Shown here: positions 1 to 64,000 of the stretch, one piece after another
How positions within the stretch are numbered: position 1 is the first letter of the stretch
Layout of the letters: each line of letters opens with the position of its first letter
Virus record (IMG/VR): IMGVR_UViG_3300027815_000006
Coordinates: 1-64,000 of that record
DNA length: 64,000 nucleotides
Source: a virus
Reading direction: 5' to 3' (one strand)
Notes under the pieces: generated by a model
What the model was told of the DNA's origin: nothing
Seen by the model: the letters and a program-made list of their open reading frames with translations, nothing else
Databases searched by the model: none
Made by a program: the position numbers and the translations under genes

Positions 1-28
1 CGATTTACCACGAATCCGAGGAACTACG

Positions 29-370
29 TCACGCCGTCTCACCGCCCGTATCCGGGGGCGGAGGATGCGCCGCCTCGAAGGCCGCCGCAGCATCCCGCCG
101 GAGCGTGCTCAGGAGCTCGTCCGCCTTCGGGGCACCGAGGAACAGCGCGAGCACGCTCTCCGCGTCCTCGTAGGGTACCCGAAGGGCCATGGAGCCTTGC
201 GCGATCCGCAGGTGGCTCACCTCGAAGATCGCAGGCTCCCCCGGATCGCAGTCCTCCGCCGAGCCGGAGAAGCGCCCAGAACTGCCGGGCGTATACGCCC
301 CCTCGCAGACAACGTTCGTCGTGCCCGAGGGGGTAGAGATCGGGACCGTGGCGAGATGGTACCTACTCAT
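29..370 (-). CDS. hypothetical protein (~113 aa)
   Basis: ORF 29..421; start moved to ATG 370 because an extended -10 (TGCTACGCT) lies 7 nt upstream. Confidence 0.6.
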   Translation of the reverse strand: MSRYHLATVPISTPSGTTNVVCEGAYTPGSSGRFSGSAEDCDPGEPAIFEVSHLRIAQGSMALRVPYEDAESVLALFLGAPKADELLSTLRRDAAAAFEAAHPPPPDTGGETA

Positions 371-424
371 GGCCATAAGCGTAGCAGTGCGTTTGCTGTG
401 CGCAAGCCATCGGCTGCGCAATTC

Positions 425-438
425 GGACCGTACGGTCC
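425..438. repeat. dispersed palindrome GGACCGTACGGTCC, copy 1 (intergenic; 18-bp perfect at 423-440)
   Basis: read directly from sequence. Confidence 0.97.
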
Positions 439-442
439 GAGG

Positions 443-1009
443 TCAGGCGACCTTCTTACCCGCGACGAACTTCGGGGCTCCGGCCTTCTTGGCGAACTTC
501 TTGGACTTCCCGGCCTTCTTGGAAGCCGCGGCCTTCGCTGCCTTCTTGGCCAGCCACGCGCGGTAGATCTTGTTGTACCACTTCTTGTAGCTCAGGGGGA
601 TCTTGACGATCTTCCCCTTGGTCGCGCCTGTGAGGTCGTCACACTTGCAGACGGTGAAGCCCCCCTTCTTCGAGCAGTCGCAGTCCCAGTGGTCGGTCTG
701 CTTGTTCTTGCCCTTCAGAGGGCCCGGACCGAGGTTGGACTTGCGCTTGAAGGGGTAGTGGGCCTTGGCCTCGGAGAGGAGACCGCCCAGGTCGGAGAGA
801 GGGAGGGGCACGCCGTGTTCCAGGTGCTCCACAACGCTACGGAGGGGATGCCACCCTCCGTGGAGCTGCATCTCAAGCTGGAGCTTCGGCCACGAGGCCG
901 CGCTGTAGGTCTGGGTGTTCGCCCCCTGGAGCGTCACCCGGTGTCTGCACAGGGCCGTGAGCGTGGCTGTCCCGAACGTTCCGCGTACCGCTTGTCCCTC
1001 GAACATCAC
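443..1009 (-). CDS. basic protein with Lys/Ala-rich histone-H1-like C-terminal tail, possible DNA-condensing or internal head protein
   Basis: C-terminus AKKAAKAAASKKAGKSKKFAKKAGAPKFVAGKKVA; WDCDC..CKC motif; AGGAGG SD; strong GC3. Confidence 0.7.
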   Translation of the reverse strand: MMFEGQAVRGTFGTATLTALCRHRVTLQGANTQTYSAASWPKLQLEMQLHGGWHPLRSVVEHLEHGVPLPLSDLGGLLSEAKAHYPFKRKSNLGPGPLKGKNKQTDHWDCDCSKKGGFTVCKCDDLTGATKGKIVKIPLSYKKWYNKIYRAWLAKKAAKAAASKKAGKSKKFAKKAGAPKFVAGKKVA

Positions 1010-1185
1010 GCGCCTCCTGGTGCGGCGTTGTCAAAGTCCCACTGAAGCACTCGGTAGAGTACCTCAACACTGGCCTCGTAGGTGGGATCCTTGCGACAAA
1101 GCTGCTGAAAGGTCTGCGCCGCCGTCCGACCCTGCACCACAAAAGGTACCCGCACGCCCTCGGACAGCCGGACACCTACAAGCAT
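1006..1185 (-). CDS. possible small hypothetical protein (MLVGVRLSEG...WDFDNAAPGGA)
   Basis: 3' end of ORF 1006..2076 looks protein-like; stop overlaps next start (GTGA). Confidence 0.35.
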   Translation of the reverse strand: MLVGVRLSEGVRVPFVVQGRTAAQTFQQLCRKDPTYEASVEVLYRVLQWDFDNAAPGGA

Positions 1186-1330
1186 CCCCGGGCGAATCGA
1201 CGCCAGAACCTTCCCAGCCCCGAAAAGAGCCTGAGCCCTAGCCCAGGATAGCTCCTCCGCGGGCCCCGTCGGATTACCGAGGCGCCCGCGGCGGAGGGCT
1301 GTGGTTTGGAGGACGAGGCGAGACACCTTC

Positions 1331-1344
1331 GGACCGTACGGTCC
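1331..1344. repeat. dispersed palindrome copy 2 (abuts stop codon of 1344..1694)
   Basis: read directly. Confidence 0.97.
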
Positions 1345-1694
1345 TAGAAGGTGCCCATGAGGCTGTCGGAGACGTCGGCCTGCGCCGCACCCGCGAAGGC
1401 CACGGTGACCTTCTTGGCCTGGATCATCTGCTGCCACTGGATCCTGACCGGCAGGGGGCTGTAGGGCGTCTTCGAGCGCAGGAGGTCGCCCGCGTGGATG
1501 GGCAGGGCCGCGCTCACCGCCGCCGCGGCCATCTCCGCGACGTGCTCGAAGGGGAAGGGCAGGGGGTTGTTCCTGGAGCCGCCCGTCGCCGTGATGCCCG
1601 CGATGGAGTCCACCACCGAGCTCGGCATCGTGGTGAGCTTCTGAACGTCGTTGAGCTTGCCGCCCGAGGTGTTCGTGATCTGCATGGTGGACAT
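1344..1694 (-). CDS. hypothetical protein, possibly virion structural
   Basis: GGAGG SD; very high GC3; N-terminus MQITNTS resembles that of 26801..27412. Confidence 0.7.
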   Translation of the reverse strand: MSTMQITNTSGGKLNDVQKLTTMPSSVVDSIAGITATGGSRNNPLPFPFEHVAEMAAAAVSAALPIHAGDLLRSKTPYSPLPVRIQWQQMIQAKKVTVAFAGAAQADVSDSLMGTF

Positions 1695-1805
1695 GGAGAG
1701 CCTCCGTGAGAGTCCAGTCTACCCACGCAACGCCCGCGGGGTCAAGAGGAAGGAACCCCACACGCCGCGGTTGTGCCACCCTCGGAACTGCGGTACGCAT
1801 GAGGA

Positions 1806-2432
1806 ATGACACCCCAGACCTCTCCCGCGCGCGAGTCCGTCTTCCGGCAGGTGCTCCCGGTGCTCCTGGTTCTCCTCTTCGGCGTCCTCGCCATCCTTCT
1901 CGGGAGGCTCCTGGTGAAGCCTCCGAGTCAGCACGACCCCGCGCGATACGGCACGGTGGTGGTGACCTTCCGCGGGTGGAGCCCTGCGGAGGTCCAGGCG
2001 CTCCTTCCGGAATTGGAGCGCTTGGAGGCGCTGGGACCGGCCTTCGTGCTCGACACCGCGGGAGGATCTCGCACAACGGGCGAGGCCATCGTGGTGCGCC
2101 GGGGTACGGGAGACTGTGCGGGAGGGGCTGGGTTTCACGACGTGGGCTCTCGCAGCGTCACCCTGAAGCCGCACTGTGTCTCCGCGCGGGAGCTCCAGAG
2201 CATTCTCGGACACGAGCTGGGGCACGCGCTGGGGATGGGGCATGTGTGCCGGAGCGCCGGAGAGAGCGCCCGCTTCGAGTGCTCCCCCGTGGGCTTCGAG
2301 CGCCGGGCCTTGATGAACCCCACGGTCTACACAGACCGCAACATGGGAGCGGGAAGCGCCCTCACCCCGAGCGATCCGGTGCTCACCCCCGGAGAAAAGG
2401 ATCTGGCGGAGTTCCGCCGCGCGCATCCGTAG
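1806..2432 (+). CDS. membrane-anchored metzincin (matrixin/M10-like) zinc metalloprotease
   Basis: HELGHALGMGH = HExxHxxGxxH; Met-turn ALMNP; N-terminal hydrophobic helix. Confidence 0.85.
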   Translation: MTPQTSPARESVFRQVLPVLLVLLFGVLAILLGRLLVKPPSQHDPARYGTVVVTFRGWSPAEVQALLPELERLEALGPAFVLDTAGGSRTTGEAIVVRRGTGDCAGGAGFHDVGSRSVTLKPHCVSARELQSILGHELGHALGMGHVCRSAGESARFECSPVGFERRALMNPTVYTDRNMGAGSALTPSDPVLTPGEKDLAEFRRAHP

Positions 2433-2473
2433 TACGCGATAGCGCGTGCGATCTGCGTCCCTACCCTACGCCC

Positions 2474-3271
2474 ATGCTCCTCAAGGTCACCAACAGGTGC
2501 GGCGCGGGGTGCTCGCACTGCATGGAGGACTCCACGCCTGCTGGCGCCCACATGAGCCTGGACACCTTCGAGGCTGCGCTGGACTTCACAGCCAGGACGG
2601 AGGGGATCGCGTGGCGCACGGGCATCCCACCCCGCATCCTCTTGTCCGGCGGAGAGTGCACCGAGCACCCCGAGATCGTCGCCTTCGTGGAGCGTGTACG
2701 CGCCCGAGGGTTCCTCCCCATGCTCCTGTCCAACGGGCACTTCCTCGCAGACAACGCGCTACGCGATGCGCTCCTGCGCCCCGAGTGGCCCGAGATCCTC
2801 GTACAGGTGACCTACGACCCGCGCTTCTACCCGAAGCGTCCGACACAGCGCGTCAACGACCCGCGCATCGTGTACGTGGACGCGCTCACCGTCCTTCTCC
2901 CCCTGGGACGACAGGCCCGGAAGACAGGGAGGCCCCCGCTCCCCTTTCGGAAAGGCCCGTCCAGTTTCAACCTGCGCTCCTTAGCCCAGCACACCCGGAG
3001 CTTTTCCCTCGCCGTGTGCGCGCTGCGCCTGCGCGCCGCCACGGGTTCGGGTGGGAGCTGTACGCCCTCCGTATCCCAGGACGGCTCCGTGGTCGCGGGA
3101 GAGTCCAACCTCTGCTTCCGCCTCGGCACCGTGTGGGACTCCGAGGAAACCCTCACCGCCGCCATCCTGACCATGGGAAGCTGCAACCGCTGCGGCCTGG
3201 AAACGAACCTCTCCCCAGAACAACGGCGAGCCCTTGACAATCCCAAACACGCTGCTATGATAGGGGCATGA
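2474..3271 (+). CDS. radical SAM protein with C-terminal Cys-rich (SPASM/Twitch-like) region
   Basis: VTNRCGAGCSHC (CxxxCxxC), LSGGE, LSNG, C-terminal CTPSV..DG..NLC..CNRC; start at ATG 2474. Confidence 0.85.
   Translation: MLLKVTNRCGAGCSHCMEDSTPAGAHMSLDTFEAALDFTARTEGIAWRTGIPPRILLSGGECTEHPEIVAFVERVRARGFLPMLLSNGHFLADNALRDALLRPEWPEILVQVTYDPRFYPKRPTQRVNDPRIVYVDALTVLLPLGRQARKTGRPPLPFRKGPSSFNLRSLAQHTRSFSLAVCALRLRAATGSGGSCTPSVSQDGSVVAGESNLCFRLGTVWDSEETLTAAILTMGSCNRCGLETNLSPEQRRALDNPKHAAMIGA
3234..3261 (+). promoter_or_regulatory. sigma70-type promoter TTGACA-N16-TATGAT with TG extension; leaderless start at 3268
   Basis: consensus hexamers; ATG 6 nt after -10. Confidence 0.7.
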
Positions 3272-3657
3272 GCACAGCCACAGCTCTTCAGGAAGAGGTC
3301 TTCTGCACGGCCTGCCTGGGATCCCACGACCCCACGGTCTGCGCGCAGTGCAAGGGCCGCAGAATCGTGCGGGTCCCGGTCCCGGTGGGGGAGGTGACCC
3401 GCCACTGCATCCTGCGGGACGAGGATGATGTCCGGGTGGAATGCCACACGGGCACGTTCACCCCGGCGTTCCTGGTAGGAGGGCGTGTCGTGGGGGTGGA
3501 GTTCTCCTACAGGAGGGATCCGGGCTACACAGTCACGGTGTCCCCGATGGACACCTTCGAGCGCCGAGAGGACGCGGTGAAGGTGGCGGTACTCGGCTGC
3601 CGTCACAAGATCGACGCGCTCCTGGCTACCGTCGCCCAGCTCGAAGCGGGACAGTAG
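3268..3657 (+). CDS. hypothetical protein with N-terminal CxxC..CxxC zinc ribbon
   Basis: CTACLG...CAQCKG; ATGA overlap with radical SAM stop. Confidence 0.75.
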   Translation: MSTATALQEEVFCTACLGSHDPTVCAQCKGRRIVRVPVPVGEVTRHCILRDEDDVRVECHTGTFTPAFLVGGRVVGVEFSYRRDPGYTVTVSPMDTFERREDAVKVAVLGCRHKIDALLATVAQLEAGQ

Positions 3658-3674
3658 CCCCACAGGAGGTTCAC

Positions 3675-3878
3675 ATGGACGCCTTTCGTGTGCTTCTCGA
3701 TAACTGCGGCGTGGGCGGGATCCACTGCACCTGTTGCAGCCCCGCACGTCCCGGCTGCAACGGTGCTGGAGGCCGCGCCCGCCGTGCCCGCGCATCCCGC
3801 CGTTGGACCCGCCTCGCCCGCCGCCGTCTCGCCGCAGCGCTTCGCCGCGACCTCGCCCGCGACGCCTTCGCGGTGTGA
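3675..3878 (+). CDS. small Cys/Arg-rich protein (67 aa, GVGGIHCTCC)
   Basis: AGGAGG SD before ATG 3675; fills gap before convergent gene. Confidence 0.7.
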   Translation: MDAFRVLLDNCGVGGIHCTCCSPARPGCNGAGGRARRARASRRWTRLARRRLAAALRRDLARDAFAV

Positions 3879-3880
3879 TC

Positions 3881-3894
3881 GGACCGTACGGTCC
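3881..3894. repeat. dispersed palindrome copy 3 (fills gap between convergent stops; 18-bp perfect)
   Basis: read directly. Confidence 0.97.
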
Positions 3895-3897
3895 GAC

Positions 3898-4305
3898 TCA
3901 CGTCCCGGCGAAGTACACCTGCACATACATCTCCACCGTCGCGCTCGGGTTCGAGACGTACACCGCGGTGATGGGGGAGGTGACGAGGAGGACAGCCTCG
4001 GACTGACTGCCGATGGGGCGTACGTCGATGGCGGTGTTCCCGGTGGCGTTGAGCTTCACGTTGAGGGGGGTGGGTGCGAGGGTGGGATCCACCGAGTAGA
4101 CGCGCATGAACATGAAGCGCGCGTTGCCTACCTGGGAAGGCTGAATGGCCACATCCGTCGCCAGCGGCGCGATCTTGATCTTGACGCTCCCGGCCTCGAT
4201 GAGGCTGTCGTCCAGGATCGCCGTACTGGCGTTGGCGATGTCCTTCTCCTCGTTGGTGCTGGACGAGATGGACACCTGCGTCGCGTACCTGACTCGAATG
4301 CCCAT
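3898..4305 (-). CDS. hypothetical beta-rich structural protein at end of tail-fibre operon
   Basis: ORF with GGGAG SD; position after fibre gene. Confidence 0.7.
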   Translation of the reverse strand: MGIRVRYATQVSISSSTNEEKDIANASTAILDDSLIEAGSVKIKIAPLATDVAIQPSQVGNARFMFMRVYSVDPTLAPTPLNVKLNATGNTAIDVRPIGSQSEAVLLVTSPITAVYVSNPSATVEMYVQVYFAGT

Positions 4306-4317
4306 GGCGTGCTCCCG

Positions 4318-6702
4318 TCAGCTCTGCTTCCCGAAGACCACGAAGAAGAAACTCTCCGCCACGGTAGCGAGGTCAACCTGCACCCCTGCCGCGTCCCACA
4401 CCTTCACGGAGAACCCCGTACCCGCGGAAATCGTCGCCGTCGCCATGCGCGCCGCAAGGTTGAGCGGGGTGATGAGCGGCGCGAAGTTGGCGTCCGCCAT
4501 TCCGTTCACGAAGGTCACGCTCACCGTACCTCCCCCCGCAACCGTGGCTGACGCGATGTTGAAGCCGTCTACGATGGTCACCGCGCCAGGGCCCGCGCCA
4601 GTAGACGCCAAACGCCCCCACGCCTTCGGTACGTTGGATGCGTAGAGCGTGTTGCCGAGCTGTCCCCCATCGACGGGCGTGGGATTGCTCACCGCCGTAA
4701 CCGCGTTGAAGGAGAGCGGAGCGTCCCGGGACTGAAGCGCGGAGTTCGCGCCGCGCAGGACGGTGAACATATCCACCCAGGCGGCCTCCGCCCAGGAAGC
4801 CCCTCCGGGCCCGTACTGCACCTTCATCCGGTCCAGGAGGAGAACGAACCGGAACGCCGCGACGCCCGCATTGTCCGGCACCCAGTTGGTCCCGTCCCAG
4901 CGTGCGTTGATAGTCGTCTCCGAGCCTCGGGCGCTCCCGGCCTCGGGCGCGACGTAGGACCGTACGGTCCCGTCCCCGGAGGCATCCACAGCGTGCGTGT
5001 GCCCCGTGCGCATCGCCGCCACGGCATCGAAGAGGAATCGAGGCGTAGCCGCGAGCGCGGCGCTGGCGGCGAGTGCGGGGTTGTACCCCACGGTGAGCGC
5101 CCCGGACACCGCCGCGGCCAGCTCCCCAACCTGAAGATCGAGCACGGACCACAGATTGTCCGCCCAGGTCCCGTTGGCCGCAGCATCGCGGCTGCGATAC
5201 TGAAGGTACCCCGGAGTGCCCGCCCCGAGCGCGAGCATGTACGCCGCCTCGCCGTTCACATCCTTGGTCCACTGCACCGAGGCGTCCGAGAAGGCGTTGA
5301 GCGTGACGCGCAGCTCTGCGTGCGCTGGGGAGTTGTCCGCGATGTAGTACACCCGGAGGTGCTGACGCCCGACGCCCACCGTCTCCAAGAGGAGCGTGGG
5401 GGTACCTACGGTGGTGCGGACGGAGGGAGCAAGTCGCGCGAAGTTCACCGCGTCGGCGGCGGAGGTCATCCCGCTTCCGGAGAGAAGTCGCCCCGTAGAA
5501 CGGAGCGATGCGAAGACGGTGCCCAGTCTGTCCAGAAGCTCCAGGACCGTCTCCCCGGCCTGGGTGGTAACCTGCGCCCTGGGGGAGGAGACCGCATCCG
5601 CCCCCGTCGCGTCCACGAAGTCGAGCTGGTGCGTGGCCAGAGGAGCGTCCCCCGAGGTCCCCAGGGGCTCGTCCACCTGGAAGCGCCGCAGTTGCAGAAG
5701 ACGAAGGGAGTTCACCACCAAGGCCAGCCCCGCCGCGCCGAAATCGAGGCCGGTGTACACCAGCGCGACCTTCCAGAGCCGCGCGGCTGTCGCGGGAGGC
5801 GCGAAGGCTCCCGTGAGGGTGCGCGTGGACGCATCGGGGGCAGTGAGGTCCACGGTGAGGGTGGAGGTAGCGCCCACGTCTACCCCCGCAGCGTCCTTCC
5901 AGTGCAGCCGCAGGATGAAGGTACCCGCGGTGGCAGCCTGGATCGCCTTGAGCTTGAGCTCGTAGACGATCTGGAGCGCCTGCGAGATCGGCGCCCCCAC
6001 GCGCTGCTCGACCAGTCCGGTGCTCGCCGCCGCGGCGCGGGTGAAGCCGAGGTACTGGGCCTGCCCGGTGAGGAGGTGCGCCCCTGTGGTCCCCGGCGCC
6101 ACCGCCATGTCCCCCGCGGACTGAGAGCGCGCCCAGAAACGGGAGGACTGCTCGAAGGTCGGGTTCTTCGTGAGGAGCCGGAGACCCTGGAGTCCTTCAG
6201 GGGCTCGTTCGGCGGGGTAGGTGCGCTGCGCGTAGGAGAGCTGCGCGCTCGTAATCACGCCGCCCACAGGCACCGTGATCGTCCCGAGGACCACCAAGTA
6301 GGGCTTGTCCGCCGAGGCGTCGTACTGCGCCTGGGTGTAGACCCGCAGCTCCGCCGTGGTCACCGCACCGACGGAGTAGGTGGCGTACAAACAGAGCACC
6401 ACCGTCGTCCCGTCGTAGGAGACGGGAATCACCAGGGTGGAGGTGGCGAGGCGCCGGATGGTGATGAGGTACCCGTTGGAGGTCTGGTAGAGCGCTGTGG
6501 ATGCCCCCTCGGACCCTACGGTCACGTCCACCGTGTAGGGCGCCGCGTTCGCCGCGAGGAGGAGCCCCTGGTAGACCCCCGGAGCGAGGATCCCCACGTC
6601 CCGGCGGTTCAGGGCCTCGGTGACGAAGGTCTCCTGGAAGTTGATCGCACGCTCGGCAGTGCCGTAGGTAGAGAGCGTGGTCGGTGTGGCGGGCGGGGGC
6701 AT
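4318..6702 (-). CDS. tail fibre / receptor-binding protein
   Basis: 794 aa, Ala/Gly/Thr-rich; two similar internal modules (T-x-NA...W..D..G.AA); follows collar/baseplate genes. Confidence 0.65.
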   Translation of the reverse strand: MPPPATPTTLSTYGTAERAINFQETFVTEALNRRDVGILAPGVYQGLLLAANAAPYTVDVTVGSEGASTALYQTSNGYLITIRRLATSTLVIPVSYDGTTVVLCLYATYSVGAVTTAELRVYTQAQYDASADKPYLVVLGTITVPVGGVITSAQLSYAQRTYPAERAPEGLQGLRLLTKNPTFEQSSRFWARSQSAGDMAVAPGTTGAHLLTGQAQYLGFTRAAAASTGLVEQRVGAPISQALQIVYELKLKAIQAATAGTFILRLHWKDAAGVDVGATSTLTVDLTAPDASTRTLTGAFAPPATAARLWKVALVYTGLDFGAAGLALVVNSLRLLQLRRFQVDEPLGTSGDAPLATHQLDFVDATGADAVSSPRAQVTTQAGETVLELLDRLGTVFASLRSTGRLLSGSGMTSAADAVNFARLAPSVRTTVGTPTLLLETVGVGRQHLRVYYIADNSPAHAELRVTLNAFSDASVQWTKDVNGEAAYMLALGAGTPGYLQYRSRDAAANGTWADNLWSVLDLQVGELAAAVSGALTVGYNPALAASAALAATPRFLFDAVAAMRTGHTHAVDASGDGTVRSYVAPEAGSARGSETTINARWDGTNWVPDNAGVAAFRFVLLLDRMKVQYGPGGASWAEAAWVDMFTVLRGANSALQSRDAPLSFNAVTAVSNPTPVDGGQLGNTLYASNVPKAWGRLASTGAGPGAVTIVDGFNIASATVAGGGTVSVTFVNGMADANFAPLITPLNLAARMATATISAGTGFSVKVWDAAGVQVDLATVAESFFFVVFGKQS
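4957..4970. repeat. dispersed palindrome copy 4 (in frame, GTVRS)
   Basis: read directly. Confidence 0.97.
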
Positions 6703-6710
6703 CGGATCTC

Positions 6711-7295
6711 CTAGAACACCAAGAGCATGTTGAACTCACGCGCCGAGGCGGCGGTTTTTGGAACGGCCTCCGTGAGCGTACCATAGGCCCAGAGGAGCGC
6801 CTCGCCCGCGACCGTGGGGTGATCCCCGAAGACCCCGACCTCCCAGATTTCAGGACTCCGCCCGCTCCCCGCCGAGTCCTCGTTGAACTCCGCAGCCTCC
6901 AGACGGCACCGGATGTTCAGTCTGGAGGGCGCGACGAAGGAGAAGTCCCCGGAGGTGAGCGCCTTCTGGAAGTTCCCACGGGAGTAGGCCGCGTTCAGCG
7001 GGTTGCCCTCGTAGCGCTCAGGCTGTCCGGCGGCGAGGCGTGTCGTGTCCACCCGGGCGTCGATGTCCTGCACGCTGTTGTCGAAGCGCCGGAGGTTGGA
7101 GACGGGGAGGCGCTGCACCTTGGAGATCCCCGAGAGCTGCCAACCCCCCTCACCCACACGGAAAAACTTGATCCGCGGATCCCACGTCGAGGACCCGAGA
7201 ACCGTCGGGGTGCCCGGAACGTACGGAATCCCCCCGAGGAGCCGCGGAAGATAGATCCGCGCATCGTCCGTGATCTTGGCGAGGAGAAATGCCAT
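6711..7295 (-). CDS. tail collar / fibre-attachment protein
   Basis: FRVGEGG...EIWEVGVF...WAYGT...PKT pattern typical of tail-collar fibre proteins. Confidence 0.6.
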   Translation of the reverse strand: MAFLLAKITDDARIYLPRLLGGIPYVPGTPTVLGSSTWDPRIKFFRVGEGGWQLSGISKVQRLPVSNLRRFDNSVQDIDARVDTTRLAAGQPERYEGNPLNAAYSRGNFQKALTSGDFSFVAPSRLNIRCRLEAAEFNEDSAGSGRSPEIWEVGVFGDHPTVAGEALLWAYGTLTEAVPKTAASAREFNMLLVF

Positions 7296-7299
7296 GTCG

Positions 7300-9681
7300 T
7301 CAGCTCACCACCTCTAGCAGAGCTTCCCACGCGGTGTCCGCGGGGAGAAGGTCACCGGGAACGTCATCATAGTAGGCCGTGAAGGGCGCGTACAGCACAG
7401 GGATCGCCGGACCCTCCAGATACGCCTCCAACCCCGCGGAATCCCCGAAAAATGCCTCGAAGGTAGCCTCCAGAAGCACCAGGAGCCGCACGTGGATCGG
7501 GATGACCTCCTGGATCCGACGCAGAAGCCGCGGGACACGCTCGCCGCTCCCCACGGCAAGCTCCCCCAGATGCAGCGTCAGAAGCACGACGGCTACGGGC
7601 GCGAAGTACGAGACGGGGTTCAGGGGCGCGGTGTAGGTCAGGGTGCCCATACCCGCCGCAGGAGCAGTTGCAGCCCAGACCTCGACGGTCCACTCCCGGG
7701 GAGGCACCGAGATCACCAGGAGCGGTACCGTCTCCAGCCAGTAGGTCACGCCCCCCTTCACGAAAGCCCACCCCCCAACACCGCCGACCATCGCGGGTGC
7801 GTTACCACGCAGGCGAAGCCGGTACCTTGAACCAGACAAAAGCGTGCTGGAAAGAAGCTCGGTCGCCACGGAGGCGACGTACGCCGTCTCCCAGGAATAG
7901 GTGTCGAGCGGGGTGCCTGTCTGCAAGAACCACTCGTCCGGCACCACGTCATCGAAACGAGGCGCTGTGGGCTGAAGATCCGTGAACACCTCGGTGACAG
8001 CCCAGTCCCCCGTGAAGGGCACCGTAGGGAGAGCCGCGCGCGTCAGCGCCAGAGATGTCCCGGAGAGAACCTGAAGCTCGTAGAGCCCGTTGGCTTCCGG
8101 AATCGTAGCATTGGACACCCGCAGGAGCTTCGTGCTGTCCGCCCCCTTGAACACCCCCGTGCTCGCCGTGAGGATGAGTCTCCCCGCGCCTGGAGAGAAG
8201 CTCCCCGTCCCCGTGCGACCTGTAGTCACCTCGCGGAACTCGTACCGCCGTGCACTCGGAATCTTCGGGTAGAAATCCGCGCCCACCCGGCACAGCCCGA
8301 GAACGGTGACAGGAAGCCCCGTGAGTGCCCCGATGGTGGCGTACGCCTCCGAGGTGCCCTTCCGGGCCCGCCAGCGACGCAGCCCGTCCGCCCAGCCCCG
8401 CTGATAGGACTCCGCCTCCGTCGGGTCGAAAGGAAGCGCCATGTCTTCCGTGAGGTGCTGGAGCATCGCAGGGGGTCGCACCCGGACACGCGCGTCCGCG
8501 CGCCCGAGAGATGGCGCAGTGCGCAGCTCCCAGAGACACCCCGCTTGGAGCGCCAGCGGGGGCTCCGAGGCGAACACCGTCACCTCCGCCGTGTTCAACC
8601 CGAACACCCGCGTCACCGTGACACTACGCCGCTCCGGTCCGCCCAGTACGGGATAGATCTCCAGGAGACGCCCCACGTCGGCGCTCGTAAGCTGCGCACC
8701 GGGGAGCGTCACCGTCGCCGTCGCCCCGCCGCTCACCGAGGCACCCGTACCCCGCGCCAGAACAACCCCCCGAGGCGAAAGACTCCCCTTCACGCGCACC
8801 CGCGCCCGAGGGCGCTTGGCCCAGTAGACCCCCGTGGCGTTCGCGGGCACGAAGGCCGTAAGCGTCGCGGGGTCCAGGAGCTCTGCCGTGGTCGCCGTGA
8901 GCGCCCCCAGGAGGTACACCCCCTGGACCGTACGGTCCGAAGTACGTACGAAGATGCCTCGCCCGCGGTCCTCCGGCGCGAAGCTCCCGGTGATGTTCAG
9001 GAGCCCCGCGGCAAACGAACCCGTCCCGTCCGCGGGCACAATTCCGTCCTGCTCCCCTGGGTAGAACAGGTCGTACCCGAGGACCTCGTACCCGTTCTCT
9101 CCGTCCTCCAGGAGCCATCCGGGCCGAAGCGCAGACACGTCCCCCTCGGCATCAATGAGGACGCCTTCCCCCTCGCGGCTCGCATAGAGTCCCCACGCCA
9201 CAGGTCCGGCTTCGGGCTGGAGAATCGGATCCGTCACCAGGGTGGTGCCCGACAACACCGCTACCACCCGAAGAAACCCGTGATTTCCTGGCAGAGCCGA
9301 CGTCAACCGCAGGAGACTCCCACGGTCCTTCGCATCGAAGCGTCCCGAGGGCGCTTGGAACGTCCCGAGAGCGATCACCGCCCCATCCGCACCTCTCTGC
9401 TTGAGCTCCCCCGCCTCTGGGGTCGGCTCCCCGAGGAGGAGATACCTGTTCTCCGCGTGGTTGCTTCGCGCCGTGAAGGGATCTCGGAGTGACTCGAAGG
9501 CGTCGATGCGCAGCCGCGTGTCTCGAAGCTCCTCCGCCGTCGCCGTGAGATAGCCGCGAAGTAGCCCGTCCGCGTCGGTGTCCAGGTAGGTCTGCGGGAT
9601 GGTGTTGTGGAGAAGATCCACCTCCGCGGGCCACTCCCCGAAGTGCCCGTCCCCGAAGCTGTAGTCCCCAAACCCAGGCAT
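7300..9681 (-). CDS. baseplate wedge / tail protein (gpI-like core with inserted domains)
   Basis: LLHNTIPQTYLDTD..LRGYL, RKGTSEAY, IQEVIPIHV motifs; baseplate context. Confidence 0.65.
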   Translation of the reverse strand: MPGFGDYSFGDGHFGEWPAEVDLLHNTIPQTYLDTDADGLLRGYLTATAEELRDTRLRIDAFESLRDPFTARSNHAENRYLLLGEPTPEAGELKQRGADGAVIALGTFQAPSGRFDAKDRGSLLRLTSALPGNHGFLRVVAVLSGTTLVTDPILQPEAGPVAWGLYASREGEGVLIDAEGDVSALRPGWLLEDGENGYEVLGYDLFYPGEQDGIVPADGTGSFAAGLLNITGSFAPEDRGRGIFVRTSDRTVQGVYLLGALTATTAELLDPATLTAFVPANATGVYWAKRPRARVRVKGSLSPRGVVLARGTGASVSGGATATVTLPGAQLTSADVGRLLEIYPVLGGPERRSVTVTRVFGLNTAEVTVFASEPPLALQAGCLWELRTAPSLGRADARVRVRPPAMLQHLTEDMALPFDPTEAESYQRGWADGLRRWRARKGTSEAYATIGALTGLPVTVLGLCRVGADFYPKIPSARRYEFREVTTGRTGTGSFSPGAGRLILTASTGVFKGADSTKLLRVSNATIPEANGLYELQVLSGTSLALTRAALPTVPFTGDWAVTEVFTDLQPTAPRFDDVVPDEWFLQTGTPLDTYSWETAYVASVATELLSSTLLSGSRYRLRLRGNAPAMVGGVGGWAFVKGGVTYWLETVPLLVISVPPREWTVEVWAATAPAAGMGTLTYTAPLNPVSYFAPVAVVLLTLHLGELAVGSGERVPRLLRRIQEVIPIHVRLLVLLEATFEAFFGDSAGLEAYLEGPAIPVLYAPFTAYYDDVPGDLLPADTAWEALLEVVS
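8925..8938. repeat. dispersed palindrome copy 5 (in frame, SDRTVQ)
   Basis: read directly. Confidence 0.97.
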
Positions 9682-9683
9682 CG

Positions 9684-9932
9684 TCAGCTCGTGAGAACCG
9701 CGCGGAGCTGCACCGTCCCCGCGACAAGAGGTCCAGGAGCCCCCGCGCCCGCGAGGTCAATGGTCTGCGCCGCCCAGGTCACCCACGCGCTACCTGCGAC
9801 GAGCTGCCCGCCCATGATGTAGGTGGTGGCCACCGCCGCGGCGCCTGCCACTCGCCCGACAGCCCGCGGACCTCGGGCGAGGGACAGCGCCGGAAGCGGG
9901 TCGAGAAGCGGAAGTGCAGAAGCGTCCGCCAC
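9684..9932 (-). CDS. small hypothetical protein
   Basis: fills gap exactly between neighbouring genes. Confidence 0.5.
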   Translation of the reverse strand: MADASALPLLDPLPALSLARGPRAVGRVAGAAAVATTYIMGGQLVAGSAWVTWAAQTIDLAGAGAPGPLVAGTVQLRAVLTS

Positions 9933-10886
9933 TTAGATCACCGCCGCCACGCCCGAGGGCCAGGGGAATGTAGAGTGCGTGACGCACACCCTGTCATCCG
10001 TCACCCCGTCCACGTTGAAGGTGAACCCCGTGGTGCGGTTGCCCCCGCTCCACGCCACCATGGTCGAGCCCCCCTTCGGATAGCGCGTGGAGGCCACATT
10101 CTGCCCGTAGAGGGAGAGCAGCAGCGTGTCCTTGCTTTCCACCGGCTCCACGGGAAGAAAACCGGGTGCCCACTGCCCCCCTGTGTCCGCGTAGGCAAAC
10201 AACACGGTGCGCGCAAAAGCCGCACCCCCAAGCCCGCGCTTGTACCAGGAGAAGGGCCCGAGACTTCCGCTGGCCAGAATGTCGTATGCCCCCGCCCACG
10301 GAGCACTCGCCTTGTACGAGGCGTGCATGACGTAGGGCTCAGGATCGACGGAGGAGCCGTTGGCCTTGTCGAAGAAAAGGAGCGTGCGCGCATCCCCCGT
10401 CCCCTTGTTCCAGCACGCCATGTACCAGGTGTACGGACTCGCGCCGTCCGCGCCGACGTTGCACCGAAAGGCCCCGAGGGCATCGTCCGCGGGGAAGAGC
10501 TGCGCGGGCTCCGCCTCGGTCCCCCACACGTCCTTGGTGTCGAGGGCCACTGTTGGAGGATCTGCGAGGGTAGCGGTGCCCCCGGTGGTGAGACCGCCCT
10601 CGCAGTACCCCACCCACCAATCGGTGTTGGTCCCCGGAGGCGTGTCGGTGTTGTCGTCCCTCTGGAAGACGAAGGTTCGTGTGCCCCGCTTCACGGCCAC
10701 CCACGCCTGGGACTTGTCCCGGAGAGAGGTGACCGCGAAGCCCGCGCCGCTCCCTGTGCGTGTGCCCCCGGCCCCCGTCCCGTAGGCATGGATGGTCCAT
10801 CCGGCGGTCTGGAGGGCCATGACGAGCTGGAAGATCGCCGCGGCCCCGTCTATCGGGGTCTGGTTCACATCGAACGTGTAGGCCAT
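9933..10886 (-). CDS. putative virion structural protein
   Basis: 317 aa, AGGAGG SD, Gly/Thr/Trp-rich, tail operon. Confidence 0.6.
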   Translation of the reverse strand: MAYTFDVNQTPIDGAAAIFQLVMALQTAGWTIHAYGTGAGGTRTGSGAGFAVTSLRDKSQAWVAVKRGTRTFVFQRDDNTDTPPGTNTDWWVGYCEGGLTTGGTATLADPPTVALDTKDVWGTEAEPAQLFPADDALGAFRCNVGADGASPYTWYMACWNKGTGDARTLLFFDKANGSSVDPEPYVMHASYKASAPWAGAYDILASGSLGPFSWYKRGLGGAAFARTVLFAYADTGGQWAPGFLPVEPVESKDTLLLSLYGQNVASTRYPKGGSTMVAWSGGNRTTGFTFNVDGVTDDRVCVTHSTFPWPSGVAAVI

Positions 10887-10887
10887 G

Positions 10888-11736
10888 TCAGACCCTCCTT
10901 ACGGTGATGCTCGCGCGGGTGAGCTCGAAGGTGTCCGTGATGAGTCCGGTGTTGGTCGAGGACACCTCCACCTCGTACCACGCGGCGGTCTGTATCGGAA
11001 GCGCGAGGGACACCCGCGCGAGCGCCGCCGTGTTGATCGTCACCGTACCCTCTACCACAGGGGCGCCCGCAGGAAGGCGCTTGACCCGCACGGACCCCAC
11101 ATACCCATCCGCGCCGCTGCGCCCCTCGGCCTTGAACAGGAGCGACTGGAGCGAGAGCCCGTAGACGGCGGGGTCCAGATAGATCGTTCCGTGGGAGCGC
11201 CACGCCCCGAGCATCGCCCCGGTGACGACCTGGGTACCCCCGACCTGAAGCTCCGCCACGAAGGTCGAGGTCGGCGGGGTCAGGAGCCCCGGGGTATACG
11301 TCCCGGTCTGGAGCACCCACCCGTTGCGGAACCACAGCCGAGAGCCGGAGCGCAGCGCCAGGATGAGGTCCGTGTTGATTCCGGAGGCGCCTGAGATGGA
11401 AGACACCGCCGTAAGCGACGCCGTGACCGTCCCGAGGGGACCGGGGGTGAGTGTGACCGCTAGGAGCTGCCCGTCCCCTACAGCCAGCGACCCCGCGGGG
11501 ACGGACCACAGGCCCGCCGTGATGGCGCTGCGAAGGATGAGCGCAGAAGCCCAGGTGAGGGTGTTGGTGCTGGCGTCCCAGGTCACCGTGCCCTCCGTCG
11601 TCAGAATGTCGTTGCGGCTCTCCAACGCCGAATAAACAGACGCATCCATCGCCCCGAGCATGGAAACGAAGGTGTCGAACCAGGAGGACTGCTTGGCGTC
11701 CGGGTAGGGCCACTTGAGCCGCGACGTGTCAGGCAC
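10888..11736 (-). CDS. putative tail fibre-associated structural protein
   Basis: start GTG 11736 with GGAGGT SD; N-terminal TSRLKWPYP..W resembles fibre N-termini. Confidence 0.6.
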   Translation of the reverse strand: MPDTSRLKWPYPDAKQSSWFDTFVSMLGAMDASVYSALESRNDILTTEGTVTWDASTNTLTWASALILRSAITAGLWSVPAGSLAVGDGQLLAVTLTPGPLGTVTASLTAVSSISGASGINTDLILALRSGSRLWFRNGWVLQTGTYTPGLLTPPTSTFVAELQVGGTQVVTGAMLGAWRSHGTIYLDPAVYGLSLQSLLFKAEGRSGADGYVGSVRVKRLPAGAPVVEGTVTINTAALARVSLALPIQTAAWYEVEVSSTNTGLITDTFELTRASITVRRV

Positions 11737-12466
11737 GGGGGACCTCCGATGTTCGGTCGATCCGCACCCGCGCAAGGCGATGCGTGTGCAGGAAATCGTA
11801 GACGATGCGGTAGGGCAGTCCTTCAGCCCCCTGGAAAAAAGCCTGTGTCGGAAGATTTCGCAGGAGAAGAACCCACCACTCCGCGTGGCGTCGCGCGCTC
11901 CAGGTCATGCGGTAGTAGGGCCACCCGAGGAACTGCGCCCGAAAGAACTCCCTGGAGCTCGCCACGGGTTCCAGAGAGCCGGACAGCCAGTAGAGCATCG
12001 CCGCACTCATGGCGTACCCCCGGCGCTCCCAGCGCGCCCGAAACGGCGCGGGGAGGGGGAGAAGGAACAGGAGCGCGAGGAGGGACAGGAGAAACTCCAG
12101 CCGCCAGAAGGCCAGGACCGCGAGGAGCGCCCCCAGCGCGAGCACCTGCGGAAACACATACCCAAGGGAGAAGAGGACCCCCACGCGCTTTCGGTCCGCG
12201 ATGTGAACCGCCTCGTGCGCGAGGATCTCCAGCAGCGTCTGCGCCGGAGTCTGCGCCCGCCATGCCGGGGAGGGAAGATAGACCCGCGACCCGAGCGTGG
12301 TGATGTAGCTGTCCATGAAGCCCCTGTTGAAGAACAGGAACGTGCCCAGCACACGCATCCCCCAGGACTCGGACTTGTACCGGAGCTCCATCGGGATGCC
12401 GTGAGCGCGCAGATACGCCACGAAGGCGTTGATCGTGGTGGTGGTGATGGGGGCCTGGAGCGACAT
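11729..12466 (-). CDS. membrane protein with HExxH zincin motif
   Basis: ITTLG..Y, LAHEAVHIAD, hydrophobic hairpin, WERRGY third-ligand motif. Confidence 0.7.
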   Translation of the reverse strand: MSLQAPITTTTINAFVAYLRAHGIPMELRYKSESWGMRVLGTFLFFNRGFMDSYITTLGSRVYLPSPAWRAQTPAQTLLEILAHEAVHIADRKRVGVLFSLGYVFPQVLALGALLAVLAFWRLEFLLSLLALLFLLPLPAPFRARWERRGYAMSAAMLYWLSGSLEPVASSREFFRAQFLGWPYYRMTWSARRHAEWWVLLLRNLPTQAFFQGAEGLPYRIVYDFLHTHRLARVRIDRTSEVPRA

Positions 12467-12972
12467 TACGGAAACACCGTAACACGCGGAAGGACCCGTA
12501 GCAGCGAAGGACGCACCAGGACGTACCGCTCCCCCGTCGGAAGCTGCGCCCAGAAGTCGTAGACGTAATCCCCCTCTGGGAGCTTCTCCGTGTCCGCGGG
12601 CAAGAGCGTCACCTTCGCCACCCCCAGCCTCGGATTCGAGGAAGGATAGGTGATGCCCGGAGAAACCCCGTCGGTGGTCTTCAGCACCAGGACCGTACGG
12701 TCCGACACGTCCCCCTTGACGCTGAACACCAGCCTGGAGCCCGTAAGATCGAAGATCTTCCCAGCCTCGTCCGTCACGGTGACGGTGTAGGTCTGTGTAG
12801 CCCCGCGTACTACCTCGATCCCATTGCGCGCTTGTAGCAGGTTGGTGGTGCTCATGGGCCCCTCGATGCGCGCCAGGAGATGAAACGCGGGCTGGACTGC
12901 CCCCTGAAGCCCCTCACCGGCCTGCGCCACCACGATGAGGTCCGCGGAGGATACGACGGCATCAAGCAACAT
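12466..12972 (-). CDS. BppU-like baseplate/Ig-fold protein (alternative start 12855)
   Basis: RGATQTYTVTVTD..FDLTG..FSVK..LLPADT..YVYD pattern. Confidence 0.65.
   Translation of the reverse strand: MLLDAVVSSADLIVVAQAGEGLQGAVQPAFHLLARIEGPMSTTNLLQARNGIEVVRGATQTYTVTVTDEAGKIFDLTGSRLVFSVKGDVSDRTVLVLKTTDGVSPGITYPSSNPRLGVAKVTLLPADTEKLPEGDYVYDFWAQLPTGERYVLVRPSLLRVLPRVTVFP
12690..12703. repeat. dispersed palindrome copy 6 (in frame, SDRTVL)
   Basis: read directly. Confidence 0.97.
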
Positions 12973-15184
12973 CCTCGGACACCGCCTCCACGACCACAGC
13001 CCCCTTGGTGATGGTTTCCGACGCCTTCACGAGGAGATTCCCGAAGGTGTCCAGCCTGGAGGCATTGAGGACGTCCCCGAGAGGCGTCGCCCGCAGGTCC
13101 CCGTTGATCCGAACATCCGCGGAGACCACACCGACCACGCTCCCTGCGCGCTCGTACACCTCCTTGGCGTACAAGGACGCGCCGAAAGCCCTGCGTCGCA
13201 GAAGGGCATCGACGCTGGCGGTGACCGCCGCAACGGTACCGGACAGCGACACACCCGCGCGGACACGTACCCGGAGATAGAGCGACGCCCGAACCAAAGC
13301 ACCGGCTCCGGAAACCACCACCACCGTCTGCGTGACCTCCTTGATACCCGTCAAGTAGCTTTTCAGGGCTTGCTGGAGCGCGACGGGGGGCGCGACATAG
13401 AACCCCCCAGCATCCACGGACAGGATGGACACGTTGACCACGTTGGCGCTGGAGGCGTCCGCGAGGAAGGAGTCCACGTAGCTCTTGATGGTGTTGAGCT
13501 GGGTCGCCAGCTCCGTCCGACGGGGCCCGCTGTCCGAGATGACCGTGGTGTTGATCGTCTGGAGCGCGAGCTCCAAACCCGTATACGTCGGGGTGTAGGT
13601 GCCTACCGCAATCGCAATGAGATCCCGGTGATAGGCGGCCTGCGCCAGAGGAGCGCCCGCGATGGAAGGAACGGCGGTGAGCCCTAGTTGGGCCGTGATG
13701 GCGTCGCGGATGGCGCCTAGCGATGTGATGGAGGCGTCGGACGCCCCCACAACGGCGGAGGCGGAGCTGGAGAGCGTAGCCGCCACCGCGAGGAGATTGT
13801 TCAACGACAGGAGGAGGGCGTCCTTGGTCGCCGTGGTGAGGGTGTTGGTCCCTCCCGTGGCGATGCCCTGGATGGTGGTGCGCACCGCCGTGGCCTGGGT
13901 CACGGCGTCCGTCGCGCTCGTAGCGATGCCCTGTGCCTGCCCGCGAATGCCCCGCTCCGCGGTGAGGACGGCTTCCACCGCAGGAACCTGCACCGAGGTC
14001 ACCCCGGCCATGGCGTCGAGGAGGGTCTGAATGGAGGCGGCTGCACTCCTGAGCTGGTTGGCGTACCCACGCGCGAGGCCGAGTTGCGTGTTGGTGTCTG
14101 CGATCACCGCGTCGAACACGGCCAGAACAGCCTGCACATACGCGGTCATGGCCGCGTCGTCCTCTACCGAACGCACGACCGAGGCCGTAGACACGGCAAC
14201 GCGGCCCGCCGCCGGATCCGAAAACGCATCTGAGAGCGCCGCATAGTCCGGGGCGGTGACCGCCGAGACGTGCGCCTTGAACACCCTGGAGGCGTTCGCC
14301 ACCACCGAAGCCAGCGCCTCGGTGTCATCCCCGGGGGTACTACCCTTCGGGTTCGTGATCGTAGGGATGACCTGGACCCCAGCGACCGTCACCGGGCTCA
14401 CAAGATCCTGCAAGGTGTTGGCGGGCACCTGCCCCGCGCGTCCTCGGGTCTGGACGTAGGTAACCTCAATCGTGGCGTTGACCCCGGGGATCGCGCCGAT
14501 GGCCCCGTTGCCGAACCGCACCATCGGGGGATCCCCCGCAGCGTCGCACTCGAAGGCCGTGGTATCCCCGAAGCGCAGGTAATCGGTCTCCGTGTAGGGC
14601 GTGCCGTTCACCTTCACCCCCACCGAGCCCTGCACCAGCAAAGCCGTGTCCGTCAGCCTGCGAAGCGCATACTGCTGCCACGCCTCCCCGTCCCCCGTGA
14701 AGGTCTCGGAGAACGTCTCCCCCTGGTAGACAGGCACGGTCTTGGTCGCCGCACTCCCAGTCTCCGCCGCGAGGAAGGTCACGGCCTGCGCCGTCTCGAA
14801 AATGATCCCCGCGCTCCCTCGTAGCTGCGTACCTTTCGGAAAGGTCACCGCGAAGGCGAGCACCGCGGGGATGGAGACAGTGACCTCTGCCGTGGAGGGT
14901 AATGCAGCCTTGGGCTTGTACCCTAGCTGCCGCGCGAGGAGAGTGATGGCCCGCCGTGTGCGCGCAGTAGACAGGTAGTTGTTGGTGGCGCGCGTGTCGA
15001 GGTAGTACGAGAGTTGGTCGAGCCCCGCGGCCACGAGGTCCATGAGGACGACACCGAGCCCCGTGACCGAGAAGTCATCGAAATCCGCGGCGTACTCAGC
15101 CTGCACGCGCTCCATGATGCGCGCCAGATGCGTGTGGAAGTCCGCCCCGGTGTACTTCGCAGTGGTGAGCTCCCTCGGTGTCAC
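12962..15184 (-). CDS. baseplate wedge protein (T4 gp6 / gpJ-like)
   Basis: YT..DF, YLSTA..R.AI..LARQLGY, RFGNG..G.IP, AVTAPDY motifs. Confidence 0.9.
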   Translation of the reverse strand: MTPRELTTAKYTGADFHTHLARIMERVQAEYAADFDDFSVTGLGVVLMDLVAAGLDQLSYYLDTRATNNYLSTARTRRAITLLARQLGYKPKAALPSTAEVTVSIPAVLAFAVTFPKGTQLRGSAGIIFETAQAVTFLAAETGSAATKTVPVYQGETFSETFTGDGEAWQQYALRRLTDTALLVQGSVGVKVNGTPYTETDYLRFGDTTAFECDAAGDPPMVRFGNGAIGAIPGVNATIEVTYVQTRGRAGQVPANTLQDLVSPVTVAGVQVIPTITNPKGSTPGDDTEALASVVANASRVFKAHVSAVTAPDYAALSDAFSDPAAGRVAVSTASVVRSVEDDAAMTAYVQAVLAVFDAVIADTNTQLGLARGYANQLRSAAASIQTLLDAMAGVTSVQVPAVEAVLTAERGIRGQAQGIATSATDAVTQATAVRTTIQGIATGGTNTLTTATKDALLLSLNNLLAVAATLSSSASAVVGASDASITSLGAIRDAITAQLGLTAVPSIAGAPLAQAAYHRDLIAIAVGTYTPTYTGLELALQTINTTVISDSGPRRTELATQLNTIKSYVDSFLADASSANVVNVSILSVDAGGFYVAPPVALQQALKSYLTGIKEVTQTVVVVSGAGALVRASLYLRVRVRAGVSLSGTVAAVTASVDALLRRRAFGASLYAKEVYERAGSVVGVVSADVRINGDLRATPLGDVLNASRLDTFGNLLVKASETITKGAVVVEAVSEDVA

Positions 15185-15567
15185 GGCGTGGCTCCGAGGG
15201 TGAGAGAGGCCGAGCTGGAGGTGCCCGTGGCCCGCACCACGTACTCAACGTCCACCGTGACTGTCGCCGCGTCACGATCCCGAGACACCTGAACATCCGT
15301 TAGCTGCACGCGGGGCTCGTAGCGCCCGACCACAGAGAGAAGCTCCGTGCGCACGAGCTCCCCCAGGAGCGCGTCGTTGTTCTCGTGCACCAGGGCGAAC
15401 AGCCGCGTGCCTAGCTCCGGGCGCATCGTGCGCTCCCCCACCGCCGTGAGCATGAGCTGAACGAGGGCGTCGTGGATGAGCGCGTCGTCCGATGCCCCCT
15501 CGGGGAACCCAGAGGTCCCCCTACGGAAGGGAAAGGCAAAGCCTCGGACGTGGCGCGTTACGGCCAT
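15181..15567 (-). CDS. baseplate wedge subunit gp25/gpW-like
   Basis: GFAFPF, LT..GER.MRPELG, RYEPRV. Confidence 0.92.
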   Translation of the reverse strand: MAVTRHVRGFAFPFRRGTSGFPEGASDDALIHDALVQLMLTAVGERTMRPELGTRLFALVHENNDALLGELVRTELLSVVGRYEPRVQLTDVQVSRDRDAATVTVDVEYVVRATGTSSSASLTLGATP

Positions 15568-15604
15568 GACGCCAGCCTACCATGGAGCCCCCGGAACGGA
15601 AGCC

Positions 15605-16489
15605 TCACGGGACCTTGACCCCCGGAGAGAGGAGCGAAGGGGTGGGTGGTATCGTCGGAGGCCCTGTGTTCGGCGTCCCCGTCGGGTGGGTATGCGTGGC
15701 GAGCCACTGCACGAGGGAATCCCCCCGCGGGACGGGGTGGTTACCCCCGTTCCCGAGGATTACGGAGGAAGCCGCCACCTCCACCGTGGGCGCGGTGAGC
15801 TTCACGGCCTGCGGGGAGGTGACCTCCACCTTTCCCCTGGAAAGCGAGACCTTGGTACCCCCAGGGTGCTCGATGAGCACCGTCTCCGCCGTCACGTCCA
15901 CCCGGACCTTGTAGCCGCCGAACACCGATAGCTGGAAGCTGCCGTCGGGATCGAAGGCGATTTTGGAGGTCTTCCCTGTGGCGCGGTCGGCGGACTTCTT
16001 CGGGTCCGTACGGTAAGCATCTCCTGGATCCGAGGCGTGCCATGTGAGCGACACCCGCTCGCCCCCCACCGTATCGTCGAAGAGGAGCGCGTGCCCCCCG
16101 CGGGTCACAAAGCCCCGCCGCCTCGGGACGGGGCTACCGCGCTGCGTGGTGTCGTAGGCGAACTCCGCGGGGAGTGCGTTCCGGGTGTGCCAGCCCCCCA
16201 GCCAGATCGAAGGGTTGTCCACGTCCCCGTTCTCGAAGCCCACCCGTACAAGATCCCCCATCTCGGGCGGCCAGAACAGGCCGCGGCCCTGGGAAGCCCC
16301 GAGGAAGGCCGGATCCACCCAGACCGTGAGGGGACGCTGCTGTCCAGCGCCAGGGATGAGCACCTGCACCCTCCCGCGCATTTCCGGATCCGCCGTGGAG
16401 GTCACCTCCCCCCGGTAGACCGCGTAGTACCGGGAGGCCGTGGTCTCCAGCCCGAAGATGCGCGTCCGACGGACGAACTCCGCGACCAC
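15605..16489 (-). CDS. baseplate spike gp5/gpV-like (OB-fold)
   Basis: YRGEVT..DPE.RGRVQV, G.FWPPE.GD.V.VGFENGD, C-terminal THTH metal-binding tip. Confidence 0.9.
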   Translation of the reverse strand: MVAEFVRRTRIFGLETTASRYYAVYRGEVTSTADPEMRGRVQVLIPGAGQQRPLTVWVDPAFLGASQGRGLFWPPEMGDLVRVGFENGDVDNPSIWLGGWHTRNALPAEFAYDTTQRGSPVPRRRGFVTRGGHALLFDDTVGGERVSLTWHASDPGDAYRTDPKKSADRATGKTSKIAFDPDGSFQLSVFGGYKVRVDVTAETVLIEHPGGTKVSLSRGKVEVTSPQAVKLTAPTVEVAASSVILGNGGNHPVPRGDSLVQWLATHTHPTGTPNTGPPTIPPTPSLLSPGVKVP

Positions 16490-17868
16490 TAGAGTCCCCC
16501 GAAAAGCCCGCCCGCGGAGGGCGAAACGTCCACAAGGTCATCTCCCAGAAGCGCCGTAACCCGAGGGGACGCCGCCCCGATGTTGGCAAGGCCGAGCGCC
16601 TGGACAGCGCGCTCCAGTACCCTGTCCACCTGACTGACCATGGTTAGTCGTGTTGTAGCCCCGCCCCCAACGGTGTGCGTCACATCGAAGATGAGGTACT
16701 CCCCCGTCAGCTTCGCGCCCAGCCCTTGTACGGTCACGACCTCCCCGGGCATGATGTCGGGGATACCGATGGATTCGATCTCCAGCTTGATCCCCTCGAT
16801 GGACTGCCGCGCCTCCCACTCTGCGTGGGCCTGAGCCTCCGAACGCGCGTTGGCCGCATCTCCCGGTAGGAACTGGGGCCCTTGGGTATTGTCCGCACTG
16901 GGACCGGGCGCGGTGTTCGAGGGCGCCTGCGCCAAAGTGGTCCTCCCCGTCCGCGAAGGTCGGACCGTACGGTCCGATACCTCGGCGGGCGTAACCGCCC
17001 CCGTTCCGCTGTCAATGCTTCTCCGCTGCGTGCCCAGCGTCGGCGGCGTCGACAGGTAGACTCCCAGGGTGGGACTGGAGGCGGACAGGATCGGATAGAC
17101 GTTCCGGCTCCCGCCCATACGCCCCTCGGGAAAGTACCCCAGCGCGAAGGTGCGTCTGGGGCGGACCGTAGCGCTGATACTCATGGGGAGCACCTTGAGC
17201 GCGGCCCCCACGATCACGAAGTAACACCGGGCCTCCCAGAGGAGCTGCGTGATAATCTGCCAGTCCGTCCGCGGCCCTTGTGAGAAGCCCAACACGTCGT
17301 GAAAAAGAGCACGGTACGCCACGGAGCCGGGTCCCTCCAGGCGCACATCCCGGTCGTCTAGCTTGAGAGGGGATGGATGCGCGGGATCGGGACCACGAAG
17401 AAGCTCCGCGACAATCTCCGCGCGGGAGCCCGCCAGCGTACGAAGGCCCCCGGTGGTGTTGTAACTGAAGCGCGGAATCCCCTGCGCGTTCAAGGTCACG
17501 GACACCTCCTCCCCGAGCTGCACCTCCGGCTTCAGGATGAGGCCCTGAAACGGCTGGGAGAGGATGGCTTGTGCGGGAGAAGAATTCTTGTACCCGAACT
17601 GCACCTCCAGCATGGATTGACTCGCCCAGTCCATGATGGGGCTGTCCAGGAGCGCCAACGCATCCCCGTAGGGAGGCGTGATCTGCGCCGTGATGATCGG
17701 GACGTTGCCCAGGTTGAGCTTGACCGTGACCTCTGAAAGGAAGGGCCTGTCTTGGTGACGCCCACCCGGAGACGCCTGCGCATCCAGCCAGAAGGGGAAG
17801 CGGTCCCCGTCGCGCGTACGAATGACCGCGGACAGGAACACTCCGGAGGCGTCGTAGTTCACAGGCAC
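16489..17868 (-). CDS. baseplate hub (gp27 / late control D-like)
   Basis: EVQFGY, Q..RTDWQII, IGIPDIMPG.VV.V.GLG.KL.GEY.I.DVTH. Confidence 0.85.
   Translation of the reverse strand: MPVNYDASGVFLSAVIRTRDGDRFPFWLDAQASPGGRHQDRPFLSEVTVKLNLGNVPIITAQITPPYGDALALLDSPIMDWASQSMLEVQFGYKNSSPAQAILSQPFQGLILKPEVQLGEEVSVTLNAQGIPRFSYNTTGGLRTLAGSRAEIVAELLRGPDPAHPSPLKLDDRDVRLEGPGSVAYRALFHDVLGFSQGPRTDWQIITQLLWEARCYFVIVGAALKVLPMSISATVRPRRTFALGYFPEGRMGGSRNVYPILSASSPTLGVYLSTPPTLGTQRRSIDSGTGAVTPAEVSDRTVRPSRTGRTTLAQAPSNTAPGPSADNTQGPQFLPGDAANARSEAQAHAEWEARQSIEGIKLEIESIGIPDIMPGEVVTVQGLGAKLTGEYLIFDVTHTVGGGATTRLTMVSQVDRVLERAVQALGLANIGAASPRVTALLGDDLVDVSPSAGGLFGGL
16962..16975. repeat. dispersed palindrome copy 7 (in frame, SDRTVR; 18-bp perfect)
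   Basis: read directly. Confidence 0.97.
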
Positions 17869-17869
17869 T

Positions 17870-18190
17870 CTACGCCCTCCGTGCGAGCAGCGTGGTGAAA
17901 AGCTCCTGCGTCACGTACTGCGGGGAGGGGATGCGTAGCGTTCTGCCGGAGAACATCTCCGAGACAGGAAGCTGAAACTCGTTGGCGGCGGCGATCACCC
18001 ACCAGAGCACCGCGTCCCCGTAGAATCGGTACGCTAGTACGTCCAGGCGGTCCCCGTCCGAGACGACGTAGGACAGGTCGTCCGCCCGGTTGGGGAACAC
18101 AGGCACGTCCCCAAGCTCAAACACCTCCGTACCCTGGAGGTCCAGGAGAGACGTGAGACGCAGCCGACTCCAGCGGTGAACGCTTGTCAT
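17870..18190 (-). CDS. LysM-like baseplate protein (gp53/tail X-like)
   Basis: YVVSDGDRLDVLAYRFYGDAVLWWVIAAAN...LRIP. Confidence 0.9.
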   Translation of the reverse strand: MTSVHRWSRLRLTSLLDLQGTEVFELGDVPVFPNRADDLSYVVSDGDRLDVLAYRFYGDAVLWWVIAAANEFQLPVSEMFSGRTLRIPSPQYVTQELFTTLLARRA

Positions 18191-21100
18191 GGGGAGCGTC
18201 CCATCCTCACAACGGCGTTCTGCGTAGCCGCCTCCATATTGGCCCTGGAGACTGTAGTTCCTCCCGCAACAGGAGCCCCTCGCGGGCCTGGGCCTCTCGA
18301 AGCCAGAATGGCGTCTCTGAGCGAGCCCATGTTGCGCTCGAAGCGGTCCTTGTAGTCTCGGTTGTACCAGTCTGGCTGGTGCACGGCATCGTAGAGATCC
18401 GTGTCCGTCGCCGCGTGCTGAAGACGCACCGAGGCCCGAGGGGCATCCCCCGCCACGCCCTGCATCGCCTCCGCGCGGGAGGCGATGCCCTGCAACCGGA
18501 GGAGCGAACTCATGGCGCGGTTGAGCTCCTGCTCGATGGCCGGGACCGCCATTCCGGACAGCTCAATGATTCCGCCCCACATGCGCCCGAAGCGCAGCAC
18601 GAGGTTGGCCGTGAACTGGTTGTACGCCCGGTTCATCAACTCCAGGAATTTCCCGTTCTCTCGGAGCACCCGGGCATAGCTGGTGATGAACGCCTGCGTC
18701 AGGTTGTTCGTGATGGACGCGGAGAGCTGCGTCTGGAACTCCGTGCTCTGCCGCTGCATCTCCGTGTGAACCCCGTCCATCTGCCGCTGCGCCTGGGGAG
18801 GAGGCGCTGTAGGAGCCGCCGCAGCGGGGGGCTGAAACTGCTCTGTACGGATCAACCGGAGTGACTCCCGAAAACGCTCCCGAGCTTGCTGCGCGGTAAT
18901 ATCCCCCCGACGGATAGATTCCTGGAGAGAGCTCATCGTGGCTTCCGCGAGGCGTTGCTGGTAGGTGGTCAGCCCGTCCATGCCGGACTGAACAACCCTG
19001 CGACGCTCCTGAAAGGCCGTCTCGAAGGCTTGGGTGGAGTCCAGGAGGGACGTGGACACCTGTCCGCTCACCCTGTTGGCCTCCTGGGGGGTCATCCCGC
19101 GCATGGACTCCCGAACCGCCGCGGCACTGCGCTGCGCGGCGGTCATGGCCGTCACCATGCCCTGCGCGAGCTGCGCACTCGCCGCTGTGGCGCCGTTCAG
19201 GGGGGCGGTGACCGCCCCGTGAAACCCGTTCTGGAAACGGCGAAGGTGCGGCGTAACCTGCGCGAGATCCTCCGCGACCACCGTGTGCACAGAGTGCCCG
19301 AACACCGACATGACCCGCCCCCAAATGGTATCCAGGCCCCCGACGAACCCCCCTACGAAGTCGTTCACCGCCTGGATCGCCAGATCCAGGTCTGCGCGGA
19401 CCGTCAAAGGGAGCGCATCCATCGCCGTGCCCACCGCCCCGAAGGCGTTGGTGAGGGCCATGCGGATCCCCTCGAACCACCCCGAGAAGAACTCCCAGGT
19501 CCCTTGCAGAATCCCACGGAAGACCCCGAAGAGGCTCTGCGCGAGGGATCCGATGAACTCCAGGGCGTGCACGAACACCCCGATAACCATGGTGAGCGCC
19601 CCGGCGATCATGGTCCCCACACCTGTAGCAATCCCGCTGAGTAGCGTTCCGACGGAGGACGCCGTGCTCGACACGAGCTGTACGAGGGCGTTCCACATCA
19701 TACGGAGCCCCGCGAGCGGGTCCGTGAACAGAAGCACGAACCCCCGTCCGAACCCCTGGAGGAAGGTCCAGAGGTTGCTAAACGACCGCACCACGAAGCT
19801 AGCGACAGCCCCGATCACCGTAAACCACCCCGAACCGAAGGTCCAGAGTGCGTGCCCCAGGTCCGCGAGGATGTTGCCTACCAAGCGGAACGCCGCGGTG
19901 ACGATCCCCACCACCCCGGTGATGATCGCACTGACGACCGTAAACATGGCACGGAAGGGCCCGACGATGATCGGACCGATCCCCGTAGCCAGCCCTCGAA
20001 AGGCCGCGAAGAACACCTGAGTGTAGGCGATGGCCGAGGTCATAAACTCGCGGATCCGGTCTGCGTCCTCGGGGAAGGCACGCTCTAGCGCCCGACCGAT
20101 CCCCTCCATCGCCCCGATCACCGCGTCTTGAAGGAGCCGGATGAGCGCGTCCCCCGCGCGGGAGAGCGCCGCAGACCACCCAGGGAGCGCGTCGTCAATG
20201 TACTTCGGAAGATCCACCGTGAGCATCCGCCCGAACTCGGAAATTGTCGTGCTCACCTCCCCCGGCGTGCCTGAGACGAGGGAGACGAGCTCCCGGACCA
20301 CCCGGGCGATGCCGAAGACCGTGTACTCGAAAAGATCCGCCATGAACGTACGCAGCGCTTGCCCCATGCGCTCTACAAGGCGCTCCGTCTGCTCCGGCCA
20401 CTCGTGAAACCCCACCGCGAGCGCCCCGAGGCCCACGATCACCGCTACGACCGCACCCTCGACAGAGAATAGTGCCTCTCCAATGGTGGTGAAGACCCGC
20501 CCCAGCGTGCTGAAGATTCTCACGGCGCCTTGGATCTCGCGCGTCTGCGTGAGCATCCTCCACAGCATACTGGCGCCCCCACGCGCACGAAGAACATTCA
20601 GGAGCTCCGAGACCCACTGAATCCCCCGCCCAAGACTTCCCAGCCCCCGCACGACCAAGCCAATCCCGCCCCAGGCGAGACGGAGCCCCTGCCAGAGGAC
20701 GTTCAACCCGCGCGCGGCGAACACCAGGGCGGGTCCAAGAATACCTAGCTGGTTGGCGGCGAGTCCTGCGCCCAGTCCGAGAGCGCCCAGTCCCTCACTC
20801 CGACCGGCGATAGCACGCATCCTCTCGGACAGGGGCCTGGACTCGTCTGCCCAGATGTCCCCCACATCCTGCCACCACGAACGGAAGTAGTTCTGCGTGC
20901 CCTCCTTGGCGAACTCGAAGGCATTCCGGAGCGCCAACCCGAGCTGCTGTCCCAGGCGGGCGGACACCGACTGCGTGCCCGTGTCCTGCCGAAGAAGCCC
21001 ATCCCACAGACCGTGGAGAAGCTCCCGCGCGGCGGGAAGCACCGTCTGGGTGAGGTACCCCCAGGCGGCGAGAACCCCACTACGAAGCATCCGTCCGATG

Positions 21101-22980
21101 GCGGAGCCCACGAAGGCCGCGGAGTCCCCCGAGGCCGCGGTGTTATCCAGCGCTCCGGTGATGGCCCGGTAGAAACTCTGCGCGAAGGCCCGGAGCTGCG
21201 GTCGAATCTGCGCCCACGCCTTGCGTCCGGCCTGAAGGAGGTCCGCCCAGAGCTTCCCCCACTTGATACTCGACAGCGCGCTCCCGGTGCTCTGAAGCGC
21301 GTGGGCAAGGGACTCGAAACCGTGGGTGACGAGGGACGGAAGCCGCTGAAGGAAGGTCACCAGGGAGTGCGCGATCTCCTCCACCGCCTGCTTGGTGTTC
21401 CGCCCGTGCATCCGAAGATCCACGAAGCGCATGGTCAGAAGGCCCAGCCCCGTGAGGATGGGCGCAAGGGGGTGCGCGAGGGAGGAGAAGGAGAACCCAA
21501 GCTGCCGGAGCCCTACGAGGGCCGGACCGATCTCCTCCCCCAAGGTACCAATGAGCATGGAGATGGGACGGAGGGACCGAGGGATGAAGGCCAGGGCGCC
21601 CACGGAATTTGCCGCGCTCATGCGCTCTGCGAAGGCCCCGAGGAGGCCACCCTGCCCGGCGACCTCGCGCAGGTGGGCGTTGAACACCCTAAACTCCGCG
21701 CTCATGTCGTGCACGATGTTGATGGCGTCGCGGCGCCCGATGGCCCGGAAGGCCGCGATGGCCGACTGACGCGCCATGTCGAAGGCGTCCTGAAGCGTCC
21801 GCCCCGTAGAGAACCCTTGCTGCCCCACCCGACGAAGATCCTCCACTGTCCCCCGGAAGTTCCGCATGTTCTCCAGCGCCGCCGGGTTCATACTCCGCAT
21901 GGCGTTGATGAGTGTGCCCGTCTGCTCAGGCCCCAACGTCTCCGACAACCGGGCCTGGAGCGTCTGAAGCGCCGCGCTCATATCCGCCTGGGAGGCCCCC
22001 GCAGAGCGCATCACCTGCATCATGCGCGCGAGGCCCGCCACGAAGTGCTCCGGGCCCTGGTTGAGAAGCTCGAAGGCGTCCGGGGCGTTCCCGAGGGCAA
22101 TGGCGATGGACTGTGGAAGCTGTGGAAGATCCTCCTGGATCCCGTGGACGAGGCCCGAGAGCTGCTCCCTCGACTCCAGAAGCGTCTCGCTGAACTGCTG
22201 TACGAACTGCTGCGCGCGAGCCCCCTGAATCCCCGCGCCGTGGAGGGCGGGAATGAGCGATGCCATCTGCCGCCCAAACTCCGCGAGCTGCGCATGGTCC
22301 ACCTCGATCCCCATGAGACTCGCATGGCGACTCAGGTTGTCCATGAGAGGGGTGAGCATGTTGACGACGCCGCCCACGTCCCCGATGGCCTGACCGGCGC
22401 GGGTGAAGGACCCGATGAGGAGCCCCGTCTCCTCTGTGGTCAGGTGAAGGGAAAGATGCGCCGTGCGCGCGAAGTCCCCGATGGTGGCGGCGGTCACCCC
22501 CGTGACAGCTTGGATACGCACGAGGTCCCGAGGCCCCTGGATCCCAAGAGCATGAAGCTCCTCCCGCGCCCATCGCCAGTTGGCGACGGCCCCCGCCGTG
22601 GTATCCGCCGACTGATTCATCCCGTAGGCCATCCCCGCGGCTTCGCTGGCCACCTGCCGCGCCTCCCGGCCTACGAACCCGAGGTTGGCCGCCGTCCTAC
22701 GGGCCTCCTGTCCGAGCTGCGCCTGTTGAGCCTCAAAGCCGGTGGTGAGGTTCATGTTCGCGCCGGTGAGGGCGCTCATGGCCGTCCGCGCCCGCTCGAT
22801 GGGCTCCGCGGAGAAGGACTGGAGCCACGAGGTCACCCTTCGGGGGTCCATGGCAGACAGGAGAGATGTCTGCCCGACACGGAGGGTGTCGAGGGCGCGG
22901 GCGGCGCTCTGGGCCCCGGCCACGAGGCCGGAGTCCTTGCCCACGAACGCTAGTCCCAGCCCGCCGAAGTTGAGCCCCAT
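18187..22980 (-). CDS. tail tape measure protein
   Basis: 1597 aa, Ala/Gly helical with amphipathic repeats; between chaperones and LysM/baseplate genes. Confidence 0.9.
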   Translation of the reverse strand: MGLNFGGLGLAFVGKDSGLVAGAQSAARALDTLRVGQTSLLSAMDPRRVTSWLQSFSAEPIERARTAMSALTGANMNLTTGFEAQQAQLGQEARRTAANLGFVGREARQVASEAAGMAYGMNQSADTTAGAVANWRWAREELHALGIQGPRDLVRIQAVTGVTAATIGDFARTAHLSLHLTTEETGLLIGSFTRAGQAIGDVGGVVNMLTPLMDNLSRHASLMGIEVDHAQLAEFGRQMASLIPALHGAGIQGARAQQFVQQFSETLLESREQLSGLVHGIQEDLPQLPQSIAIALGNAPDAFELLNQGPEHFVAGLARMMQVMRSAGASQADMSAALQTLQARLSETLGPEQTGTLINAMRSMNPAALENMRNFRGTVEDLRRVGQQGFSTGRTLQDAFDMARQSAIAAFRAIGRRDAINIVHDMSAEFRVFNAHLREVAGQGGLLGAFAERMSAANSVGALAFIPRSLRPISMLIGTLGEEIGPALVGLRQLGFSFSSLAHPLAPILTGLGLLTMRFVDLRMHGRNTKQAVEEIAHSLVTFLQRLPSLVTHGFESLAHALQSTGSALSSIKWGKLWADLLQAGRKAWAQIRPQLRAFAQSFYRAITGALDNTAASGDSAAFVGSAIGRMLRSGVLAAWGYLTQTVLPAARELLHGLWDGLLRQDTGTQSVSARLGQQLGLALRNAFEFAKEGTQNYFRSWWQDVGDIWADESRPLSERMRAIAGRSEGLGALGLGAGLAANQLGILGPALVFAARGLNVLWQGLRLAWGGIGLVVRGLGSLGRGIQWVSELLNVLRARGGASMLWRMLTQTREIQGAVRIFSTLGRVFTTIGEALFSVEGAVVAVIVGLGALAVGFHEWPEQTERLVERMGQALRTFMADLFEYTVFGIARVVRELVSLVSGTPGEVSTTISEFGRMLTVDLPKYIDDALPGWSAALSRAGDALIRLLQDAVIGAMEGIGRALERAFPEDADRIREFMTSAIAYTQVFFAAFRGLATGIGPIIVGPFRAMFTVVSAIITGVVGIVTAAFRLVGNILADLGHALWTFGSGWFTVIGAVASFVVRSFSNLWTFLQGFGRGFVLLFTDPLAGLRMMWNALVQLVSSTASSVGTLLSGIATGVGTMIAGALTMVIGVFVHALEFIGSLAQSLFGVFRGILQGTWEFFSGWFEGIRMALTNAFGAVGTAMDALPLTVRADLDLAIQAVNDFVGGFVGGLDTIWGRVMSVFGHSVHTVVAEDLAQVTPHLRRFQNGFHGAVTAPLNGATAASAQLAQGMVTAMTAAQRSAAAVRESMRGMTPQEANRVSGQVSTSLLDSTQAFETAFQERRRVVQSGMDGLTTYQQRLAEATMSSLQESIRRGDITAQQARERFRESLRLIRTEQFQPPAAAAPTAPPPQAQRQMDGVHTEMQRQSTEFQTQLSASITNNLTQAFITSYARVLRENGKFLELMNRAYNQFTANLVLRFGRMWGGIIELSGMAVPAIEQELNRAMSSLLRLQGIASRAEAMQGVAGDAPRASVRLQHAATDTDLYDAVHQPDWYNRDYKDRFERNMGSLRDAILASRGPGPRGAPVAGGTTVSRANMEAATQNAVVRMGRSP

Positions 22981-22990
22981 CTCTCCTCTT

Positions 22991-23004
22991 GGACCGTACG
23001 GTCC
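22991..23004. repeat. dispersed palindrome copy 8 (between chaperone stop and tape-measure SD)
   Basis: read directly. Confidence 0.97.
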
Positions 23005-23007
23005 TGT

Positions 23008-23210
23008 CTAGCGCCGTCCCCTCGATCTATACCGTGCCTGCGCCTCGGCGTCCCGCTTCCTCCTCTCGATCTGCTCTTTCCCCTGGAGGAGCCGATATCT
23101 GCGGGTGGTGGGGATGGACAGGATGGCGTCGTGCGTGAGCCCGGGGTAGAGCTCCATCATCAAGAGGATTTCGTTTTCGAGGGCCTCCGTGTCCCCGAAC
23201 GGGAGAAAAA
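23008..23210 (-). CDS. tail assembly chaperone C-terminal (-1 frameshift, gpT-like) extension
   Basis: FLPFGDTEALENEILLMMELYPGL..ILSIP..RRYR in -1 frame after slippery GGGTTTT. Confidence 0.75.
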
Positions 23211-24017
23211 ACCCCGTTGAATGTCCATCTCCTGCCGGAACGTGTAGCCGCACGCCGCGCACTTGAGCTCCACCTCGGTGTCCACGCCCCCCTCGGCCAG
23301 CTCGTAGGCGCTGGAGAGGAAATCCCTGTCCGCGAAGGCGAGCCCCTGAATAAGCGCGACCACCTGGGGGTCTACCCGGTTGGGGTCCGTGGGAAACTTG
23401 CGCCCCTCCAGAGAGTCCAACCGCGCGGCGTGCTTCATGGTCACGCGGTCCTCGACGTAGCGCGCCACGCGCTCCTCATCGTTCCCCGTCATCATGTGGA
23501 ACACCGCCTCCTTCCCCGAGGGGAGGGTCACGGTGTGTACCCGCTGCCTGGGATCGAAGGCCGGTCGGATCTCCGCAGAAGACAAGTCCACGGAGTGCAC
23601 GCCCACCGTGGGGCGCCCCTTCTCGTCCCTGCAAGCGTCGTTCGGACACGTCGCCTCGAAGGGGTAGGTGTCTCCGAGGGTGGTGCGCCGCAGGAGGAAC
23701 AGCGTGAAGAGGCGGTCGGTCACGGTGAGTTTCCCCACCACCCGCGCCAGCACCGCAGGATCGCGCTCAGGACCCAGAGCTACGAGGCACCGCCGAAGAA
23801 GCTCCCCCAGCTTCTTGTGCGCCGCGATGTTCCCCGCCCCCAGCATATCCTCGTCCCGCCCGTCCATCTCCCGGACCTCCACGTCGGTCCAGAGCTCCGA
23901 GGTGTCGGGGCTGTCCGGGTCCGCGAGGTACCCCACCGGAAGGGTTCCGATTCCGGAGGTACCCTTCGGAATGCTCACCGCCGAGGCGAGGAGCGTCTCC
24001 ATCAAACTCTTGGACAT
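23160..24017 (-). CDS. tail assembly chaperone (gpG-like)
   Basis: VREMDGRDED, DR..L..LRR.T.GD.Y, CxxC motifs, ends near GFF slippery site; upstream of tape measure. Confidence 0.8.
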   Translation of the reverse strand: MSKSLMETLLASAVSIPKGTSGIGTLPVGYLADPDSPDTSELWTDVEVREMDGRDEDMLGAGNIAAHKKLGELLRRCLVALGPERDPAVLARVVGKLTVTDRLFTLFLLRRTTLGDTYPFEATCPNDACRDEKGRPTVGVHSVDLSSAEIRPAFDPRQRVHTVTLPSGKEAVFHMMTGNDEERVARYVEDRVTMKHAARLDSLEGRKFPTDPNRVDPQVVALIQGLAFADRDFLSSAYELAEGGVDTEVELKCAACGYTFRQEMDIQRGFFSRSGTRRPSKTKSS

Positions 24018-24571
24018 GATGCCTCCACGATGCCGCCTTCCTCGAACATCAACAGCAGCGCGCGGAGCACGTTCGTGACCCGCACGGACTCCCCGCGGAC
24101 GTGCCCGCGAAACCGCTGGTAGGTGTCAGGGGGCACCCAGGCGGCGATCTTCACGGAGTCCCCCCGGACCCCCACGTCCCTGTACTTGTCCAGGTCCGCG
24201 AGGTACGCCTGAGGATCCCGGAGGTAGGCGTCCATGAGATGCCGCAGAAGCGCCCCCCTCGACGGGAACCCCCGTAGAAACCCGGGGGCATCCATGCGCC
24301 CGTAGAGCGCCCTGGAGACGTAGAAGGAGATGGTGAGCTCCGCCTTGCCGTGCTGGGGCGTCGCGGCGGCCTGCGCGCACCGGCGACAGAGCACGGTGCC
24401 GTTCCGCGGAGTGAGCCCTCCGCCCGCCTGGAAGGGCACGAGAGGCTGCACCACGAGAGCTTCCGCGCTGTCGCAGACCGCGCAGAGAAACTCGTGGCGG
24501 GTGAGCACCGCATCGCGCCACTGCGCGTATTCCGTGAGGGTGTGCGAAGGCTGCGGGGGTTCTGGCTCCAC
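24002..24571 (-). CDS. degenerate HNH domain fused to tandem ribbon-helix-helix-like segments (putative DNA-binding regulator)
   Basis: WRDAVLTR..CAVC...GG...NG..LCRRC lacking HNH His residues; TISFYVSRALY...SRGALLRHLM and KIAAWVPPDTY...VTNVLRALL. Confidence 0.65.
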   Translation of the reverse strand: MEPEPPQPSHTLTEYAQWRDAVLTRHEFLCAVCDSAEALVVQPLVPFQAGGGLTPRNGTVLCRRCAQAAATPQHGKAELTISFYVSRALYGRMDAPGFLRGFPSRGALLRHLMDAYLRDPQAYLADLDKYRDVGVRGDSVKIAAWVPPDTYQRFRGHVRGESVRVTNVLRALLLMFEEGGIVEASCPRV

Positions 24572-24719
24572 GGGAGAACCCTACCGCGAAGGCGAGGCAC
24601 ACTCAAGGGCCCCCCGCGCCCTGGCATCTAGGAAAATGTCACGCAATACGTCGTGCTGTGTGACAGCGCGTCGCGCAGCAACCGCTGGGGAATGGGAGAG
24701 GGCCGGGGAAAATGCCGAA

Positions 24720-24747
24720 AAGGGGAGCCCCGCACAGGGCCCCCCTT
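24720..24747 (-). terminator. probable intrinsic terminator after 24758..25180
   Basis: AAGGGG(A)GCCC-loop-GGGCCCCCCTT hairpin with short U run on minus strand. Confidence 0.45.
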
Positions 24748-24757
24748 CGGGAGGACT

Positions 24758-25180
24758 TTAGAAGTCCAGGACAGAGTGCGCTCCGAGCGAGACGGCGCGC
24801 TCGTCCAGCGCCTCCAGCTGCGTCCACTCCCCCACGGTCCAGGTCGCGCGGGGCTTCGCCCGGAGGCCCTGGAGGTAGCCGCGGACCGCGGACTGCGCCT
24901 TCACGCACGCCTCCGCCGCGGCGAAGGTGCACCCGGAAACCTGCTGCTCCCGGAGAACGACCTCGTTGACCACGGCCTGCACCGCAGCCAACCACTTGTC
25001 CCCGTCTCCCACGGTGACGACGGGGAGCTCATCCGCGTCCTCCGGGAGGGTAGGGTGCACCTCCAGGGTGCCCCCCACGGACGCCACGATGGCCTGGGCC
25101 TTCTCCAGGAAGGCCGCAGAGACGGCGGCGACGGAGACGACCACAGTACGGGCGAAGAGGATCGAGATGATGGCGTTCAT
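24758..25180 (-). CDS. hypothetical protein (moron-like, own promoter)
   Basis: ORF preceded by copy of repeated promoter-leader cassette. Confidence 0.65.
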   Translation of the reverse strand: MNAIISILFARTVVVSVAAVSAAFLEKAQAIVASVGGTLEVHPTLPEDADELPVVTVGDGDKWLAAVQAVVNEVVLREQQVSGCTFAAAEACVKAQSAVRGYLQGLRAKPRATWTVGEWTQLEALDERAVSLGAHSVLDF

Positions 25181-25188
25181 GGACAGAC

Positions 25189-25267
25189 CTTTCCGGGAGG
25201 CCATGTTGCCTCCGTGAGGAAGAACATAGCAACGCTATTCGCATTGGCAAGAGGCCGCTGTACGATT
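25189..25267 (-). promoter_or_regulatory. repeated promoter/leader cassette, copy 3
   Basis: AATCGTACAG-N7-TTGCCA-N16-TATGTT then GGAGGC-AACATG-GCCTCC hairpin; matches 39862-39925 and 39996-40059. Confidence 0.8.
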
Positions 25268-25294
25268 CCTGAAAAGCCCTGTACTTACAGGCGT

Positions 25295-25498
25295 TTAGGC
25301 CCGTTTACGGAAGCGTTTGCGCTTCCGGCGGGGGCGCTCGATGTGGACCGTACGGTCCGAAGGGTCCTCGGAGCCCTCGGGCGGGAGGGGGAGGGTGGGC
25401 AGGGGACCTCCGAGGGGTTGGACGTAGGGGCCCACCATGGCTGCGAGGACCTCCTCGGTGAGGCGCTGGAGTTTTCGCCACGGGGACGGCGGAGTCAC
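25295..25498 (-). CDS. small hypothetical protein with basic C-terminus
   Basis: GTGA overlap with upstream tube-like gene; GGAGG SD. Confidence 0.55.
   Translation of the reverse strand: MTPPSPWRKLQRLTEEVLAAMVGPYVQPLGGPLPTLPLPPEGSEDPSDRTVHIERPRRKRKRFRKRA
25345..25358. repeat. dispersed palindrome copy 9 (in frame, SDRTVH)
   Basis: read directly. Confidence 0.97.
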
Positions 25499-26169
25499 AA
25501 CGACACCTCCTCGAAGGACTCCACGGCCACGTCCAGCTCCATGATGCTGACCTCCGCGCTGGCGCCGTCAAAGTCGCTCCCGGCCTTGTACCGGATGGGG
25601 ATGCAGCCCTTGAGGATCCACGCCCGCGCGGGGAGGCGTACGGCGAGGGCATTGGAAGACGCGCCGAGGGCCGCACCGAAAAGGGTGAAGCCCAGGAGCG
25701 TTTCGCCCTCGGCCCGCGCCAGAAGCCCCACGGCTGCCGCAACGGAGGCGCCTGCGGTCAGGGACGGATCGAAGGGCGTGCGCGGGAAGAACTGAATGAG
25801 TACGAGGGTGCGCCGAGGGGAAACGGGAACACCTCCGAGCTGGGTCGCGCCCCTGAGAATCCTACCTCCAAGTTGCCCCGTCTGCGCCGCAGAGACCCAG
25901 TTGTAGAAGTCCGAGTCCCCGAGGGAGGCGCCCCGCTGGAGGGTGATGTTCTGCGCGTGGCCCGCCTTGACCACCGTGATCTGGTGCCCCGTCCCCTCCT
26001 GAATGGGCTGGGAGTCCAGCTCAAGCTCCGGTGCTGTGATGGACGAGAACCCCGCGAAGGGGGAGAGGACGGGTGTGCCGAAGGTGTCCAGGGGTCCGGC
26101 GTCGAAGAGCCAGAAGGCGTGCGACTGGAGATGGTCGGTGAGGACGGTGCTGCCGGTGATGGCGCCCAT
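25495..26169 (-). CDS. tail tube-like protein (T4 gp19 family paralog, possible tube initiator)
   Basis: GFSSITAPE, NITLQRG..DSDFYNW, W.L.GC.P.RY...DFDG.S.EVSI.EL. Confidence 0.85.
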   Translation of the reverse strand: MGAITGSTVLTDHLQSHAFWLFDAGPLDTFGTPVLSPFAGFSSITAPELELDSQPIQEGTGHQITVVKAGHAQNITLQRGASLGDSDFYNWVSAAQTGQLGGRILRGATQLGGVPVSPRRTLVLIQFFPRTPFDPSLTAGASVAAAVGLLARAEGETLLGFTLFGAALGASSNALAVRLPARAWILKGCIPIRYKAGSDFDGASAEVSIMELDVAVESFEEVSL

Positions 26170-26203
26170 ACCGGGAGCCTACCACAGAGAGGAAGAGCGC
26201 CGA

Positions 26204-26755
26204 CTAGGTGGAGCCCGCGGGGCTCTCGTTCACGTCGAGATCCTCGATGGCGATGTCCAGCTCCATGATCGAGACCTCGGAGGAGGTGGCGTCCATGTCC
26301 CCCGCGATCTTGTGCCGCGTCGGAAAGCCGTTCTTCCCGTAGTATTCCCTGGAGGGAACCGCAGTGCGAGGATCAATGGCGCCCCCGCGCATCGCCTCCC
26401 GCCCGTAGTGCTTGATCGTGATGGTCTGCGCCCGGTACTCCGACCCCCCGTAGATCACGGACTTGATCCACGTCCAGAAGGTCGCGTCCCTCCTGGCGAC
26501 CCCGCGGGAGAGCGAGATGTCGCCCACGGTGGGAGCCCCGGGGTACTTCCTGGGGAAGGTGAACAGCCCCTCCTTGTACTCCACGGGCTCGGCGTTCACT
26601 TCCGGAACCGTCACGGAGGTGAAGCCCGCCTGAGCCCGCTCCGAGAGCGCCCCGGAGTCAGTCACGAGGAGGGGATCCGTAGGCGCCGCGCCCACCAGCG
26701 ACGCCGTGACGTGGAACCGCATCGAGGCGATCAAATCGGTGTTGGCAGTGCGCAT
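26204..26755 (-). CDS. tail tube protein (T4 gp19 family)
   Basis: AGFTSVTVPE, EYKEG..RKYPG, ISLSRG..FWTW, DATSSEVSIMEL. Confidence 0.92.
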   Translation of the reverse strand: MRTANTDLIASMRFHVTASLVGAAPTDPLLVTDSGALSERAQAGFTSVTVPEVNAEPVEYKEGLFTFPRKYPGAPTVGDISLSRGVARRDATFWTWIKSVIYGGSEYRAQTITIKHYGREAMRGGAIDPRTAVPSREYYGKNGFPTRHKIAGDMDATSSEVSIMELDIAIEDLDVNESPAGST

Positions 26756-26800
26756 CGCTTCTCCTTCTCACTCCTCCGGGTCACTGAGACTGGGTGCGGC

Positions 26801-27412
26801 TCAGGACTCCCGGCGCCAGAGCACGTTGACCTCGCCCGCCACCCCGCGGTCGGAGCGCCGGACGAAGAGGCCCACCGCCGCCCCGGGCGTGAGCACCACG
26901 GAGGCCAGCGGCGCCGTCTGGGTCTTGAACCCGGTGGTGGCGCTGTCCAGTGCCGCCACCTCGGTCCCGCCACCGCCCGCCGCGCTGCGCACGGAGAGGG
27001 TGGAGGCCCCGATGGCCGTGGACACCAGCGCCGTTGCCCCGAAGACGCGGATCTTGAACGGGAGGGTGTTCACCGCGAAGATCGTCACGTCGTCCGGGGC
27101 CCCCGCAGCCGCCGCGGCGAACGCCTTGAAGAAGCTCCCCATGGGCGCATCCGCCGCAGAGGACGCCACGGGCGCGAGATCCGCAGCCTGCACGGCCTGT
27201 GGAGGCGCGAGGAGCCCGGAGGCCAGCTCCTCCGCCGTGGGGGTGAGCGCCACGCTCACCTCCGCGAGCTGGATGGCCTTCATCAAGCCCTGCATCCCCG
27301 AGATCTCATTCGCCCGGCGCTTGACGGTGACCGTCGCCCCGGCGTCGATGCCGACGCCGATGTCCGAGTACATCTTCCGGGAGCTAGTCAGGTTCGTGAT
27401 TGCGATGTCCAT
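26801..27412 (-). CDS. hypothetical, probably abundant structural protein between sheath and tube
   Basis: 203 aa, very high GC3, GAGG SD. Confidence 0.65.
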   Translation of the reverse strand: MDIAITNLTSSRKMYSDIGVGIDAGATVTVKRRANEISGMQGLMKAIQLAEVSVALTPTAEELASGLLAPPQAVQAADLAPVASSAADAPMGSFFKAFAAAAAGAPDDVTIFAVNTLPFKIRVFGATALVSTAIGASTLSVRSAAGGGGTEVAALDSATTGFKTQTAPLASVVLTPGAAVGLFVRRSDRGVAGEVNVLWRRES

Positions 27413-27459
27413 GTTGCCTCTTGAGTACCAGAATTCGTAGCCGCCGTCACACCGTCACA

Positions 27460-30063
27460 TCACGCCGCGGGACGCCGCGGGGCAAACCGGAACCGGAGAA
27501 ACTCAGCGGGCTTCTGGGGCGCGAAGCCCACGTCCACGATGAGCTGCCCGGCATCCCTGACGGCGACCGGGTTGTTGCTCCCGTCCACCACCACGGAGAA
27601 GGCTTCCGCCTCGGTGTTCCCCGCGAAGTAGCCCTCGCGGAAAAGACCCCCCATGAACGCCTGGAGCTGGAGCTTCACCCGCGTCCACAGCGCCGGGCCG
27701 TTGTCCTCGAAGACCGCCCACCACGTCGAGTTGTAGACGCTCCGCTCCACGAACATGAACAGGCGCGTCACCTGGATGTAGCGAAAGTCCGCATCCGTCG
27801 AGAGCGTCCGGGCCCCCCAGACCGCCCGCCCCACCTGCCGGGACTGCCGGATCGGGTTGATCCGCCCCTCCGCGCAGATGACGAGATCCGTGTCCGTCGG
27901 GACCGTCTCCAGCCCGAGGGAGTAGAGGAGCGCCCCCTTCTCCGTGCCCGCCGGGGCGCTGGCGACGTTGCGCCGCGCGTCCGTCCGCGCGTAGATCCCC
28001 GCGATGTGACCCAGGGGAGGAACCAGGAGAGGACGGCCCTCTGCCAGAGGATCCGCAACCTTGACCCAGGGCCAGTAGACCGCGGCGTACTTCGAGAAGG
28101 ACGACACGGTGGACTGCACCCAGTCCCGCACCCTGGCCGAGGTGTACCCCTGCGGAGGCGAGAGGAGGATCATCCGGTCCCCGCCCGAAGCCGTCGCCGC
28201 GCGGGCCTCGGCGTAGGCGATGAGATCCGCCGTCACCGTGGCGTCCCCGGCGAAGTCCGGGACGGCGATCTGAAGCACGTCGTCCACCGTGTTCAGGGCG
28301 TAGATCCCCGAGGTGGTGGCCGCCAACGCCGGGTCCGTGAACTGCGCCCGCGAGTAGGAGCTTCCGAAGGTACCATCGGAGCCCGCCACGTACGGAGAGT
28401 ACGCCTTGGCCGTGTCCCCCAGGTTCTCCGTGTGCGTCGTGGCGCTGGCCACGAGGTAGTAGGAGATCTGGATGAGCGTGCCGCCCCGCGGGAGGAAGCC
28501 CGTGCGGAAGTTCAGCACACCCGTCGTGTAGTTGATCGAGTTGGCCGCCAACCCGAGGTAGGCCGTGGTGTACGTCCCGTCCAGGACGCCCGCAGCCCCC
28601 GTGAGACCCCCCACCCCGTTGTCGGTGATGGTGCGCACGACCCCGGCGGTGTCGGTGTAGGTGATGGACACCGTACGCGCCTGAATGGGGATGCCCGCCA
28701 GCGTGAGCGTCACGGTCCCGCTGCCTGCGGTCCCCGCGCCTCCCGCGAGCTGCACGATCTGCTGCCGCGCCTGGAGCTGCCTGGGCGCCTCGACCCCGGA
28801 AGGCTCCGTGATGGTGATGTAGTCCGACAGCTCGTTGAGCACGTCCACCCACCACTGCGGCGAGGTGGAATCGTTCATCACGAGATCGTCGTACGTCTCC
28901 ACCACGTCGGAGCGCAGCGTTGCGGGGTTGTAGAGGTACACCGCCGCCTTGAACTTGGTGTACTGCCCCGTGGCGGGGGTGAACCCCAGGGGGTCCCCGC
29001 TCACTCGGAGGGAGAGCCCCTGAAGGACACCTCCCACAAGGGCCCCACCCCAGGCACCAGGAGACGCCGCGCGCAGCGCGTAGGTCGCCGTCTGGTAGGT
29101 GGCCAGGATGCGCGCGTTGAGGTAGGGCGTGCCCCCCGCCGTGGTCGTGAAGGTGTACGCGCCTGTCGCCGGAGTGAGGGTGCTCCCCCCCGCGAGACCC
29201 GAACCCGTGAGCGCACTCACGCCCGCGACGGGCGCCGCCGCCGTCGCCGTGAAGGTGGTGGTCGCGCGGTTGTAGCTCACCGTGAGGGAGGTGGCGATCA
29301 CCGCGCCGTTGGGGATGTCCGTCCCCGCGAAAAGGATGCTCCAGCTCCGCGTGCGATGATCGAAGGTCATCACCGAGCCCTGCGCCGTGGTCGCAGAGAG
29401 CACCCCGTTGGTAGGCGTGCCCGTGATCGCCTGCGTGCGTGCGCCCGCACCGTCGGGGTTCCATGACACCACGATGGTGCCGGGAACCACCACGTCCAGT
29501 TCCGCGTCATAGGCAGGAGCCCCCGTGGGGTTGATGACCCCCTCGTAGGCCGCCGTGCCGTTCACCAGGGTGTGCAGCGTCACTCCGTCCCGCTGGTAGA
29601 GGCGCTCGCCCGCCACCGCCGCCCCGGTCCCGCGCCAGCGCAGGGAGAAGGACGTGGCCAGAACAGGAGCCGCTCCCGCGTAGACCGCCAGAGGCGTCGT
29701 TGCGCTCGTCTTGGCGTAGGGCCCGATGCCCCCGGAACCCAGCTCGATCTGCTGGTCCGTGACCTGACTACGAAGCTCCCCCGTCGCCGTCACCGCATCC
29801 GAAGGCGTCACGCGGACGACGTGCGCCTGCGACCCCCCGTTGGCGAAGAAGGCCGCGAGGGTCTGCGCCAGGAGCGAACTGCGCGTGAAACCCCCGAAGA
29901 TCCGCTGGAACTCCGCGAAGGAGGTGACGAGCGTGGCCTTGTTCGCCTTGCCCTGCGGGGTGAACCCCAGCACACCACACGCCGAGGAGGACACAGGGGA
30001 TGTGATCTGCACCCCACCCGGAACTTCCTCGATGTAGACGCCAGGAACGACGAGCTCTGCCAT
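27460..30063 (-). CDS. tail sheath protein (gp18-like)
   Basis: PGVYIEE, AVYWPWV, PP.GH.AG.YARTD, INPIR, WGARTL, FEDN..LW, GFAP.KPAEF. Confidence 0.97.
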   Translation of the reverse strand: MAELVVPGVYIEEVPGGVQITSPVSSSACGVLGFTPQGKANKATLVTSFAEFQRIFGGFTRSSLLAQTLAAFFANGGSQAHVVRVTPSDAVTATGELRSQVTDQQIELGSGGIGPYAKTSATTPLAVYAGAAPVLATSFSLRWRGTGAAVAGERLYQRDGVTLHTLVNGTAAYEGVINPTGAPAYDAELDVVVPGTIVVSWNPDGAGARTQAITGTPTNGVLSATTAQGSVMTFDHRTRSWSILFAGTDIPNGAVIATSLTVSYNRATTTFTATAAAPVAGVSALTGSGLAGGSTLTPATGAYTFTTTAGGTPYLNARILATYQTATYALRAASPGAWGGALVGGVLQGLSLRVSGDPLGFTPATGQYTKFKAAVYLYNPATLRSDVVETYDDLVMNDSTSPQWWVDVLNELSDYITITEPSGVEAPRQLQARQQIVQLAGGAGTAGSGTVTLTLAGIPIQARTVSITYTDTAGVVRTITDNGVGGLTGAAGVLDGTYTTAYLGLAANSINYTTGVLNFRTGFLPRGGTLIQISYYLVASATTHTENLGDTAKAYSPYVAGSDGTFGSSYSRAQFTDPALAATTSGIYALNTVDDVLQIAVPDFAGDATVTADLIAYAEARAATASGGDRMILLSPPQGYTSARVRDWVQSTVSSFSKYAAVYWPWVKVADPLAEGRPLLVPPLGHIAGIYARTDARRNVASAPAGTEKGALLYSLGLETVPTDTDLVICAEGRINPIRQSRQVGRAVWGARTLSTDADFRYIQVTRLFMFVERSVYNSTWWAVFEDNGPALWTRVKLQLQAFMGGLFREGYFAGNTEAEAFSVVVDGSNNPVAVRDAGQLIVDVGFAPQKPAEFLRFRFAPRRPAA

Positions 30064-30075
30064 GTGTACGTCTCC

Positions 30076-30417
30076 TTACCGCCGCCGCTTGAACCCCGAG
30101 GAAGGTGCGTCCGTCACTTCCGGAGAAGGGACCTCCCCGCCCTCCGTAGGTACCTCTTCACTTCGAGGCGCTTCCTCGAAGGACAACGCCGCCCCCGAAA
30201 CGACAGCGATCTCTACCACCGCGGGAGTGGAGATCACCACCACATCGGGCTCCTCGGGGAGACGCACCAGCACACCCGTGTACAGCGCATCCCGAACCGC
30301 GGGGGACGTGTCCTCCCCTTGGGAGAACTCCACGACGGCCTTCGGCCCGATGGTGAAGGTCTTGTCCCCTGCGGTGATCGGCACCGGGCGTCGTGTGGTG
30401 TTGAAGTACCTGCCCAC
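30076..30417 (-). CDS. hypothetical protein
   Basis: ORF between tail terminator and sheath. Confidence 0.6.
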   Translation of the reverse strand: MGRYFNTTRRPVPITAGDKTFTIGPKAVVEFSQGEDTSPAVRDALYTGVLVRLPEEPDVVVISTPAVVEIAVVSGAALSFEEAPRSEEVPTEGGEVPSPEVTDAPSSGFKRRR

Positions 30418-30426
30418 GTCTGGACC

Positions 30427-31146
30427 TTACCTTGTGACGATGCGGCGGGTCAACCCCGCGTGCACCGTCGGCGCGGAAACTTCCTCCCCTACATCCAATT
30501 CACCCTCGACTCTGATAGACAGATTGAAGGCGACTGTGCGGTCCGACACATCGAAGATGTCGTCCGCGGCATCCATGGACTCCAGGTAGGCATCGTAGGT
30601 GCGCGCATCCCCTACGGAGTCCGTGACGGTGATGAAGCCGTGCGGGTGGAACCGTCGTAGCGCATGACGAAACATAGCCTGCGCCCCTGTCCTCCGCACC
30701 TCGGACACCAGGAGCGTGTAGGACAGATCCATCGGGAGCGCCTGTCCCTTGCCCACCCGGCGACGGAACCCCGCGCGAACAGCACCGTTCTTGAGCACGG
30801 CAGATGCCGCGGCGGAGGTGCTGTCGAAGATGTTGTACTGCTGCGCGCCGGGGTGCCAGCGGTTCATCGCCGGAGCGTGGCTGTCCCGCCGGAACAGGAA
30901 GAAGGGCTGGACGTAGCGCTGGAAGGCATCCTCCGGGTTGGCGGCGTAGACGGGGATGCCTGCAAACCCAGGCGGAGGAGCTACCCCCTCCACCGTCACG
31001 AGGTAGGCCGGATCCGCGGAGGAGCTCTCACCTAGCACCGCCCCCAGTTGCGTGACCATCCCGAGGTCAAAGTCCCGGAGGAAGACCTCGCCGTTGCGTG
31101 CGCGGCCTTGCCTCCGATCCTCGGCTGTCCCCTCGGGGGGCGACAC
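30427..31146 (-). CDS. tail terminator / sheath stabiliser (gp15-like)
   Basis: LRDFD, PMDLSY, synteny between neck and sheath. Confidence 0.55.
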   Translation of the reverse strand: MSPPEGTAEDRRQGRARNGEVFLRDFDLGMVTQLGAVLGESSSADPAYLVTVEGVAPPPGFAGIPVYAANPEDAFQRYVQPFFLFRRDSHAPAMNRWHPGAQQYNIFDSTSAAASAVLKNGAVRAGFRRRVGKGQALPMDLSYTLLVSEVRRTGAQAMFRHALRRFHPHGFITVTDSVGDARTYDAYLESMDAADDIFDVSDRTVAFNLSIRVEGELDVGEEVSAPTVHAGLTRRIVTR

Positions 31147-31152
31147 GGGTCA

Positions 31153-31533
31153 CTACTCGGAGTTGGCCTCCAGCTCCGCCAGGACGCGACCCTTCAGGTC
31201 TGCCGTGCGAAGCTGGGCCAGAAGCTCCCCAACCTCCTCCTCGGAGGGCTCGGCGTCGTCCTCCCCAGGGAGGGCTGTGACCGCGCCCTCCCCGGAGAGC
31301 GTGTCCATCACCTCGTAGAGGATGCCGTCCACGTCCTCCTCGTCCACCTCGAAGGCGTCCATCGCCGCCTCGTAGATGTCCGCGAGGTATGCCTCCAGCG
31401 CCTGCTCCTCGTCCCCGAGAAGCGGCTCGGCGTCGGGACCGGGCACCTCCCGCGACTTGGAGGCCGGAGAGGATGCAGGAACGGGGGCTGTGGCCCCTTC
31501 GACCAGAAGACGCAGACGTTGGAGAAGCGACAT
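31153..31533 (-). CDS. acidic hypothetical protein
   Basis: 126 aa Asp/Glu-rich ORF with GAGG SD. Confidence 0.7.
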   Translation of the reverse strand: MSLLQRLRLLVEGATAPVPASSPASKSREVPGPDAEPLLGDEEQALEAYLADIYEAAMDAFEVDEEDVDGILYEVMDTLSGEGAVTALPGEDDAEPSEEEVGELLAQLRTADLKGRVLAELEANSE

Positions 31534-31540
31534 GGGTTCC

Positions 31541-32335
31541 TCATGGGCGCCGAAGAAGGCGCCGTTGAAACAGACGATACCTCTGAACTGACCGCAAGGG
31601 TACCAGAACCATTTTTCCTGGCCACCGCTGCCACTTGTAGAAGGTGGAATCCGTCAAGGCCCTGTGGAACTCCCGCCGCCGCCAGAGCTGTCGCACCCTG
31701 GACCGTACGGTCCGAAGGGTGGGGAGCCACAGAGGCCGCGCCTGCGTCGCCTTGGATCCGAACTCCATACGAAGCACCTGGAACGCCAAGTCCTCTACAA
31801 CCCGGAGCCCCTCGGAGGGCCTGGGCATCGGCAATCGCACCCCAGCCTGAGACAACGCCGTGCGCCACGCCGTCGCGTCTGCCGCCCGGAGACGCCGTAC
31901 CCCCGCCACCTCATCCCGCGTCACCGTCCGATACACCACCCGCGCCGCCCCCCTCGGGGGCTGAACAGGAAGCACATCGGTGGGCCAGGGAGAATACTGA
32001 CGGAGAATGTCAATCACCTTCGATGGAGGCTGCCCCTTACGAGGCCGGACGTAGACGACCTGACTGGCCGTGTCGAGTTCCAGGAGCCGTTTTCGGAGAG
32101 GTTCCCCCCTGAGAACGATGGCGAAAGCCTCTCCGGGGCGGAACTTCGTACGCGCAAGAGACAGCCTGGAGGCGTAGGAGGCGTCCATAGCGTCCGCCCC
32201 CTCTTGGAGGCGCTGGAGCGCGTCCCGCGCGAGGATCTCCAGGGCGCGAGCCTGAAGATGCTGCACCCGGAGGGTGAGCTCCTTGGCGACCTTGAAGACC
32301 CGCTGGTTATTCTTGAGGGGCTGGATCTCCCACAC
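31541..32335 (-). CDS. hypothetical basic protein (possible neck/tail completion)
   Basis: 264 aa ORF in neck region; RPLWLP motif. Confidence 0.55.
   Translation of the reverse strand: MWEIQPLKNNQRVFKVAKELTLRVQHLQARALEILARDALQRLQEGADAMDASYASRLSLARTKFRPGEAFAIVLRGEPLRKRLLELDTASQVVYVRPRKGQPPSKVIDILRQYSPWPTDVLPVQPPRGAARVVYRTVTRDEVAGVRRLRAADATAWRTALSQAGVRLPMPRPSEGLRVVEDLAFQVLRMEFGSKATQARPLWLPTLRTVRSRVRQLWRRREFHRALTDSTFYKWQRWPGKMVLVPLRSVQRYRLFQRRLLRRP
31700..31713. repeat. dispersed palindrome copy 10 (in frame, RTVRS)
   Basis: read directly. Confidence 0.97.
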
Positions 32336-32735
32336 GCTCTGCGTCCTTTCGTGCGTAGTAGGTCTCGACCTCCTCTACCAACCGGGCAAACCGCGAGGGG
32401 CCCGGGTACTGAACAAGACGTACCCGCCCGTGATGCAGGAGCACGAAGCGGCGCTTGGACGTTTGCAGCATAGGTAGGTGAGCCTCGCACAGCCCCAGCT
32501 CCGCCAGGGAGTCCAGATCCCGAACGAGTTGCTGCACCTCCGCCCCACAGACGAAGCACAGCGCGTCCTTCCGCAGCGGACCCTTGTACTCCGGGAACGC
32601 CATGCCCCGAAGGACGGAACCGCAGTGCGGGCGCCCGCAGGTAAGGTTACCGAGGGCCCTGGACGTGTGATGGTGCTCGCAGGACGCACAGAACACCGAG
32701 AACCCGTCTGCCACCGCGCGCTCGAAGGGCGTCAT
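32307..32735 (-). CDS. Cys/His-rich zinc-binding hypothetical protein
   Basis: CASC, C..C, CFVC, CEAH. Confidence 0.65.
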   Translation of the reverse strand: MTPFERAVADGFSVFCASCEHHHTSRALGNLTCGRPHCGSVLRGMAFPEYKGPLRKDALCFVCGAEVQQLVRDLDSLAELGLCEAHLPMLQTSKRRFVLLHHGRVRLVQYPGPSRFARLVEEVETYYARKDAERVGDPAPQE

Positions 32736-33313
32736 CGGCGCACGTCAATGCGCCGCTCCGGCGCGAAGTTGGTGACCCTGGTGAGGTTCAAGGCGATCCC
32801 TACGAAGGCCACGTCGGTGAACAGATGCCCCGCATCCGAGACATTCGTGATGGAGAAGTAGAAGCGTTCCCCCGGAAGGTTGTCCCCCTGCTGCGCCTCG
32901 TTGTGGTCGAAGAACGCGCTCCGCCAGAACCCGAGCACGTCCCCTTCGGAGGGCGCGTAGCCCCCCTCCGCCGCCCCGGAGTCCTCCCACGCCTTGCGCG
33001 CGATCCACGCAGCTGCCGTCCAGGCTGCACGGTACCCCTCCTCACGGACCTCCGGGATGGCGTCCGGTGCGTCCACATGCGCAAACAGCTTGTAGGGCCC
33101 CGCAAACTCGCGCTTGAGGGACTCGCCGTAGAGCGGATCTCGTTGAGCCGCGGTGTGCTCCCGAAGCGCCCAGTATTCCACCTCCACCCCGGAGATGGCC
33201 GTAGACTCCTTCGCCCAGACATCCTGAATCTCCAGGTCCCGCCCATCCAGACGCAGGGGCCCGGAAGGGTAGGGCTTCACGAGGCGCTGGAACCGCATGG
33301 GACGCACCGGCAT
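32732..33313 (-). CDS. neck protein (gp14-like head completion)
   Basis: GVEVEYW, DPLYGE, PSEGD; follows gp13-like gene. Confidence 0.75.
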   Translation of the reverse strand: MPVRPMRFQRLVKPYPSGPLRLDGRDLEIQDVWAKESTAISGVEVEYWALREHTAAQRDPLYGESLKREFAGPYKLFAHVDAPDAIPEVREEGYRAAWTAAAWIARKAWEDSGAAEGGYAPSEGDVLGFWRSAFFDHNEAQQGDNLPGERFYFSITNVSDAGHLFTDVAFVGIALNLTRVTNFAPERRIDVRR

Positions 33314-33316
33314 GGG

Positions 33317-34045
33317 TCACCCGATGAGGATGGGGAGTGGGAGGCCCGCCTGCATGATCTCTTCATTTAGAGCCTCGATGGCGTCGCTGGCCTCCTGGAG
33401 GAGCGTAGCCCCGTCGAGCCCCGTGGAACCCGCGGCGGTCTGCGCGCTGTCGTACTTGGAGCGCACGCGCCCCAGCTTCTCCTTGCTCCTGGCGAGGGTC
33501 ATACGCCGCACGAGGTCATAGGCCCGGTTGTCCAGCTCGCTCAGGACTACGAGGTTCGCCTTGAACTGCACCCGGAGCCTGGAGGCGCTGGGCGCCGCGA
33601 AGATGTAGAGCGTCCGCCCCTCCTGCCGCCAGTCGGGCTCTGCGGAGGTCACCCTGCGCGCCATGTCGAGGTACTGCATGGTCTGCACGAGGTTCGAGAA
33701 ACGCCCTCCGTCGTTGGCACCGTAGAACAGGGACGCCGGGACGGCCTGCCCAGGGAGGAGCCACGCACCCGGGACGATGAAGGAGAGGTCCGTGGCCCGG
33801 AGCGGCCAGTCGATGTTGAGCACCGTGTCCACGTCCGCGGGGATCGTGTACCGCGAGTCCCCCTGCGCCACGTCCAGGAAGTAGTACCGGGTGACCCCCA
33901 GCCGCACGGAGAACCAGAGCTTCGCGTCGTTCACCGCGTCCTCCAGGTCCTCCCGGGTGAGCTCCACCTCCAGCTGCGGAGCTCCTAGCCGCCGCAGAAT
34001 CCACTGCTGGATGTCTTCCTCGGACTGACGGACAGGTTCGACCAC
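33317..34045 (-). CDS. neck protein (gp13-like head-tail adaptor)
   Basis: WILRRLGAPQLEVEL..LEDAVNDA; K..LGRVRSKY; LDG.TLL.EA. Confidence 0.85.
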   Translation of the reverse strand: MVEPVRQSEEDIQQWILRRLGAPQLEVELTREDLEDAVNDAKLWFSVRLGVTRYYFLDVAQGDSRYTIPADVDTVLNIDWPLRATDLSFIVPGAWLLPGQAVPASLFYGANDGGRFSNLVQTMQYLDMARRVTSAEPDWRQEGRTLYIFAAPSASRLRVQFKANLVVLSELDNRAYDLVRRMTLARSKEKLGRVRSKYDSAQTAAGSTGLDGATLLQEASDAIEALNEEIMQAGLPLPILIG

Positions 34046-34048
34046 AGA

Positions 34049-34222
34049 TCACCCCGTCAGTTTCGGACGCTCGGTGTTCTGCGTCCCGGTGAGGTAGGAC
34101 TTCCCCTCCTTATCACGGACCTCCGTGAAGCCGCAGGTGGTGCATCGAACCCGCGTGGTGTTCGCCCCCGCCGCTTCGAGAATGAGCGTGGTGTGGCCCT
34201 TCGGGCACTTCGAGGGAATCAT
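34049..34222 (-). CDS. 57-aa zinc-ribbon protein (not in ORF track)
   Basis: manual translation MIPSKCPKGH...RCTTCGFTEVRD; GGAGG SD; ATGA overlap. Confidence 0.7.
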   Translation of the reverse strand: MIPSKCPKGHTTLILEAAGANTTRVRCTTCGFTEVRDKEGKSYLTGTQNTERPKLTG

Positions 34223-34572
34223 GGTTGCCTCCTCCGCCGTCTTGAGAACTCAGGCACGACAGGGGCCTCCCCGCCGCTGGCTCCCTCTACGTCGTACCCA
34301 CGGACCCCCGAAGGCACCTTTGGAGGCCCCGGGATCTCAATGACGTCCGCCGCGCCCGCTAGCTCCGCAGGGAACTGCACGAAAAAGGGCGTCATCGCCT
34401 TCGCAAGAGGCTGCGGCACCTGTGCGGGCGTTTCCGGAGCGCGCTCGAAGATCTCCGGGTACCTCTCCGCCAGCGGCTCGGAGGACCACCGCCTGTCTCC
34501 CGGACGAAGCCATCCCCACCCGGAGAGGAACCGCAACGCCACCCCAGGTAGAGTCTTGACCACGAACTCCAT
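34219..34572 (-). CDS. hypothetical protein
   Basis: ORF in operon. Confidence 0.55.
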   Translation of the reverse strand: MEFVVKTLPGVALRFLSGWGWLRPGDRRWSSEPLAERYPEIFERAPETPAQVPQPLAKAMTPFFVQFPAELAGAADVIEIPGPPKVPSGVRGYDVEGASGGEAPVVPEFSRRRRRQP

Positions 34573-34581
34573 GGAAACAGC

Positions 34582-35256
34582 CTACGCCAGCGATTCTCCC
34601 GTGTCATCCCCCGAGGGGTCGGAACCTACCGTGGGAGTCGCTTCGGAGGCGGGCGGGGGTACCGGAGCCCCGAGAGCTCCGGCCCGCTGACGCAGCTCGG
34701 CGGCCTGAGCCTCCAGCGCCGCGGCCTGCCGATACAAAAAACCTCGCAGATCCTCGCCCTGCTCGCTGAGTACCCCCTGCGCCCGATGCGTCGCCTGTGG
34801 GGCCCCGCGGACAGCTTCGGACCGTACGGTCCGAGGTCGCGGGGGAGGAGAGAATACAGGCTCGTCCTCCGCATCCTCATCTTCGGCGGACGACGAGGAC
34901 GAGGGTGCGGTGTTCGTCCGCAGTGTCGCGGCGAAATTGAATCCCCCCTTCGGAATAGAAGCGCGCACCCCCGGAGCACGGGCTTCTGGAGCCTGGGCCC
35001 CCGACGCGCGACCCTCCGTCACAGGCCGGGAGGGTGTCTCCGCGAACCCTCCCCCGAAATCGTCCTGCCCGTAGGGGTCCCTCTCCAGGGGCTCTACCTT
35101 GGAGAGGATGGCGTCCAGATCCATCCCCCGCGAAGACGATGCGCGCCGTACGGGCTGCCTGGACTCCTGGGTAGGAGAGGACTCCGCGCGGCGGTGAGGC
35201 CAGTCCTGCGTCCCGCCCCGCTTCAGAAGTGCTCGAAGCTCATCCGTTTTTCCCAT
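34582..35256 (-). CDS. low-complexity/disordered hypothetical protein
   Basis: start ATG 35256 is 7 nt after TGG-TATGGT -10. Confidence 0.6.
   Translation of the reverse strand: MGKTDELRALLKRGGTQDWPHRRAESSPTQESRQPVRRASSSRGMDLDAILSKVEPLERDPYGQDDFGGGFAETPSRPVTEGRASGAQAPEARAPGVRASIPKGGFNFAATLRTNTAPSSSSSAEDEDAEDEPVFSPPPRPRTVRSEAVRGAPQATHRAQGVLSEQGEDLRGFLYRQAAALEAQAAELRQRAGALGAPVPPPASEATPTVGSDPSGDDTGESLA
34819..34832. repeat. dispersed palindrome copy 11 (in frame, RTVRS; 18-bp perfect)
   Basis: read directly. Confidence 0.97.
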
Positions 35257-35289
35257 GAGAGATACCATACCACACTTCGAGGAGCGCGG

Positions 35290-35865
35290 TCAGAAGTAGG
35301 TGGTCGAGAGATACCACTGACACGGAAAACCAGCGCCTCTGACGCGCACCACGACCTTCCACTGCCCGGACACCAACGCCACGTCCAGCACCGCCGTCCA
35401 CGGAAGCGTACCGTGGAGCACAGACACCATAATATCCCCCGAAACAGAGGGATTAGACGCGCCGTTACGGGCGACGATGGCGGACAGCTCCCACGCCTGC
35501 GCCTGGGAGAGGTCTGTTCTACGGGCCTTCACGCGCACGCGCATGAGGAGGGTGGCGTCCGGCGTGACCTCGATGCCTGTGTCTGCGACCACCTCTTCAG
35601 AAGCCAGGGTAGTCGCATAGGCGAGCTGGATCGGCTCGGGCTGCGCGTACTCCCTTGGAGAGCCGGAGGCGATGGGAAGCTCCAGGAGGGAGTCCGGGCT
35701 GTCCCCTGGCTGCGCCTTGAACAAAAGGCGCGAAAACGCGGTGCCCTGCTGCTCCAGAATGAAGAGCCCCAGCGGCAAACCACCCACCCCGCCCACCTGG
35801 GAGGTGAGGGTCACCACCTGCCCGCGCGTCATCACCGCGATCTTGTGTTCCCGCGAGGCGACCAT
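35290..35865 (-). CDS. hypothetical protein whose C-terminal domain resembles the C-terminus of fibre 36027..37592
   Basis: manual alignment of C-terminal ~100 aa. Confidence 0.6.
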   Translation of the reverse strand: MVASREHKIAVMTRGQVVTLTSQVGGVGGLPLGLFILEQQGTAFSRLLFKAQPGDSPDSLLELPIASGSPREYAQPEPIQLAYATTLASEEVVADTGIEVTPDATLLMRVRVKARRTDLSQAQAWELSAIVARNGASNPSVSGDIMVSVLHGTLPWTAVLDVALVSGQWKVVVRVRGAGFPCQWYLSTTYF

Positions 35866-36026
35866 CCGTGCGCAACCCTAACGAAAGCTAACGAGATTGA
35901 CAATCCGCAGGAACATGAAACCGGCCAGACAATTCGTAAAGGAAGGGAGCTAGAGCGGTTGACGCCCCCCAGATTTTCGGAAAACTGCATGGGGACGGAA
36001 CCAACCCCGACCGGAGATAGACCCCC

Positions 36027-37592
36027 ATGGCTCTTCAGTACGCACTCTACACGTCCACCTACGACACGGTGGCCAGTGGGCAGATCGCCAACGATGCGGT
36101 CACCACCAACAAGATCCTCGACGCCAGCGTCACGGCGGCGAAGATCGGCACGGACGCCGTGACCACGGCGAAGATCCTCGACGCCAACATCACGGCGGCG
36201 AAGCTGGCCACGGACTCCGTGACCCAGCTCAAGATCGCGGACGGCGCCGTGGTCGCCGCCAAGCTGGCCACGGACTCCGTGACCACGGCGAAGATCGCCG
36301 CCCTCGCGGTCACGGCGGCGAAGGCCGACCTCACGGGGCTCTGGAGCTTCTCCGCGAACATGCTGCGCGTCGCGGGCACCCCCAGCGCGAGCACCGACGT
36401 GGCGAACAAGGACTACGTGGACTCGGTGTCCCAGGGCCTCGACGCCAAGCCCTCGGTCCGTGCCCTGAGCGACGCCAACATCAACACCTCGTCCCCTGGC
36501 GCCTCCCTGGACGGCGTGACCCTGGCGGCCTCGGACAGGATCCTCCTGACGGGACAGACCACCGCGTCGCAGAACGGCATCTGGGTGTGGAACGGCGCCG
36601 CCTCGGCGCTGACCCGCCCCTCGGACTTCAACACCGGCGCCGTGGTCGCCGGGGCCTTCACCTTCGTGGAGGAGGGCACCACATACGCGGACACCGGCTG
36701 GACCTGTTCGTCCAACGCCAGCGCGGCCACCGTCGGCACCAACAACCTGACCTTCGTGCAGTTCTCTGCCGCGGGGCAGATCTCGGCGGGCGACGGTCTG
36801 TCCAAGACCGGCAACACCCTCGCCGTCAACGTGGACAACTCCTCCCTCCAGATCACCTCGGACACCCTCTCGGTGAAGGCGGCGGGGATCGCGGAGTCGC
36901 ACCTCAACACCAGCGTCGCCGGAAGCGGCCTCGCGGGAGGTGGCGGTACGGCCCTGTCCGTCAACGTGGACAGCGTGGGCATCGAGATCAACACCGACAC
37001 GCTGCGCCTGAAGGACCTCGGCGTCACCACGGCCAAGCTCGCGGCCACCTCGGTCACCGCGGCCAAGCTCGGGAGCGACGTGGCCGGGAACGGCCTGACG
37101 GGCGGCAACGGCAGCGCCCTCGCGGTCAACGCCGCCAACTCCACCATCTCCGTGACGCCCACCGGCATCTCCGTCCCCGCGAGCTCCGCCAGCCAGAACG
37201 GCTACATGAGCTCCTCGGACTTCTCCAAGCTCACCAACTACGGGCCGAGCTACCTCGCCACGGGGCAGACCACCAACGCCACCGCGACGGACATCGACCT
37301 CGGTCTCACCGTGAGCGCCTCCAGCGTCCAGGGCTTCATCGCGGAGGTGAGCGCGCTCAAGAACGACGGGAGCGTCGGGGCGAGCTACCTCCTGCACGGG
37401 GTCTTCCGGCGCGGCTCCACGGGCAACGCCTCCATCGTCTCGGGGAACATCGCCCTCATCTCCGGGATGAGCGACAACCCCAGCCTCGCCGCGACGCTGG
37501 CGCTCTCCACCAACAACATCGTGGCCCAGGTCACCGGCCTCGCCGCGACCACGATGGACTGGCGCATCCGGGCCCACGCCTGCGAGCGATGA
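36027..37592 (+). CDS. head/tail fibre protein with VT(T/A)AK(I/L) decapeptide repeats
   Basis: DAVTTAKI/DSVTTAKI repeats, DVANKDYVD, DRILL.GQT.ASQNGIW.W, AGDGL repeats; extreme GC3. Confidence 0.8.
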   Translation: MALQYALYTSTYDTVASGQIANDAVTTNKILDASVTAAKIGTDAVTTAKILDANITAAKLATDSVTQLKIADGAVVAAKLATDSVTTAKIAALAVTAAKADLTGLWSFSANMLRVAGTPSASTDVANKDYVDSVSQGLDAKPSVRALSDANINTSSPGASLDGVTLAASDRILLTGQTTASQNGIWVWNGAASALTRPSDFNTGAVVAGAFTFVEEGTTYADTGWTCSSNASAATVGTNNLTFVQFSAAGQISAGDGLSKTGNTLAVNVDNSSLQITSDTLSVKAAGIAESHLNTSVAGSGLAGGGGTALSVNVDSVGIEINTDTLRLKDLGVTTAKLAATSVTAAKLGSDVAGNGLTGGNGSALAVNAANSTISVTPTGISVPASSASQNGYMSSSDFSKLTNYGPSYLATGQTTNATATDIDLGLTVSASSVQGFIAEVSALKNDGSVGASYLLHGVFRRGSTGNASIVSGNIALISGMSDNPSLAATLALSTNNIVAQVTGLAATTMDWRIRAHACER

Positions 37593-37603
37593 CCTAGCGG
37601 GGT

Positions 37604-37632
37604 AGGGCTACCCTCTTCCGGAGGGTAGCCCT
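37604..37632 (+). terminator. stem-loop after fibre gene (12-bp stem, TTCCG loop)
   Basis: AGGGCTACCCTC-TTCCG-GAGGGTAGCCCT; followed by only TT. Confidence 0.6.
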
Positions 37633-37669
37633 TGACCCCTCCCCAGAGTTTCCCCCATAGTGCGGGGAA

Positions 37670-38185
37670 ATGTCCCAACCCAAGACCCTCCACCACATCC
37701 TCGGTACCGTCTCCAACGCCCTGAGCGACGGCTTGGAGTTCGACGCCACAGCCCTCACCACCTGGGGTCACGACCTCGGGGTCATGGTGGGCGCGCTGGA
37801 AGCGCAACAGCTCGAAGGCGTGACGAAGCTCCGCGCGGAGAACGAACAGCTCCGGGCGCAGATCGAGAGCATCCGCACGCAGATCGCGCGCAACGACGCG
37901 CAGATCGCCGTGTGCGAAGGCGCGAAGCTCGCGTGTGGGGAGGTGTATCGCTTCATGCGCGAGAGCCTGGACGCCACGGTGTTCAAGGTCCGCACCCTGC
38001 GCCCCGCACAGCAGCCCGCGACGGTCATCGCCCCGCCCCCCGTGCCCGTCCATCCCGGCGCCCTGCGCGTACTGGACATCGGCGCCACGGAGGACGCCAA
38101 CGGCGCTGCTTCCGAGAGCCCCCCCGAACCCGAACCCGCTGAATCCACGGACTCCCCCAGGAAGAGGGCGAAGAGGCCGTCCTAG
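37670..38185 (+). CDS. coiled-coil hypothetical protein
   Basis: heptad region KLRAENEQLRAQIESIRTQI; TTGACC-N18-CATAGT upstream. Confidence 0.7.
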   Translation: MSQPKTLHHILGTVSNALSDGLEFDATALTTWGHDLGVMVGALEAQQLEGVTKLRAENEQLRAQIESIRTQIARNDAQIAVCEGAKLACGEVYRFMRESLDATVFKVRTLRPAQQPATVIAPPPVPVHPGALRVLDIGATEDANGAASESPPEPEPAESTDSPRKRAKRPS

Positions 38186-38586
38186 CGCGGAGGCGTCTGC
38201 TTGACTCCCTCGGGATGCTCCGCACACCAGTGCTCCCCGAGGAAGGTCACGCCCCCCGGCAGGAAGGACAGCGTGGCCACGGCCTGCGCGACCTTCACGA
38301 AGGCGGCGGCACTCTCCCCGCGCTTCCCGCGGTAGAGGAACACGTCCCCCTTGGAGGCGATGTAGGACGCCAGCTCCGGGGCCGACTCCTGGAGAGCGCT
38401 CCAGGGAAGACTACGTAGACGCCCCTGCTCGATGAGCACGGCGGTGTACAGGAGGCCACGCGCCAGCTCCAGCGTGAGCGCCATGGCCCCTTCCGCGGTA
38501 AACGGAGGACCACCCCCGCCGCACCGAGGACACCGGACCGTACGGTCCGAGGACACGGACTCCGATGCGGAGGGGGTGTCAGCCAT
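38182..38586 (-). CDS. hypothetical protein
   Basis: ORF with CPRC and GD.FLY..PGGVTFLG motifs. Confidence 0.7.
   Translation of the reverse strand: MADTPSASESVSSDRTVRCPRCGGGGPPFTAEGAMALTLELARGLLYTAVLIEQGRLRSLPWSALQESAPELASYIASKGDVFLYRGKRGESAAAFVKVAQAVATLSFLPGGVTFLGEHWCAEHPEGVKQTPPR
38535..38548. repeat. dispersed palindrome copy 12 (in frame, SDRTVR)
   Basis: read directly. Confidence 0.97.
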
Positions 38587-39274
38587 GGACGATCTCTACC
38601 AGAGCCCGGGTGCGGATGGGATCCAGGACCCCCCACCGCCGCTCGATCCCCGTCGCCACCAAGTAGAGGCTCACGAAGGGGAGGGTTGCGGGCGCGTTCT
38701 CCGGGGTGACCCCGGAGGCCAAACCCAGCGGGACCAACCCCTCCAGCGCGCCGTGGATGCGCTTGATCTTCTCCACCGACGCCGCCCGCCCCGTCCCGGG
38801 CCCGGAGGTGGTCACCACGTCCATGTACTGCGCAGCGATCTTCGTCGCCATCACCTCCCCCTCTGGAGGTAGCGTACGGTGCGTCTTGAAGGCACACCCG
38901 CCCGCCCAGGGCTTCGTGCGCCCCCGGAGGTACGCCGGAAGCTCCATCCGCCCAGACCCGGGGTTCTGAAGCGACACGATGGACTCGTCCGTCCACACGA
39001 GGTCCACGTCCGCGTGGGCGAACGCCACGTCGTTGCCCCCGAGCGGGTTCACCCCGACCACGAAGGGCCCGGGGAAGGTCTTGCGCACCCACCCCGCGAG
39101 CACGAGAACATCGTGGAGAGAGGCCCCCTGGGTGATGAGGCACACCCCGTCGGCGCCGCTCTCCGCGGCGACTCCGATAGAGTCCCTAGCACTGCCAGGG
39201 GATGCGTGGTGAATGACAGGCAGGATCGCCCGTCCACCTGGGAACTTGCTGGGATCGAAGAGCATGATGGACAT
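38579..39274 (-). CDS. BtpA/SgcQ-like TIM-barrel protein
   Basis: LPVIH, GADGV, VGVN, DVVTTSG.GTG, LASGVTPEN, LVATGI. Confidence 0.7.
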   Translation of the reverse strand: MSIMLFDPSKFPGGRAILPVIHHASPGSARDSIGVAAESGADGVCLITQGASLHDVLVLAGWVRKTFPGPFVVGVNPLGGNDVAFAHADVDLVWTDESIVSLQNPGSGRMELPAYLRGRTKPWAGGCAFKTHRTLPPEGEVMATKIAAQYMDVVTTSGPGTGRAASVEKIKRIHGALEGLVPLGLASGVTPENAPATLPFVSLYLVATGIERRWGVLDPIRTRALVEIVHG

Positions 39275-39275
39275 C

Positions 39276-39497
39276 TCAGGTGTGGTCGGTGAAGGCGCCG
39301 CGCTTCTGCGCGTCATTGCGCACGCGGTCGGCGGCGTCGTAGAGCTCGAAGGCGAGCGAGGAGAGGGGCGTGAGCGCGACGGGCGTGACCGTCACCACCG
39401 TGTGGAGCGTAGCGGGCACAGCCGCCTGCACTTCCGCCGCGTCGGACGCGACCACCACGAACGTAGAACCCCCCTGGAGAGACACAGAGAACAACAT
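39276..39497 (-). CDS. small hypothetical protein
   Basis: GAGGAGG SD before ATG 39497. Confidence 0.6.
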   Translation of the reverse strand: MLFSVSLQGGSTFVVVASDAAEVQAAVPATLHTVVTVTPVALTPLSSLAFELYDAADRVRNDAQKRGAFTDHT

Positions 39498-39586
39498 CGG
39501 AACCTCCTCGCGCATCCTGGCGATGTCACACAACTGCGCGGGATTGTGGGACAGCGGGCGCCGCCCGCAAACGAAACCGAACCCCA

Positions 39587-39853
39587 TCACAGATAGCTGA
39601 CGAAGGTCAGGATCTCCTCCTTGAGGCCGCTAAGGGCCCCATGGATCTCCCCCGGAGTCCACCCCTCCCCGCAGAGAACCTCCGCGTACTCCGCCTCGTC
39701 CCACACACACTTCCCCGAGGCGATCTCCAGTCCCTCGATCTCCTGCGTGGCGCGAGAGACCCACGCCGCCATCCGAACGTAGCCCCCGAAGGGCATGTGA
39801 CGGGCGGAGGCGATGAGAACCCGGGTGTGCGTGGCCTTGCTGGGCGTGGTCAT
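39587..39853 (-). CDS. small hypothetical protein (putative early gene)
   Basis: ATG directly after left promoter cassette. Confidence 0.65.
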   Translation of the reverse strand: MTTPSKATHTRVLIASARHMPFGGYVRMAAWVSRATQEIEGLEIASGKCVWDEAEYAEVLCGEGWTPGEIHGALSGLKEEILTFVSYL

Positions 39854-39861
39854 GGGGAGAG

Positions 39862-39925
39862 TCCTTCCGCGGAGGCTTCGTTGCCTCCGTGAACAACAAC
39901 ATAGCAACGCTTTTGCGATTGGCAA
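39862..39925 (-). promoter_or_regulatory. repeated promoter/leader cassette, copy 1 (left arm of 64-bp inverted repeat)
   Basis: TTGCCA-N16-TATGTT with TG extension + CGGAGGC-AACGAA-GCCTCCG hairpin + GAAGGA SD. Confidence 0.85.
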
Positions 39926-39995
39926 GGGGGGTTCTGTACGAATTCGAGGATTGTGCTTGGAATCCGGGGAATGGGTGAAATCGTACGGGAGGGGG

Positions 39996-40059
39996 TTGCC
40001 AATGCCTAAAGCGTTGCTATGTTGTTGCTCACGGGGGCAACGAAGCCTCCGCGGAAGGA
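39996..40059 (+). promoter_or_regulatory. repeated promoter/leader cassette, copy 2 (right arm)
   Basis: 59/64 identical to reverse complement of 39862-39925. Confidence 0.85.
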
Positions 40060-40067
40060 TCCTCACC

Positions 40068-40427
40068 ATGAGCACCACCCATACGGTTCCCCAGGATACG
40101 GACGAGGGCGTGGAGGTTTCGATGCGCCAGTACGATCCGTACTGCGTGCACAAGGTCGCCGTGGGCCTGACGGCGAAGGGGAAGACCCGGTTCGTGTACC
40201 GGATGAGCGTGGCCCCCGCGCGGTGGGAAAAGCGCGTGCACGTCGTGACAGCGCTCTCCGCGAAGGCCGCGCGGGAGATTGCGGCGCAGACGCGCGCCGA
40301 TGCCGCGGCCCTCCGCACAGCCAGGGTCAAGGCGGCCTATCAGGCTGCGCAGTCCGGGAACACCGCGGGCTTCACGGACGTGGAAGTCCTCACGGGCATC
40401 CTCGCCCACGAGAACTTCGAGCAATGA
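40068..40427 (+). CDS. hypothetical protein (putative early gene)
   Basis: ATG after right promoter cassette. Confidence 0.65.
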   Translation: MSTTHTVPQDTDEGVEVSMRQYDPYCVHKVAVGLTAKGKTRFVYRMSVAPARWEKRVHVVTALSAKAAREIAAQTRADAAALRTARVKAAYQAAQSGNTAGFTDVEVLTGILAHENFEQ

Positions 40428-41098
40428 GCATCGACACCCGTGCCCCCACCACCCGCCCATACTGGCTCGCAGACCAGCCCGATGAAGTACCCGCCGACCT
40501 CTTCTTCGCGCGGTTTCTGGTGAGCCTCTACCGCCCCGTGTTGAGCGGGGAGACAAACCCCTACGGGCGCACACCGTGGGACATCAACCCCACGGACGAC
40601 AGATACCCCCAGGAGATCATCAAGGGGATGGGGCTGCACGACCGCAGCATCCCGTGGCTAGGGCATGTGCGTGAGTACCCGAACGCCCCCGCGACCCCCG
40701 CGCTCTGTGTGTCGCGGGGCACGCACAGGATACTGCCCGACGCACCGAGCGAGCTTTTCCCAGACTCGGCCCCCATGCCCTACATGGTGCGACGCCTGCG
40801 CTACATCCCCAGAATCAAACGCCGCGACAACCGCAGGTGGGCGCCCGATGCGTGGAGCCTGTGTTTCGCCGTCTCGCTGGAGGAGCTATACAGCCGGGCA
40901 ACGGGAATCTCAGGAGCCTACGAAATCAAGCCCGTGTTCGCAGGAGGAGAGTACGGTCTCCTACGCAAGGAGGGGGATGGCACGCAGAAGTTCACCCCCA
41001 TGCCCCAGGTGCGCGCCCTCGACTACATGAACGCCATGAGCGAGTTCCCCTCGATGGAGGCGCCTATGTATGATCGAAGTACCCTCCGGGGCGTCTGA
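40424..41098 (+). CDS. hypothetical protein
   Basis: ATGA overlap with previous gene; MSIDTRAP start. Confidence 0.65.
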   Translation: MSIDTRAPTTRPYWLADQPDEVPADLFFARFLVSLYRPVLSGETNPYGRTPWDINPTDDRYPQEIIKGMGLHDRSIPWLGHVREYPNAPATPALCVSRGTHRILPDAPSELFPDSAPMPYMVRRLRYIPRIKRRDNRRWAPDAWSLCFAVSLEELYSRATGISGAYEIKPVFAGGEYGLLRKEGDGTQKFTPMPQVRALDYMNAMSEFPSMEAPMYDRSTLRGV

Positions 41099-41128
41099 GG
41101 GGAGCGCAGCGCCCCCGATGAGAAAACC

Positions 41129-41142
41129 GGACCATACGGTCC
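41129..41142. repeat. 1-mismatch palindrome variant GGACCATACGGTCC (intergenic)
   Basis: read directly. Confidence 0.85.
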
Positions 41143-41188
41143 GTCCCTCCCAGCTACCCGAGGACCCCAGAAACCCAACACTCCCTCC

Positions 41189-41680
41189 ATGAATCCCGAA
41201 GACCTGGAGAAGCTCAAGCAAACCGTCGATGTGCTGGCGCGCGTCTTCACGGCCATGGCGAACTCCCGGGCTCACCAGCTCGCCGCGGCCTCCCTCCATC
41301 TCCAGCACCACGCCCGAACCCTCCTGACCCCCGGAACGCCGCGCGCCGTCGTCACCCGCGCCACGGTCGCCAACCTCTTCGGCGCCGCGGCCTTCCTCCT
41401 CGAACTCCCCGACGAAGACGCTACCTGGGAGGCCGTTTCCGGAGAAGCCGCGGCGCTCCAGGAAACCCTGAAGTCCTCCGTCGAGGAAGCCGCGGCGCTG
41501 GGCCTGGAAGACTTCCCCTTCCACGCCGCCCTCAGTCGCACGACCGCACACCTTGCCCTGGCGGGCTTCCTCCCCCCGCACCTCCCCGAGGATATGTCCA
41601 TGGAGGCGCGACACCGAGAGCTCCGAGCTGCCCTCCCGCCCCTCGCGCTCCTGTTCACCCTCGCCCAGGAACCCCCGTGA
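41189..41680 (+). CDS. hypothetical helical protein
   Basis: 163-aa ORF. Confidence 0.6.
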   Translation: MNPEDLEKLKQTVDVLARVFTAMANSRAHQLAAASLHLQHHARTLLTPGTPRAVVTRATVANLFGAAAFLLELPDEDATWEAVSGEAAALQETLKSSVEEAAALGLEDFPFHAALSRTTAHLALAGFLPPHLPEDMSMEARHRELRAALPPLALLFTLAQEPP

Positions 41681-41714
41681 TCTCCAGCGCCCTCGGGTGC
41701 CTCAAGGCGTGACT

Positions 41715-41728
41715 GGACCGTACGGTCC
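41715..41728. repeat. dispersed palindrome copy 13 (between convergent genes; 20-bp perfect 41712-41731)
   Basis: read directly. Confidence 0.97.
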
Positions 41729-41736
41729 AGTGACCG

Positions 41737-42189
41737 CTACAGGGTGCCCTTGAGCCACGCCTGGAGCCCGTCCCGGACAGCCTTGTAGGCTTCCTCGGGC
41801 GTCTTCCCCTCGGTGCCCACCTTGAAGTCCCGGAGCTGCGTCGCATTGGTGACCCCAGTGGGGCTGCGCTCCATGGTGCTTCCGTCCACGCGGCCATCGA
41901 TGAGCCACAGCTCCGCGTACCCGAAACCCTCCGGGTCCGGCTTCGAGCCCGAGTAGTCCGCAGGCCGCTCCCCCCACCGGATGTAAAACTGCCGCCGGAA
42001 GGACTGCTTCCCGGTCCCCCTGGAGGTCATCTTCACCGCCGTGGGCTTCGGGTTCAGCTCCTTCTTGAGGCGCGGAAGGAGTTTGGCCAGTGCGCCGTTG
42101 AACTCGTCCGCAGAGCCGGGGGCCGCTTCCTCCCACAGATGACGCCCGGAACACGCCCCGGCACAGTCAGAGTTCCAACACGCACGCAA
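41737..42189 (-). CDS. hypothetical protein (start uncertain)
   Basis: C-terminal part of ORF 41737..42498 is protein-like; its N-terminal part overlaps the LAGLIDADG gene. Confidence 0.5.
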   Translation of the reverse strand: MRACWNSDCAGACSGRHLWEEAAPGSADEFNGALAKLLPRLKKELNPKPTAVKMTSRGTGKQSFRRQFYIRWGERPADYSGSKPDPEGFGYAELWLIDGRVDGSTMERSPTGVTNATQLRDFKVGTEGKTPEEAYKAVRDGLQAWLKGTL

Positions 42190-43474
42190 CCCCACCCGAC
42201 GAACGCCTAGTCCGCGCGTAGCAGGCGTCACACTGTCCCTTCCGGAACGCGGGCCTGCCGCAAGCGCAGACCCCCGAAGAGTGCCGCTGATACTTGGGGT
42301 CCGCCCGCCGCTCCGCGGAGAGACATGTGCCGCACTTCCCCCGCGCCTGCACGGGATTCCCCCGCCCGCAGGGACAGACCGTACCTTCCCCGGTCCTCCG
42401 CGGCCTGGAAGCGTAGAAGCACGCCACGCAGAATCCCTTCTTCTTCGCCTCCGCCCCGCACGGACAACGCGCAGGAGCGACAGAGGGCGCGAGCACAACA
42501 GGCGCTACAGGCTCCTGCCCCCGCAGAGGCCTCCCGCGCCGCTGGCGCTCGTAGCACGCATCACAGAGGCCCTTGCGGTAGGCTGTGGCCCCGCACTGAC
42601 ACGCCCCCTGCACAGGCCGCCGATACCCCGGCTGGTGAATGCGCTCGGCGGAGAGGCAGGACCCACACAGCCCCTTCGCCCACACCTCCCGTGTGCAGCC
42701 CTCCGTCCCGCACACCGTCCCAGGCCCCGTCGTGTGTGTCTGCGTCGCCTCCCAGCACGCCCGACAGAGCCCCGACGCGGTGTACCTCGGGTTCCCGCAG
42801 GCGCAGGGTGTTTCCACGGCCTCCTGGAGCGCGCACATCTCGTGATAGCCCCCCATCCGATCTTCATTCCGGATGTGCTCGGGCGCGTCCTTGTAGAGCC
42901 AGTCCGCGAACTTCTGTGCGAGCGCCCCCGTGTAGGAAAGCTGAACCCGAACGTTCCCCGACTGGGGAACCACCGTCCGGTTGAGCTTCGGAACTGGGAT
43001 CCCAAGCGCCTTCTCGATCTCCAACCCCAGGCGCTCCACGAAGGGCACGGCAATGGAGGTGTAGACCAAGGACCGCTGCTTGTTCCCCCGCGTCCTGGTC
43101 TTCTGGACGTAAATGCACCCGTCTGAGTCCCAGAGCCCCCGAATGAAGTGCGGTAGACACGCCTTCGGAAGATCCTCCGGCCACCGGAGCTTGTCTGACT
43201 TCTTCCCCCTGTACCCGTGGACCTGGAGCATCCAGTCAGACAGCGCCCGGGACCGCACAACCGCCACGAAGGCCCCCGGCGCGTGTTTGTGCTCGTAGAA
43301 CGGGCGAGTGTCGTCCGTGATGAGTGCCCGCCACCGCGTGATGGTGGAGATAGCACCCGTGCACTGGAGAAGATACCCCGAAGAGGGAGCACACCCGTCG
43401 CCCAAGAAGATGCCGTGCCACCACGCCCGCTCGGGAGACCACGTTTGTAGGAGCTTCCAGTTGATGTTTGCCAT
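42167..43474 (-). CDS. double-motif LAGLIDADG endonuclease-like protein with six C-terminal Cys4 zinc-finger repeats
   Basis: WHGIFLGDGC and FIRGLWDSDGC; repeats CxCG....KGxCxxC. Confidence 0.85.
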   Translation of the reverse strand: MANINWKLLQTWSPERAWWHGIFLGDGCAPSSGYLLQCTGAISTITRWRALITDDTRPFYEHKHAPGAFVAVVRSRALSDWMLQVHGYRGKKSDKLRWPEDLPKACLPHFIRGLWDSDGCIYVQKTRTRGNKQRSLVYTSIAVPFVERLGLEIEKALGIPVPKLNRTVVPQSGNVRVQLSYTGALAQKFADWLYKDAPEHIRNEDRMGGYHEMCALQEAVETPCACGNPRYTASGLCRACWEATQTHTTGPGTVCGTEGCTREVWAKGLCGSCLSAERIHQPGYRRPVQGACQCGATAYRKGLCDACYERQRRGRPLRGQEPVAPVVLAPSVAPARCPCGAEAKKKGFCVACFYASRPRRTGEGTVCPCGRGNPVQARGKCGTCLSAERRADPKYQRHSSGVCACGRPAFRKGQCDACYARTRRSSGGVACVLEL

Positions 43475-43499
43475 GCCACACAGCATAGCAGGTGCGACT

Positions 43500-43525
43500 A
43501 ATTAGTGCGAATTCTCGCACTAATT
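43500..43525. promoter_or_regulatory. AT-rich 11-bp inverted repeat after capsid stop (terminator or operator)
   Basis: AATTAGTGCGA-ATTC-TCGCACTAATT. Confidence 0.6.
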
Positions 43526-43526
43526 T

Positions 43527-45029
43527 TCACAAGTTGAGCAAACGCAGCTGGGCGTAGTACGAGCTGCGCACCAACTTCTGCGCGTACCGAGTGCGGACGC
43601 CCTTGCGGAGCGACTGGTCGCTCGGGTCGTAGAAGGTGGGGGTGAACTGGATGGGGATGTACGGGGCGTAGACGAAGCCCGCGTCGAGGAAGTCGGGGCC
43701 CTTGAGGCCGAGGACCATGAAGTCCCTGGAGAAGAAGGGGTCCTCGTAGAGGGACCACTTGTTCTTGAGGAGGCCGAGGCGGGCGATGCCGAACTGGCCG
43801 TGCTGGGTGATGGGGCGCCCCATGTCCATCGGGGTCGAGAGGAGGGGCTGCCCGTCGGGGACGAAGACGCCGCGGTAGTCCGCGTGGCTGGCGAACTGGT
43901 CGACGAGGGCACCGACCTCCACGGAGGTGATGGCGAAGTTCGCCGGGGCGCGCAGGGTCTTCTTGTGCACCTGCCCGGAGAGGGAGCTCATCACGGTGAA
44001 GATGGAGCGCAGGTGGTCGATCTCGGGGACGCCGCCCGGAGGCGCGCGGTCCCACACGTCCGCCGTCTCCACGCTGGCCTTGAAGATCTCGTTGATGATG
44101 CCGCGGTCGATCTCCAGCCCGAACTGGAGGGCGAGGTTGGACACCACGGTGGCGTCGGCGTCGAGGCCGTGGAGCGCCTTGAGGTCCTCCACCGCGTCCT
44201 GGGAGGTGAGGGCCTTCGCGCGCCGCGCCTTCGGCGTCACCGGGGCGCTCTTGATGTCGAAGTTCATCTCCGGGATCGCGGTGTTGAGCTCGGAGTCGTA
44301 GTAGTAGAACGCCCGGATGGGGTTCCCGTTGGCGGGGATGTTCTGGAACTTGAAGCCCGTGAGCCCGCCGTTGGAGTAGTTGATCGTGCCCGCCACGGAA
44401 CCGCCCGTGGGCACGAAGGTGAAGCCGCCCACGCCGTCGTCCGTGGCCTCCTGCACCACGGCGCCCGTGGTGGCGTTGATCTCCCGGATGAGGACCTTGT
44501 AGCCCTCCCCGGCGTTGAGCGGACGGACCGGCGCCCAGGCAAGCATTCCGGCCAGCGCCGTGCCGCCACCACCGAAGGCGGCCCCATCCCCGACGTTGAG
44601 GATCTCGCCGTTGATGTACTCAGACGTGTAGTCCGGGTCGAAGTCCTTGGGGAAGATGTTCCCGCGGGTGGTCGGGCCCTTGGTGGAGCCGTACTGCCAG
44701 TCGTAGTAGAACACCGCGCCCACGGGCCCGGTGAGCGGCTGCACGCTCACGACCTCCGGGGCGATGAGGTTCGGCACCATGCGCAGGAGCAGCGGGAAGA
44801 GGCTCTTGGTGTACGGGCCGACGTTGATCGCCCGGACCTCCTCCGAGAGGCTCCGCAGGTAGCGGGCCTGATTCTCAACGAGCATGGCCGTGACGGCCAC
44901 CCGGTACCGATCCGCCTCGGTGCGCATCGGGAGCCCGCTCAGGAGCTCGCTCCACTTCTCCACCACCCGCTCTACCAGGGTCGCGTTCCCGATCCCCGAG
45001 AGGCCCTCGATCATCTGTCGTGCTTCCAT
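43527..45029 (-). CDS. major capsid protein (T4 gp23-like)
   Basis: LVENQ, PNLIA.EVVSVQPLTGPVG.VF, AVEDLKALHGLDA, EIDR, AGFVYAPYIP, KGVRTRY. Confidence 0.96.
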   Translation of the reverse strand: MEARQMIEGLSGIGNATLVERVVEKWSELLSGLPMRTEADRYRVAVTAMLVENQARYLRSLSEEVRAINVGPYTKSLFPLLLRMVPNLIAPEVVSVQPLTGPVGAVFYYDWQYGSTKGPTTRGNIFPKDFDPDYTSEYINGEILNVGDGAAFGGGGTALAGMLAWAPVRPLNAGEGYKVLIREINATTGAVVQEATDDGVGGFTFVPTGGSVAGTINYSNGGLTGFKFQNIPANGNPIRAFYYYDSELNTAIPEMNFDIKSAPVTPKARRAKALTSQDAVEDLKALHGLDADATVVSNLALQFGLEIDRGIINEIFKASVETADVWDRAPPGGVPEIDHLRSIFTVMSSLSGQVHKKTLRAPANFAITSVEVGALVDQFASHADYRGVFVPDGQPLLSTPMDMGRPITQHGQFGIARLGLLKNKWSLYEDPFFSRDFMVLGLKGPDFLDAGFVYAPYIPIQFTPTFYDPSDQSLRKGVRTRYAQKLVRSSYYAQLRLLNL

Positions 45030-45086
45030 GTCCTTGTCCTCGTCCGGCTTGTGCCTGTGTACCCGCGCCCGTGCGCTGTGTCCCTG

Positions 45087-46505
45087 CTACTTCATACCCG
45101 CCATGCGGCGAACATCCGTGAGCGAAATCCCCAGCCCGTTGTAGTCCCCGCGGCTCCCGTTGGCGCTGGAACTGTCCCCGCGGACCACGCCGCGCCCGAT
45201 GGTCTGGCGCATACGCTCCGTGAGGTCCGAGGAGAGCGCGGGCTGGCCTGCGTCGAACTCCTCCACGATGGCGTCCACCGCCTCCACCGTCTGTGGATCG
45301 GCGGCCTGAAGCACCCTCCGCAGACGCTCCTCCCTCGGATGCCGCCCGAGAACCCGCTCCATGTGGATCTCCACCTGGGACCGCGACCGCTCCGTCCGAG
45401 TAGAGGAGAGCTTCGCACGGAGGGTCTTGTTCTCCTCCTCCAGCGTCCGCTCCCGCTCCACCCTGGCGGCCTCCACGATCTCGTGCCGAAGCTCATCGAA
45501 GCGCGCCCGGAAGTCGTCCGCCGTGGGGAACTGCGCAAGATCCCCCAGCGCCTCGAAGACCGCAGCACGCTCCGCCTCGGGCACCGAAGTCACCACGAAG
45601 TGCTCGTAGACCAACGTCCGGTAGCTGTCCGACACCGCCCGAAGCTCCCGCTCCGTGGTCTGGAGCTTCTCCGTGACCTGAAGCGCCTCGGCCTGCTTGG
45701 TATCCACCACCCGCTGATAGTCCGTCGGGAGGAAGGTTGGGGCGAGAAGCTGCCGGAAGGACGTGAGCGTCGCCAACGCCTCGAAGGCGAGCTTCGCCTC
45801 CCCACGGACCCGCTCCGTGACCTCATGGTCCACCCGCTCCACCAACTCGGTGAGCTCTTCGGTGAGCTTCGCGCGGAGAACCGCCTCCGTCTCCGCCGCA
45901 CCCCTCGCCGCGCCCCGACGCTCCGCTTCCTCCAGGAGAGAAGCCTCCAGCGGCCCCTCGTTCGGGGTGCCCGCCCGCTGCACGCTCTCCTGAACCATCT
46001 GGGGGTAGGCGTTCTTGTCCGCCGGATCGATCACGAAGTCGAATGTCACGAGTCGGTAGTCGTCCGACACCTTCTCGTTCACGTCCCCCTCGATGGCCAT
46101 GGTGGTCCCGTACCCCCGGGAGGACACCCCGACCTCGCAGCCAGCCTTGAGGATCTCCGCGAGGTTGCGCCCGCAGTCGGTGTTGAGGATCTCTGCCTCC
46201 CCCTCCACCACCCCGTCCTCCCGGAGCCGGAGCCCCGTGACGACGTGGGAGACGTGCTTCAGGGAGCCCTCCCCGTCCTTGGGATGGTCGGCCTCACCCA
46301 GGACCCGGCGACGCTTCACGTCCTCCTGGATCTTGGACACCTCCCGCTTGAGGAGCGCACGCTCGTAGACGCGCTTGTTCCCCGTTGGACGGTCCGCCGC
46401 GGCAAACTCCCCACGGACGACCAGCCGCCCGTTGCGAGACTGCTTCTCGTCAATGGTCAGCTTCGTGTTGATCCGCTCCGTGAGTAGCTTCAGTACCGTC
46501 GCCAT
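45087..46505 (-). CDS. prohead protease (gp21-like) fused to coiled-coil scaffold domain
   Basis: NKRVY, LGEADHP, VSHVV, GVSSRGYG, TFDFVIDPA; helical C-terminal half; start ATG 46505. Confidence 0.9.
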   Translation of the reverse strand: MATVLKLLTERINTKLTIDEKQSRNGRLVVRGEFAAADRPTGNKRVYERALLKREVSKIQEDVKRRRVLGEADHPKDGEGSLKHVSHVVTGLRLREDGVVEGEAEILNTDCGRNLAEILKAGCEVGVSSRGYGTTMAIEGDVNEKVSDDYRLVTFDFVIDPADKNAYPQMVQESVQRAGTPNEGPLEASLLEEAERRGAARGAAETEAVLRAKLTEELTELVERVDHEVTERVRGEAKLAFEALATLTSFRQLLAPTFLPTDYQRVVDTKQAEALQVTEKLQTTERELRAVSDSYRTLVYEHFVVTSVPEAERAAVFEALGDLAQFPTADDFRARFDELRHEIVEAARVERERTLEEENKTLRAKLSSTRTERSRSQVEIHMERVLGRHPREERLRRVLQAADPQTVEAVDAIVEEFDAGQPALSSDLTERMRQTIGRGVVRGDSSSANGSRGDYNGLGISLTDVRRMAGMK

Positions 46506-46681
46506 GATTTCCCCTTGAACGGGCTCGCCGTGCCCAGCACGGATACCGACTTCTTCTTGACCTTTCGGGTGGGCTTGCCGAATCGAAAATCCCGCTTGTC
46601 CCACCCGATCATCTCCTTACGCCCGGAAGCGTAGGCCGTGCGCCGGTACCGCCACGCTTCCGCGGCGACCGGCGCCGTCAT
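46490..46681 (-). CDS. small basic hypothetical protein
   Basis: ATGA overlap with upstream gene; 63 aa. Confidence 0.5.
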   Translation of the reverse strand: MTAPVAAEAWRYRRTAYASGRKEMIGWDKRDFRFGKPTRKVKKKSVSVLGTASPFKGKSWRRY

Positions 46682-47538
46682 TCCCCCGGCTCGTCCTCGT
46701 CACCCTCCTCGTCGTCCTCGTCGTCCTCGTCGTCCTCGCCCTCGTCGTCCTCGCCCTCGCCCTCGCCCTCGCCCTCGCCCTCGGCCAGCGGGTCCGCGGC
46801 GTCGGCATCCTCATCCTCGGAGCACTCGGAGCACTCCTCCGCGAGGATCGTGTCCAGCTCGCCCATGGCCTCCACGCAGGCGTTGATGAGCGCGACGTGC
46901 TTGAGGAGCTCCTCGTGGATCTCCGAAGGATCCACCTTCTCGTTCGGACGCTTGAGCGCCTCGGTCATCCCCTTGGCGATGATCGCGGCGTCATCGTTGG
47001 CGCCCAGGAGCGTCTCCTCCATCTCCTCGAAGATGTTGGTGTCCCAGGCTGCCCCGAGCGCCCCGAGGTGGTTGGCGAGCAGCCCCTCGACCAAGGCGAT
47101 GTTGGCGAAGGCCACCACCGTGTCCTTGGAGTTGAGGTCCACCGCACCCGCCCCCGCGAGGGCGCGCATCTCCAGCACGGAGGCTCCCACCTGCGTCTGC
47201 CCCTCGGCGTGCGCAGCGTGCCCCGCCGCCCTCGACATGGCGCCCCGGAAAGCGCCCTTGGTGCGGTGCAGGGCCCTGGCGATCTTCTGAGAGTGCTTCG
47301 CCAGCCGCCGCTGCACCTTGGCGCTGCGCGACCGCTTCCGGAGGTAGCTCTTGCGCTTCTTGTTGCGGCGCCTGTCCTCCGCCTTGTCGGCGCTGGACTC
47401 CCGATGCTGCTTGGTCCGGTGGACCTTCCCGTGGGCGTCCACCGTCCCCTTCACCTTCGTGAACTTCCTCTCCAGAAGCTCCGGGAGGCCGAGGGCCTTG
47501 GCATCCTCCGCCAGCGTCGTCAGTCCGAACTCGTTCAT
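46678..47538 (-). CDS. prohead core-like protein (basic N-half, acidic tail; T4 gp67/gp68 position)
   Basis: between portal and protease; K/R-rich block then (EG)n/(DE)n tail; GGAG SD at 47538. Confidence 0.65.
   Translation of the reverse strand: MNEFGLTTLAEDAKALGLPELLERKFTKVKGTVDAHGKVHRTKQHRESSADKAEDRRRNKKRKSYLRKRSRSAKVQRRLAKHSQKIARALHRTKGAFRGAMSRAAGHAAHAEGQTQVGASVLEMRALAGAGAVDLNSKDTVVAFANIALVEGLLANHLGALGAAWDTNIFEEMEETLLGANDDAAIIAKGMTEALKRPNEKVDPSEIHEELLKHVALINACVEAMGELDTILAEECSECSEDEDADAADPLAEGEGEGEGEGEDDEGEDDEDDEDDEEGDEDEPGE
46695..46783. repeat. short tandem repeats encoding acidic tail (EG/DE)
   Basis: (TCGCCC)n and (TCGTCCTCG)n. Confidence 0.8.
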
Positions 47539-47885
47539 GTCTCCACTCCTCGGCTCCGGCTCACCAGCCGCGCGACGAAATCCTCTACCACAGATCGGTG
47601 CCTGGAGGGGGGCGCCCCCTCCGAAAGCGGCAACGGAACATGCACGGGCGCCCCAAGATGAATGCCCGTCGGGCTCAACACCACAGGGAGCTCCACACAC
47701 ACACCCGCGGAGGAAAGCACGCGCACACGGTCCGGCCACGTCGCCAGCACCGAGAAGCTCACGCTCTCCCCGAACAGCTTGAGCGCCCCGAGCGCCTGCA
47801 CAGCCTCGGACACCCGCACAAGCCGGTGCTCCAGACTCCCCTCGCAGAGAGAACGAAGCTCCTTGGTGGTGGTGCCCTTGCCCAT
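47535..47885 (-). CDS. hypothetical protein
   Basis: TTGACA-N18-TAGCGT promoter, ATG 7 nt downstream; ATGA overlap. Confidence 0.65.
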   Translation of the reverse strand: MGKGTTTKELRSLCEGSLEHRLVRVSEAVQALGALKLFGESVSFSVLATWPDRVRVLSSAGVCVELPVVLSPTGIHLGAPVHVPLPLSEGAPPSRHRSVVEDFVARLVSRSRGVET

Positions 47886-47945
47886 CGCAGAAACGCTACG
47901 CCGCCCACGCGGGGTGTGTCAAGCGCCGAACACACAGGAAACACC

Positions 47946-47959
47946 GGACCGTACGGTCC
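47946..47959. repeat. dispersed palindrome copy 14 (intergenic, downstream of portal)
   Basis: read directly. Confidence 0.97.
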
Positions 47960-47996
47960 AGTGTCTCGAAACCCGTACAGCGGTTCCGATGGACTC

Positions 47997-49772
47997 TCAC
48001 GCGGGGGGCCTCGCCCGCAGATCATGGAGGAGGCTGCGAAGATGCTCCATCCGCGCCAGGAGCGCGGCATCCCCCCGAAGGAGCTTCTCCAGCTTGGCCT
48101 CCGCCCGGCGCTCCGCGTCTCGGCTGCCCTGGAGGAGCTCCCGCTCCGTGATGCGGCGAGGGACAGGCCGCAGACGCCCGGCAAAAGAACGCCTGGGAGC
48201 ACTCTCCTGGGACGCACCCCCCTTCGGAGGCTCATCAATCCCCTCGGGGCCCGGCACGAAGTCCGTCGGCGCCTCCTGCGGAGGCCCCTCATCCTCGTCC
48301 CCACCTCCACCCCCCGGGGGCCCCGCACCCCCCTCCCGCTGGAGGTCATCCCCCCTCTCGGTGAAGATCGTCTTGATCTCTTGATCCGTGAGGTTGAAGA
48401 TGTGCGAGAGGACCCACCGCATCGAGACGTGCTCTCGCATCCTGGTTGCGAGATCCGCTCTGGCGTTGCGGACCTCTAGCTGCGCGAGCTCGAAGATCGC
48501 GCTGGGCGCCGTCAACGAGACACTAAAATCCACCGAGTAGGGATCAATCCCCAGGGCGGCGAAGTGCACCTGCGCGAGCTGCTTCAGCACACGCGCCTCC
48601 TCCCGTTGCACACGAAGAATGACACGGGCGAAACGCACGTCCTGCGAGGAAAGCGTTGCGCGCACAACCCCCGTCTCATCTCCCATGTACGCCCGCGGAA
48701 CCTTCGCGGCAGCATAGAAAAGTGTACGGAAGTAGTCGGCGTCGTCCACCGACTGCCATACCGGGGAGGCGAGGGTCTCCACTCTCGTTTCATCCCCGTT
48801 ACGGATCGGGATGAACACGTCCTCGTCCTGTGCGACCGGATCGAACTTCAACCCCAGACGCCCGGAGGAATCCACATAGCGCCGTTTACGAACCTGCTGC
48901 CGGAAACGGTTGACGTAGGCCCATGCCTCCTGGTCGGTCTTGTTCCCGACGTTCAGGTAGTAGGCGTACCGCTCCGGCGCCCTGTCCAGACGGAAACGTA
49001 GAACCGCATCGTCCATGAGGAGCATCCTGCGCCAGACCCACCGGGCGGGCTCCAGGAACGGAGAGCCATACAGAGAGTACGGGTTGCGCCCCATGAGGCG
49101 CGCATGGATCACCTGCCACGGCTCGAAGGGGATGGGTCCCTCGGATCCCAACAGCTCCCGTCCGCGGGCAACAGCCTGCTTCCGACGCGCCGCGTCACGC
49201 TCGTACTTCTGTACGATCTCCTTGAACTCGTTTTCGGAAAATCCCCTCCCCCCGGAGAGGTCCTGCACGAAGCCCAGAAGATCCCCCCTTGAGTCCTCTA
49301 CCCGACGCATGGACGCCGGAGGAAGCTGGTTCACACGAACCACCCCCACCTTGTCCGCGAGGATGGGTTCCGCATAGCCGTTGCCGTACTTGATTAGGGA
49401 ACGAACGTCCCCCCAGAGGCGGTCCTCGACGGCGAGATCCTTGTAGAGATCCTCCACGATCTTCTGGTATTTGCGCGTCTTGGCCGTCACCGTGAGGACG
49501 CGCCCTGTCTGCCAGTCGGTCTGTGTGGTGTCGTCCGCCACGATGTCGAGGACCGCCGCCGCGAGGGGGTACTCATCCATGCACTCGGCGTCCCCGAAGA
49601 TGGAGAGGAAGTCCCGCTCCATGCGCAGGTAGGACGCCACAGCGTCCGGCATGACGGAGTAGGAGGCGTCGGGCCCCACAACCCCCACCGGAACCCCGCG
49701 GGTGGTGTCCTCCCCTGCGCCCCCGTCCAGCGCATCGGTCACCGTCCGTACGAGATCGTCCAAAACGCCCAT
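47997..49772 (-). CDS. portal protein (T4 gp20-like)
   Basis: MDEYP..LDIVADD, YG.PFLEPAR..W, D.VL.FRL.RAPER..YY.NVG, EDVFIP, DADYF..L..A.KVP, DVRFARVI.RVQ. Confidence 0.95.
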   Translation of the reverse strand: MGVLDDLVRTVTDALDGGAGEDTTRGVPVGVVGPDASYSVMPDAVASYLRMERDFLSIFGDAECMDEYPLAAAVLDIVADDTTQTDWQTGRVLTVTAKTRKYQKIVEDLYKDLAVEDRLWGDVRSLIKYGNGYAEPILADKVGVVRVNQLPPASMRRVEDSRGDLLGFVQDLSGGRGFSENEFKEIVQKYERDAARRKQAVARGRELLGSEGPIPFEPWQVIHARLMGRNPYSLYGSPFLEPARWVWRRMLLMDDAVLRFRLDRAPERYAYYLNVGNKTDQEAWAYVNRFRQQVRKRRYVDSSGRLGLKFDPVAQDEDVFIPIRNGDETRVETLASPVWQSVDDADYFRTLFYAAAKVPRAYMGDETGVVRATLSSQDVRFARVILRVQREEARVLKQLAQVHFAALGIDPYSVDFSVSLTAPSAIFELAQLEVRNARADLATRMREHVSMRWVLSHIFNLTDQEIKTIFTERGDDLQREGGAGPPGGGGGDEDEGPPQEAPTDFVPGPEGIDEPPKGGASQESAPRRSFAGRLRPVPRRITERELLQGSRDAERRAEAKLEKLLRGDAALLARMEHLRSLLHDLRARPPA

Positions 49773-51815
49773 CTAGCGGCCTCGCGGATACGATCCGTCC
49801 GTCACCCAGGCGGAGTCAAGCTCATCCACGCCGCCGACCATGATCGGAGGAAGCGCCGCGCCCCCGCGGGAAAGATACCCCTGCGCATCGATGTCCAACG
49901 GAATGTCTCCTCCGGGTGTGATGATCGGGAGCGGCTCCTGCTGGAGCCCGAAAGCCTCGGTGAGGGTGTGTACCACCCCCGCCAGGGCGTCCGCAACGTC
50001 CTTCCGGAACCCCTTGGGGTGGTCCACCTTCCCCGTGCGCCCATCTCGCTCCAGCCGCCGGAGCTCCTCGATGAGAGGCGCGTAGTTGTAGAAGAAGATG
50101 CGGTTCTCGTAGAGCGCCGTCTTGAGCGTGTCGTACGGGTCCGCCGTGCGATCCACGGAGAGAATCTCCGCGTCGTAGCCCTTCGCGCGGAGTTGCTGCA
50201 AACCATCCCGACTCTGGTAGGTATCTGACGTAACCTTCGTAATTCTGAAGCCCTTGCTCGACATGAGATATAGAAGACGACGCACGTCCCCCATGACGAT
50301 CTCGTCCCCGAGGGGAGGGACGATCTGGAGGAGGAAGTCCACGATGATGACGGGGGCCCGCTCCAGAACACGCGCCTGCTCCACCTTCGAGGACCGAAGG
50401 ACGTTGCGGTACCCAGCAACGTGTGCAACCACAAGCCCCGTGGCGTCCCCCGTAAGCGAGGGATCAATGTGAGCGTGGCGAGGACGCTGGGGATTGATGC
50501 GCGGGACGGAGACGGTCTCGGTCCCGTAGGTATCCCGGCGCTCCACGTCGCGCACGAGAAGCTCCCAGAGGAAGTCCCCGCGCTGTGTCGGATCGTAGGA
50601 CTCCACAGAGAACGGATGCTTCAGCTTCGGGTGGATGGCCTGCTCGATGGCGCTCCGGCGCTGAATGTACGGGCTCATGGCCACCGTGGAGATCCCCGCG
50701 ATGTCCCGGATGGCCTGCTCCAGGTCTTGCTCGAAATCCCGGCGATAGTCCTCCGGTACGTCAATCATCACCACGTCGGCGGGGAGCTCCGCCCGGATGG
50801 CATCCCGCTCCCCAGGCTTGAGAATCCTGGAGGGGATCTGCTCGTTGCCCACGAGAACCTGGAAGGTCTCGTCCGAGGAGTACCTGGACTTCGGAACCGT
50901 CTCCCAAATCGCGTAGTCTCGCACGAACAGGTGAGGATCCTCCCTGGAGGTGCGAACCAGCTTCTCCGTGAAATCCGCACGGGTGCGCTTGGAGGAGACG
51001 ATGAACAAGATGCCAGGGAGCTTCCCCTGCCGCGCGAAGCGCGACTTCAACCGGCGCTTGAGCGTGTAGTAGATGGACTCCGCGCGCCCCACAACGCCGT
51101 GACGCTTTTGGTCCTTGGATGCATCGGGCATGAAGTTGCCTTCGTCCATGAAGGCCGAGATGCAGTTCAGGCCGAGCGCCGATGTGTCCGTAGAAGCACG
51201 CGCCGCCACCCACACGGAGCGCGGAAAGCGAAGCTCCTTCTTCGTCGCCGTGAACGGAAAGTGCTCCTTGAAGTACGGGCTGGCCTGGATCTTCGTGACG
51301 ATGTTCTCGAAGACCACCTTCACGGCCAGGGCCTCAGACACGGAAAGACACACCACGGAGATGTTGGTCCCCGGCGCCAGCCCGTAGGACTTGTGCGGGT
51401 CTTTCAGGCACGAGATCTCGTAGAGAACACGGCAAACGCCTACGCTCGCGGCAAAGCTCTTGCCGCTCCCGATGGAGCCTGTGAAGAGACACTCTGTGTA
51501 ATCTCCCTCAAATAGCTCCTTGAGATCCGCCAGCCAAACGTCATAGAGAGCGTCGCACGTCTCCCCGAGGTAGTAGGGATCGCGGACGAACGTCTCCATG
51601 TCTACAGGGGTACGGGCGTACTCCATCCGCGATGCCCGCGCGAAGAGAAGATCCTCTGTAGGATCCCCCTCCTCGTTGGCAGCCATCTCTGCGAGCATCT
51701 GCCGCAGAGCCTCCTGCTCTGCGGGGGTCATGCCCTTCATGTCCTGGAGAAGAAGACTCAGCTCCTCATCGTAGGTACGAACAGAGCGCGCCTTCCCGGA
51801 GTTCTCAACGATCAC
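49773..51815 (-). CDS. terL: terminase large subunit
   Basis: Walker A GSIGSGKS, Walker B AFMDE, VSS coupling motif, nuclease HIDPS..D and DHP..KDVADA. Confidence 0.93.
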   Translation of the reverse strand: MIVENSGKARSVRTYDEELSLLLQDMKGMTPAEQEALRQMLAEMAANEEGDPTEDLLFARASRMEYARTPVDMETFVRDPYYLGETCDALYDVWLADLKELFEGDYTECLFTGSIGSGKSFAASVGVCRVLYEISCLKDPHKSYGLAPGTNISVVCLSVSEALAVKVVFENIVTKIQASPYFKEHFPFTATKKELRFPRSVWVAARASTDTSALGLNCISAFMDEGNFMPDASKDQKRHGVVGRAESIYYTLKRRLKSRFARQGKLPGILFIVSSKRTRADFTEKLVRTSREDPHLFVRDYAIWETVPKSRYSSDETFQVLVGNEQIPSRILKPGERDAIRAELPADVVMIDVPEDYRRDFEQDLEQAIRDIAGISTVAMSPYIQRRSAIEQAIHPKLKHPFSVESYDPTQRGDFLWELLVRDVERRDTYGTETVSVPRINPQRPRHAHIDPSLTGDATGLVVAHVAGYRNVLRSSKVEQARVLERAPVIIVDFLLQIVPPLGDEIVMGDVRRLLYLMSSKGFRITKVTSDTYQSRDGLQQLRAKGYDAEILSVDRTADPYDTLKTALYENRIFFYNYAPLIEELRRLERDGRTGKVDHPKGFRKDVADALAGVVHTLTEAFGLQQEPLPIITPGGDIPLDIDAQGYLSRGGAALPPIMVGGVDELDSAWVTDGSYPRGR

Positions 51816-52575
51816 CCGAGCCCCCCACAGCCTTTGTAGGAGACTCCGTGGGGGAGTCTCCCGTGGGGAGCTGGGTCTGGAGCTTCGCCGCGAAGTCCGC
51901 GCGGGTGCGCTGGAGGGTCAAGAGGCGCTCCGCGATCTGAATGACTTTCCGCCGCGCCTCCGGGGCGTCCATCACCTGCTGCACTTCCGGAGAGCCGAAG
52001 GTCTGCCCGCTGTCCGACTCCGCATCCTGCGCCGGATCATGGACGCCCTGGCGCTGGTAGATCCCCATGGACAGCTTGAGCTCCACCGACCGGGCGAGGA
52101 TCTCCGCGGTGGTCACGATCTCCCGGTTCATCTGGGGCGAGAGAATCTGGAGCTTCTGCTCGTAGGCCAGCCCGATACGGAGGCGGTCCTGCTGCTTGCG
52201 GTAGAGCGCTTCGAGCTCCTGGAGCTCATCGAGGCGCTGAATCACCTCGGCCTTGACCGCCATCTGGGGGAGCCGCCCCCTGGCGGCGGCGAACTCCCAC
52301 CGCGGGATGCCCTGCTTGTACTCCTTGAGTACCTCCCGGACGACGTATTTGTTGACGTCCTCCGCCCCGCGGACATTGGTCTGCACGAAGGTGCACACGT
52401 CATCCAGGGAGCGCCCCTCGACGAACAGCCGCCGAACCTCCTCCACCTGCACCGAAGCCAGGAGAGTAGACCGGAACCGAAGGTGCGCCTGGGGGCGCGC
52501 GGCTACAGGCTGCGGCGCCTGCTTGCTCTGCGCGGCCTTCACCCGTCCGGTCGGTGTCTGGGGATCGCGGGACAC
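51805..52575 (-). CDS. putative terminase small subunit
   Basis: HTH-like N-terminus plus helical region directly upstream of terL; GTG 52575 is 6 nt after TGC-TATGGT. Confidence 0.6.
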   Translation of the reverse strand: MSRDPQTPTGRVKAAQSKQAPQPVAARPQAHLRFRSTLLASVQVEEVRRLFVEGRSLDDVCTFVQTNVRGAEDVNKYVVREVLKEYKQGIPRWEFAAARGRLPQMAVKAEVIQRLDELQELEALYRKQQDRLRIGLAYEQKLQILSPQMNREIVTTAEILARSVELKLSMGIYQRQGVHDPAQDAESDSGQTFGSPEVQQVMDAPEARRKVIQIAERLLTLQRTRADFAAKLQTQLPTGDSPTESPTKAVGGSGDR

Positions 52576-52594
52576 ACCGAAACCATAGCAGACA

Positions 52595-53386
52595 TTACGG
52601 AATGGGCGCAACCTCCGCGGGGATCCACCCGTGCGCCCAACCCGCGGCCACTGCCGCCGCCTTGGATAGGCCGCCGAAGTCCCCGTCCCGCGCCACTCCA
52701 AGCCGAGCCTGCGCGGCCTTCACGATGCACTCATCCTCGGACCGCGCATAGTCCACGCCCCGAAAGCCCCGCGCCTTCAGGGTGTGGAAGATGGCGTCCC
52801 CGGGATCCCCGGGCCCCCGCTGCACGGTCTGGTTCCTGTGCCCGAAGACCCCCGGAGGCCGCACAGCCCCCGTCAGACGGTCCAGGACCCCCACCACAGG
52901 CTCGCTCCCCACCCACGGAATCCACGGCTGAATCTGGTAGTGCTGGCAGAGCACCTCCACCAAGAGGCCGGTGGCGTTGAGCGTGGCCTCGTAGATCTCC
53001 CCCTTCTCCGTCTGCACCATCTCGATCCCGACGGTGTAGGCGTTCACCCCGCCCGCGTGCCACGTATACCGCTGGGTGGGGTCGTTCTGCTGGTAGACCA
53101 CCCCCGCCCTGTCCACCGTGAAATCCCAGGAGGCGATGGCTGCGTGCCCCACCGTACGAAGATTCGCGCGGGTCCACCCCCTCGCTCCGAGCGGCCCGGC
53201 TCCAGGAAGCGTCGGGCCCCGCTTCCCGTACACGGTGTGAAGGATGACGGCCCCCACCTTGCGCGGTCGAGGATTGGTCTTCCCCGCGGGAAGCCAGCCC
53301 ACGCCCTCCAGATCCCCCACCTCGCCCCCAAACTCTACAACCTGCCCGCTCAGAACGAGTGCGCTCACCCCCAGAGAGAACCACAA
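52595..53386 (-). CDS. N-acetylmuramoyl-L-alanine amidase (endolysin) with C-terminal PG-binding-like segment
   Basis: ILHT, SWDFTVD, WHAG..N..VGIE, GHR, DPG; Q..LG..DG.FG. Confidence 0.88.
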   Translation of the reverse strand: MWFSLGVSALVLSGQVVEFGGEVGDLEGVGWLPAGKTNPRPRKVGAVILHTVYGKRGPTLPGAGPLGARGWTRANLRTVGHAAIASWDFTVDRAGVVYQQNDPTQRYTWHAGGVNAYTVGIEMVQTEKGEIYEATLNATGLLVEVLCQHYQIQPWIPWVGSEPVVGVLDRLTGAVRPPGVFGHRNQTVQRGPGDPGDAIFHTLKARGFRGVDYARSEDECIVKAAQARLGVARDGDFGGLSKAAAVAAGWAHGWIPAEVAPIP

Positions 53387-53388
53387 CC

Positions 53389-53402
53389 GGACCGTACGGT
53401 CC
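53389..53402. repeat. dispersed palindrome copy 15 (between polymerase stop and amidase)
   Basis: read directly. Confidence 0.97.
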
Positions 53403-53416
53403 AGTCCGAAGGAAGC

Positions 53417-55252
53417 CTACTTCTCCGCCCAGGAGTCTCCAACAGCAGCGGGGGCCCGCACAGGCACCGAAGGCAAGAGCGGCTGCATCCCCTCCACCAT
53501 GGCCTGTGACAGCGCCTTGGACCACTCTCGCAGAAGCTCAGGCTCCTCCGGGCACTCCGTAGCGATCTCGTCATGGACGTGGTGAACCATCCGCACCCCA
53601 GGGAACTTCCTGGCGGCCTCGTAGACACGCCGGAGCGCTCGCTTCAGCCCATCGGCAGCGGTCCCCTGCACCTCCAGGTTGAAGCACGCCGCGTACTCCT
53701 TCTCGGGGTCAATGAACCGCCGCCGCCCCGACAGGGTACGCAGCGCGCCGTCTCGCTCCGCCTTGGCGATCACCTTCCTGTGCCACGTCCGCACCCCAGG
53801 GAAGGACTCGAAGTAGGTATCGCGGATCCTCTCGGCGTCCTTCAGCGAGAACACAACACCGTACCCTACCAGCGCGTAGGACACGAACTTCTCCGCACCC
53901 AAAGCGAAAGCAAACCCGAAATTTGCTGGTTTGGCCTGCTGGCGCTGCTCCTTCGTGACCTCGCTCTCGGGCACCCCGGAGATCTTCGATGCGGTGAAGC
54001 GGTGAATGTCCCCGTCGCTGCGGATGATTTGCAGAAGATTTCGGTCCTGCGTGACCTCCGCGAGCACCACCATCTCAATCGCAGAGTAGTCCGCGATGAC
54101 GAGTTTCCTCCCAGCCTCAGGACGGAAACACGCCCGGTAGTTCTTGCCCCTCGGGATCTGTCCCAGGTTGGGCTTGGAGTGTGCGAAACGCCCGGTCGCC
54201 AGCATCGGATAGTAGGATGCGTGAATGCGGAGCGTAGCGGGATTCAGGAACTTCAGGTAGTCCGGCCCGAAGGCCGTGGTGGCCTTGGCATACCCGTTGT
54301 ACTCGATGACGTCCTTGATGATAGGATCCTTCTGCGCGAACACCGCGAGTGTAGCCTCCTTGGTGTCCTCAATAGGGATCCACGCATCACGGCCTACGCG
54401 GGTCTTGAGCCCGTACTTCCGGAGGCTCTGCAAGAGCTGCGTACGCGAGTCAATCGAGAACTTCGGATCGTAGCCGAACAGCCCTAGCTGATTGGAGGGG
54501 CTTGGAAGGACACGCTCCAGCTTCTCCCGCAGCTGCGTGGCCTTCTGCTTGTTCGTCTCGTAGAGCGTCAGCCACGCCTCGGCGTCCAGACGGAAGCCGT
54601 TGCGCTCCACGCTCGCCTCCGGGGTGATGGACTCGAACTCAAGGAGTGCGGTCTTGTGGAGCCCCTCCTCCCGGATCTTCGGCCTGAGCTTCTCGTACAC
54701 TTTCGGAAGCCAGATCACGTCGTCCGCGGCGTAGTCTAGCTGCTCCCTGGTGAGGTCAGACCGGGACCAATCGGAGCCGCCTAGCTCCTCCACCTGCGGC
54801 GCCATCTTGAGCTCCCGCAGATAGATCGAGAACAGGTCGTGGCTCATACCCCGCTCGCCCCCGAGCCCGTTGTAGAGCATCGCGGAGGCGCGGAAGGTAT
54901 CGAAGATCGGCCAGAGCTCCACCCCGTAGTGGTGCAGGAGGAACAGGGCATCGAACTTGAGGTTCTGCCCCACCACGATAGGGCGCCCCTCCCCCACACA
55001 CATCCCAGGGTTGTTGAGCACCTCCATGATCGGCGCCAACGTGCCCGTCTTGAAGGCGTCCACCACGTAGACATTCCGCCCCGTGTTCAGGGACAGGAGC
55101 CGAACGCGGCAGGTGTGGGGGTCAAACCCCGTCGTCTCCGTGTCCAGCGCGAGGAGCTGCGCCCCTCGGACCTCCTGGGCGATGAACGGAAGCTCCCCCG
55201 CGTCCGTGACGTACTGGTAGGTGTACCCGGCGTGTGTGAGCTTCTCCGCCAC
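53417..55252 (-). CDS. polA: family A DNA polymerase (3'-5' exonuclease + polymerase, no 5'-3' exonuclease)
   Basis: LDTET, NLKFD, YAADD, TGR..PNLGQIP, DYSAIE, R..AK..NFG, QGTAAD, VHDE. Confidence 0.95.
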   Translation of the reverse strand: MAEKLTHAGYTYQYVTDAGELPFIAQEVRGAQLLALDTETTGFDPHTCRVRLLSLNTGRNVYVVDAFKTGTLAPIMEVLNNPGMCVGEGRPIVVGQNLKFDALFLLHHYGVELWPIFDTFRASAMLYNGLGGERGMSHDLFSIYLRELKMAPQVEELGGSDWSRSDLTREQLDYAADDVIWLPKVYEKLRPKIREEGLHKTALLEFESITPEASVERNGFRLDAEAWLTLYETNKQKATQLREKLERVLPSPSNQLGLFGYDPKFSIDSRTQLLQSLRKYGLKTRVGRDAWIPIEDTKEATLAVFAQKDPIIKDVIEYNGYAKATTAFGPDYLKFLNPATLRIHASYYPMLATGRFAHSKPNLGQIPRGKNYRACFRPEAGRKLVIADYSAIEMVVLAEVTQDRNLLQIIRSDGDIHRFTASKISGVPESEVTKEQRQQAKPANFGFAFALGAEKFVSYALVGYGVVFSLKDAERIRDTYFESFPGVRTWHRKVIAKAERDGALRTLSGRRRFIDPEKEYAACFNLEVQGTAADGLKRALRRVYEAARKFPGVRMVHHVHDEIATECPEEPELLREWSKALSQAMVEGMQPLLPSVPVRAPAAVGDSWAEK

Positions 55253-55290
55253 GCTCGAATCCTACAGCCCCCGCCGCCCCCCGCAAGCCG

Positions 55291-55680
55291 TCAGAGAAGA
55301 GACTGGACCGTACGGTCCAGTGCGGGCCGAAGGGCATCCCTGAGTACGGTCACCAGCTCCTCATCATCTTCGGCCATTTCCTGCCAGAAGAGGAGCCACG
55401 GATGATCCTCCACCTCGCGCTCCATGAGCGCGTGCGTCGCCGGAACGAACAGGAAGTCCTCTCCCCCGCCCCTGGGATGCACCACATGGCGGTCATGCCC
55501 GAGGTCCTCGTAGCGTCCGATGGCCCCGAACCCGTCGTAGAACGTGTTGGCGTAGAGACGAAGCTGCACCTCGTCATCCTCCCCACCCCCCATGGGGGGC
55601 ACGAACACGTCCCGGAGCATACAGAAGGCCGTCGCTCCCCCAGGAAGCCGCGCGTAATAGGGTGTCTCGGGCGTCAGCAT
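55291..55680 (-). CDS. hypothetical protein
   Basis: 129-aa ORF coupled to giant gene. Confidence 0.7.
   Translation of the reverse strand: MLTPETPYYARLPGGATAFCMLRDVFVPPMGGGEDDEVQLRLYANTFYDGFGAIGRYEDLGHDRHVVHPRGGGEDFLFVPATHALMEREVEDHPWLLFWQEMAEDDEELVTVLRDALRPALDRTVQSLL
55305..55318. repeat. dispersed palindrome copy 16 (in frame LDRTVQ; 20-bp perfect 55302-55321)
   Basis: read directly. Confidence 0.97.
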
Positions 55681-55681
55681 C

Positions 55682-58600
55682 TCAGAACCCGCTCGCCTTC
55701 AGGTGCTTCTCGTAGATGTCCTTGGTGCTGTCCCCCACCACCACGAAGTCCTCGATCTTCTGCCCGTTGAACTCCGTAATGCCGTTGCTCTTGAGGTTGT
55801 CGATCACTTGAGTCCTGACGTATGCACTCCCGCACGCGATCTTCACGATGTACTTGGGATCAATCCCGCGTCGCCAGTTCTGCTCGTTCCCCCCGGAAGC
55901 CGTACCCGTACCCACAATATCCCCCAGCGTATCGCTCAAGGATTGACGGTTTTTATAGGTCGGATGGTTTGGTTTGTTGACGCCAAACGAATCCCCGTTA
56001 TAGGCGTACGAGTCCAACCTATCCGCCACGGACGGATGAACAATGTAGTTGATAGGCCCTGTAATGGAACCCGCGTACTGGCACGTCTGCCCCGCGTTCA
56101 TGGTCCCCTCGGTCGCAACCCGCGTCAGGAACCCGTCCCCGCTACCGCTGTTGACATCCAACTCGTAGGACTTGCCGTTTTCCTGTGTGCCCGGTAGCCC
56201 CGGAGGAATCCCCGTCTGGTTGCGCGCCACGATACCAAGCAACCCCTTCGTAAGAATGCTGGTAGCGAGCTCCGGCTGACTACTACCCGCGAAAAAGAAC
56301 TTGAGGCCCGTGGCTTGCTGGATCTTCTTGTATCTCCCTGGGAGAACCGTAGCGAAGTACCCCGGACTGACCTCCCGAGACTCCAGCTTGTCCATGTCCG
56401 CCTCGGACACGCCCGCATCCTTCAGTTTTTGACGCATAGACGCAGGTGTCTCGTTCTTGAGAGACTTCACCTGCGCATCGAACGTCTGGGGCGCAACGTC
56501 GAACAGGAGATCTGCGAGGCGTCCTACTTCCTTCTCCTGGGGTGTCGGATCCCGCAGCATATCCGCGGCAAAATCCGTCCCGCACAGAGACAACGCCCGA
56601 TAGACCCCCGCGTCGAGAGACTCCCCTGGCTTCAGGTAGACCTTCGCAGCCACTTGGTGATTGTATCCGTACTGCTCCGAATCCACCCCCAGGAGCACCG
56701 ACGTGTCCCCGTCCGCCCACCGCTTCCCCTTGACCCCAACACGCTGCCACGTCTTGTCCTTGTCTACGTACAGATCCTTGTCTGCGTTGTAGAATCCGTC
56801 TGAGAACAGCTGCGCGTCGGGGTTAGGCATCGTGCCCCCCGAGGGCGGAGGTTTCGGCACTGTCGGACTCACGTTCGTACCCCCCGCCATGGAGGGGAGC
56901 GCCACCTGGGGTCGCAGACGGAAGAAGACCCGGTAGTATTCCTTCCCCTGGGGATCATTGTGCTTCTGGATGGTCATGGCCTGCCCCATGACCGACAGCC
57001 CGTCGTGCTGCACCATCGTGTTGCTCCCGAGAGAGCCGCCCAGCCCCACCTCGTGCATCACCTGGGTGTAGCCCTTCGGAGAGAGAGAGGGCGTGAGCGC
57101 CGCCACCTGCGAGGTAGATGTCGCGGTGGGCGCCGGGGGCGGAGGAATCGGGACTTGCTGCCACCCATGCTGCGCGGTCAGAGACGCCCATTGGTCCTGG
57201 GTCAGCGTGATCCCGTACTTCTGCGACCCGTGGGGCTTGGCCTCCGCCGTGATCCCGAGCTTCTTGAGCTTGTCTACGACTGCCTGCGCCTTTGCGGGCC
57301 CGTCCGGCTGCGCGTAGAACGCCTGGAGCTTGAGCGTGATCTTGCTCGCGTCCGAAACCTGACCCACTCCCTCCCCGGGCTTCAAGGCGTAGAACTCGGG
57401 CATCTTCTGAATGATGGCCTGCCCCGTGTGGGGCACGAACATCATCCCCGGCTCCGCAGCCTCCCCGGTGGGGAGCACCGTAAGCGGGGGAGGTGGTGGT
57501 GGCGTGTAGACGGGGAGGTTCCCTGCGCCCACAGCGCTCTTCGGGTACTGGAAGGTCTCCCCCGCCCCCAGCTCCCCGCGCGCCTGCTTGAACGCCGTCC
57601 ACATCGCCTCGAAGTCGCTGCGCAGCGACTTCTTGCGCGCGAGAGCGTTCTTCGTTACCGCCTCGCGGTTCTCCTTCGGGAGCGTTAGGAGATACGGCTG
57701 GAGGATGGCCTTGTAGTCCGCGTCGGAGATGGCCTCGGCGGCCTCAATCGCCGGAAGCATGTCCGCGGGGTTGAGCTCGGCCTTGCCCTCCTTGTACGCC
57801 GCGAACAGGTCGCTGTAGAGAGAACTTCCCCCCTCGGCCCCCTTGTAGGAGAGGTCGAGGAGAGCGTTGGCGTCCGATGCCGTCGTGCCAGCGAAATGCC
57901 GGAAAGCTCGGCTCTTGCCCTTGCTGACAGGAACCCCCGTCTCGCCCACGAGGAACCGAGAGGCCTGCGCGTCGTGGTTGCCGATCAACCAGTCGAGGAC
58001 GCGCTCCTTGAGGAGCTGCGCCTTGGCTTCGGGCGCGAACTTCGCCGGGTCTGTGTCGGAACTGGCCGACAGCTCCGTGTGCCCCTTCGGCACCGCTTGG
58101 ATCACCCCGTCCTTGAAGGGAGTTACCGAGACGAAAGCGTCCCCGAGCACCAACGACGCCAGCTTCGCGCCCGTCACCCCCGCGGCGACTCGCGGGGCTG
58201 GAATGTCCCCCGCCGGGTGATACTTCCACTCGTTTCCGGAGGCGTCCGCGTAGAGCCCGCCCCCCTTGTCCGTCAGACTGGCCGCCACAGGCCCCACCAA
58301 CGGCGCGGCCTTCGGAGACGTGTGCTGGAGTGAGAACCCCGCCGCATCCCCGGGTGGCTTGTTCTTGGTAGGCGGCGGAGGTGCTGGAATTGCCGGAGGA
58401 GCCGGGGGAGCCGGGGGAGCCGGTGAAGGTGACCCCACGCCCCCCGCTCCGACACCGGCACCGGCACCGGCACCGGCACCGGCACCGGCACCCGCACCGG
58501 CACCCGCTCCGGCACCCGCTCCGGCTCCCGCTCCGGCTCCCGCTCCCGCTCCCGCACCCGCACCGGCACCACCCCCGCTCGCTCCAGCGCCTCCAGACAC

Positions 58601-61600
58601 CTTTGGAGGTGGGGGCTGCTGGAGCACGGACACCGCATTGGCGGCCAACGTCTCCTGCGCCATCGTGGCAGGCCACGCGACCCCGAACACCGCCTCAAGA
58701 TGCGCGACGTGTTCGGGGTTTTTGATGCTGCTCTGGAACTTGTCCGCGAGCTTCTTCAGACTGCTGGGAGTTGGAGGCTTCTTCGTGAGCGCCGCAGGAA
58801 AAGACTTGTGAGCATGGCCCACCACGCCAGTCACGAGATCCTCCCCTAAGAGATCCATGACGGTCTTACCCTCGGCAACCCACGCATCCCCCTTGGAAAT
58901 TGCGGTGTCCACAGACGGAGCACTCGTGCCCTTGGCTGCCTGCCCGGCGGCGCAGAGCTGCGCGATGTACTTCTTCGCCGCGTCTTGATCCCCGAGGTAC
59001 GTCCCGATTTGCAGGACATACTTTCCGCTGACCTTGTTTTTGGCCAGCGCGGTGATCTTCTTCTCCCACCACTCGGGGGTGTGCAACGCGCCCAGACCAT
59101 AGGCCCCCACAATACGCCTCGCCACCCTCAACGAGGCCATGTGCAGCCAGCCAGGGCCACTCTCCCCCACCAACCCCGGTGTCAACGGCATGGTCCAGGG
59201 CCAGCCCGCCTTGGAAAGCCATGACCACCCAGGCCATGTAAGCCCTCCCTCGGCACTGAACGCCGATACCTGCGCTTCCCCCTTCGAGGGCTCGGACTTC
59301 GGTTCGGGCTTCGGCTCTGACTTCGGCTCTAACTTCGCAGGAGCACCCCCGATGCCCATGTGCTTCTTGACCTGAGCGAGGAAGTCCGCGGGATCGGACC
59401 CCCCATAGCCTAGCGCCACAAGGGTACTAGTGGCGGGTGTAAGTGGAGGGAACTGCGCCAAAAACGTCGCCGCCCACAACGTCGCCGCGTCCGGTCCGAG
59501 AGCCGCTTTTACCCCCGCGACACTCTTACCCGCGAGATCCTGAGCAAGGGCCGCGAGCCCCGCCTTCGTAAACCCCTTGAGAGGACCCGTCATCACCGGC
59601 CCTGAGCCGGTTGGTGTGATAACCGCCTGAAGGTACCCGTGGAGCTTCGCCTTGAGAACCGGCCATGGCGTGCCGGTCATGGCCTCAATGTCCGCCTCGG
59701 GAATACCGAAATTACTAGGAAGAGTAGCGAGCGCGGACGCCACGGTCTGACCGGAGGCGTGAACCTTGACGGACGCCGCGCCCCCTAGAATCTTCTCCGC
59801 CCAGAAGTCCCCGTAGAGATCCTTGAGCTTCTTCTCCTCGCCAGACAAAAACCCCGGCGTACTGGGAGAATTCGACCACGCCTGGAAATCGCTCGCCAAG
59901 CTGGCGATGGACTTCCCCGCGAAAGGCCCCGCAGCGTCCCACATTGCGACTGAAGGCTGCACATCCGCCACGCCCCCCGCACCCGCCATGTACCCCTTGA
60001 TCTTCTCGACGTACTCCCCCGAAGGATAGGGAATACCCATCGCACCCGCCCATGCCGGGCCGTCAGGGTCCGCACTCGGACCGCCTACAGCCCCCGCCTC
60101 CTTCGCAATGATGAACCCGGCGGTGAGGAACGTGGCGTAGTCCGGGCCGTAATCCTTCTCCAGATCCACCGCGGAGCTTGTGTTGTACTGGAGGAAAAGC
60201 TCCTCAAGCCCTCCCTTGGTCCAGCCCTTGAGGGGCCCCGTCATCTTGGGCTCCTGCTCCGCCGGACCCGCCATCAAAAACCCGTGAGTCTGCGCCGCGA
60301 GAAGAGGCAGTGTGGTGCCCGCCGCCGCCGCCACACCCTTCCACATATCCTGCACGCTGGGCTGACTCAGCAAATCCGAGAGCTTCGTGGCTACAAACCC
60401 GGCCCCCGAACTGTCTGCGGCGTGCGCGGCGAGAAGAAGAGGCGCCCACTGCTCGCCGTACGCCTTCTTCAGGAGAGCAACAGCGCTGGGCTCCTGGACA
60501 CTCGTAAGCGCAGGATGAGTGTCCACGGGCGCGGCGTTATACGCCGTCCACATCGCCGCCAACGCCGCTTGATCCTTGCCCGCCAGAGGCCCTGCCGAAC
60601 TCCACATCTCTACGGCGGAGCCCGTGTCAGACTTGGAGGGGGAAGCGCCACTCCCCGCAGGCCCACCGGAAGAGCTCCCCGTGGAGGCCGCGGCCTCCTT
60701 CTTCTTCAGCGCGGCTACGTACCCCTCGATCTTGGCCTGGAACGCCTGCTTGTCGGCATCGGAGCCGGGGTAACTGTAACCGAAGGACGCAAGGTCCATG
60801 CCGGATGCGTAGGCCCCCCCGAGGAGCAACTCCTTCCAATCGGGTCCGTAAAGCGCCTGGAGCTTACCCGCACTCGCGCTTGTGGGGACTAACAAAGCCA
60901 GAGACAGCCCAGGATGCGTCGTGGCGGGCGCATTCGAGTATTCCACCCACAGGGCCTTCAGCCCATCCACCGTGTAACCCTTCAACGGTCCAAGCGCTGC
61001 GTCCCCAGGGTTATCCACAACCGGCTTGTCTGCGACAGGCTTGTCTACCGTAGGTGTGCCTGCGGGATTGTCCTTGAGGGCTGGGACTACGTGGGCACCC
61101 TTCGGAGCCCAGCCTCCGGCGAAGGTGAAGGCGCCATCCTGCCCGAGACGCTTCTTGTAGAGCTTGGTGAGGAACGCCTCGAAGTCCTTCCGGACGTTCT
61201 TCTTTCGCTCCAGCGCCGCCTGGACAAACGCATCCGTACTGTTCTCGTGCCCCGGAGGCAGGGATGCCGCGTAGTCCTTGAGGAGCTTCGTGTACGCGGC
61301 ATCGTCAAATTCCTCGACGGACTCAATCGCGGGAAGCATGGACTTCGGATCGAAGTCCATGGTGTTGTCCTTGAAGGCGTTCCAGAAGGTGTTGTAGTAG
61401 GGCGGGATGGGGTTGGGGTTGTAGTCCGCGGAGAGATCGTCCTCCCCGAAGTTCTTGAACCCCTGCTCCTTGTCGATCCCGAGTACGCGGGTGACCCCGC
61501 CCACCTTCGCCCGCACGAAGTTGTCGAAGTAGCTGTCGTGGTTGGAGGTCACCCAGTCCACGATGTGCTCCATGGCCACGTCCAGCTTGGATGTGTCCGA

Positions 61601-64000
61601 GAGCTTCTCCGGCGCGTTCGCCCACTGCTGGAGCGTCGCGCGCGGAGTGGCCTCAATCCACGGACGCAGAAGCCCCGGCATCCCGTTGATGGTCTCCATC
61701 CGCACGGGAGGCGAAAAGGGCTTCACGACCTGCTGAAGCGCCGTACAGATCTCGTGAGACTTAGGACGCCACGGCTCCTTCTTGCTAGTGTTCCCCTTCT
61801 GCACAGCCCACTGGAAAAAGAAAAGGCTCCCCCCGTGCTTCGGGGCCTCCTGAACGTGCTGGAGCCAGGCGCCCCCATACTTTGCCTGGAGCCCCGCCGC
61901 CGCGACGTTGGAGATGTAAATGTCCTTCTTCCCCGCGCCCCCCAACGCAATCGTCCCTGGGGGGAGCTTCGTCAGCTCCGACACCGGAGGGATCGTGGAG
62001 ACGAAGGGGAGGTCCTCCACCCCCGTGTCGTTCTCCGGGGGAACCGCCGAGGTGTCGAGCGCCGCCGGGGCCGCCGAAGCCCCCTCTGTAGGCGCAAGGA
62101 TCGGCGCCGTGAACGGAACCTTCAGCGAGAGCGCGCCCTCGGCCCCCGGAGCGGCGGTCAGCGCCAGCACGGCCTCGTTCTTCCAGGGCCCCCCAGAAAA
62201 CAGATCGCTCAGGAGCTCAGACTCATCGGGAGAAAGTCCCGCCGCCAGCGCGTCCATCTTCGCGCCCGCGCCCCCAGGAGGATACGGGGCCGTCGCATCG
62301 GGCGAAGAGAGGAGCATCCCGAGGGCCGCCGCCTGCGCCCAGTCGGAGCCGACATCCTTGGCCACGGAAGCCATGACCTCGGGGTCTTCGAGGATCGCGG
62401 TGACCGCCTTGGGTACGGACCCGTAGAGCTCCTTGAGCTTCTTGGCGTAGGTCTGAAGACCCCCCACCGTCGCGGAGGCAAGCTGCACCGGAGAAGCCGC
62501 GGGCTCCTTCGGCTGGGGTACGTCAATCTCCGGCTCGGGCTCCGACGGGGGTTCGGGTGGCAGCACCGGATCCGACGCAGCCGGGTTTACGGGAGCGGAC
62601 CCGTACTTTTGCATCATCCCCCAGAGCGCCGTGACCTTCTCCGCACCGCCTAGCAGTGCGACCGATGTGGGGAAGTTTGTAAGAAACGCCCCCAACCCCC
62701 CAGCGAGCAGCACCGTCTGCTTGAAGGTGCCCAGCATCGCCTTCCCCGTAGTAATAGCGGCGAGAACAGTATCGAAGCTCCCGTAGTACCCCGTCAAGAG
62801 CTTCTGGATATCAGCGCTCATCCCGCCGTACCCCGCGGGGTTGTGCGCGGAGGCTAGCTGTAGCAGGGCGAGCTCCTTGGAGCTCGTGAGATCAAAGGTG
62901 TCCCCGAGGAAGGTGAACGCCTGGACGGTCTGCGCGGGAGGAGAAGACTTCGCCGTACCGCCGTCCGGCGACGCCGCCAGATCAATGCTGGGCTCGGAGG
63001 GCTTGACCTTCGGCTTCGTGGACGCCTCGTAGGCACCCTTCCAGTCCGCAAAGCCCGCGCCCTGAACATACCCGTTCAGTTTCGCCATGAACTCGGCGGA
63101 GAACAGATCCTCGGGGAAATTGTCGGCGCCCCCGAAGCCATGAACCAGCGCAGCTACGTCCGCCATCGCATTTGTGGAGGTGGGGAGCGCGCCTCCCCAA
63201 GCCCACCCGCTCTCCTCCTTCTGGATGTCCTTGACGAGCTTGACGTGATCGTCGTAGTCCGCGGCCCACCCGGAGGGAAGGAGGAGCTCCGTGTCGTGCA
63301 CAAAGGACGGCCAGTCCGCCTTGAGCTCCGCTGTGGTCGCACCCCCAAAAAGCGCGTGCAGGGCCTTGAGCACCCCCACGGAGAGCGGCTCCTCAGGAAC
63401 GACCGCGTGATCTGCGAGGATCGCAACGATCCCGTCGTACTTCTTGTTCCACTCTACCTGCTTCGCCACCGCCGCCTTCAACGGACCGATGTGCTGCTTG
63501 GCAATAGCAAGCCAGCCGTCCCCAGAAATCTGCCCCACCGTATTCACCGTCCCGGGGGACAGCGCGTCCAAATCATCCACCGCACCGGCAGGTGCGAAGT
63601 TTGTCAGGAGGGCCGCGGTCTGCGTGAACCACGACTCCGCAGGGAGCGGATAGACCACCGGAGCGGCCTTGACCTCGGGAGGCGTGTCGGCCTTCGGCAT
63701 CGCGCCGGTCCCCCCGTCCGCGGCGGGCGGCGGAGGGGGCTCATGCCACGGATCCTCCGGCTCGGGCTCTGGAGGAAGAACAGGCGGAGCATCCTTCGCT
63801 TCCGGAGGGGGCGCGGGCGGTGGCGTGGGCTCCGGCTCCGCCTTCAGAGCCGGGGGCTCGGGTTCCGGCTCGGGTTCCGGCTCGGGTTCTGAGGGCTCCG
63901 TAGGCTCCGCGGACGGGGCGGGCGTAGCCGGTTCGGGTGCTGCGGAAGGCTCCGGCTCGGGTACCGTACCCTTCGGGAGCTTCGAGACAACCAGGGCTTG
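55682..64000 (-). CDS. giant multidomain (polyvalent-like) protein, 5'-truncated by window: PI3/4K-HipA-like kinase, degenerate second kinase copy, internal repeats, ART-like C-terminus
   Basis: frame stays open from 63700 to 64000 (QALVVSKLPKGTVPEPEP...), so >2770 aa; DWVTSNHDSYFDNF..IDKEQGF and DWLIGNHDAQASRF. Confidence 0.8.
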   Translation of the reverse strand, partial: QALVVSKLPKGTVPEPEPSAAPEPATPAPSAEPTEPSEPEPEPEPEPEPPALKAEPEPTPPPAPPPEAKDAPPVLPPEPEPEDPWHEPPPPPAADGGTGAMPKADTPPEVKAAPVVYPLPAESWFTQTAALLTNFAPAGAVDDLDALSPGTVNTVGQISGDGWLAIAKQHIGPLKAAVAKQVEWNKKYDGIVAILADHAVVPEEPLSVGVLKALHALFGGATTAELKADWPSFVHDTELLLPSGWAADYDDHVKLVKDIQKEESGWAWGGALPTSTNAMADVAALVHGFGGADNFPEDLFSAEFMAKLNGYVQGAGFADWKGAYEASTKPKVKPSEPSIDLAASPDGGTAKSSPPAQTVQAFTFLGDTFDLTSSKELALLQLASAHNPAGYGGMSADIQKLLTGYYGSFDTVLAAITTGKAMLGTFKQTVLLAGGLGAFLTNFPTSVALLGGAEKVTALWGMMQKYGSAPVNPAASDPVLPPEPPSEPEPEIDVPQPKEPAASPVQLASATVGGLQTYAKKLKELYGSVPKAVTAILEDPEVMASVAKDVGSDWAQAAALGMLLSSPDATAPYPPGGAGAKMDALAAGLSPDESELLSDLFSGGPWKNEAVLALTAAPGAEGALSLKVPFTAPILAPTEGASAAPAALDTSAVPPENDTGVEDLPFVSTIPPVSELTKLPPGTIALGGAGKKDIYISNVAAAGLQAKYGGAWLQHVQEAPKHGGSLFFFQWAVQKGNTSKKEPWRPKSHEICTALQQVVKPFSPPVRMETINGMPGLLRPWIEATPRATLQQWANAPEKLSDTSKLDVAMEHIVDWVTSNHDSYFDNFVRAKVGGVTRVLGIDKEQGFKNFGEDDLSADYNPNPIPPYYNTFWNAFKDNTMDFDPKSMLPAIESVEEFDDAAYTKLLKDYAASLPPGHENSTDAFVQAALERKKNVRKDFEAFLTKLYKKRLGQDGAFTFAGGWAPKGAHVVPALKDNPAGTPTVDKPVADKPVVDNPGDAALGPLKGYTVDGLKALWVEYSNAPATTHPGLSLALLVPTSASAGKLQALYGPDWKELLLGGAYASGMDLASFGYSYPGSDADKQAFQAKIEGYVAALKKKEAAASTGSSSGGPAGSGASPSKSDTGSAVEMWSSAGPLAGKDQAALAAMWTAYNAAPVDTHPALTSVQEPSAVALLKKAYGEQWAPLLLAAHAADSSGAGFVATKLSDLLSQPSVQDMWKGVAAAAGTTLPLLAAQTHGFLMAGPAEQEPKMTGPLKGWTKGGLEELFLQYNTSSAVDLEKDYGPDYATFLTAGFIIAKEAGAVGGPSADPDGPAWAGAMGIPYPSGEYVEKIKGYMAGAGGVADVQPSVAMWDAAGPFAGKSIASLASDFQAWSNSPSTPGFLSGEEKKLKDLYGDFWAEKILGGAASVKVHASGQTVASALATLPSNFGIPEADIEAMTGTPWPVLKAKLHGYLQAVITPTGSGPVMTGPLKGFTKAGLAALAQDLAGKSVAGVKAALGPDAATLWAATFLAQFPPLTPATSTLVALGYGGSDPADFLAQVKKHMGIGGAPAKLEPKSEPKPEPKSEPSKGEAQVSAFSAEGGLTWPGWSWLSKAGWPWTMPLTPGLVGESGPGWLHMASLRVARRIVGAYGLGALHTPEWWEKKITALAKNKVSGKYVLQIGTYLGDQDAAKKYIAQLCAAGQAAKGTSAPSVDTAISKGDAWVAEGKTVMDLLGEDLVTGVVGHAHKSFPAALTKKPPTPSSLKKLADKFQSSIKNPEHVAHLEAVFGVAWPATMAQETLAANAVSVLQQPPPPKVSGGAGASGGGAGAGAGAGAGAGAGAGAGAGAGAGAGAGAGAGAGAGAGVGAGGVGSPSPAPPAPPAPPAIPAPPPPTKNKPPGDAAGFSLQHTSPKAAPLVGPVAASLTDKGGGLYADASGNEWKYHPAGDIPAPRVAAGVTGAKLASLVLGDAFVSVTPFKDGVIQAVPKGHTELSASSDTDPAKFAPEAKAQLLKERVLDWLIGNHDAQASRFLVGETGVPVSKGKSRAFRHFAGTTASDANALLDLSYKGAEGGSSLYSDLFAAYKEGKAELNPADMLPAIEAAEAISDADYKAILQPYLLTLPKENREAVTKNALARKKSLRSDFEAMWTAFKQARGELGAGETFQYPKSAVGAGNLPVYTPPPPPPLTVLPTGEAAEPGMMFVPHTGQAIIQKMPEFYALKPGEGVGQVSDASKITLKLQAFYAQPDGPAKAQAVVDKLKKLGITAEAKPHGSQKYGITLTQDQWASLTAQHGWQQVPIPPPPAPTATSTSQVAALTPSLSPKGYTQVMHEVGLGGSLGSNTMVQHDGLSVMGQAMTIQKHNDPQGKEYYRVFFRLRPQVALPSMAGGTNVSPTVPKPPPSGGTMPNPDAQLFSDGFYNADKDLYVDKDKTWQRVGVKGKRWADGDTSVLLGVDSEQYGYNHQVAAKVYLKPGESLDAGVYRALSLCGTDFAADMLRDPTPQEKEVGRLADLLFDVAPQTFDAQVKSLKNETPASMRQKLKDAGVSEADMDKLESREVSPGYFATVLPGRYKKIQQATGLKFFFAGSSQPELATSILTKGLLGIVARNQTGIPPGLPGTQENGKSYELDVNSGSGDGFLTRVATEGTMNAGQTCQYAGSITGPINYIVHPSVADRLDSYAYNGDSFGVNKPNHPTYKNRQSLSDTLGDIVGTGTASGGNEQNWRRGIDPKYIVKIACGSAYVRTQVIDNLKSNGITEFNGQKIEDFVVVGDSTKDIYEKHLKASGF
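58454..58570. repeat. 6-bp tandem repeat encoding (GA)n linker
   Basis: (CCGGCA/CCCGCT)n. Confidence 0.9.

Follow-up and report, generated by a model that had tools for sequence, protein, structure and literature searches.

The closest published counterparts of the array described here are the KorB-OB system of plasmid RK2, which carries about a dozen 13-bp OB sites, and the repeats of Cluster O mycobacteriophages. On this IncP plasmid, the short OB palindrome is dispersed at kilobase intervals, with some copies far from promoters, and KorB, a ParB-family protein, loads at OB and then slides, a role for which ParA is not required (PMC11790492). In Cluster O, the 17-bp repeat TGTTCGGNNNCCGAACA, its arms constant and its centre variable, is found genome-wide over 30 times; the copies are intergenic, at gene starts and intragenic, follow no orientation rule and are unexplained in function, and the predicted DNA binders of these phages include a ParB-like protein (PMC4351075). 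TGTTCGGNNNCCGAACA has a 7-3-7 layout and belongs to a Mycobacterium siphovirus, whereas the phage analysed here carries a 6-2-6 palindrome of unrelated sequence; the phenomenon is of the same kind in another family, and no BLAST-level relation was seen between Cluster O and the ParB-like family of this phage.

In ParB-parS systems and in the phage-plasmid N15, with its four dispersed Sop centromere sites, a ParB-family protein likewise recognises a palindrome; these systems, however, possess few sites, include a ParA and serve to segregate plasmids. The stoperators of L5 and the conserved inverted repeats of phiC31 are repressor sites, present in large numbers in short intergenic gaps of the phage genome; both phages are temperate with known repressors, their sites are not intragenic at even spacing, and L5 stoperators are asymmetric and oriented with transcription. 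The palindrome analysed here, GGACCGTACGGTCC, is unlike a stoperator in its perfect symmetry, and no sign of lysogeny was seen in 107 kb of this T4-like phage. Noc of Bacillus subtilis tethers DNA to the membrane and thereby blocks cell division, and its NBS sites are unevenly spaced and avoid the terminus. Like the phage site, NBS is a 14-bp palindrome scattered on a chromosome, and its reader Noc is a ParB paralogue that works without ParA (PDB 7ol9, 7nfu); unlike NBS, the phage sites are evenly spaced, and nothing in the phage indicates membrane tethering or a division block.

No paper was found that explains such evenly spaced palindrome arrays; palindromes and terminases both go unmentioned in a 2025 survey of the ParB-CTPase fold (PMC12704722). 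The initial annotation called the system a candidate undescribed one, which holds only in part, since the Cluster O array is published (PMC4351075) and KorB-OB and Noc-NBS are known dispersed site sets of the ParB family.

The palindrome array of an uncultured T4-like phage

The window, positions 1-64,000 of the IMG/VR record IMGVR_UViG_3300027815_000006 from an uncultured T4-like phage, has a GC content of 0.667 (initially put at about 68%) and holds 16 exact copies of GGACCGTACGGTCC plus a one-mismatch copy, GGACCATACGGTCC, at 41129. All 16 positions first reported carry an exact match, the 41129 copy is likewise in place, and the claimed excess over chance holds: dinucleotide-preserving shuffles of the window (n=100) averaged 0.02 matches with at most one mismatch, and 0/100 reached 17. 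GGACCGTACGGTCC is a perfect 14-bp palindrome of 6-2-6 layout (two six-base arms about a central pyrimidine-purine step). A recount of its flanks in the window reproduced the earlier figures (15/16 copies have a pyrimidine at -2 and 14/16 at -1, while 13/16 have a purine at +1 and 16/16 at +2), and beyond +/-2 bp there is no flank conservation. The copies are listed below without strand; G001 is a relative with a capsid protein 58% identical; its quasi-palindrome, also 6-2-6 and spaced alike, has another sequence.

425-438, exact: 4 nt past the stop of minus-strand gene 443-1006
1331-1344, exact: overlaps the stop codon of minus-strand gene 1344-1694
3881-3894, exact: 3 nt past the stop of 3898-4305 (minus), at a convergent junction with a plus-strand gene ending at 3657
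4957-4970, exact: within the tail-fibre-like gene 4318-6702 (minus), translated TVRS
8925-8938, exact: within gene 7300-9681 (minus), translated DRTV
12690-12703, exact: within gene 12466-12972 (minus), translated DRTV, gap-free alignment to the G001 orthologue
16962-16975, exact: within the tail gene 16489-17868 (minus), SDRTVR against DDSTVR in G001
22991-23004, exact: ahead of the tape-measure gene, whose start codon (22980) follows after 10 nt that include the Shine-Dalgarno sequence
25345-25358, exact: in the 290-bp gap between 24758-25204 (minus) and 25495-26169 (minus)
31700-31713, exact: within gene 31541-32335 (minus), which has a G001 orthologue, translated TVRS
34819-34832, exact: in the poorly coding stretch 34223-35289
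38535-38548, exact: intergenic, 30 nt past the stop of 38579-39274 (minus) and 50 nt before the start of 38182-38484 (minus)
41129-41142, GGACCATACGGTCC, one mismatch (central transition): in the gap between plus-strand genes 40424-41098 and 41189-41680
41715-41728, exact: at the convergent junction of 41189-41680 (plus) and 41737-42036 (minus)
47946-47959, exact: 37 nt past the stop of the T4-like portal gene 47997-49772 (minus)
53389-53402, exact: 14 nt past the stop of the DNA polymerase A gene 53417-55252 (minus)
55305-55318, exact: between the stop of a giant gene (55682) and the start of the polymerase gene (55252)

The whole 92,388-bp record contains 23 exact copies. Four more come from a 14.4-kb IMG/VR contig of a different sample, which overlaps the record end (99% over 133 bp), so that the motif is present in two independent assemblies. 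The joined 106.6 kb holds 27 exact copies and three one-mismatch copies, all three with central transitions, while variants with two mismatches (2 seen against 1.75 expected) and three mismatches (15 against 12.9) stay at a Markov-3 background. Among the bacterial matches listed (one genome per species), only scattered single copies occur, and the abundance of the motif is therefore not a host-wide oligonucleotide bias.

Measured gaps in the window run from 906 to 6355 bp, in keeping with the 0.9-6.4 kb first given. Copies occur about once per 4 kb and are more evenly spaced than chance (CV 0.61, P=0.004); the corresponding CV is 0.52 in G001 and 0.41-0.60 in six cultured phage genomes, and close pairs of copies are absent from all of these genomes. 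Non-coding DNA makes up 6.4%, yet it holds 10/23 copies (P=6e-7). About one third of the copies are intragenic and align without gaps to orthologues, which indicates an origin by substitution rather than insertion; the alignment of SDRTVR at the 16962 copy with DDSTVR in G001 likewise places its making in substitution. Two intergenic positions recur with the motif of G001 itself, one at the equivalent tape-measure start (138831; compare 22991) and one 13 nt past the stop of the DNA polymerase A orthologue (111303; compare 53389). The even spacing, intergenic enrichment and gap-free intragenic copies show an array selected for coverage of the phage chromosome. Evenly spaced, lineage-specific palindromes forced into coding sequence imply a strong DNA-level function over that whole chromosome.

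The copies are almost identical and their sequence has switched across whole lineages, much as under copy-and-spread; the shared module encodes RecA-like, exonuclease-like and RuvC-type proteins, and Cluster O repeats flank deletions (PMC4351075). This might suit recombination hot spots or cut sites, for instance of an endonuclease initiating recombination-dependent replication, or a palindromic element that spreads by itself. We regard this explanation as quite improbable: the intragenic copies are not insertions, the copies show neither target duplications nor conserved flanks, even spacing without close pairs is unexpected from random spread, and no site-specific nuclease candidate was found adjoining the copies.

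Site type and arrays in related phages

Placement near gene ends might instead point to RNA, with the copies acting as hairpins for termination, as processing marks or as elements tuning translation of the next gene. Many copies begin 0-40 nt past a stop codon, with the Shine-Dalgarno sequence of the following gene right behind them; two are placed at convergent junctions, and the core of this phage folds at -7.1 kcal/mol (-11.3 with flanks). Such a role does not fit the intragenic third of the copies and needs no constancy of all 14 positions, including the would-be loop; versions with the half-site TGCAAT, found in cultured phages, fold at only -2.5 kcal/mol, and the 15 nt downstream of copies hold 3.0 T against 2.5 expected, without the T-run of an intrinsic terminator. 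In G001 nearly all genes lie on one strand, and among its 27 copies of GAGYCAYRTGRCTC the pairs at symmetric positions (C-G 9, T-A 5, T.G 7, C.A 7) match independence; C.A is as frequent as T.G, so that the compensatory stem changes of REP/RAYT-type hairpins were not found. The commonest G001 form would have a C.A mismatch in its stem, and the loop appears in both orientations, the asymmetric centre (CA/TG) dividing 12:14 on the sense strand, unlike L5 stoperators. Independent symmetric positions and both orientations on the sense strand favour a duplex-DNA site over an RNA hairpin, and we consider an RNA role very improbable. On these sequence patterns, we interpret GGACCGTACGGTCC as a site that a symmetric phage protein would bind in duplex DNA.

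The initial annotation had raised lineage-specific palindromes in related phages, and these exist not only as GAGYCAYRTGRCTC in G001 but as similar evenly spaced arrays in six cultured phages: DLP5 (Stenotrophomonas), RcTiptonus and RcZahn (Rhodobacter), VH2_2019 (Vibrio), JP1 (Agrobacterium) and RHph_TM16 (Rhizobium). The same arrangement in cultured, tractable phages opens the question to direct bench tests. The half-site TGCAAT recurs in phages of Stenotrophomonas, Rhodobacter and Vibrio, hosts unrelated to one another, which points to a phage-encoded rather than a host reader; of the phage- or host-encoded binder first proposed, the former is thus favoured.

All six cultured array phages encode a ParB-like protein, a small protein (X) and the large terminase in a row. 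Arrays were found in 10/20 lineages fetched by homology to the ParB-like protein against 0/18 control loci (P=5e-4), and, among complete cultured genomes, in 6/6 with the ParB-like/X/terminase triad against 0/3 with the protein outside it, an association that is not phylogenetically independent because array phages share a replication and packaging module. No array was found in 10-61 kb of several genomes that carry the ParB-like gene, among them the syntenic relative L062 as well as L069, L070, L083, L096, L098 and the Arthrobacter phages. With its N6-YR-N6' motif, even spacing, PHROG 26387 protein, X and related large terminase, this phage falls within the class defined in this analysis as 6-2-6 tiling palindromes of ParB-like/X/terminase triad phages. 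The centre of the site is a fixed asymmetric step (CA/TG) in both G001 and DLP5, which is odd for a plain homodimer.

Candidate readers of the palindrome

Three genes bear on what might read the array.

66336-67184 of the record, just outside the window: ParB/KorB/Noc-like gene, PHROG 26387
51805-52542, minus strand: gene X, whose small helical product combines an HTH-like N-terminus with a long coiled coil; the gene lies immediately upstream of that for the large terminase
49773-51731, minus strand: large terminase, 33-36% identical to the terminases of DLP5, RcTiptonus and VH2_2019

The ParB-like protein matches Pfam ParB_N (PF02195) at 1.4e-8, above the curated cut-off, and its AlphaFold model (pLDDT 80.7) is closest in fold to KorB (8qa9_B; Z 14.1, rmsd 2.0 over 123 residues), followed closely by Noc (Z 13.8) and ParB; Noc is also among its top sequence matches. 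Neither the ParB HTH (HTH_ParB) nor the C-terminal domain gave a Pfam match. Alignment of the model to Noc and ParB extends to residue ~212 with rmsd 6-10 Å, and residues 147-175, which align with the ParB helix-turn-helix, are acidic, are not conserved among seven TGCAAT phages and do not track the motif sequence. The predicted CTP box is GGEYRWRAA here, SGEWRCKAA in G001 and mostly GGEHRW in the family, against GERRxRA. The gene precedes X and the large terminase within the packaging module of related phages and lies 14 kb from both in this phage. No ParA ATPase gene was seen among about 50 proteins scanned (genome about 60-70% complete).

We give about an even chance to the GGACCGTACGGTCC copies being loading sites for this ParB/KorB/Noc-like protein, judging from sequence and predicted fold. 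GGACCGTACGGTCC would be this lineage's form of a 6-2-6 palindrome tiling the whole phage chromosome; each palindrome might serve as a loading point for dimers, which, like ParB-family clamps, would spread or slide over a few kilobases. With a site every 2-5 kb, the whole genome would come within the protein's reach, possibly to mark phage DNA for packaging, control transcription globally or shield the DNA. KorB-OB is alike in its short palindrome dispersed at kilobase intervals and in KorB being the best structural match (Z 14.1). It differs in that 30-50 sites tile the whole phage genome against about a dozen on RK2, the HTH of KorB can be recognised and its box is GERR, whereas the phage protein shows no recognisable HTH and has the box GEYR, and a KorA-like partner belongs to the KorB system while none is known for the phage. 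If the ParB-like protein is the reader, it would represent a new viral use of a chromosome-segregation clamp. A dimeric protein on a dispersed palindrome, as initially proposed, is the best-supported reading (G001 positions, even spacing, substitution, shared TGCAAT, ParB-like gene), though its binder is still a candidate.

A more elaborate scheme is tentative and, in our estimate, unlikely. A partner-less, nucleotide-dependent ParB-like clamp from the packaging module would load at the tiling palindromes (every 2-5 kb). It would then either pass the phage DNA on to the terminase, so that packaging would be specific with no need for one pac or cos site, or coat the genome against host silencing or defence. 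Such self-marking would be widespread in phages, with site and reader co-evolving from TGCAAT-type to GGACCG-type in moves to high-GC hosts.

Another phage protein might read the sites, either X at many packaging-recognition sites or a fast-evolving HTH regulator at a global operator set like L5 stoperators and phiC31 repeats; we judge this doubtful, though worth weighing. X is one family in this phage, G001, L066, L098, L067, L107, DLP5 and RcTiptonus, always adjoins the terminase and, in most array phages, is conserved at that place to the same degree as the ParB-like protein is in the genome. It has no Pfam, PDB or fold match; its modelled small N-terminal helical (HTH-like) domain and long coiled coil resemble small terminases, so that X is probably the small terminase and a second candidate reader. 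Small terminases are ring oligomers and are not known to read short exact palindromes. RcTiptonus packages by a P1-type headful mechanism (PMC8601537), which would suit packaging sites, yet VH2_2019 and L073 have a different, classic-HTH protein at X's position with the same kind of array, and the putative recognition helix of X is not conserved among TGCAAT phages. For operators, many intergenic copies do lie just upstream of a ribosome-binding site, but no promoter elements are conserved at a fixed distance from copies, and copies also occur at convergent junctions and deep within genes.

Site-specific modification of the palindrome, such as methylation or glycosylation, deserves very little credence, although an N6/N4 methyltransferase gene lies at record 78835-79794 (8.8e-41) and glycosyltransferase genes precede the ParB-like gene in cultured relatives. 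Known methyltransferase sites are far shorter than 14 bp, and a modification target needs no even spacing. DNA of DLP3 resists 15 restriction enzymes (PMC7326821), but resistance to 15 unrelated enzymes indicates a general base modification, not one at palindromes.

The ParB-like protein stays the favoured candidate reader. The MerR-like protein was not detected in two of DLP5, RcTiptonus and VH2_2019, and the genes that this phage shares with all three encode, apart from the ParB-like protein, enzymes of replication or packaging.

The palindrome array of phage G000

The uncultured phage G000 is related to T4-type myoviruses and has a high GC content. Its structural genes encode a Gp23-family capsid protein, a prohead protease, a T4-like portal, a tail sheath, a baseplate wedge and a tape measure of 1597 residues, and its replication genes encode a family A DNA polymerase, a RecA-like protein, a primase, a DnaB-like helicase and an SF2 helicase with an intein. 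Nearly all of these genes lie on the minus strand. Searches by DNA and by tape-measure protein return no cultured relative, and the capsid protein is less than 30% identical to that of any cultured phage. A protein identical to its ParB/KorB/Noc-like protein (hereafter ParB-like) is encoded on a 156-kb contig. The family A polymerase (window 53417-55252) occurs alongside T4-type capsid, portal and prohead protease genes; the T4 polymerase, unlike that of G000, belongs to family B. In the SF2 helicase gene (record 71994-74363, or 11994-14363 of the record segment L049), the intein comprises Hint and LAGLIDADG homing endonuclease domains, and a gene (window 42167-43486) adjoining the capsid gene has a weak LAGLIDADG-like match.

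The initial annotation placed 16 exact copies of a 14-bp palindrome and one single-mismatch copy in the window, and every one is found at its position. A recount confirms its flank figures (YY before, RR after), and its GC estimate of about 68% is close to the measured 0.667. The claimed enrichment also stands, with 17 matches observed against 0.02 expected in dinucleotide-preserving shuffles of the window. The whole 92,388-bp IMG/VR record, with an estimated completeness of 59%, contains 23 exact copies. The palindrome also occurs on 44 other viral contigs. On 43 of them it is a single chance copy; the last, 14.4 kb long and from a different sample, carries five. Because this contig overlaps the end of the record at 99% identity, it is a continuation of the same phage, contributing four further copies for 27 in the joined 106.6 kb. 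Three more copies in the joined sequence each differ by a single transition within the central four bases, while 2- and 3-mismatch copies occur at the Markov-3 background level. Recovery in two independent assemblies, together with this sharp mismatch cut-off, argues against an artefact. A host-wide bias or a prophage array was rejected after a scan of bacterial genome contigs, which gave only single scattered copies among the matches listed.

The copies are dispersed, as initially described, and lie more regularly along the record than chance would place them (CV 0.61, P = 0.004), with a minimum distance of 822 bp (P = 0.0015). Non-coding DNA, 6.4% of the record by gene calls, holds 10 of the 23 record copies (P = 6e-7). 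These typically lie 0-40 nt 3' of a stop codon, directly before the next ribosome-binding site, and two copies sit at convergent gene junctions. About eight copies fall within well-supported genes, where they are read in each of the three frames, as DRTV, TVRS or GPYGP. Where an orthologue exists, in-gene copies align with it without gaps, as in SDRTVR of G000 and DDSTVR of the related 148-kb contig G001, so these copies were written by substitution; the same alignments rule out a mobile 14-bp insertion. One copy lies within the first codons of the ParB-like gene. The largest gap in the array, from 55305 to 67152, corresponds to a giant gene of 2915 residues with no copy inside, and the G001 orthologue likewise spans the widest gap in the array there (97576 to 111303). 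The lower GC of the giant gene may reflect later acquisition.

Genes of G000 discussed in relation to the array
Large terminase gene: window 49773-51731
Gene for X, the small protein encoded upstream of the large terminase: window 51805-52542
Giant gene: window 55682-64000, ending at record 64429; GC 0.648 vs 0.670 for the rest
ParB-like gene, encoding a ParB N-domain protein: record 66336-67184

The 14.4-kb continuation (L037) also contains a second repeat at 4176-4211, 7911-7960 and 8292-8327, composed of inverted arms AAATGTCACA and TGTGACATTT with about 16 nt between them. The occurrences at 7911 and 8292 start about 25 nt past a palindrome copy, which at 8292 is a one-mismatch copy.

Comparable arrays in other phages

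G001 shares 42 syntenic genes with G000 and a capsid protein of 58% identity. The G000 palindrome is absent from this contig, which instead has GAGYCAYRTGRCTC 27 times, on average 5.5 kb apart (CV 0.52, P = 0.0004). Some sites are equivalent in the two genomes: each has a copy immediately before the tape-measure gene and another immediately past the polymerase gene.

A survey covered contigs that encode ParB-like homologues and represent about 20 distinct lineages. Ten of these lineages bear their own dispersed 14-bp motif, whereas 18 control loci totalling 218 kb contain no such array (P = 5e-4). The shared architecture is six bases, a pyrimidine-purine step and six bases, with the half-sites TGCAAT, TGCAGA, TGCCTA and CGCAAG. 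Spacing is over-even relative to chance in all six cultured array phages, and the preferred centre (CG, CA/TG or TA) is genome-specific.

Arrays in cultured phages
Stenotrophomonas DLP5: 35 sites, spacing CV 0.47
Rhodobacter RcTiptonus: 48 sites, spacing CV 0.48
Vibrio VH2_2019: 34 sites, spacing CV 0.41
Agrobacterium JP1: 37 sites, spacing CV 0.49
Rhodobacter RcZahn: 22 sites, spacing CV 0.60
Rhizobium RHph_TM16: 14-23 sites, spacing CV 0.48

All six share the gene order ParB-like, small protein X, large terminase, and G000 encodes this full triad, with X and the terminase inside the window. No array was found in three genomes with a ParB-like gene outside the triad: RHEph10, DanielleIgnace and KellEzio, the last covered in part.

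Two of the cultured arrays show asymmetries. In RcTiptonus (L139, MW677527.1), 12 sites of the variant TACAATCGATTGCA have the -10-like half TACAAT on the left, as read on the + strand, and 3 have it on the right. This skew in an otherwise symmetric motif suggests a second role, as promoter elements, for some of the sites. In DLP5 (W01, NC_042082.1), the asymmetric centre on the + strand is CA at 23 sites and TG at 11, which may be a mild orientation bias; no such bias is seen in G001 (12:14).

Searches of the literature for the motif sequence and for the concept found a single precedent. In Cluster O mycobacteriophages a 17-bp palindrome occurs 34 times, placed in the same pattern as the G000 array (PMC4351075). 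The authors suggested a dimeric binder, with a ParB-like protein among their three candidates, and doubted a transcriptional role (PMC4351075). DLP5 is reported to persist as a phagemid (PMC5834331). The arrays are not mentioned in the DLP5 abstract (PMC5834331) or in the DLP3 (PMC7326821) and Rhodobacter phage (PMC8601537) papers, and neither palindromes nor terminases come up in a survey of the ParB-CTPase fold from 2025 (PMC12704722).

Duplex DNA or RNA as the recognized form

Very probably, the palindromes are protein sites on duplex DNA, forming an array that is under selection and covers the genome. The alternative, that they function as hairpins in RNA, can be tested with the motif variants of G001 because 189 of its 194 genes share one strand. 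At symmetric Y/R positions, the counts (C-G 9, T-A 5, T.G 7, C.A 7) indicate independence rather than base pairing. Of the 27 copies, 26 have CA or TG at the centre, in a 12:14 ratio when read along the sense strand. Independent positions and both centre orientations disfavour an RNA hairpin and are compatible with two duplex-DNA half-sites. The G000 palindrome itself would fold at -7.1 kcal/mol, but AT-richer (TGCAAT-type) versions would reach only -2.5. No T-run follows the copies on their 3' side, and with the weak folding of the AT-richer versions this led us to reject a terminator. A promoter or activator site was likewise set aside, as conservation in the ±70 bp around the copies ends at ±2 bp.

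Candidate readers of the sites

Phages of Stenotrophomonas, Rhodobacter and Vibrio have the half-site TGCAAT in common, which suggests that the reader travels with the phage. By tblastn, seven G000 genes are detectable in DLP5, RcTiptonus and VH2_2019: those for the terminase, polymerase, RecA-like protein, two helicases, primase and ParB-like protein. The ParB-like protein is the sole one of these that is not a replication or packaging enzyme. Its predicted model (pLDDT 80.7) most resembles KorB (Z 14.1, rmsd 2.0 Å over 123 residues), Noc (Z 13.8) and ParB. Several observations count against it as the reader: Pfam detects no ParB HTH domain, the helix aligned with the ParB recognition helix varies among seven TGCAAT phages, the CTP box is GEYR rather than GERR, and several genomes with the gene show no array. 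These include the syntenic locus L062, where a de novo repeat search gave protein-repeat families only. We consider the chances even that the ParB-like protein loads at the palindromes and spreads.

A MerR-like protein (record 71117-71809) was rejected as the reader on the basis of its non-detection in two of the three cultured phages, DLP5 and RcTiptonus. Protein X is all-helical, begins like an HTH and contains a long coiled coil; it is probably the small terminase, and has no significant match in Pfam, PDB sequences or Foldseek. A different protein occupies its place in VH2_2019 and in the array-bearing L073. A search for helices of the ParB-like protein or of X that covary with the half-site revealed no clear recognition helix.

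Marking DNA for packaging would be an attractive purpose for the array because the ParB-like gene sits in the packaging module. The best-studied analogue, KorB, acts in long-range transcription control (PMC11790492). A glycosyltransferase gene often precedes the ParB-like gene in cultured array phages, lying at most two genes upstream in the cultured loci L137, L139, L140, L275, L277 and L279, and DLP5 and VH2_2019 have additional sugar-modifying genes nearby. Since DLP3 DNA is reported to resist 15 restriction enzymes (PMC7326821), these neighbours raise the possibility that DNA hypermodification may be linked to the ParB-like/terminase module.

Follow-up and report, generated by a model that had tools for sequence, protein, structure and literature searches.

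Noc of Bacillus subtilis is a paralogue of ParB, and its sites (NBS) are about 70 scattered palindromes of 14 bp. KorB has 12 OB operators on the IncP plasmid RK2. Cluster A mycobacteriophage stoperators and phiC31 inverted repeats comprise many short sites per phage genome, read by one phage protein. Here, we describe a palindrome repeated along an uncultured phage genome (IMG/VR record IMGVR_UViG_3300027815_000006), analysed over a window of 64,000 nucleotides (positions 1 to 64,000 of the record, to which coordinates refer unless stated otherwise) and over the whole 92-kb contig (G000). On balance, we think that the palindrome is probably a recognition site, spaced at about 4 kb, of a dimeric double-stranded-DNA-binding protein, with a ParB-like protein as the best candidate reader.

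The array resembles NBS in its 14-bp perfect palindrome with a central YR step, in its replicon-wide sites, many of them in genes, and in having no dedicated ParA partner; it differs in being on a lytic-looking phage replicon, at roughly 10-fold higher site density and with even spacing. With KorB/OB it shares a ParB-family protein and palindromes dispersed on a mobile replicon, some by -35 boxes and others distant from promoters (as here and in the relative G003), but OB is 13 bp long, KorB acts with KorA and IncC, and the RK2 sites, 12 against at least 28 here, are not evenly spaced and lie less often in coding frames. ParB/parS systems, including actinobacteriophage parABS, likewise have a palindromic site, a ParB_N domain, and a GxxRxxA-type box, but parS clusters near parAB, whereas the palindromes here are genome-wide. 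Tens of copies of one short site and a preference for gene boundaries recall stoperators and the phiC31 repeats; stoperators, however, are asymmetric, oriented with transcription, and bound by an immunity repressor, whereas those of this phage are symmetric, regular in spacing, and in many cases far inside genes. We rejected a stoperator-type assignment, the motif being a perfect palindrome whose asymmetric form in G003 occurs six times per orientation; the 92 plus 14 kb examined yielded neither a repressor nor an integrase.

Copy number, placement, and spacing

The motif is GGACCGTACGGTCC, a perfect palindrome of 14 to 16 bp (strict form, YGGACCGTACGGTCCR). Exact GGACCGTACGGTCC copies numbered 16 in the window and 23 in the contig, against 0.001 to 0.003 expected per contig under Markov models of order 0 to 3, and five further exact copies were found in a contig (G002) that continues the genome (overlap with the contig end, 99.2% identity). 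Degenerate versions were almost absent: the only near copies in the window were GGACCCTACGGTCA at 6511..6524, within the tail-fibre gene (2 mismatches), and GGACCATACGGTCC at 41129..41142 (1 mismatch), with 0.58 matches at up to 2 mismatches expected in a shuffled window. The palindrome was preceded by Y and followed by R in 48 of 54 half-sites (P = 3e-9), and no conservation was seen outside it beyond these flanks. Sub-words were not independently enriched, occurring essentially as full sites only (CCGTACGG, n = 27; ACCGTACGGT, n = 24). The palindrome includes GTAC and CGTACG cores.

Intergenic sequence was favoured, with 12 of the 23 contig copies not fully intragenic versus a non-coding share of 6.7% (P = 5e-8), or 9 of 23 under liberal gene calls (P = 3e-5). 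Copies were evenly spaced at intervals of about 4 kb (CV of 0.55 versus 0.94 under random placement; P = 0.0017). Many of the intergenic copies lay just 3' of stop codons, and roughly half of all sites were deep inside genes.

Seven exact copies in the window lie at or between gene ends. The intergenic copy at 425..438 is 4 nt 3' of the stop of 443..1009(-) and 19 nt upstream of a promoter-like sequence (TTGCGC-N16-TACGCT); that at 1331..1344 adjoins or overlaps the stop of 1344..1694(-); and that at 3881..3894 lies between convergent genes, 3 nt 3' of the stop of 3898..4305(-). The intergenic copy at 22991..23004 immediately precedes the ribosome-binding site of the tape-measure gene, 10 nt upstream of the start codon. 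Convergent genes, 41189..41680(+) and 41737..42195(-), flank the copy at 41715..41728. The last two are intergenic: 47946..47959, which is 37 nt 3' of the portal stop and 23 nt upstream of a promoter-like element, TTGACA-N18-TAGCGT (in the relative G001, a copy of its own palindrome lies 24 nt 3' of the portal gene), and 53389..53402, which is 14 nt past the stop of the DNA polymerase I gene.

Copies in coding sequence and their origin

An earlier note on this DNA had placed nine copies inside coding sequences, six read as DRTV and three as TVRS. Each position is an exact GGACCGTACGGTCC copy and each reading is correct, but a codon model places only six in convincing genes. These are 4957..4970 in the tail-fibre gene 4318..6702(-) (G-TVRS, amino acids 578 to 582); 8925..8938 in gene 7300..9681(-) (S-DRTV-Q, amino acids 248 to 253); 12690..12703 in gene 12466..12972(-) (S-DRTV-L); 16962..16975 in the tail gene 16489..17868(-) (S-DRTV-R); 31700..31713 in gene 31541..32335(-) (R-TVRS); and 55305..55318 in gene 55291..55680(-) (L-DRTV-Q), 14 nt short of the stop and 18 nt upstream of a promoter-like element that precedes polA. 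The remaining three fall in doubtful open reading frames (ORFs). The copy at 25345..25358 is in a 67-amino-acid ORF, 25295..25498(-), with a coding score of 1.1 (S-DRTV-H); that at 34819..34832 is within a 1-kb stretch that has no convincing gene, where a weak ORF, 34582..35268(-) (0.01 per codon), would give R-TVRS; and that at 38535..38548 (DRTV) is in an N-terminal extension of ORF 38182..38586(-) whose coding score is negative, so this copy is probably in a 5' leader or intergenic.

The note's proposal that such sites arose by substitution and not by insertion was borne out when orthologues from two distant relatives were aligned: motif codons occupied ungapped columns in five of six alignable cases, so the in-gene copies arose by substitution. 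Examples are SDRTVL at 12690 against LDPLPL and DDPRPF, SDRTVR at 16962 against DDSTVR of G003 in matching columns, TVRS at 31700 against TVRK of G001 (R-TVRS versus E-TVRK), and LDRTVQ against LKAKAT. No target-site duplications or repeated flanks were seen at the copies. Selection on DNA, which the note had also suggested, is evident in codon choice. Across the whole proteome, the palindrome's exact codons were used in eight of nine DRTV and five of five TVRS occurrences; the chance of this from codon usage is 0.012 per DRTV and 0.005 per TVRS, and from amino acid composition either peptide would be expected less than once. As DRTV and TVRS nearly always stand in the palindrome's rare codons (CGT, 8.1 per 1,000, and GTA, 5.9 per 1,000, are rare in this phage), selection acts on the DNA and not on the peptide.

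Two further claims fared less well. The palindrome had been described as limited to two of three frames, with GPYGP in no real gene, but a GPYGP frame was found in the primase linker (contig position 76989, outside the window). From codon usage in this phage, the expected shares are 5.4% GPYGP, 67.9% DRTV, and 26.7% TVRS, and 1/6/3 were observed (chi-square P = 0.77; liberal count, 1/10/5, P = 0.90). Capsid, portal, terminase, protease, sheath, tape-measure, and polymerase genes do contain no copy, but the proposed avoidance of conserved genes was not significant: local orthologue identity was 0.14 at in-gene sites versus 0.17 at random codons (P = 0.33), and, with conserved genes making up about 28% of window coding DNA (our own estimate), the chance of 6 to 9 sites missing them is about 0.05 to 0.14. 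Frame bias and conserved-gene avoidance are not supported as special features of the array.

ParB-like proteins and arrays in other phages

The candidate reader is encoded by an orphan ParB/Noc/KorB-like gene on the minus strand (contig 66336 to 67184, outside the window), which contains a copy of the palindrome at codons 7 to 11 of the long start; this placement is not conserved, and G003, RcTiptonus, and JP1 have no copy there. The candidate protein matched Pfam ParB_N (E = 1e-8), and its box, GGEYRWRAA, aligned to AGERRWRAV of Noc with one canonical Arg changed to Tyr. The first Arg of the canonical GERRxRA box is replaced by Tyr or His, which makes CTP use uncertain. An AlphaFold model (pLDDT, 85.9) gave Noc (7nfu, 7ol9, and 7ng0), ParB, and KorB (8qa8 and 8qa9) as top structural matches (Z of 13 to 16). 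The N-domain superposed on ParB at 1.6 Å over 93 residues (Z = 15.5), and KorB (8qa9_A) aligned over 133 residues (2.3 Å; Z = 13.5), extending into the DNA-binding domain; model residues 127 to 170 aligned to the start of that domain in 8qa9_A and in parS-bound ParB (6t1f_B). Full-length Noc matched at an rmsd of 9 to 10 Å, and the match to the ParB HTH domain was partial. As modelled, the candidate protein has the ParB/Noc/KorB fold. It differs from Noc in having no recognisable membrane helix, in a different C-terminal domain (no Pfam family matched the C-terminal half), and in that its binding is predicted only, and from ParB/parS systems in the replaced Arg and in that no ParA was among the families listed for 100 proteins. 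A search for specificity-linked residues in ParB-like proteins gave nothing informative.

Arrays co-occur with the ParB-like family in cultured phages. DLP_5 and RcTiptonus have 35 copies each and PG28 and JP1 have 33, with smaller arrays in RHph_Y1_11 (15 copies) and RcZahn (8 to 18). By the random-placement test, copies were evenly spaced in PG28, DLP_5, and JP1 (CV of 0.37 to 0.55; P ≤ 3e-4) and in RcTiptonus (CV of 0.74; P = 0.04) and borderline in RcZahn (CV of 0.66; P = 0.06); for RHph_Y1_11, the CV alone was calculated (0.60). Sites in RcTiptonus, RcZahn, and RHph_Y1_11 are in part intergenic and in part within genes. SIO-2, which has a replication and packaging core in common with PG28 and no ParB-like gene, has only 6 sites, and Colly_1 has neither gene nor array. 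The family is not sufficient for an array, since the Arthrobacter phages KellEzio and DanielleIgnace and Rhizobium phage RHEph10 have ParB-like members with the array absent or weak; G001 has no ParB-like gene in its 54%-complete fragment, yet its motif is present. Family and array occur together in eight lineages confounded by shared ancestry (G000, G003, RcTiptonus, RcZahn, RHph_Y1_11, DLP_5, PG28, and JP1). The ParB-like gene is the sole non-enzymatic G000 gene common to the array-bearing cultured phages, which also have TerL, PolA, RecA-like, helicase, primase, and DnaB genes in common, so that the phyletic signal is confounded by ancestry and independent lineages are few.

The syntenic relatives have lineage-specific motifs of a common 6+YR+6 design: GGWCCGYRCGGWCC in G001 (17 matches at up to 2 mismatches, versus 0 in the control) and GAGYCAYRTGRCTC in G003 (27 copies, 12 of them intergenic; CV of 0.51).

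Explanations for the array

The palindrome behaves like a protein site of the parS, NBS, or operator type. We are largely confident that it is a protein-binding site maintained by substitution; whether the phage's own ParB-like protein, the most likely reader, does bind it we judge to be about evenly balanced.

It is possible, though unlikely, that the palindrome is instead the dispersed operator of another regulator, either a different phage protein or a host transcription factor that is titrated or recruited, and it could then regulate genes or act as a roadblock that ends transcription at operon boundaries, in the manner of stoperators or the phiC31 inverted repeats. Such a role would suit the many copies that lie just 3' of stops and precede promoter-like sites by 10 to 23 nt (425, 47946, 55305, and G002 position 7873), the copy flanked by a -10-like box and the ribosome-binding site of the tape-measure gene, and several G003 copies 4 to 8 nt upstream of a -35 box. 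However, most promoters have no neighbouring palindrome (G003 has about 35 conserved promoters and 2 to 4 adjacent sites), the distance from site to promoter is not fixed, half of the sites are deep in genes, and gene-specific operators are not expected to be evenly spaced. A MerR-type HTH protein (contig 71117 to 71962, minus strand) is a candidate alternative regulator, with a G003 orthologue and a palindrome 22 nt 3' of its stop, but MerR-like homologues were found in G003 and PG28 and in none of RcTiptonus, RHph_Y1_11, DLP_5, and JP1. The half-site TGCAA, common to phages of different hosts whose ParB-like proteins are only 22 to 30% identical, also favours an operator and could be explained by a conserved host factor, as does the JP1 core, GCAAACGTTTGC, which we take to resemble a LacI/PurR-type operator; the differences in motif among related phages argue against such a factor for the G000/G001/G003 lineage.

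A nucleic acid hairpin, whether a cruciform in DNA or an RNA stem-loop for termination, processing, or stabilisation, is improbable. The perfect palindrome, the many copies immediately after stop codons, and the extra flanking complementarity at some intergenic copies (e.g., 1331 and 41715) would fit one, but in G000 no more than 5 bp would pair around a 4-nt loop (-7.1 kcal/mol), no U-tract follows, and all 14 bases are invariant with no covariation, features that do not describe an intrinsic terminator; copies in genes are as exact as those between genes, with equal flank pairing. In G003, where 187 of 191 genes are on one strand, the asymmetric form occurs in both orientations relative to transcription, and which variant (C or T) one arm carries is independent of the other arm, C·A mismatches included (5/8/7/7 observed versus 5.3/8.3/6.7/6.7 expected, tallied by hand from the copy list). 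This independence of half-sites points to a dimeric protein site and not to a hairpin.

The earlier note had likened the sites to HIP1 (GCGATCGC) of cyanobacteria, and an over-represented word of this kind, produced by methyltransferase or repair bias or by copying of an abundant host motif with no dedicated binding protein, is slightly more improbable again. Both palindromes are over-represented through substitution and tolerated in coding sequence, origin by substitution under DNA-level pressure would be as expected, an N6/N4 DNA methylase gene of the phage has a centre-variant palindrome at its 3' end, and the motif has GTAC and CGTACG cores. The analogy is nonetheless poor: HIP1 is 8 bp long, has thousands of copies, and is a property of host genomes, whereas the site here is 14 to 16 bp, far more specific than methylase or repair words, with Y/R flanks and a sequence that is phage lineage specific and changes between related phages. 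Moreover, shorter cores are not enriched by themselves, neither G001 nor G003, each with an array of its own, has an orthologue of the methylase, mutational bias is not expected to give even spacing with intergenic enrichment, and no bacterial or metagenomic contig among the matches listed carried the motif densely.

A mobile element or homing endonuclease that left the palindrome as its footprint or uses it as its target, with insertion or gene conversion spreading the sequence, is very improbable, and a MITE-like or homing insertion was rejected: the copies are exact with degenerate versions nearly absent, and there are two LAGLIDADG genes (one free-standing beside the capsid gene, one an intein in the helicase), but five of six in-gene sites have no indels against orthologues, neither target-site duplications nor conserved sequence beyond the Y/R flanks is present, 14 bp cannot be inserted in frame, and comparable arrays occur in phages with no evident LAGLIDADG or mobile link.

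For the favoured reading, a site for a dimeric DNA-binding protein, most likely the phage's own ParB-like protein, we propose that DNA-level selection would hold the palindrome at intervals of about 4 kb over the entire phage genome. Short intergenic gaps would take the site wherever they occur, mostly right after a stop codon; in their absence, it would be written by point substitution into coding sequence at places where peptide and codons are already near one translation, which would give the frame order DRTV > TVRS >> GPYGP. Binding and its outcome we infer from the parallels with Noc/NBS and KorB/OB: the ParB-like protein would be loaded or anchored at array sites all along the phage DNA, where it may serve in genome marking, organisation, or long-range silencing. 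Similar palindrome arrays occur in several cultured phages, beyond this uncultured phage genome.

A lineage-specific, evenly spaced palindrome array

The phage carries a lineage-specific, evenly spaced array of 14- to 16-bp palindromes. Exact copies of GGACCGTACGGTCC number 16 in the window and 23 in the whole contig (G000), where Markov models of order 0 to 3 predict 0.001 to 0.003; only two near copies were found in the window. A pyrimidine before and a purine after the palindrome were present in 48 of 54 half-sites (p = 3e-9), which in effect makes the unit a 16-bp palindrome. Spacing was more even than random (CV, 0.55 versus 0.94; p = 0.0017), and 12 of the 23 copies were not wholly within a gene, against a non-coding share of 6.7% of the contig (p = 5e-8; with liberal gene calls, 9 of 23, p = 3e-5). 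Intergenic copies mostly lie 3 to 37 nt 3' of a stop codon, and some copies lie 10 to 23 nt upstream of promoter-like sites. Outside the window there are also a partial copy with changed outer bases (ACCGTACGGTCC; contig 87206-87217, in gene 87152..88105) and a centre variant (GGACCGCACGGTCC; contig 78843-78856, 8 nt before the stop codon of the DNA methylase).

The contig was 92,388 bp long (GC content, 66.7%; the window is its first 64 kb), and a codon model trained on the contig's own sequence marked 93% as coding, with nearly all genes on the minus strand. Profile matches in the window included tail fibre, baseplate wedge, tape measure, sheath, T4-type major head protein, prohead protease, portal, large terminase, family-A DNA polymerase, and a 2915-aa protein; RecA, an intein-bearing helicase, primase, DnaB, DNA methylase, and UDG were matched beyond it. 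A free-standing LAGLIDADG-type gene (window 42167-43474, minus strand; G003 orthologue 50% identical) adjoins the major head gene, and in the helicase (contig 71994-74372, minus strand) the intein contains Hint and LAGLIDADG domains.

This uncultured phage is a myovirus, and none of the cultured phages is a near relative. Megablast against cultured phages gave zero matches, homologue searches found no close relatives (best match of the baseplate protein, 41% identity), and the ParB-like protein described below had three matches only (100%, 53%, and 40% identity). A related-locus search of viral contigs with the baseplate protein and a ParB-like alignment found nothing new, and searches for the pattern in metagenome and bacterial-genome collections gave, among the matches listed, only single chance matches, none pointing to a host. 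The record is incomplete, because a 14.4-kb IMG/VR contig (G002) overlaps its end (99.2% identity to the last 133 bases, 92256-92388) and carries the genome on for a further 14.3 kb (locus L054), with four new exact copies and one repeating the copy at 92340. A 156,402-bp contig with an identical ParB-like protein is on record, and an identical baseplate protein is present on a second contig.

A ParB-like protein and arrays in cultured phages

A Pfam tally of 100 proteins of G000 and G002 contained few DNA-binding families, of which two were mapped: a MerR-type HTH protein (contig 71117-71962, minus strand) and a ParB_N protein (contig 66336-67184, minus strand). The ParB_N protein has a GGEYRWRAA box, is closest in sequence to Noc and ParB, and is a member of a family with no fewer than 348 representative sequences (80 of 80 sampled members match ParB_N alone). 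Its predicted fold (pLDDT, 85.9) had Noc, ParB, and KorB as best structural matches (Foldseek probability, 1.0; VIA Z, 13 to 16); the N-domain of the model superposes at 1.6 Å, and the alignment with KorB (8qa9_A; 133 residues at 2.3 Å) extends into the DNA-binding domain. A comparison of specificity residues among ParB-like proteins was uninformative. The palindrome copy at 67152 would form codons 7 to 11 of this gene if the long start codon is used, which has weak support from the N terminus of the G003 orthologue; a TAGGCT box lies 7 nt upstream of the long ATG.

Full-length homologues were found in cultured phages, and eleven cultured-phage genomes were each searched for repeated inverted repeats. 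Arrays consisted of TGCAAT-YR-ATTGCA in Stenotrophomonas phage DLP_5 (35 copies; spacing CV, 0.46) and Vibrio phage PG28 (33 copies; CV, 0.37), TGCAAA-YR-TTTGCA in Agrobacterium phage JP1 (33 copies; CV, 0.55), TRCAATCGATTGYA in Rhodobacter phage RcTiptonus (35 copies; CV, 0.74), TGCAAT-type palindromes in Rhodobacter phage RcZahn (8 to 18 copies; CV, 0.66 to 0.71), and TGCAA-N4-TTGCA in Rhizobium phage RHph_Y1_11 (15 copies; CV, 0.60). In the last three, sites lie both in gene junctions and in coding sequence, with significant intergenic enrichment. DLP_5 (70675-70688) and RHph_Y1_11 (77405-77418) each have one array copy within the ParB-like gene itself, and its position, about 720 to 730 nt from the start of the gene, is almost the same in both.

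In these phages, a ParB/Noc/KorB-fold protein co-occurs with the array. Maribacter phage Colly_1 had neither gene nor array. Three phages were exceptions, with a family member but no array: KellEzio and DanielleIgnace of Arthrobacter, and RHEph10 of Rhizobium. TerL, PolA, RecA-like, helicase, primase, and DnaB proteins are also common to the array phages and G000, a confounder; among the shared genes, only the ParB-like one encodes a fold that points to sequence-specific binding of double-stranded DNA. Vibrio phage SIO-2, in which no homologue of the ParB-like gene was detected, has a replication and packaging core in common with PG28 (32 kb of tblastx matches) and only 6 sites; this contrast separates the ParB-like gene from the shared core, within few independent lineages.

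We propose that the ParB-like protein binds the palindromes as a dimer and, once bound, would coat, tether, or silence the phage chromosome from these sites, much as NBS sites serve Noc and OB operators serve KorB. A physical role along the whole chromosome accounts for even spacing more readily than gene-specific regulation does, especially in PG28. Tentatively, the arrays may belong to a widespread genome-marking system, in which an orphan ParB/Noc-like protein loads at lineage-specific 14- to 16-bp palindromes every 2.5 to 5 kb, coating or tethering the whole phage chromosome. Such marking could let the phage tell self from non-self, shield its DNA from host nucleases or defence systems, compact the DNA, or make packaging selective.

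That another regulator or a host factor reads the sites seems unlikely. The six PG28-type palindromes of SIO-2 (loci L332-L335) are far above chance without a detectable ParB-like gene, and could be relics after gene loss or be read by another protein. In JP1 (loci L356-L360), the 33-copy palindrome has the core GCAAACGTTTGC, which resembles LacI/PurR-type operators; this resemblance raises the idea of host-repressor titration.

Half-sites in two distant relatives

Two distant, syntenic relatives, G001 (GC content, 52.7%) and G003 (148 kb; GC content, 70.7%), share 30 to 58% amino-acid identity with the phage across structural and replication genes, and each has its own version of the 6+YR+6 design. 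The G001 motif (GGWCCGYRCGGWCC) had 17 matches at two or fewer mismatches versus 0 for a reversed control, and the G003 motif (GAGYCAYRTGRCTC) had 27 copies, 12 of them intergenic (spacing CV, 0.51; p = 1.5e-4). Some positions are semi-conserved, such as a copy directly after the portal gene in G000 and G001.

The G003 motif is informative because it is degenerate. The C/T choices of its two arms were independent (5/8/7/7 observed versus 5.3/8.3/6.7/6.7 expected, by hand tally), and its asymmetric form occurred in six copies per orientation, though one strand carries 187 of the 191 genes. The half-sites behave independently, which indicates two separately read half-sites and a dimeric protein on double-stranded DNA. 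An RNA hairpin signal would require covariation and strand and was rejected on half-site independence and the presence of both orientations; the G000 palindrome can form a stem, albeit a weak one (5 bp, -7.1 kcal/mol, U-tract absent), and flank pairing was equal in genes and between genes, leaving this reading improbable. A fixed promoter module was also rejected, because most promoters have no adjoining palindrome and the distance to promoters varies.

In the sense strand of G003, the centre of intergenic copies was CA in 9, TG in 2, and TA in 1, and that of in-gene copies was TG in 12 and CA in 3; codon constraints may underlie this bias, and an orientation effect is possible. G003 also has a promoter repeated about 30 times in near-identical form (TTGAC-N17-18, ending in ATGCGCTAGRTT; loci L058-L065); almost all copies lie in the first 90 kb of G003, and they are largely independent of the palindrome array. 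The phage itself has five copies of a highly conserved promoter-like module, TTGCCAAT...GCGTTGCTATGTT (window 25223-25250, 39898-39925, and 39996-40023; contig 87129-87156; L054 9402-9429), with two copies divergent and back to back at about 39.9 to 40.0 kb.

Palindromes within genes

An earlier note had placed nine copies in genes. Six lie in convincing genes (4957, 8925, 12690, 16962, 31700, and 55305), and three have little or no coding signal (25345, 34819, and 38535); around 34819, the codon model found no convincing gene for about 1 kb (window 34222-35290), which could be an atypical gene or a non-coding RNA. The peptides had been read correctly, and only three translations (xDRTVx, xTVRS, and GPYGP) are possible because the palindrome reads alike on both strands.

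The note's rule that only two of three frames are used did not survive. For each reading, the product of codon frequencies in the phage itself gave expected shares of 5.4% GPYGP, 67.9% xDRTVx, and 26.7% xTVRS; the observed counts, in the same order, were 1/6/3 in solid contig genes (p = 0.77 for fit) and 1/10/5 with doubtful ORFs and G002 included (p = 0.90). Against a uniform split, only the liberal count departs (p = 0.02; solid count, p = 0.15). The GPYGP frame is used at 76989, in the primase linker between the zinc ribbon and Toprim domain. Codon cost makes the apparent preference for two frames an expected outcome, with no separate rule. Avoidance of conserved genes was likewise unsupported: measured against orthologues in the two distant relatives, local identity was 0.14 at in-gene sites versus 0.17 at random codons (p = 0.33), and for 6 to 9 sites to miss all eight named conserved genes is only marginally unlikely. 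The same local-conservation test gave no significant signal for placement in tolerant loops.

Codon-level alignments with G001 and G003 orthologues placed the motif codons in ungapped columns in 5 of 6 alignable cases, as expected of origin by substitution, and in several cases the relatives already hold part of the peptide (DDSTVR, ETVRK) or of the DNA word. DRTV occurs nine times and TVRS five times in the phage proteome, where composition predicts less than one of each, and the exact palindrome codons, rare CGT and GTA included, are used in 8 of 9 DRTV and 5 of 5 TVRS; codon usage gives that choice a probability per peptide of 0.012 and 0.005, respectively. Neither outcome that the note had named as refuting was seen: the peptides did not stay fixed while synonymous sites varied freely, and an insertion signature was absent. 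These comparisons show copies placed in genes by substitution and an array kept by DNA-level selection, and on this core inference the note is correct; its remaining specific claims mostly have ordinary explanations, the frame rule being codon usage and the avoidance unsupported. Codon choice of this kind could also come from a HIP1-like mutational or methylation word, which we consider very improbable beside the even spacing. A mobile footprint is scarcely credible, as the insertion signature is absent. For annotation, frame patterns of in-gene DNA motifs are easily over-read, and codon usage alone suffices here.

Under the proposed genome-marking system, keeping the spacing even would carry an evolutionary cost, paid by having sites written in frame within genes. 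The parts of the system, a ParB-family protein and a palindromic site, are of known kind, and the arrangement is probably an undescribed variant of a ParB/Noc/KorB-type system. Open-access papers and bioRxiv (most subscription journals fall outside) held no description of such arrays under the motif strings, phage names (RcTiptonus and SIO-2), or ParB-like nuclease-domain phage proteins, and the Rhodobacter phage paper mentions neither palindromes nor ParB. The arrangement not found described is a phage genome of lytic type with evenly spaced sites by the tens, written in frame within genes, and with a motif that differs by lineage. Because the same design is present in cultured phages of Vibrio, Stenotrophomonas, Agrobacterium, Rhodobacter, and Rhizobium (PG28, DLP_5, JP1, and the RcF cluster), direct testing is possible, with SIO-2, which lacks a detectable ParB-like gene, as a natural contrast. 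Should the array serve a phage ParB/Noc-like protein as its loading track, lytic phages would organise or mark their whole chromosome with partition-family proteins, and the need for evenly spaced sites would be strong enough to override codon preference within genes.
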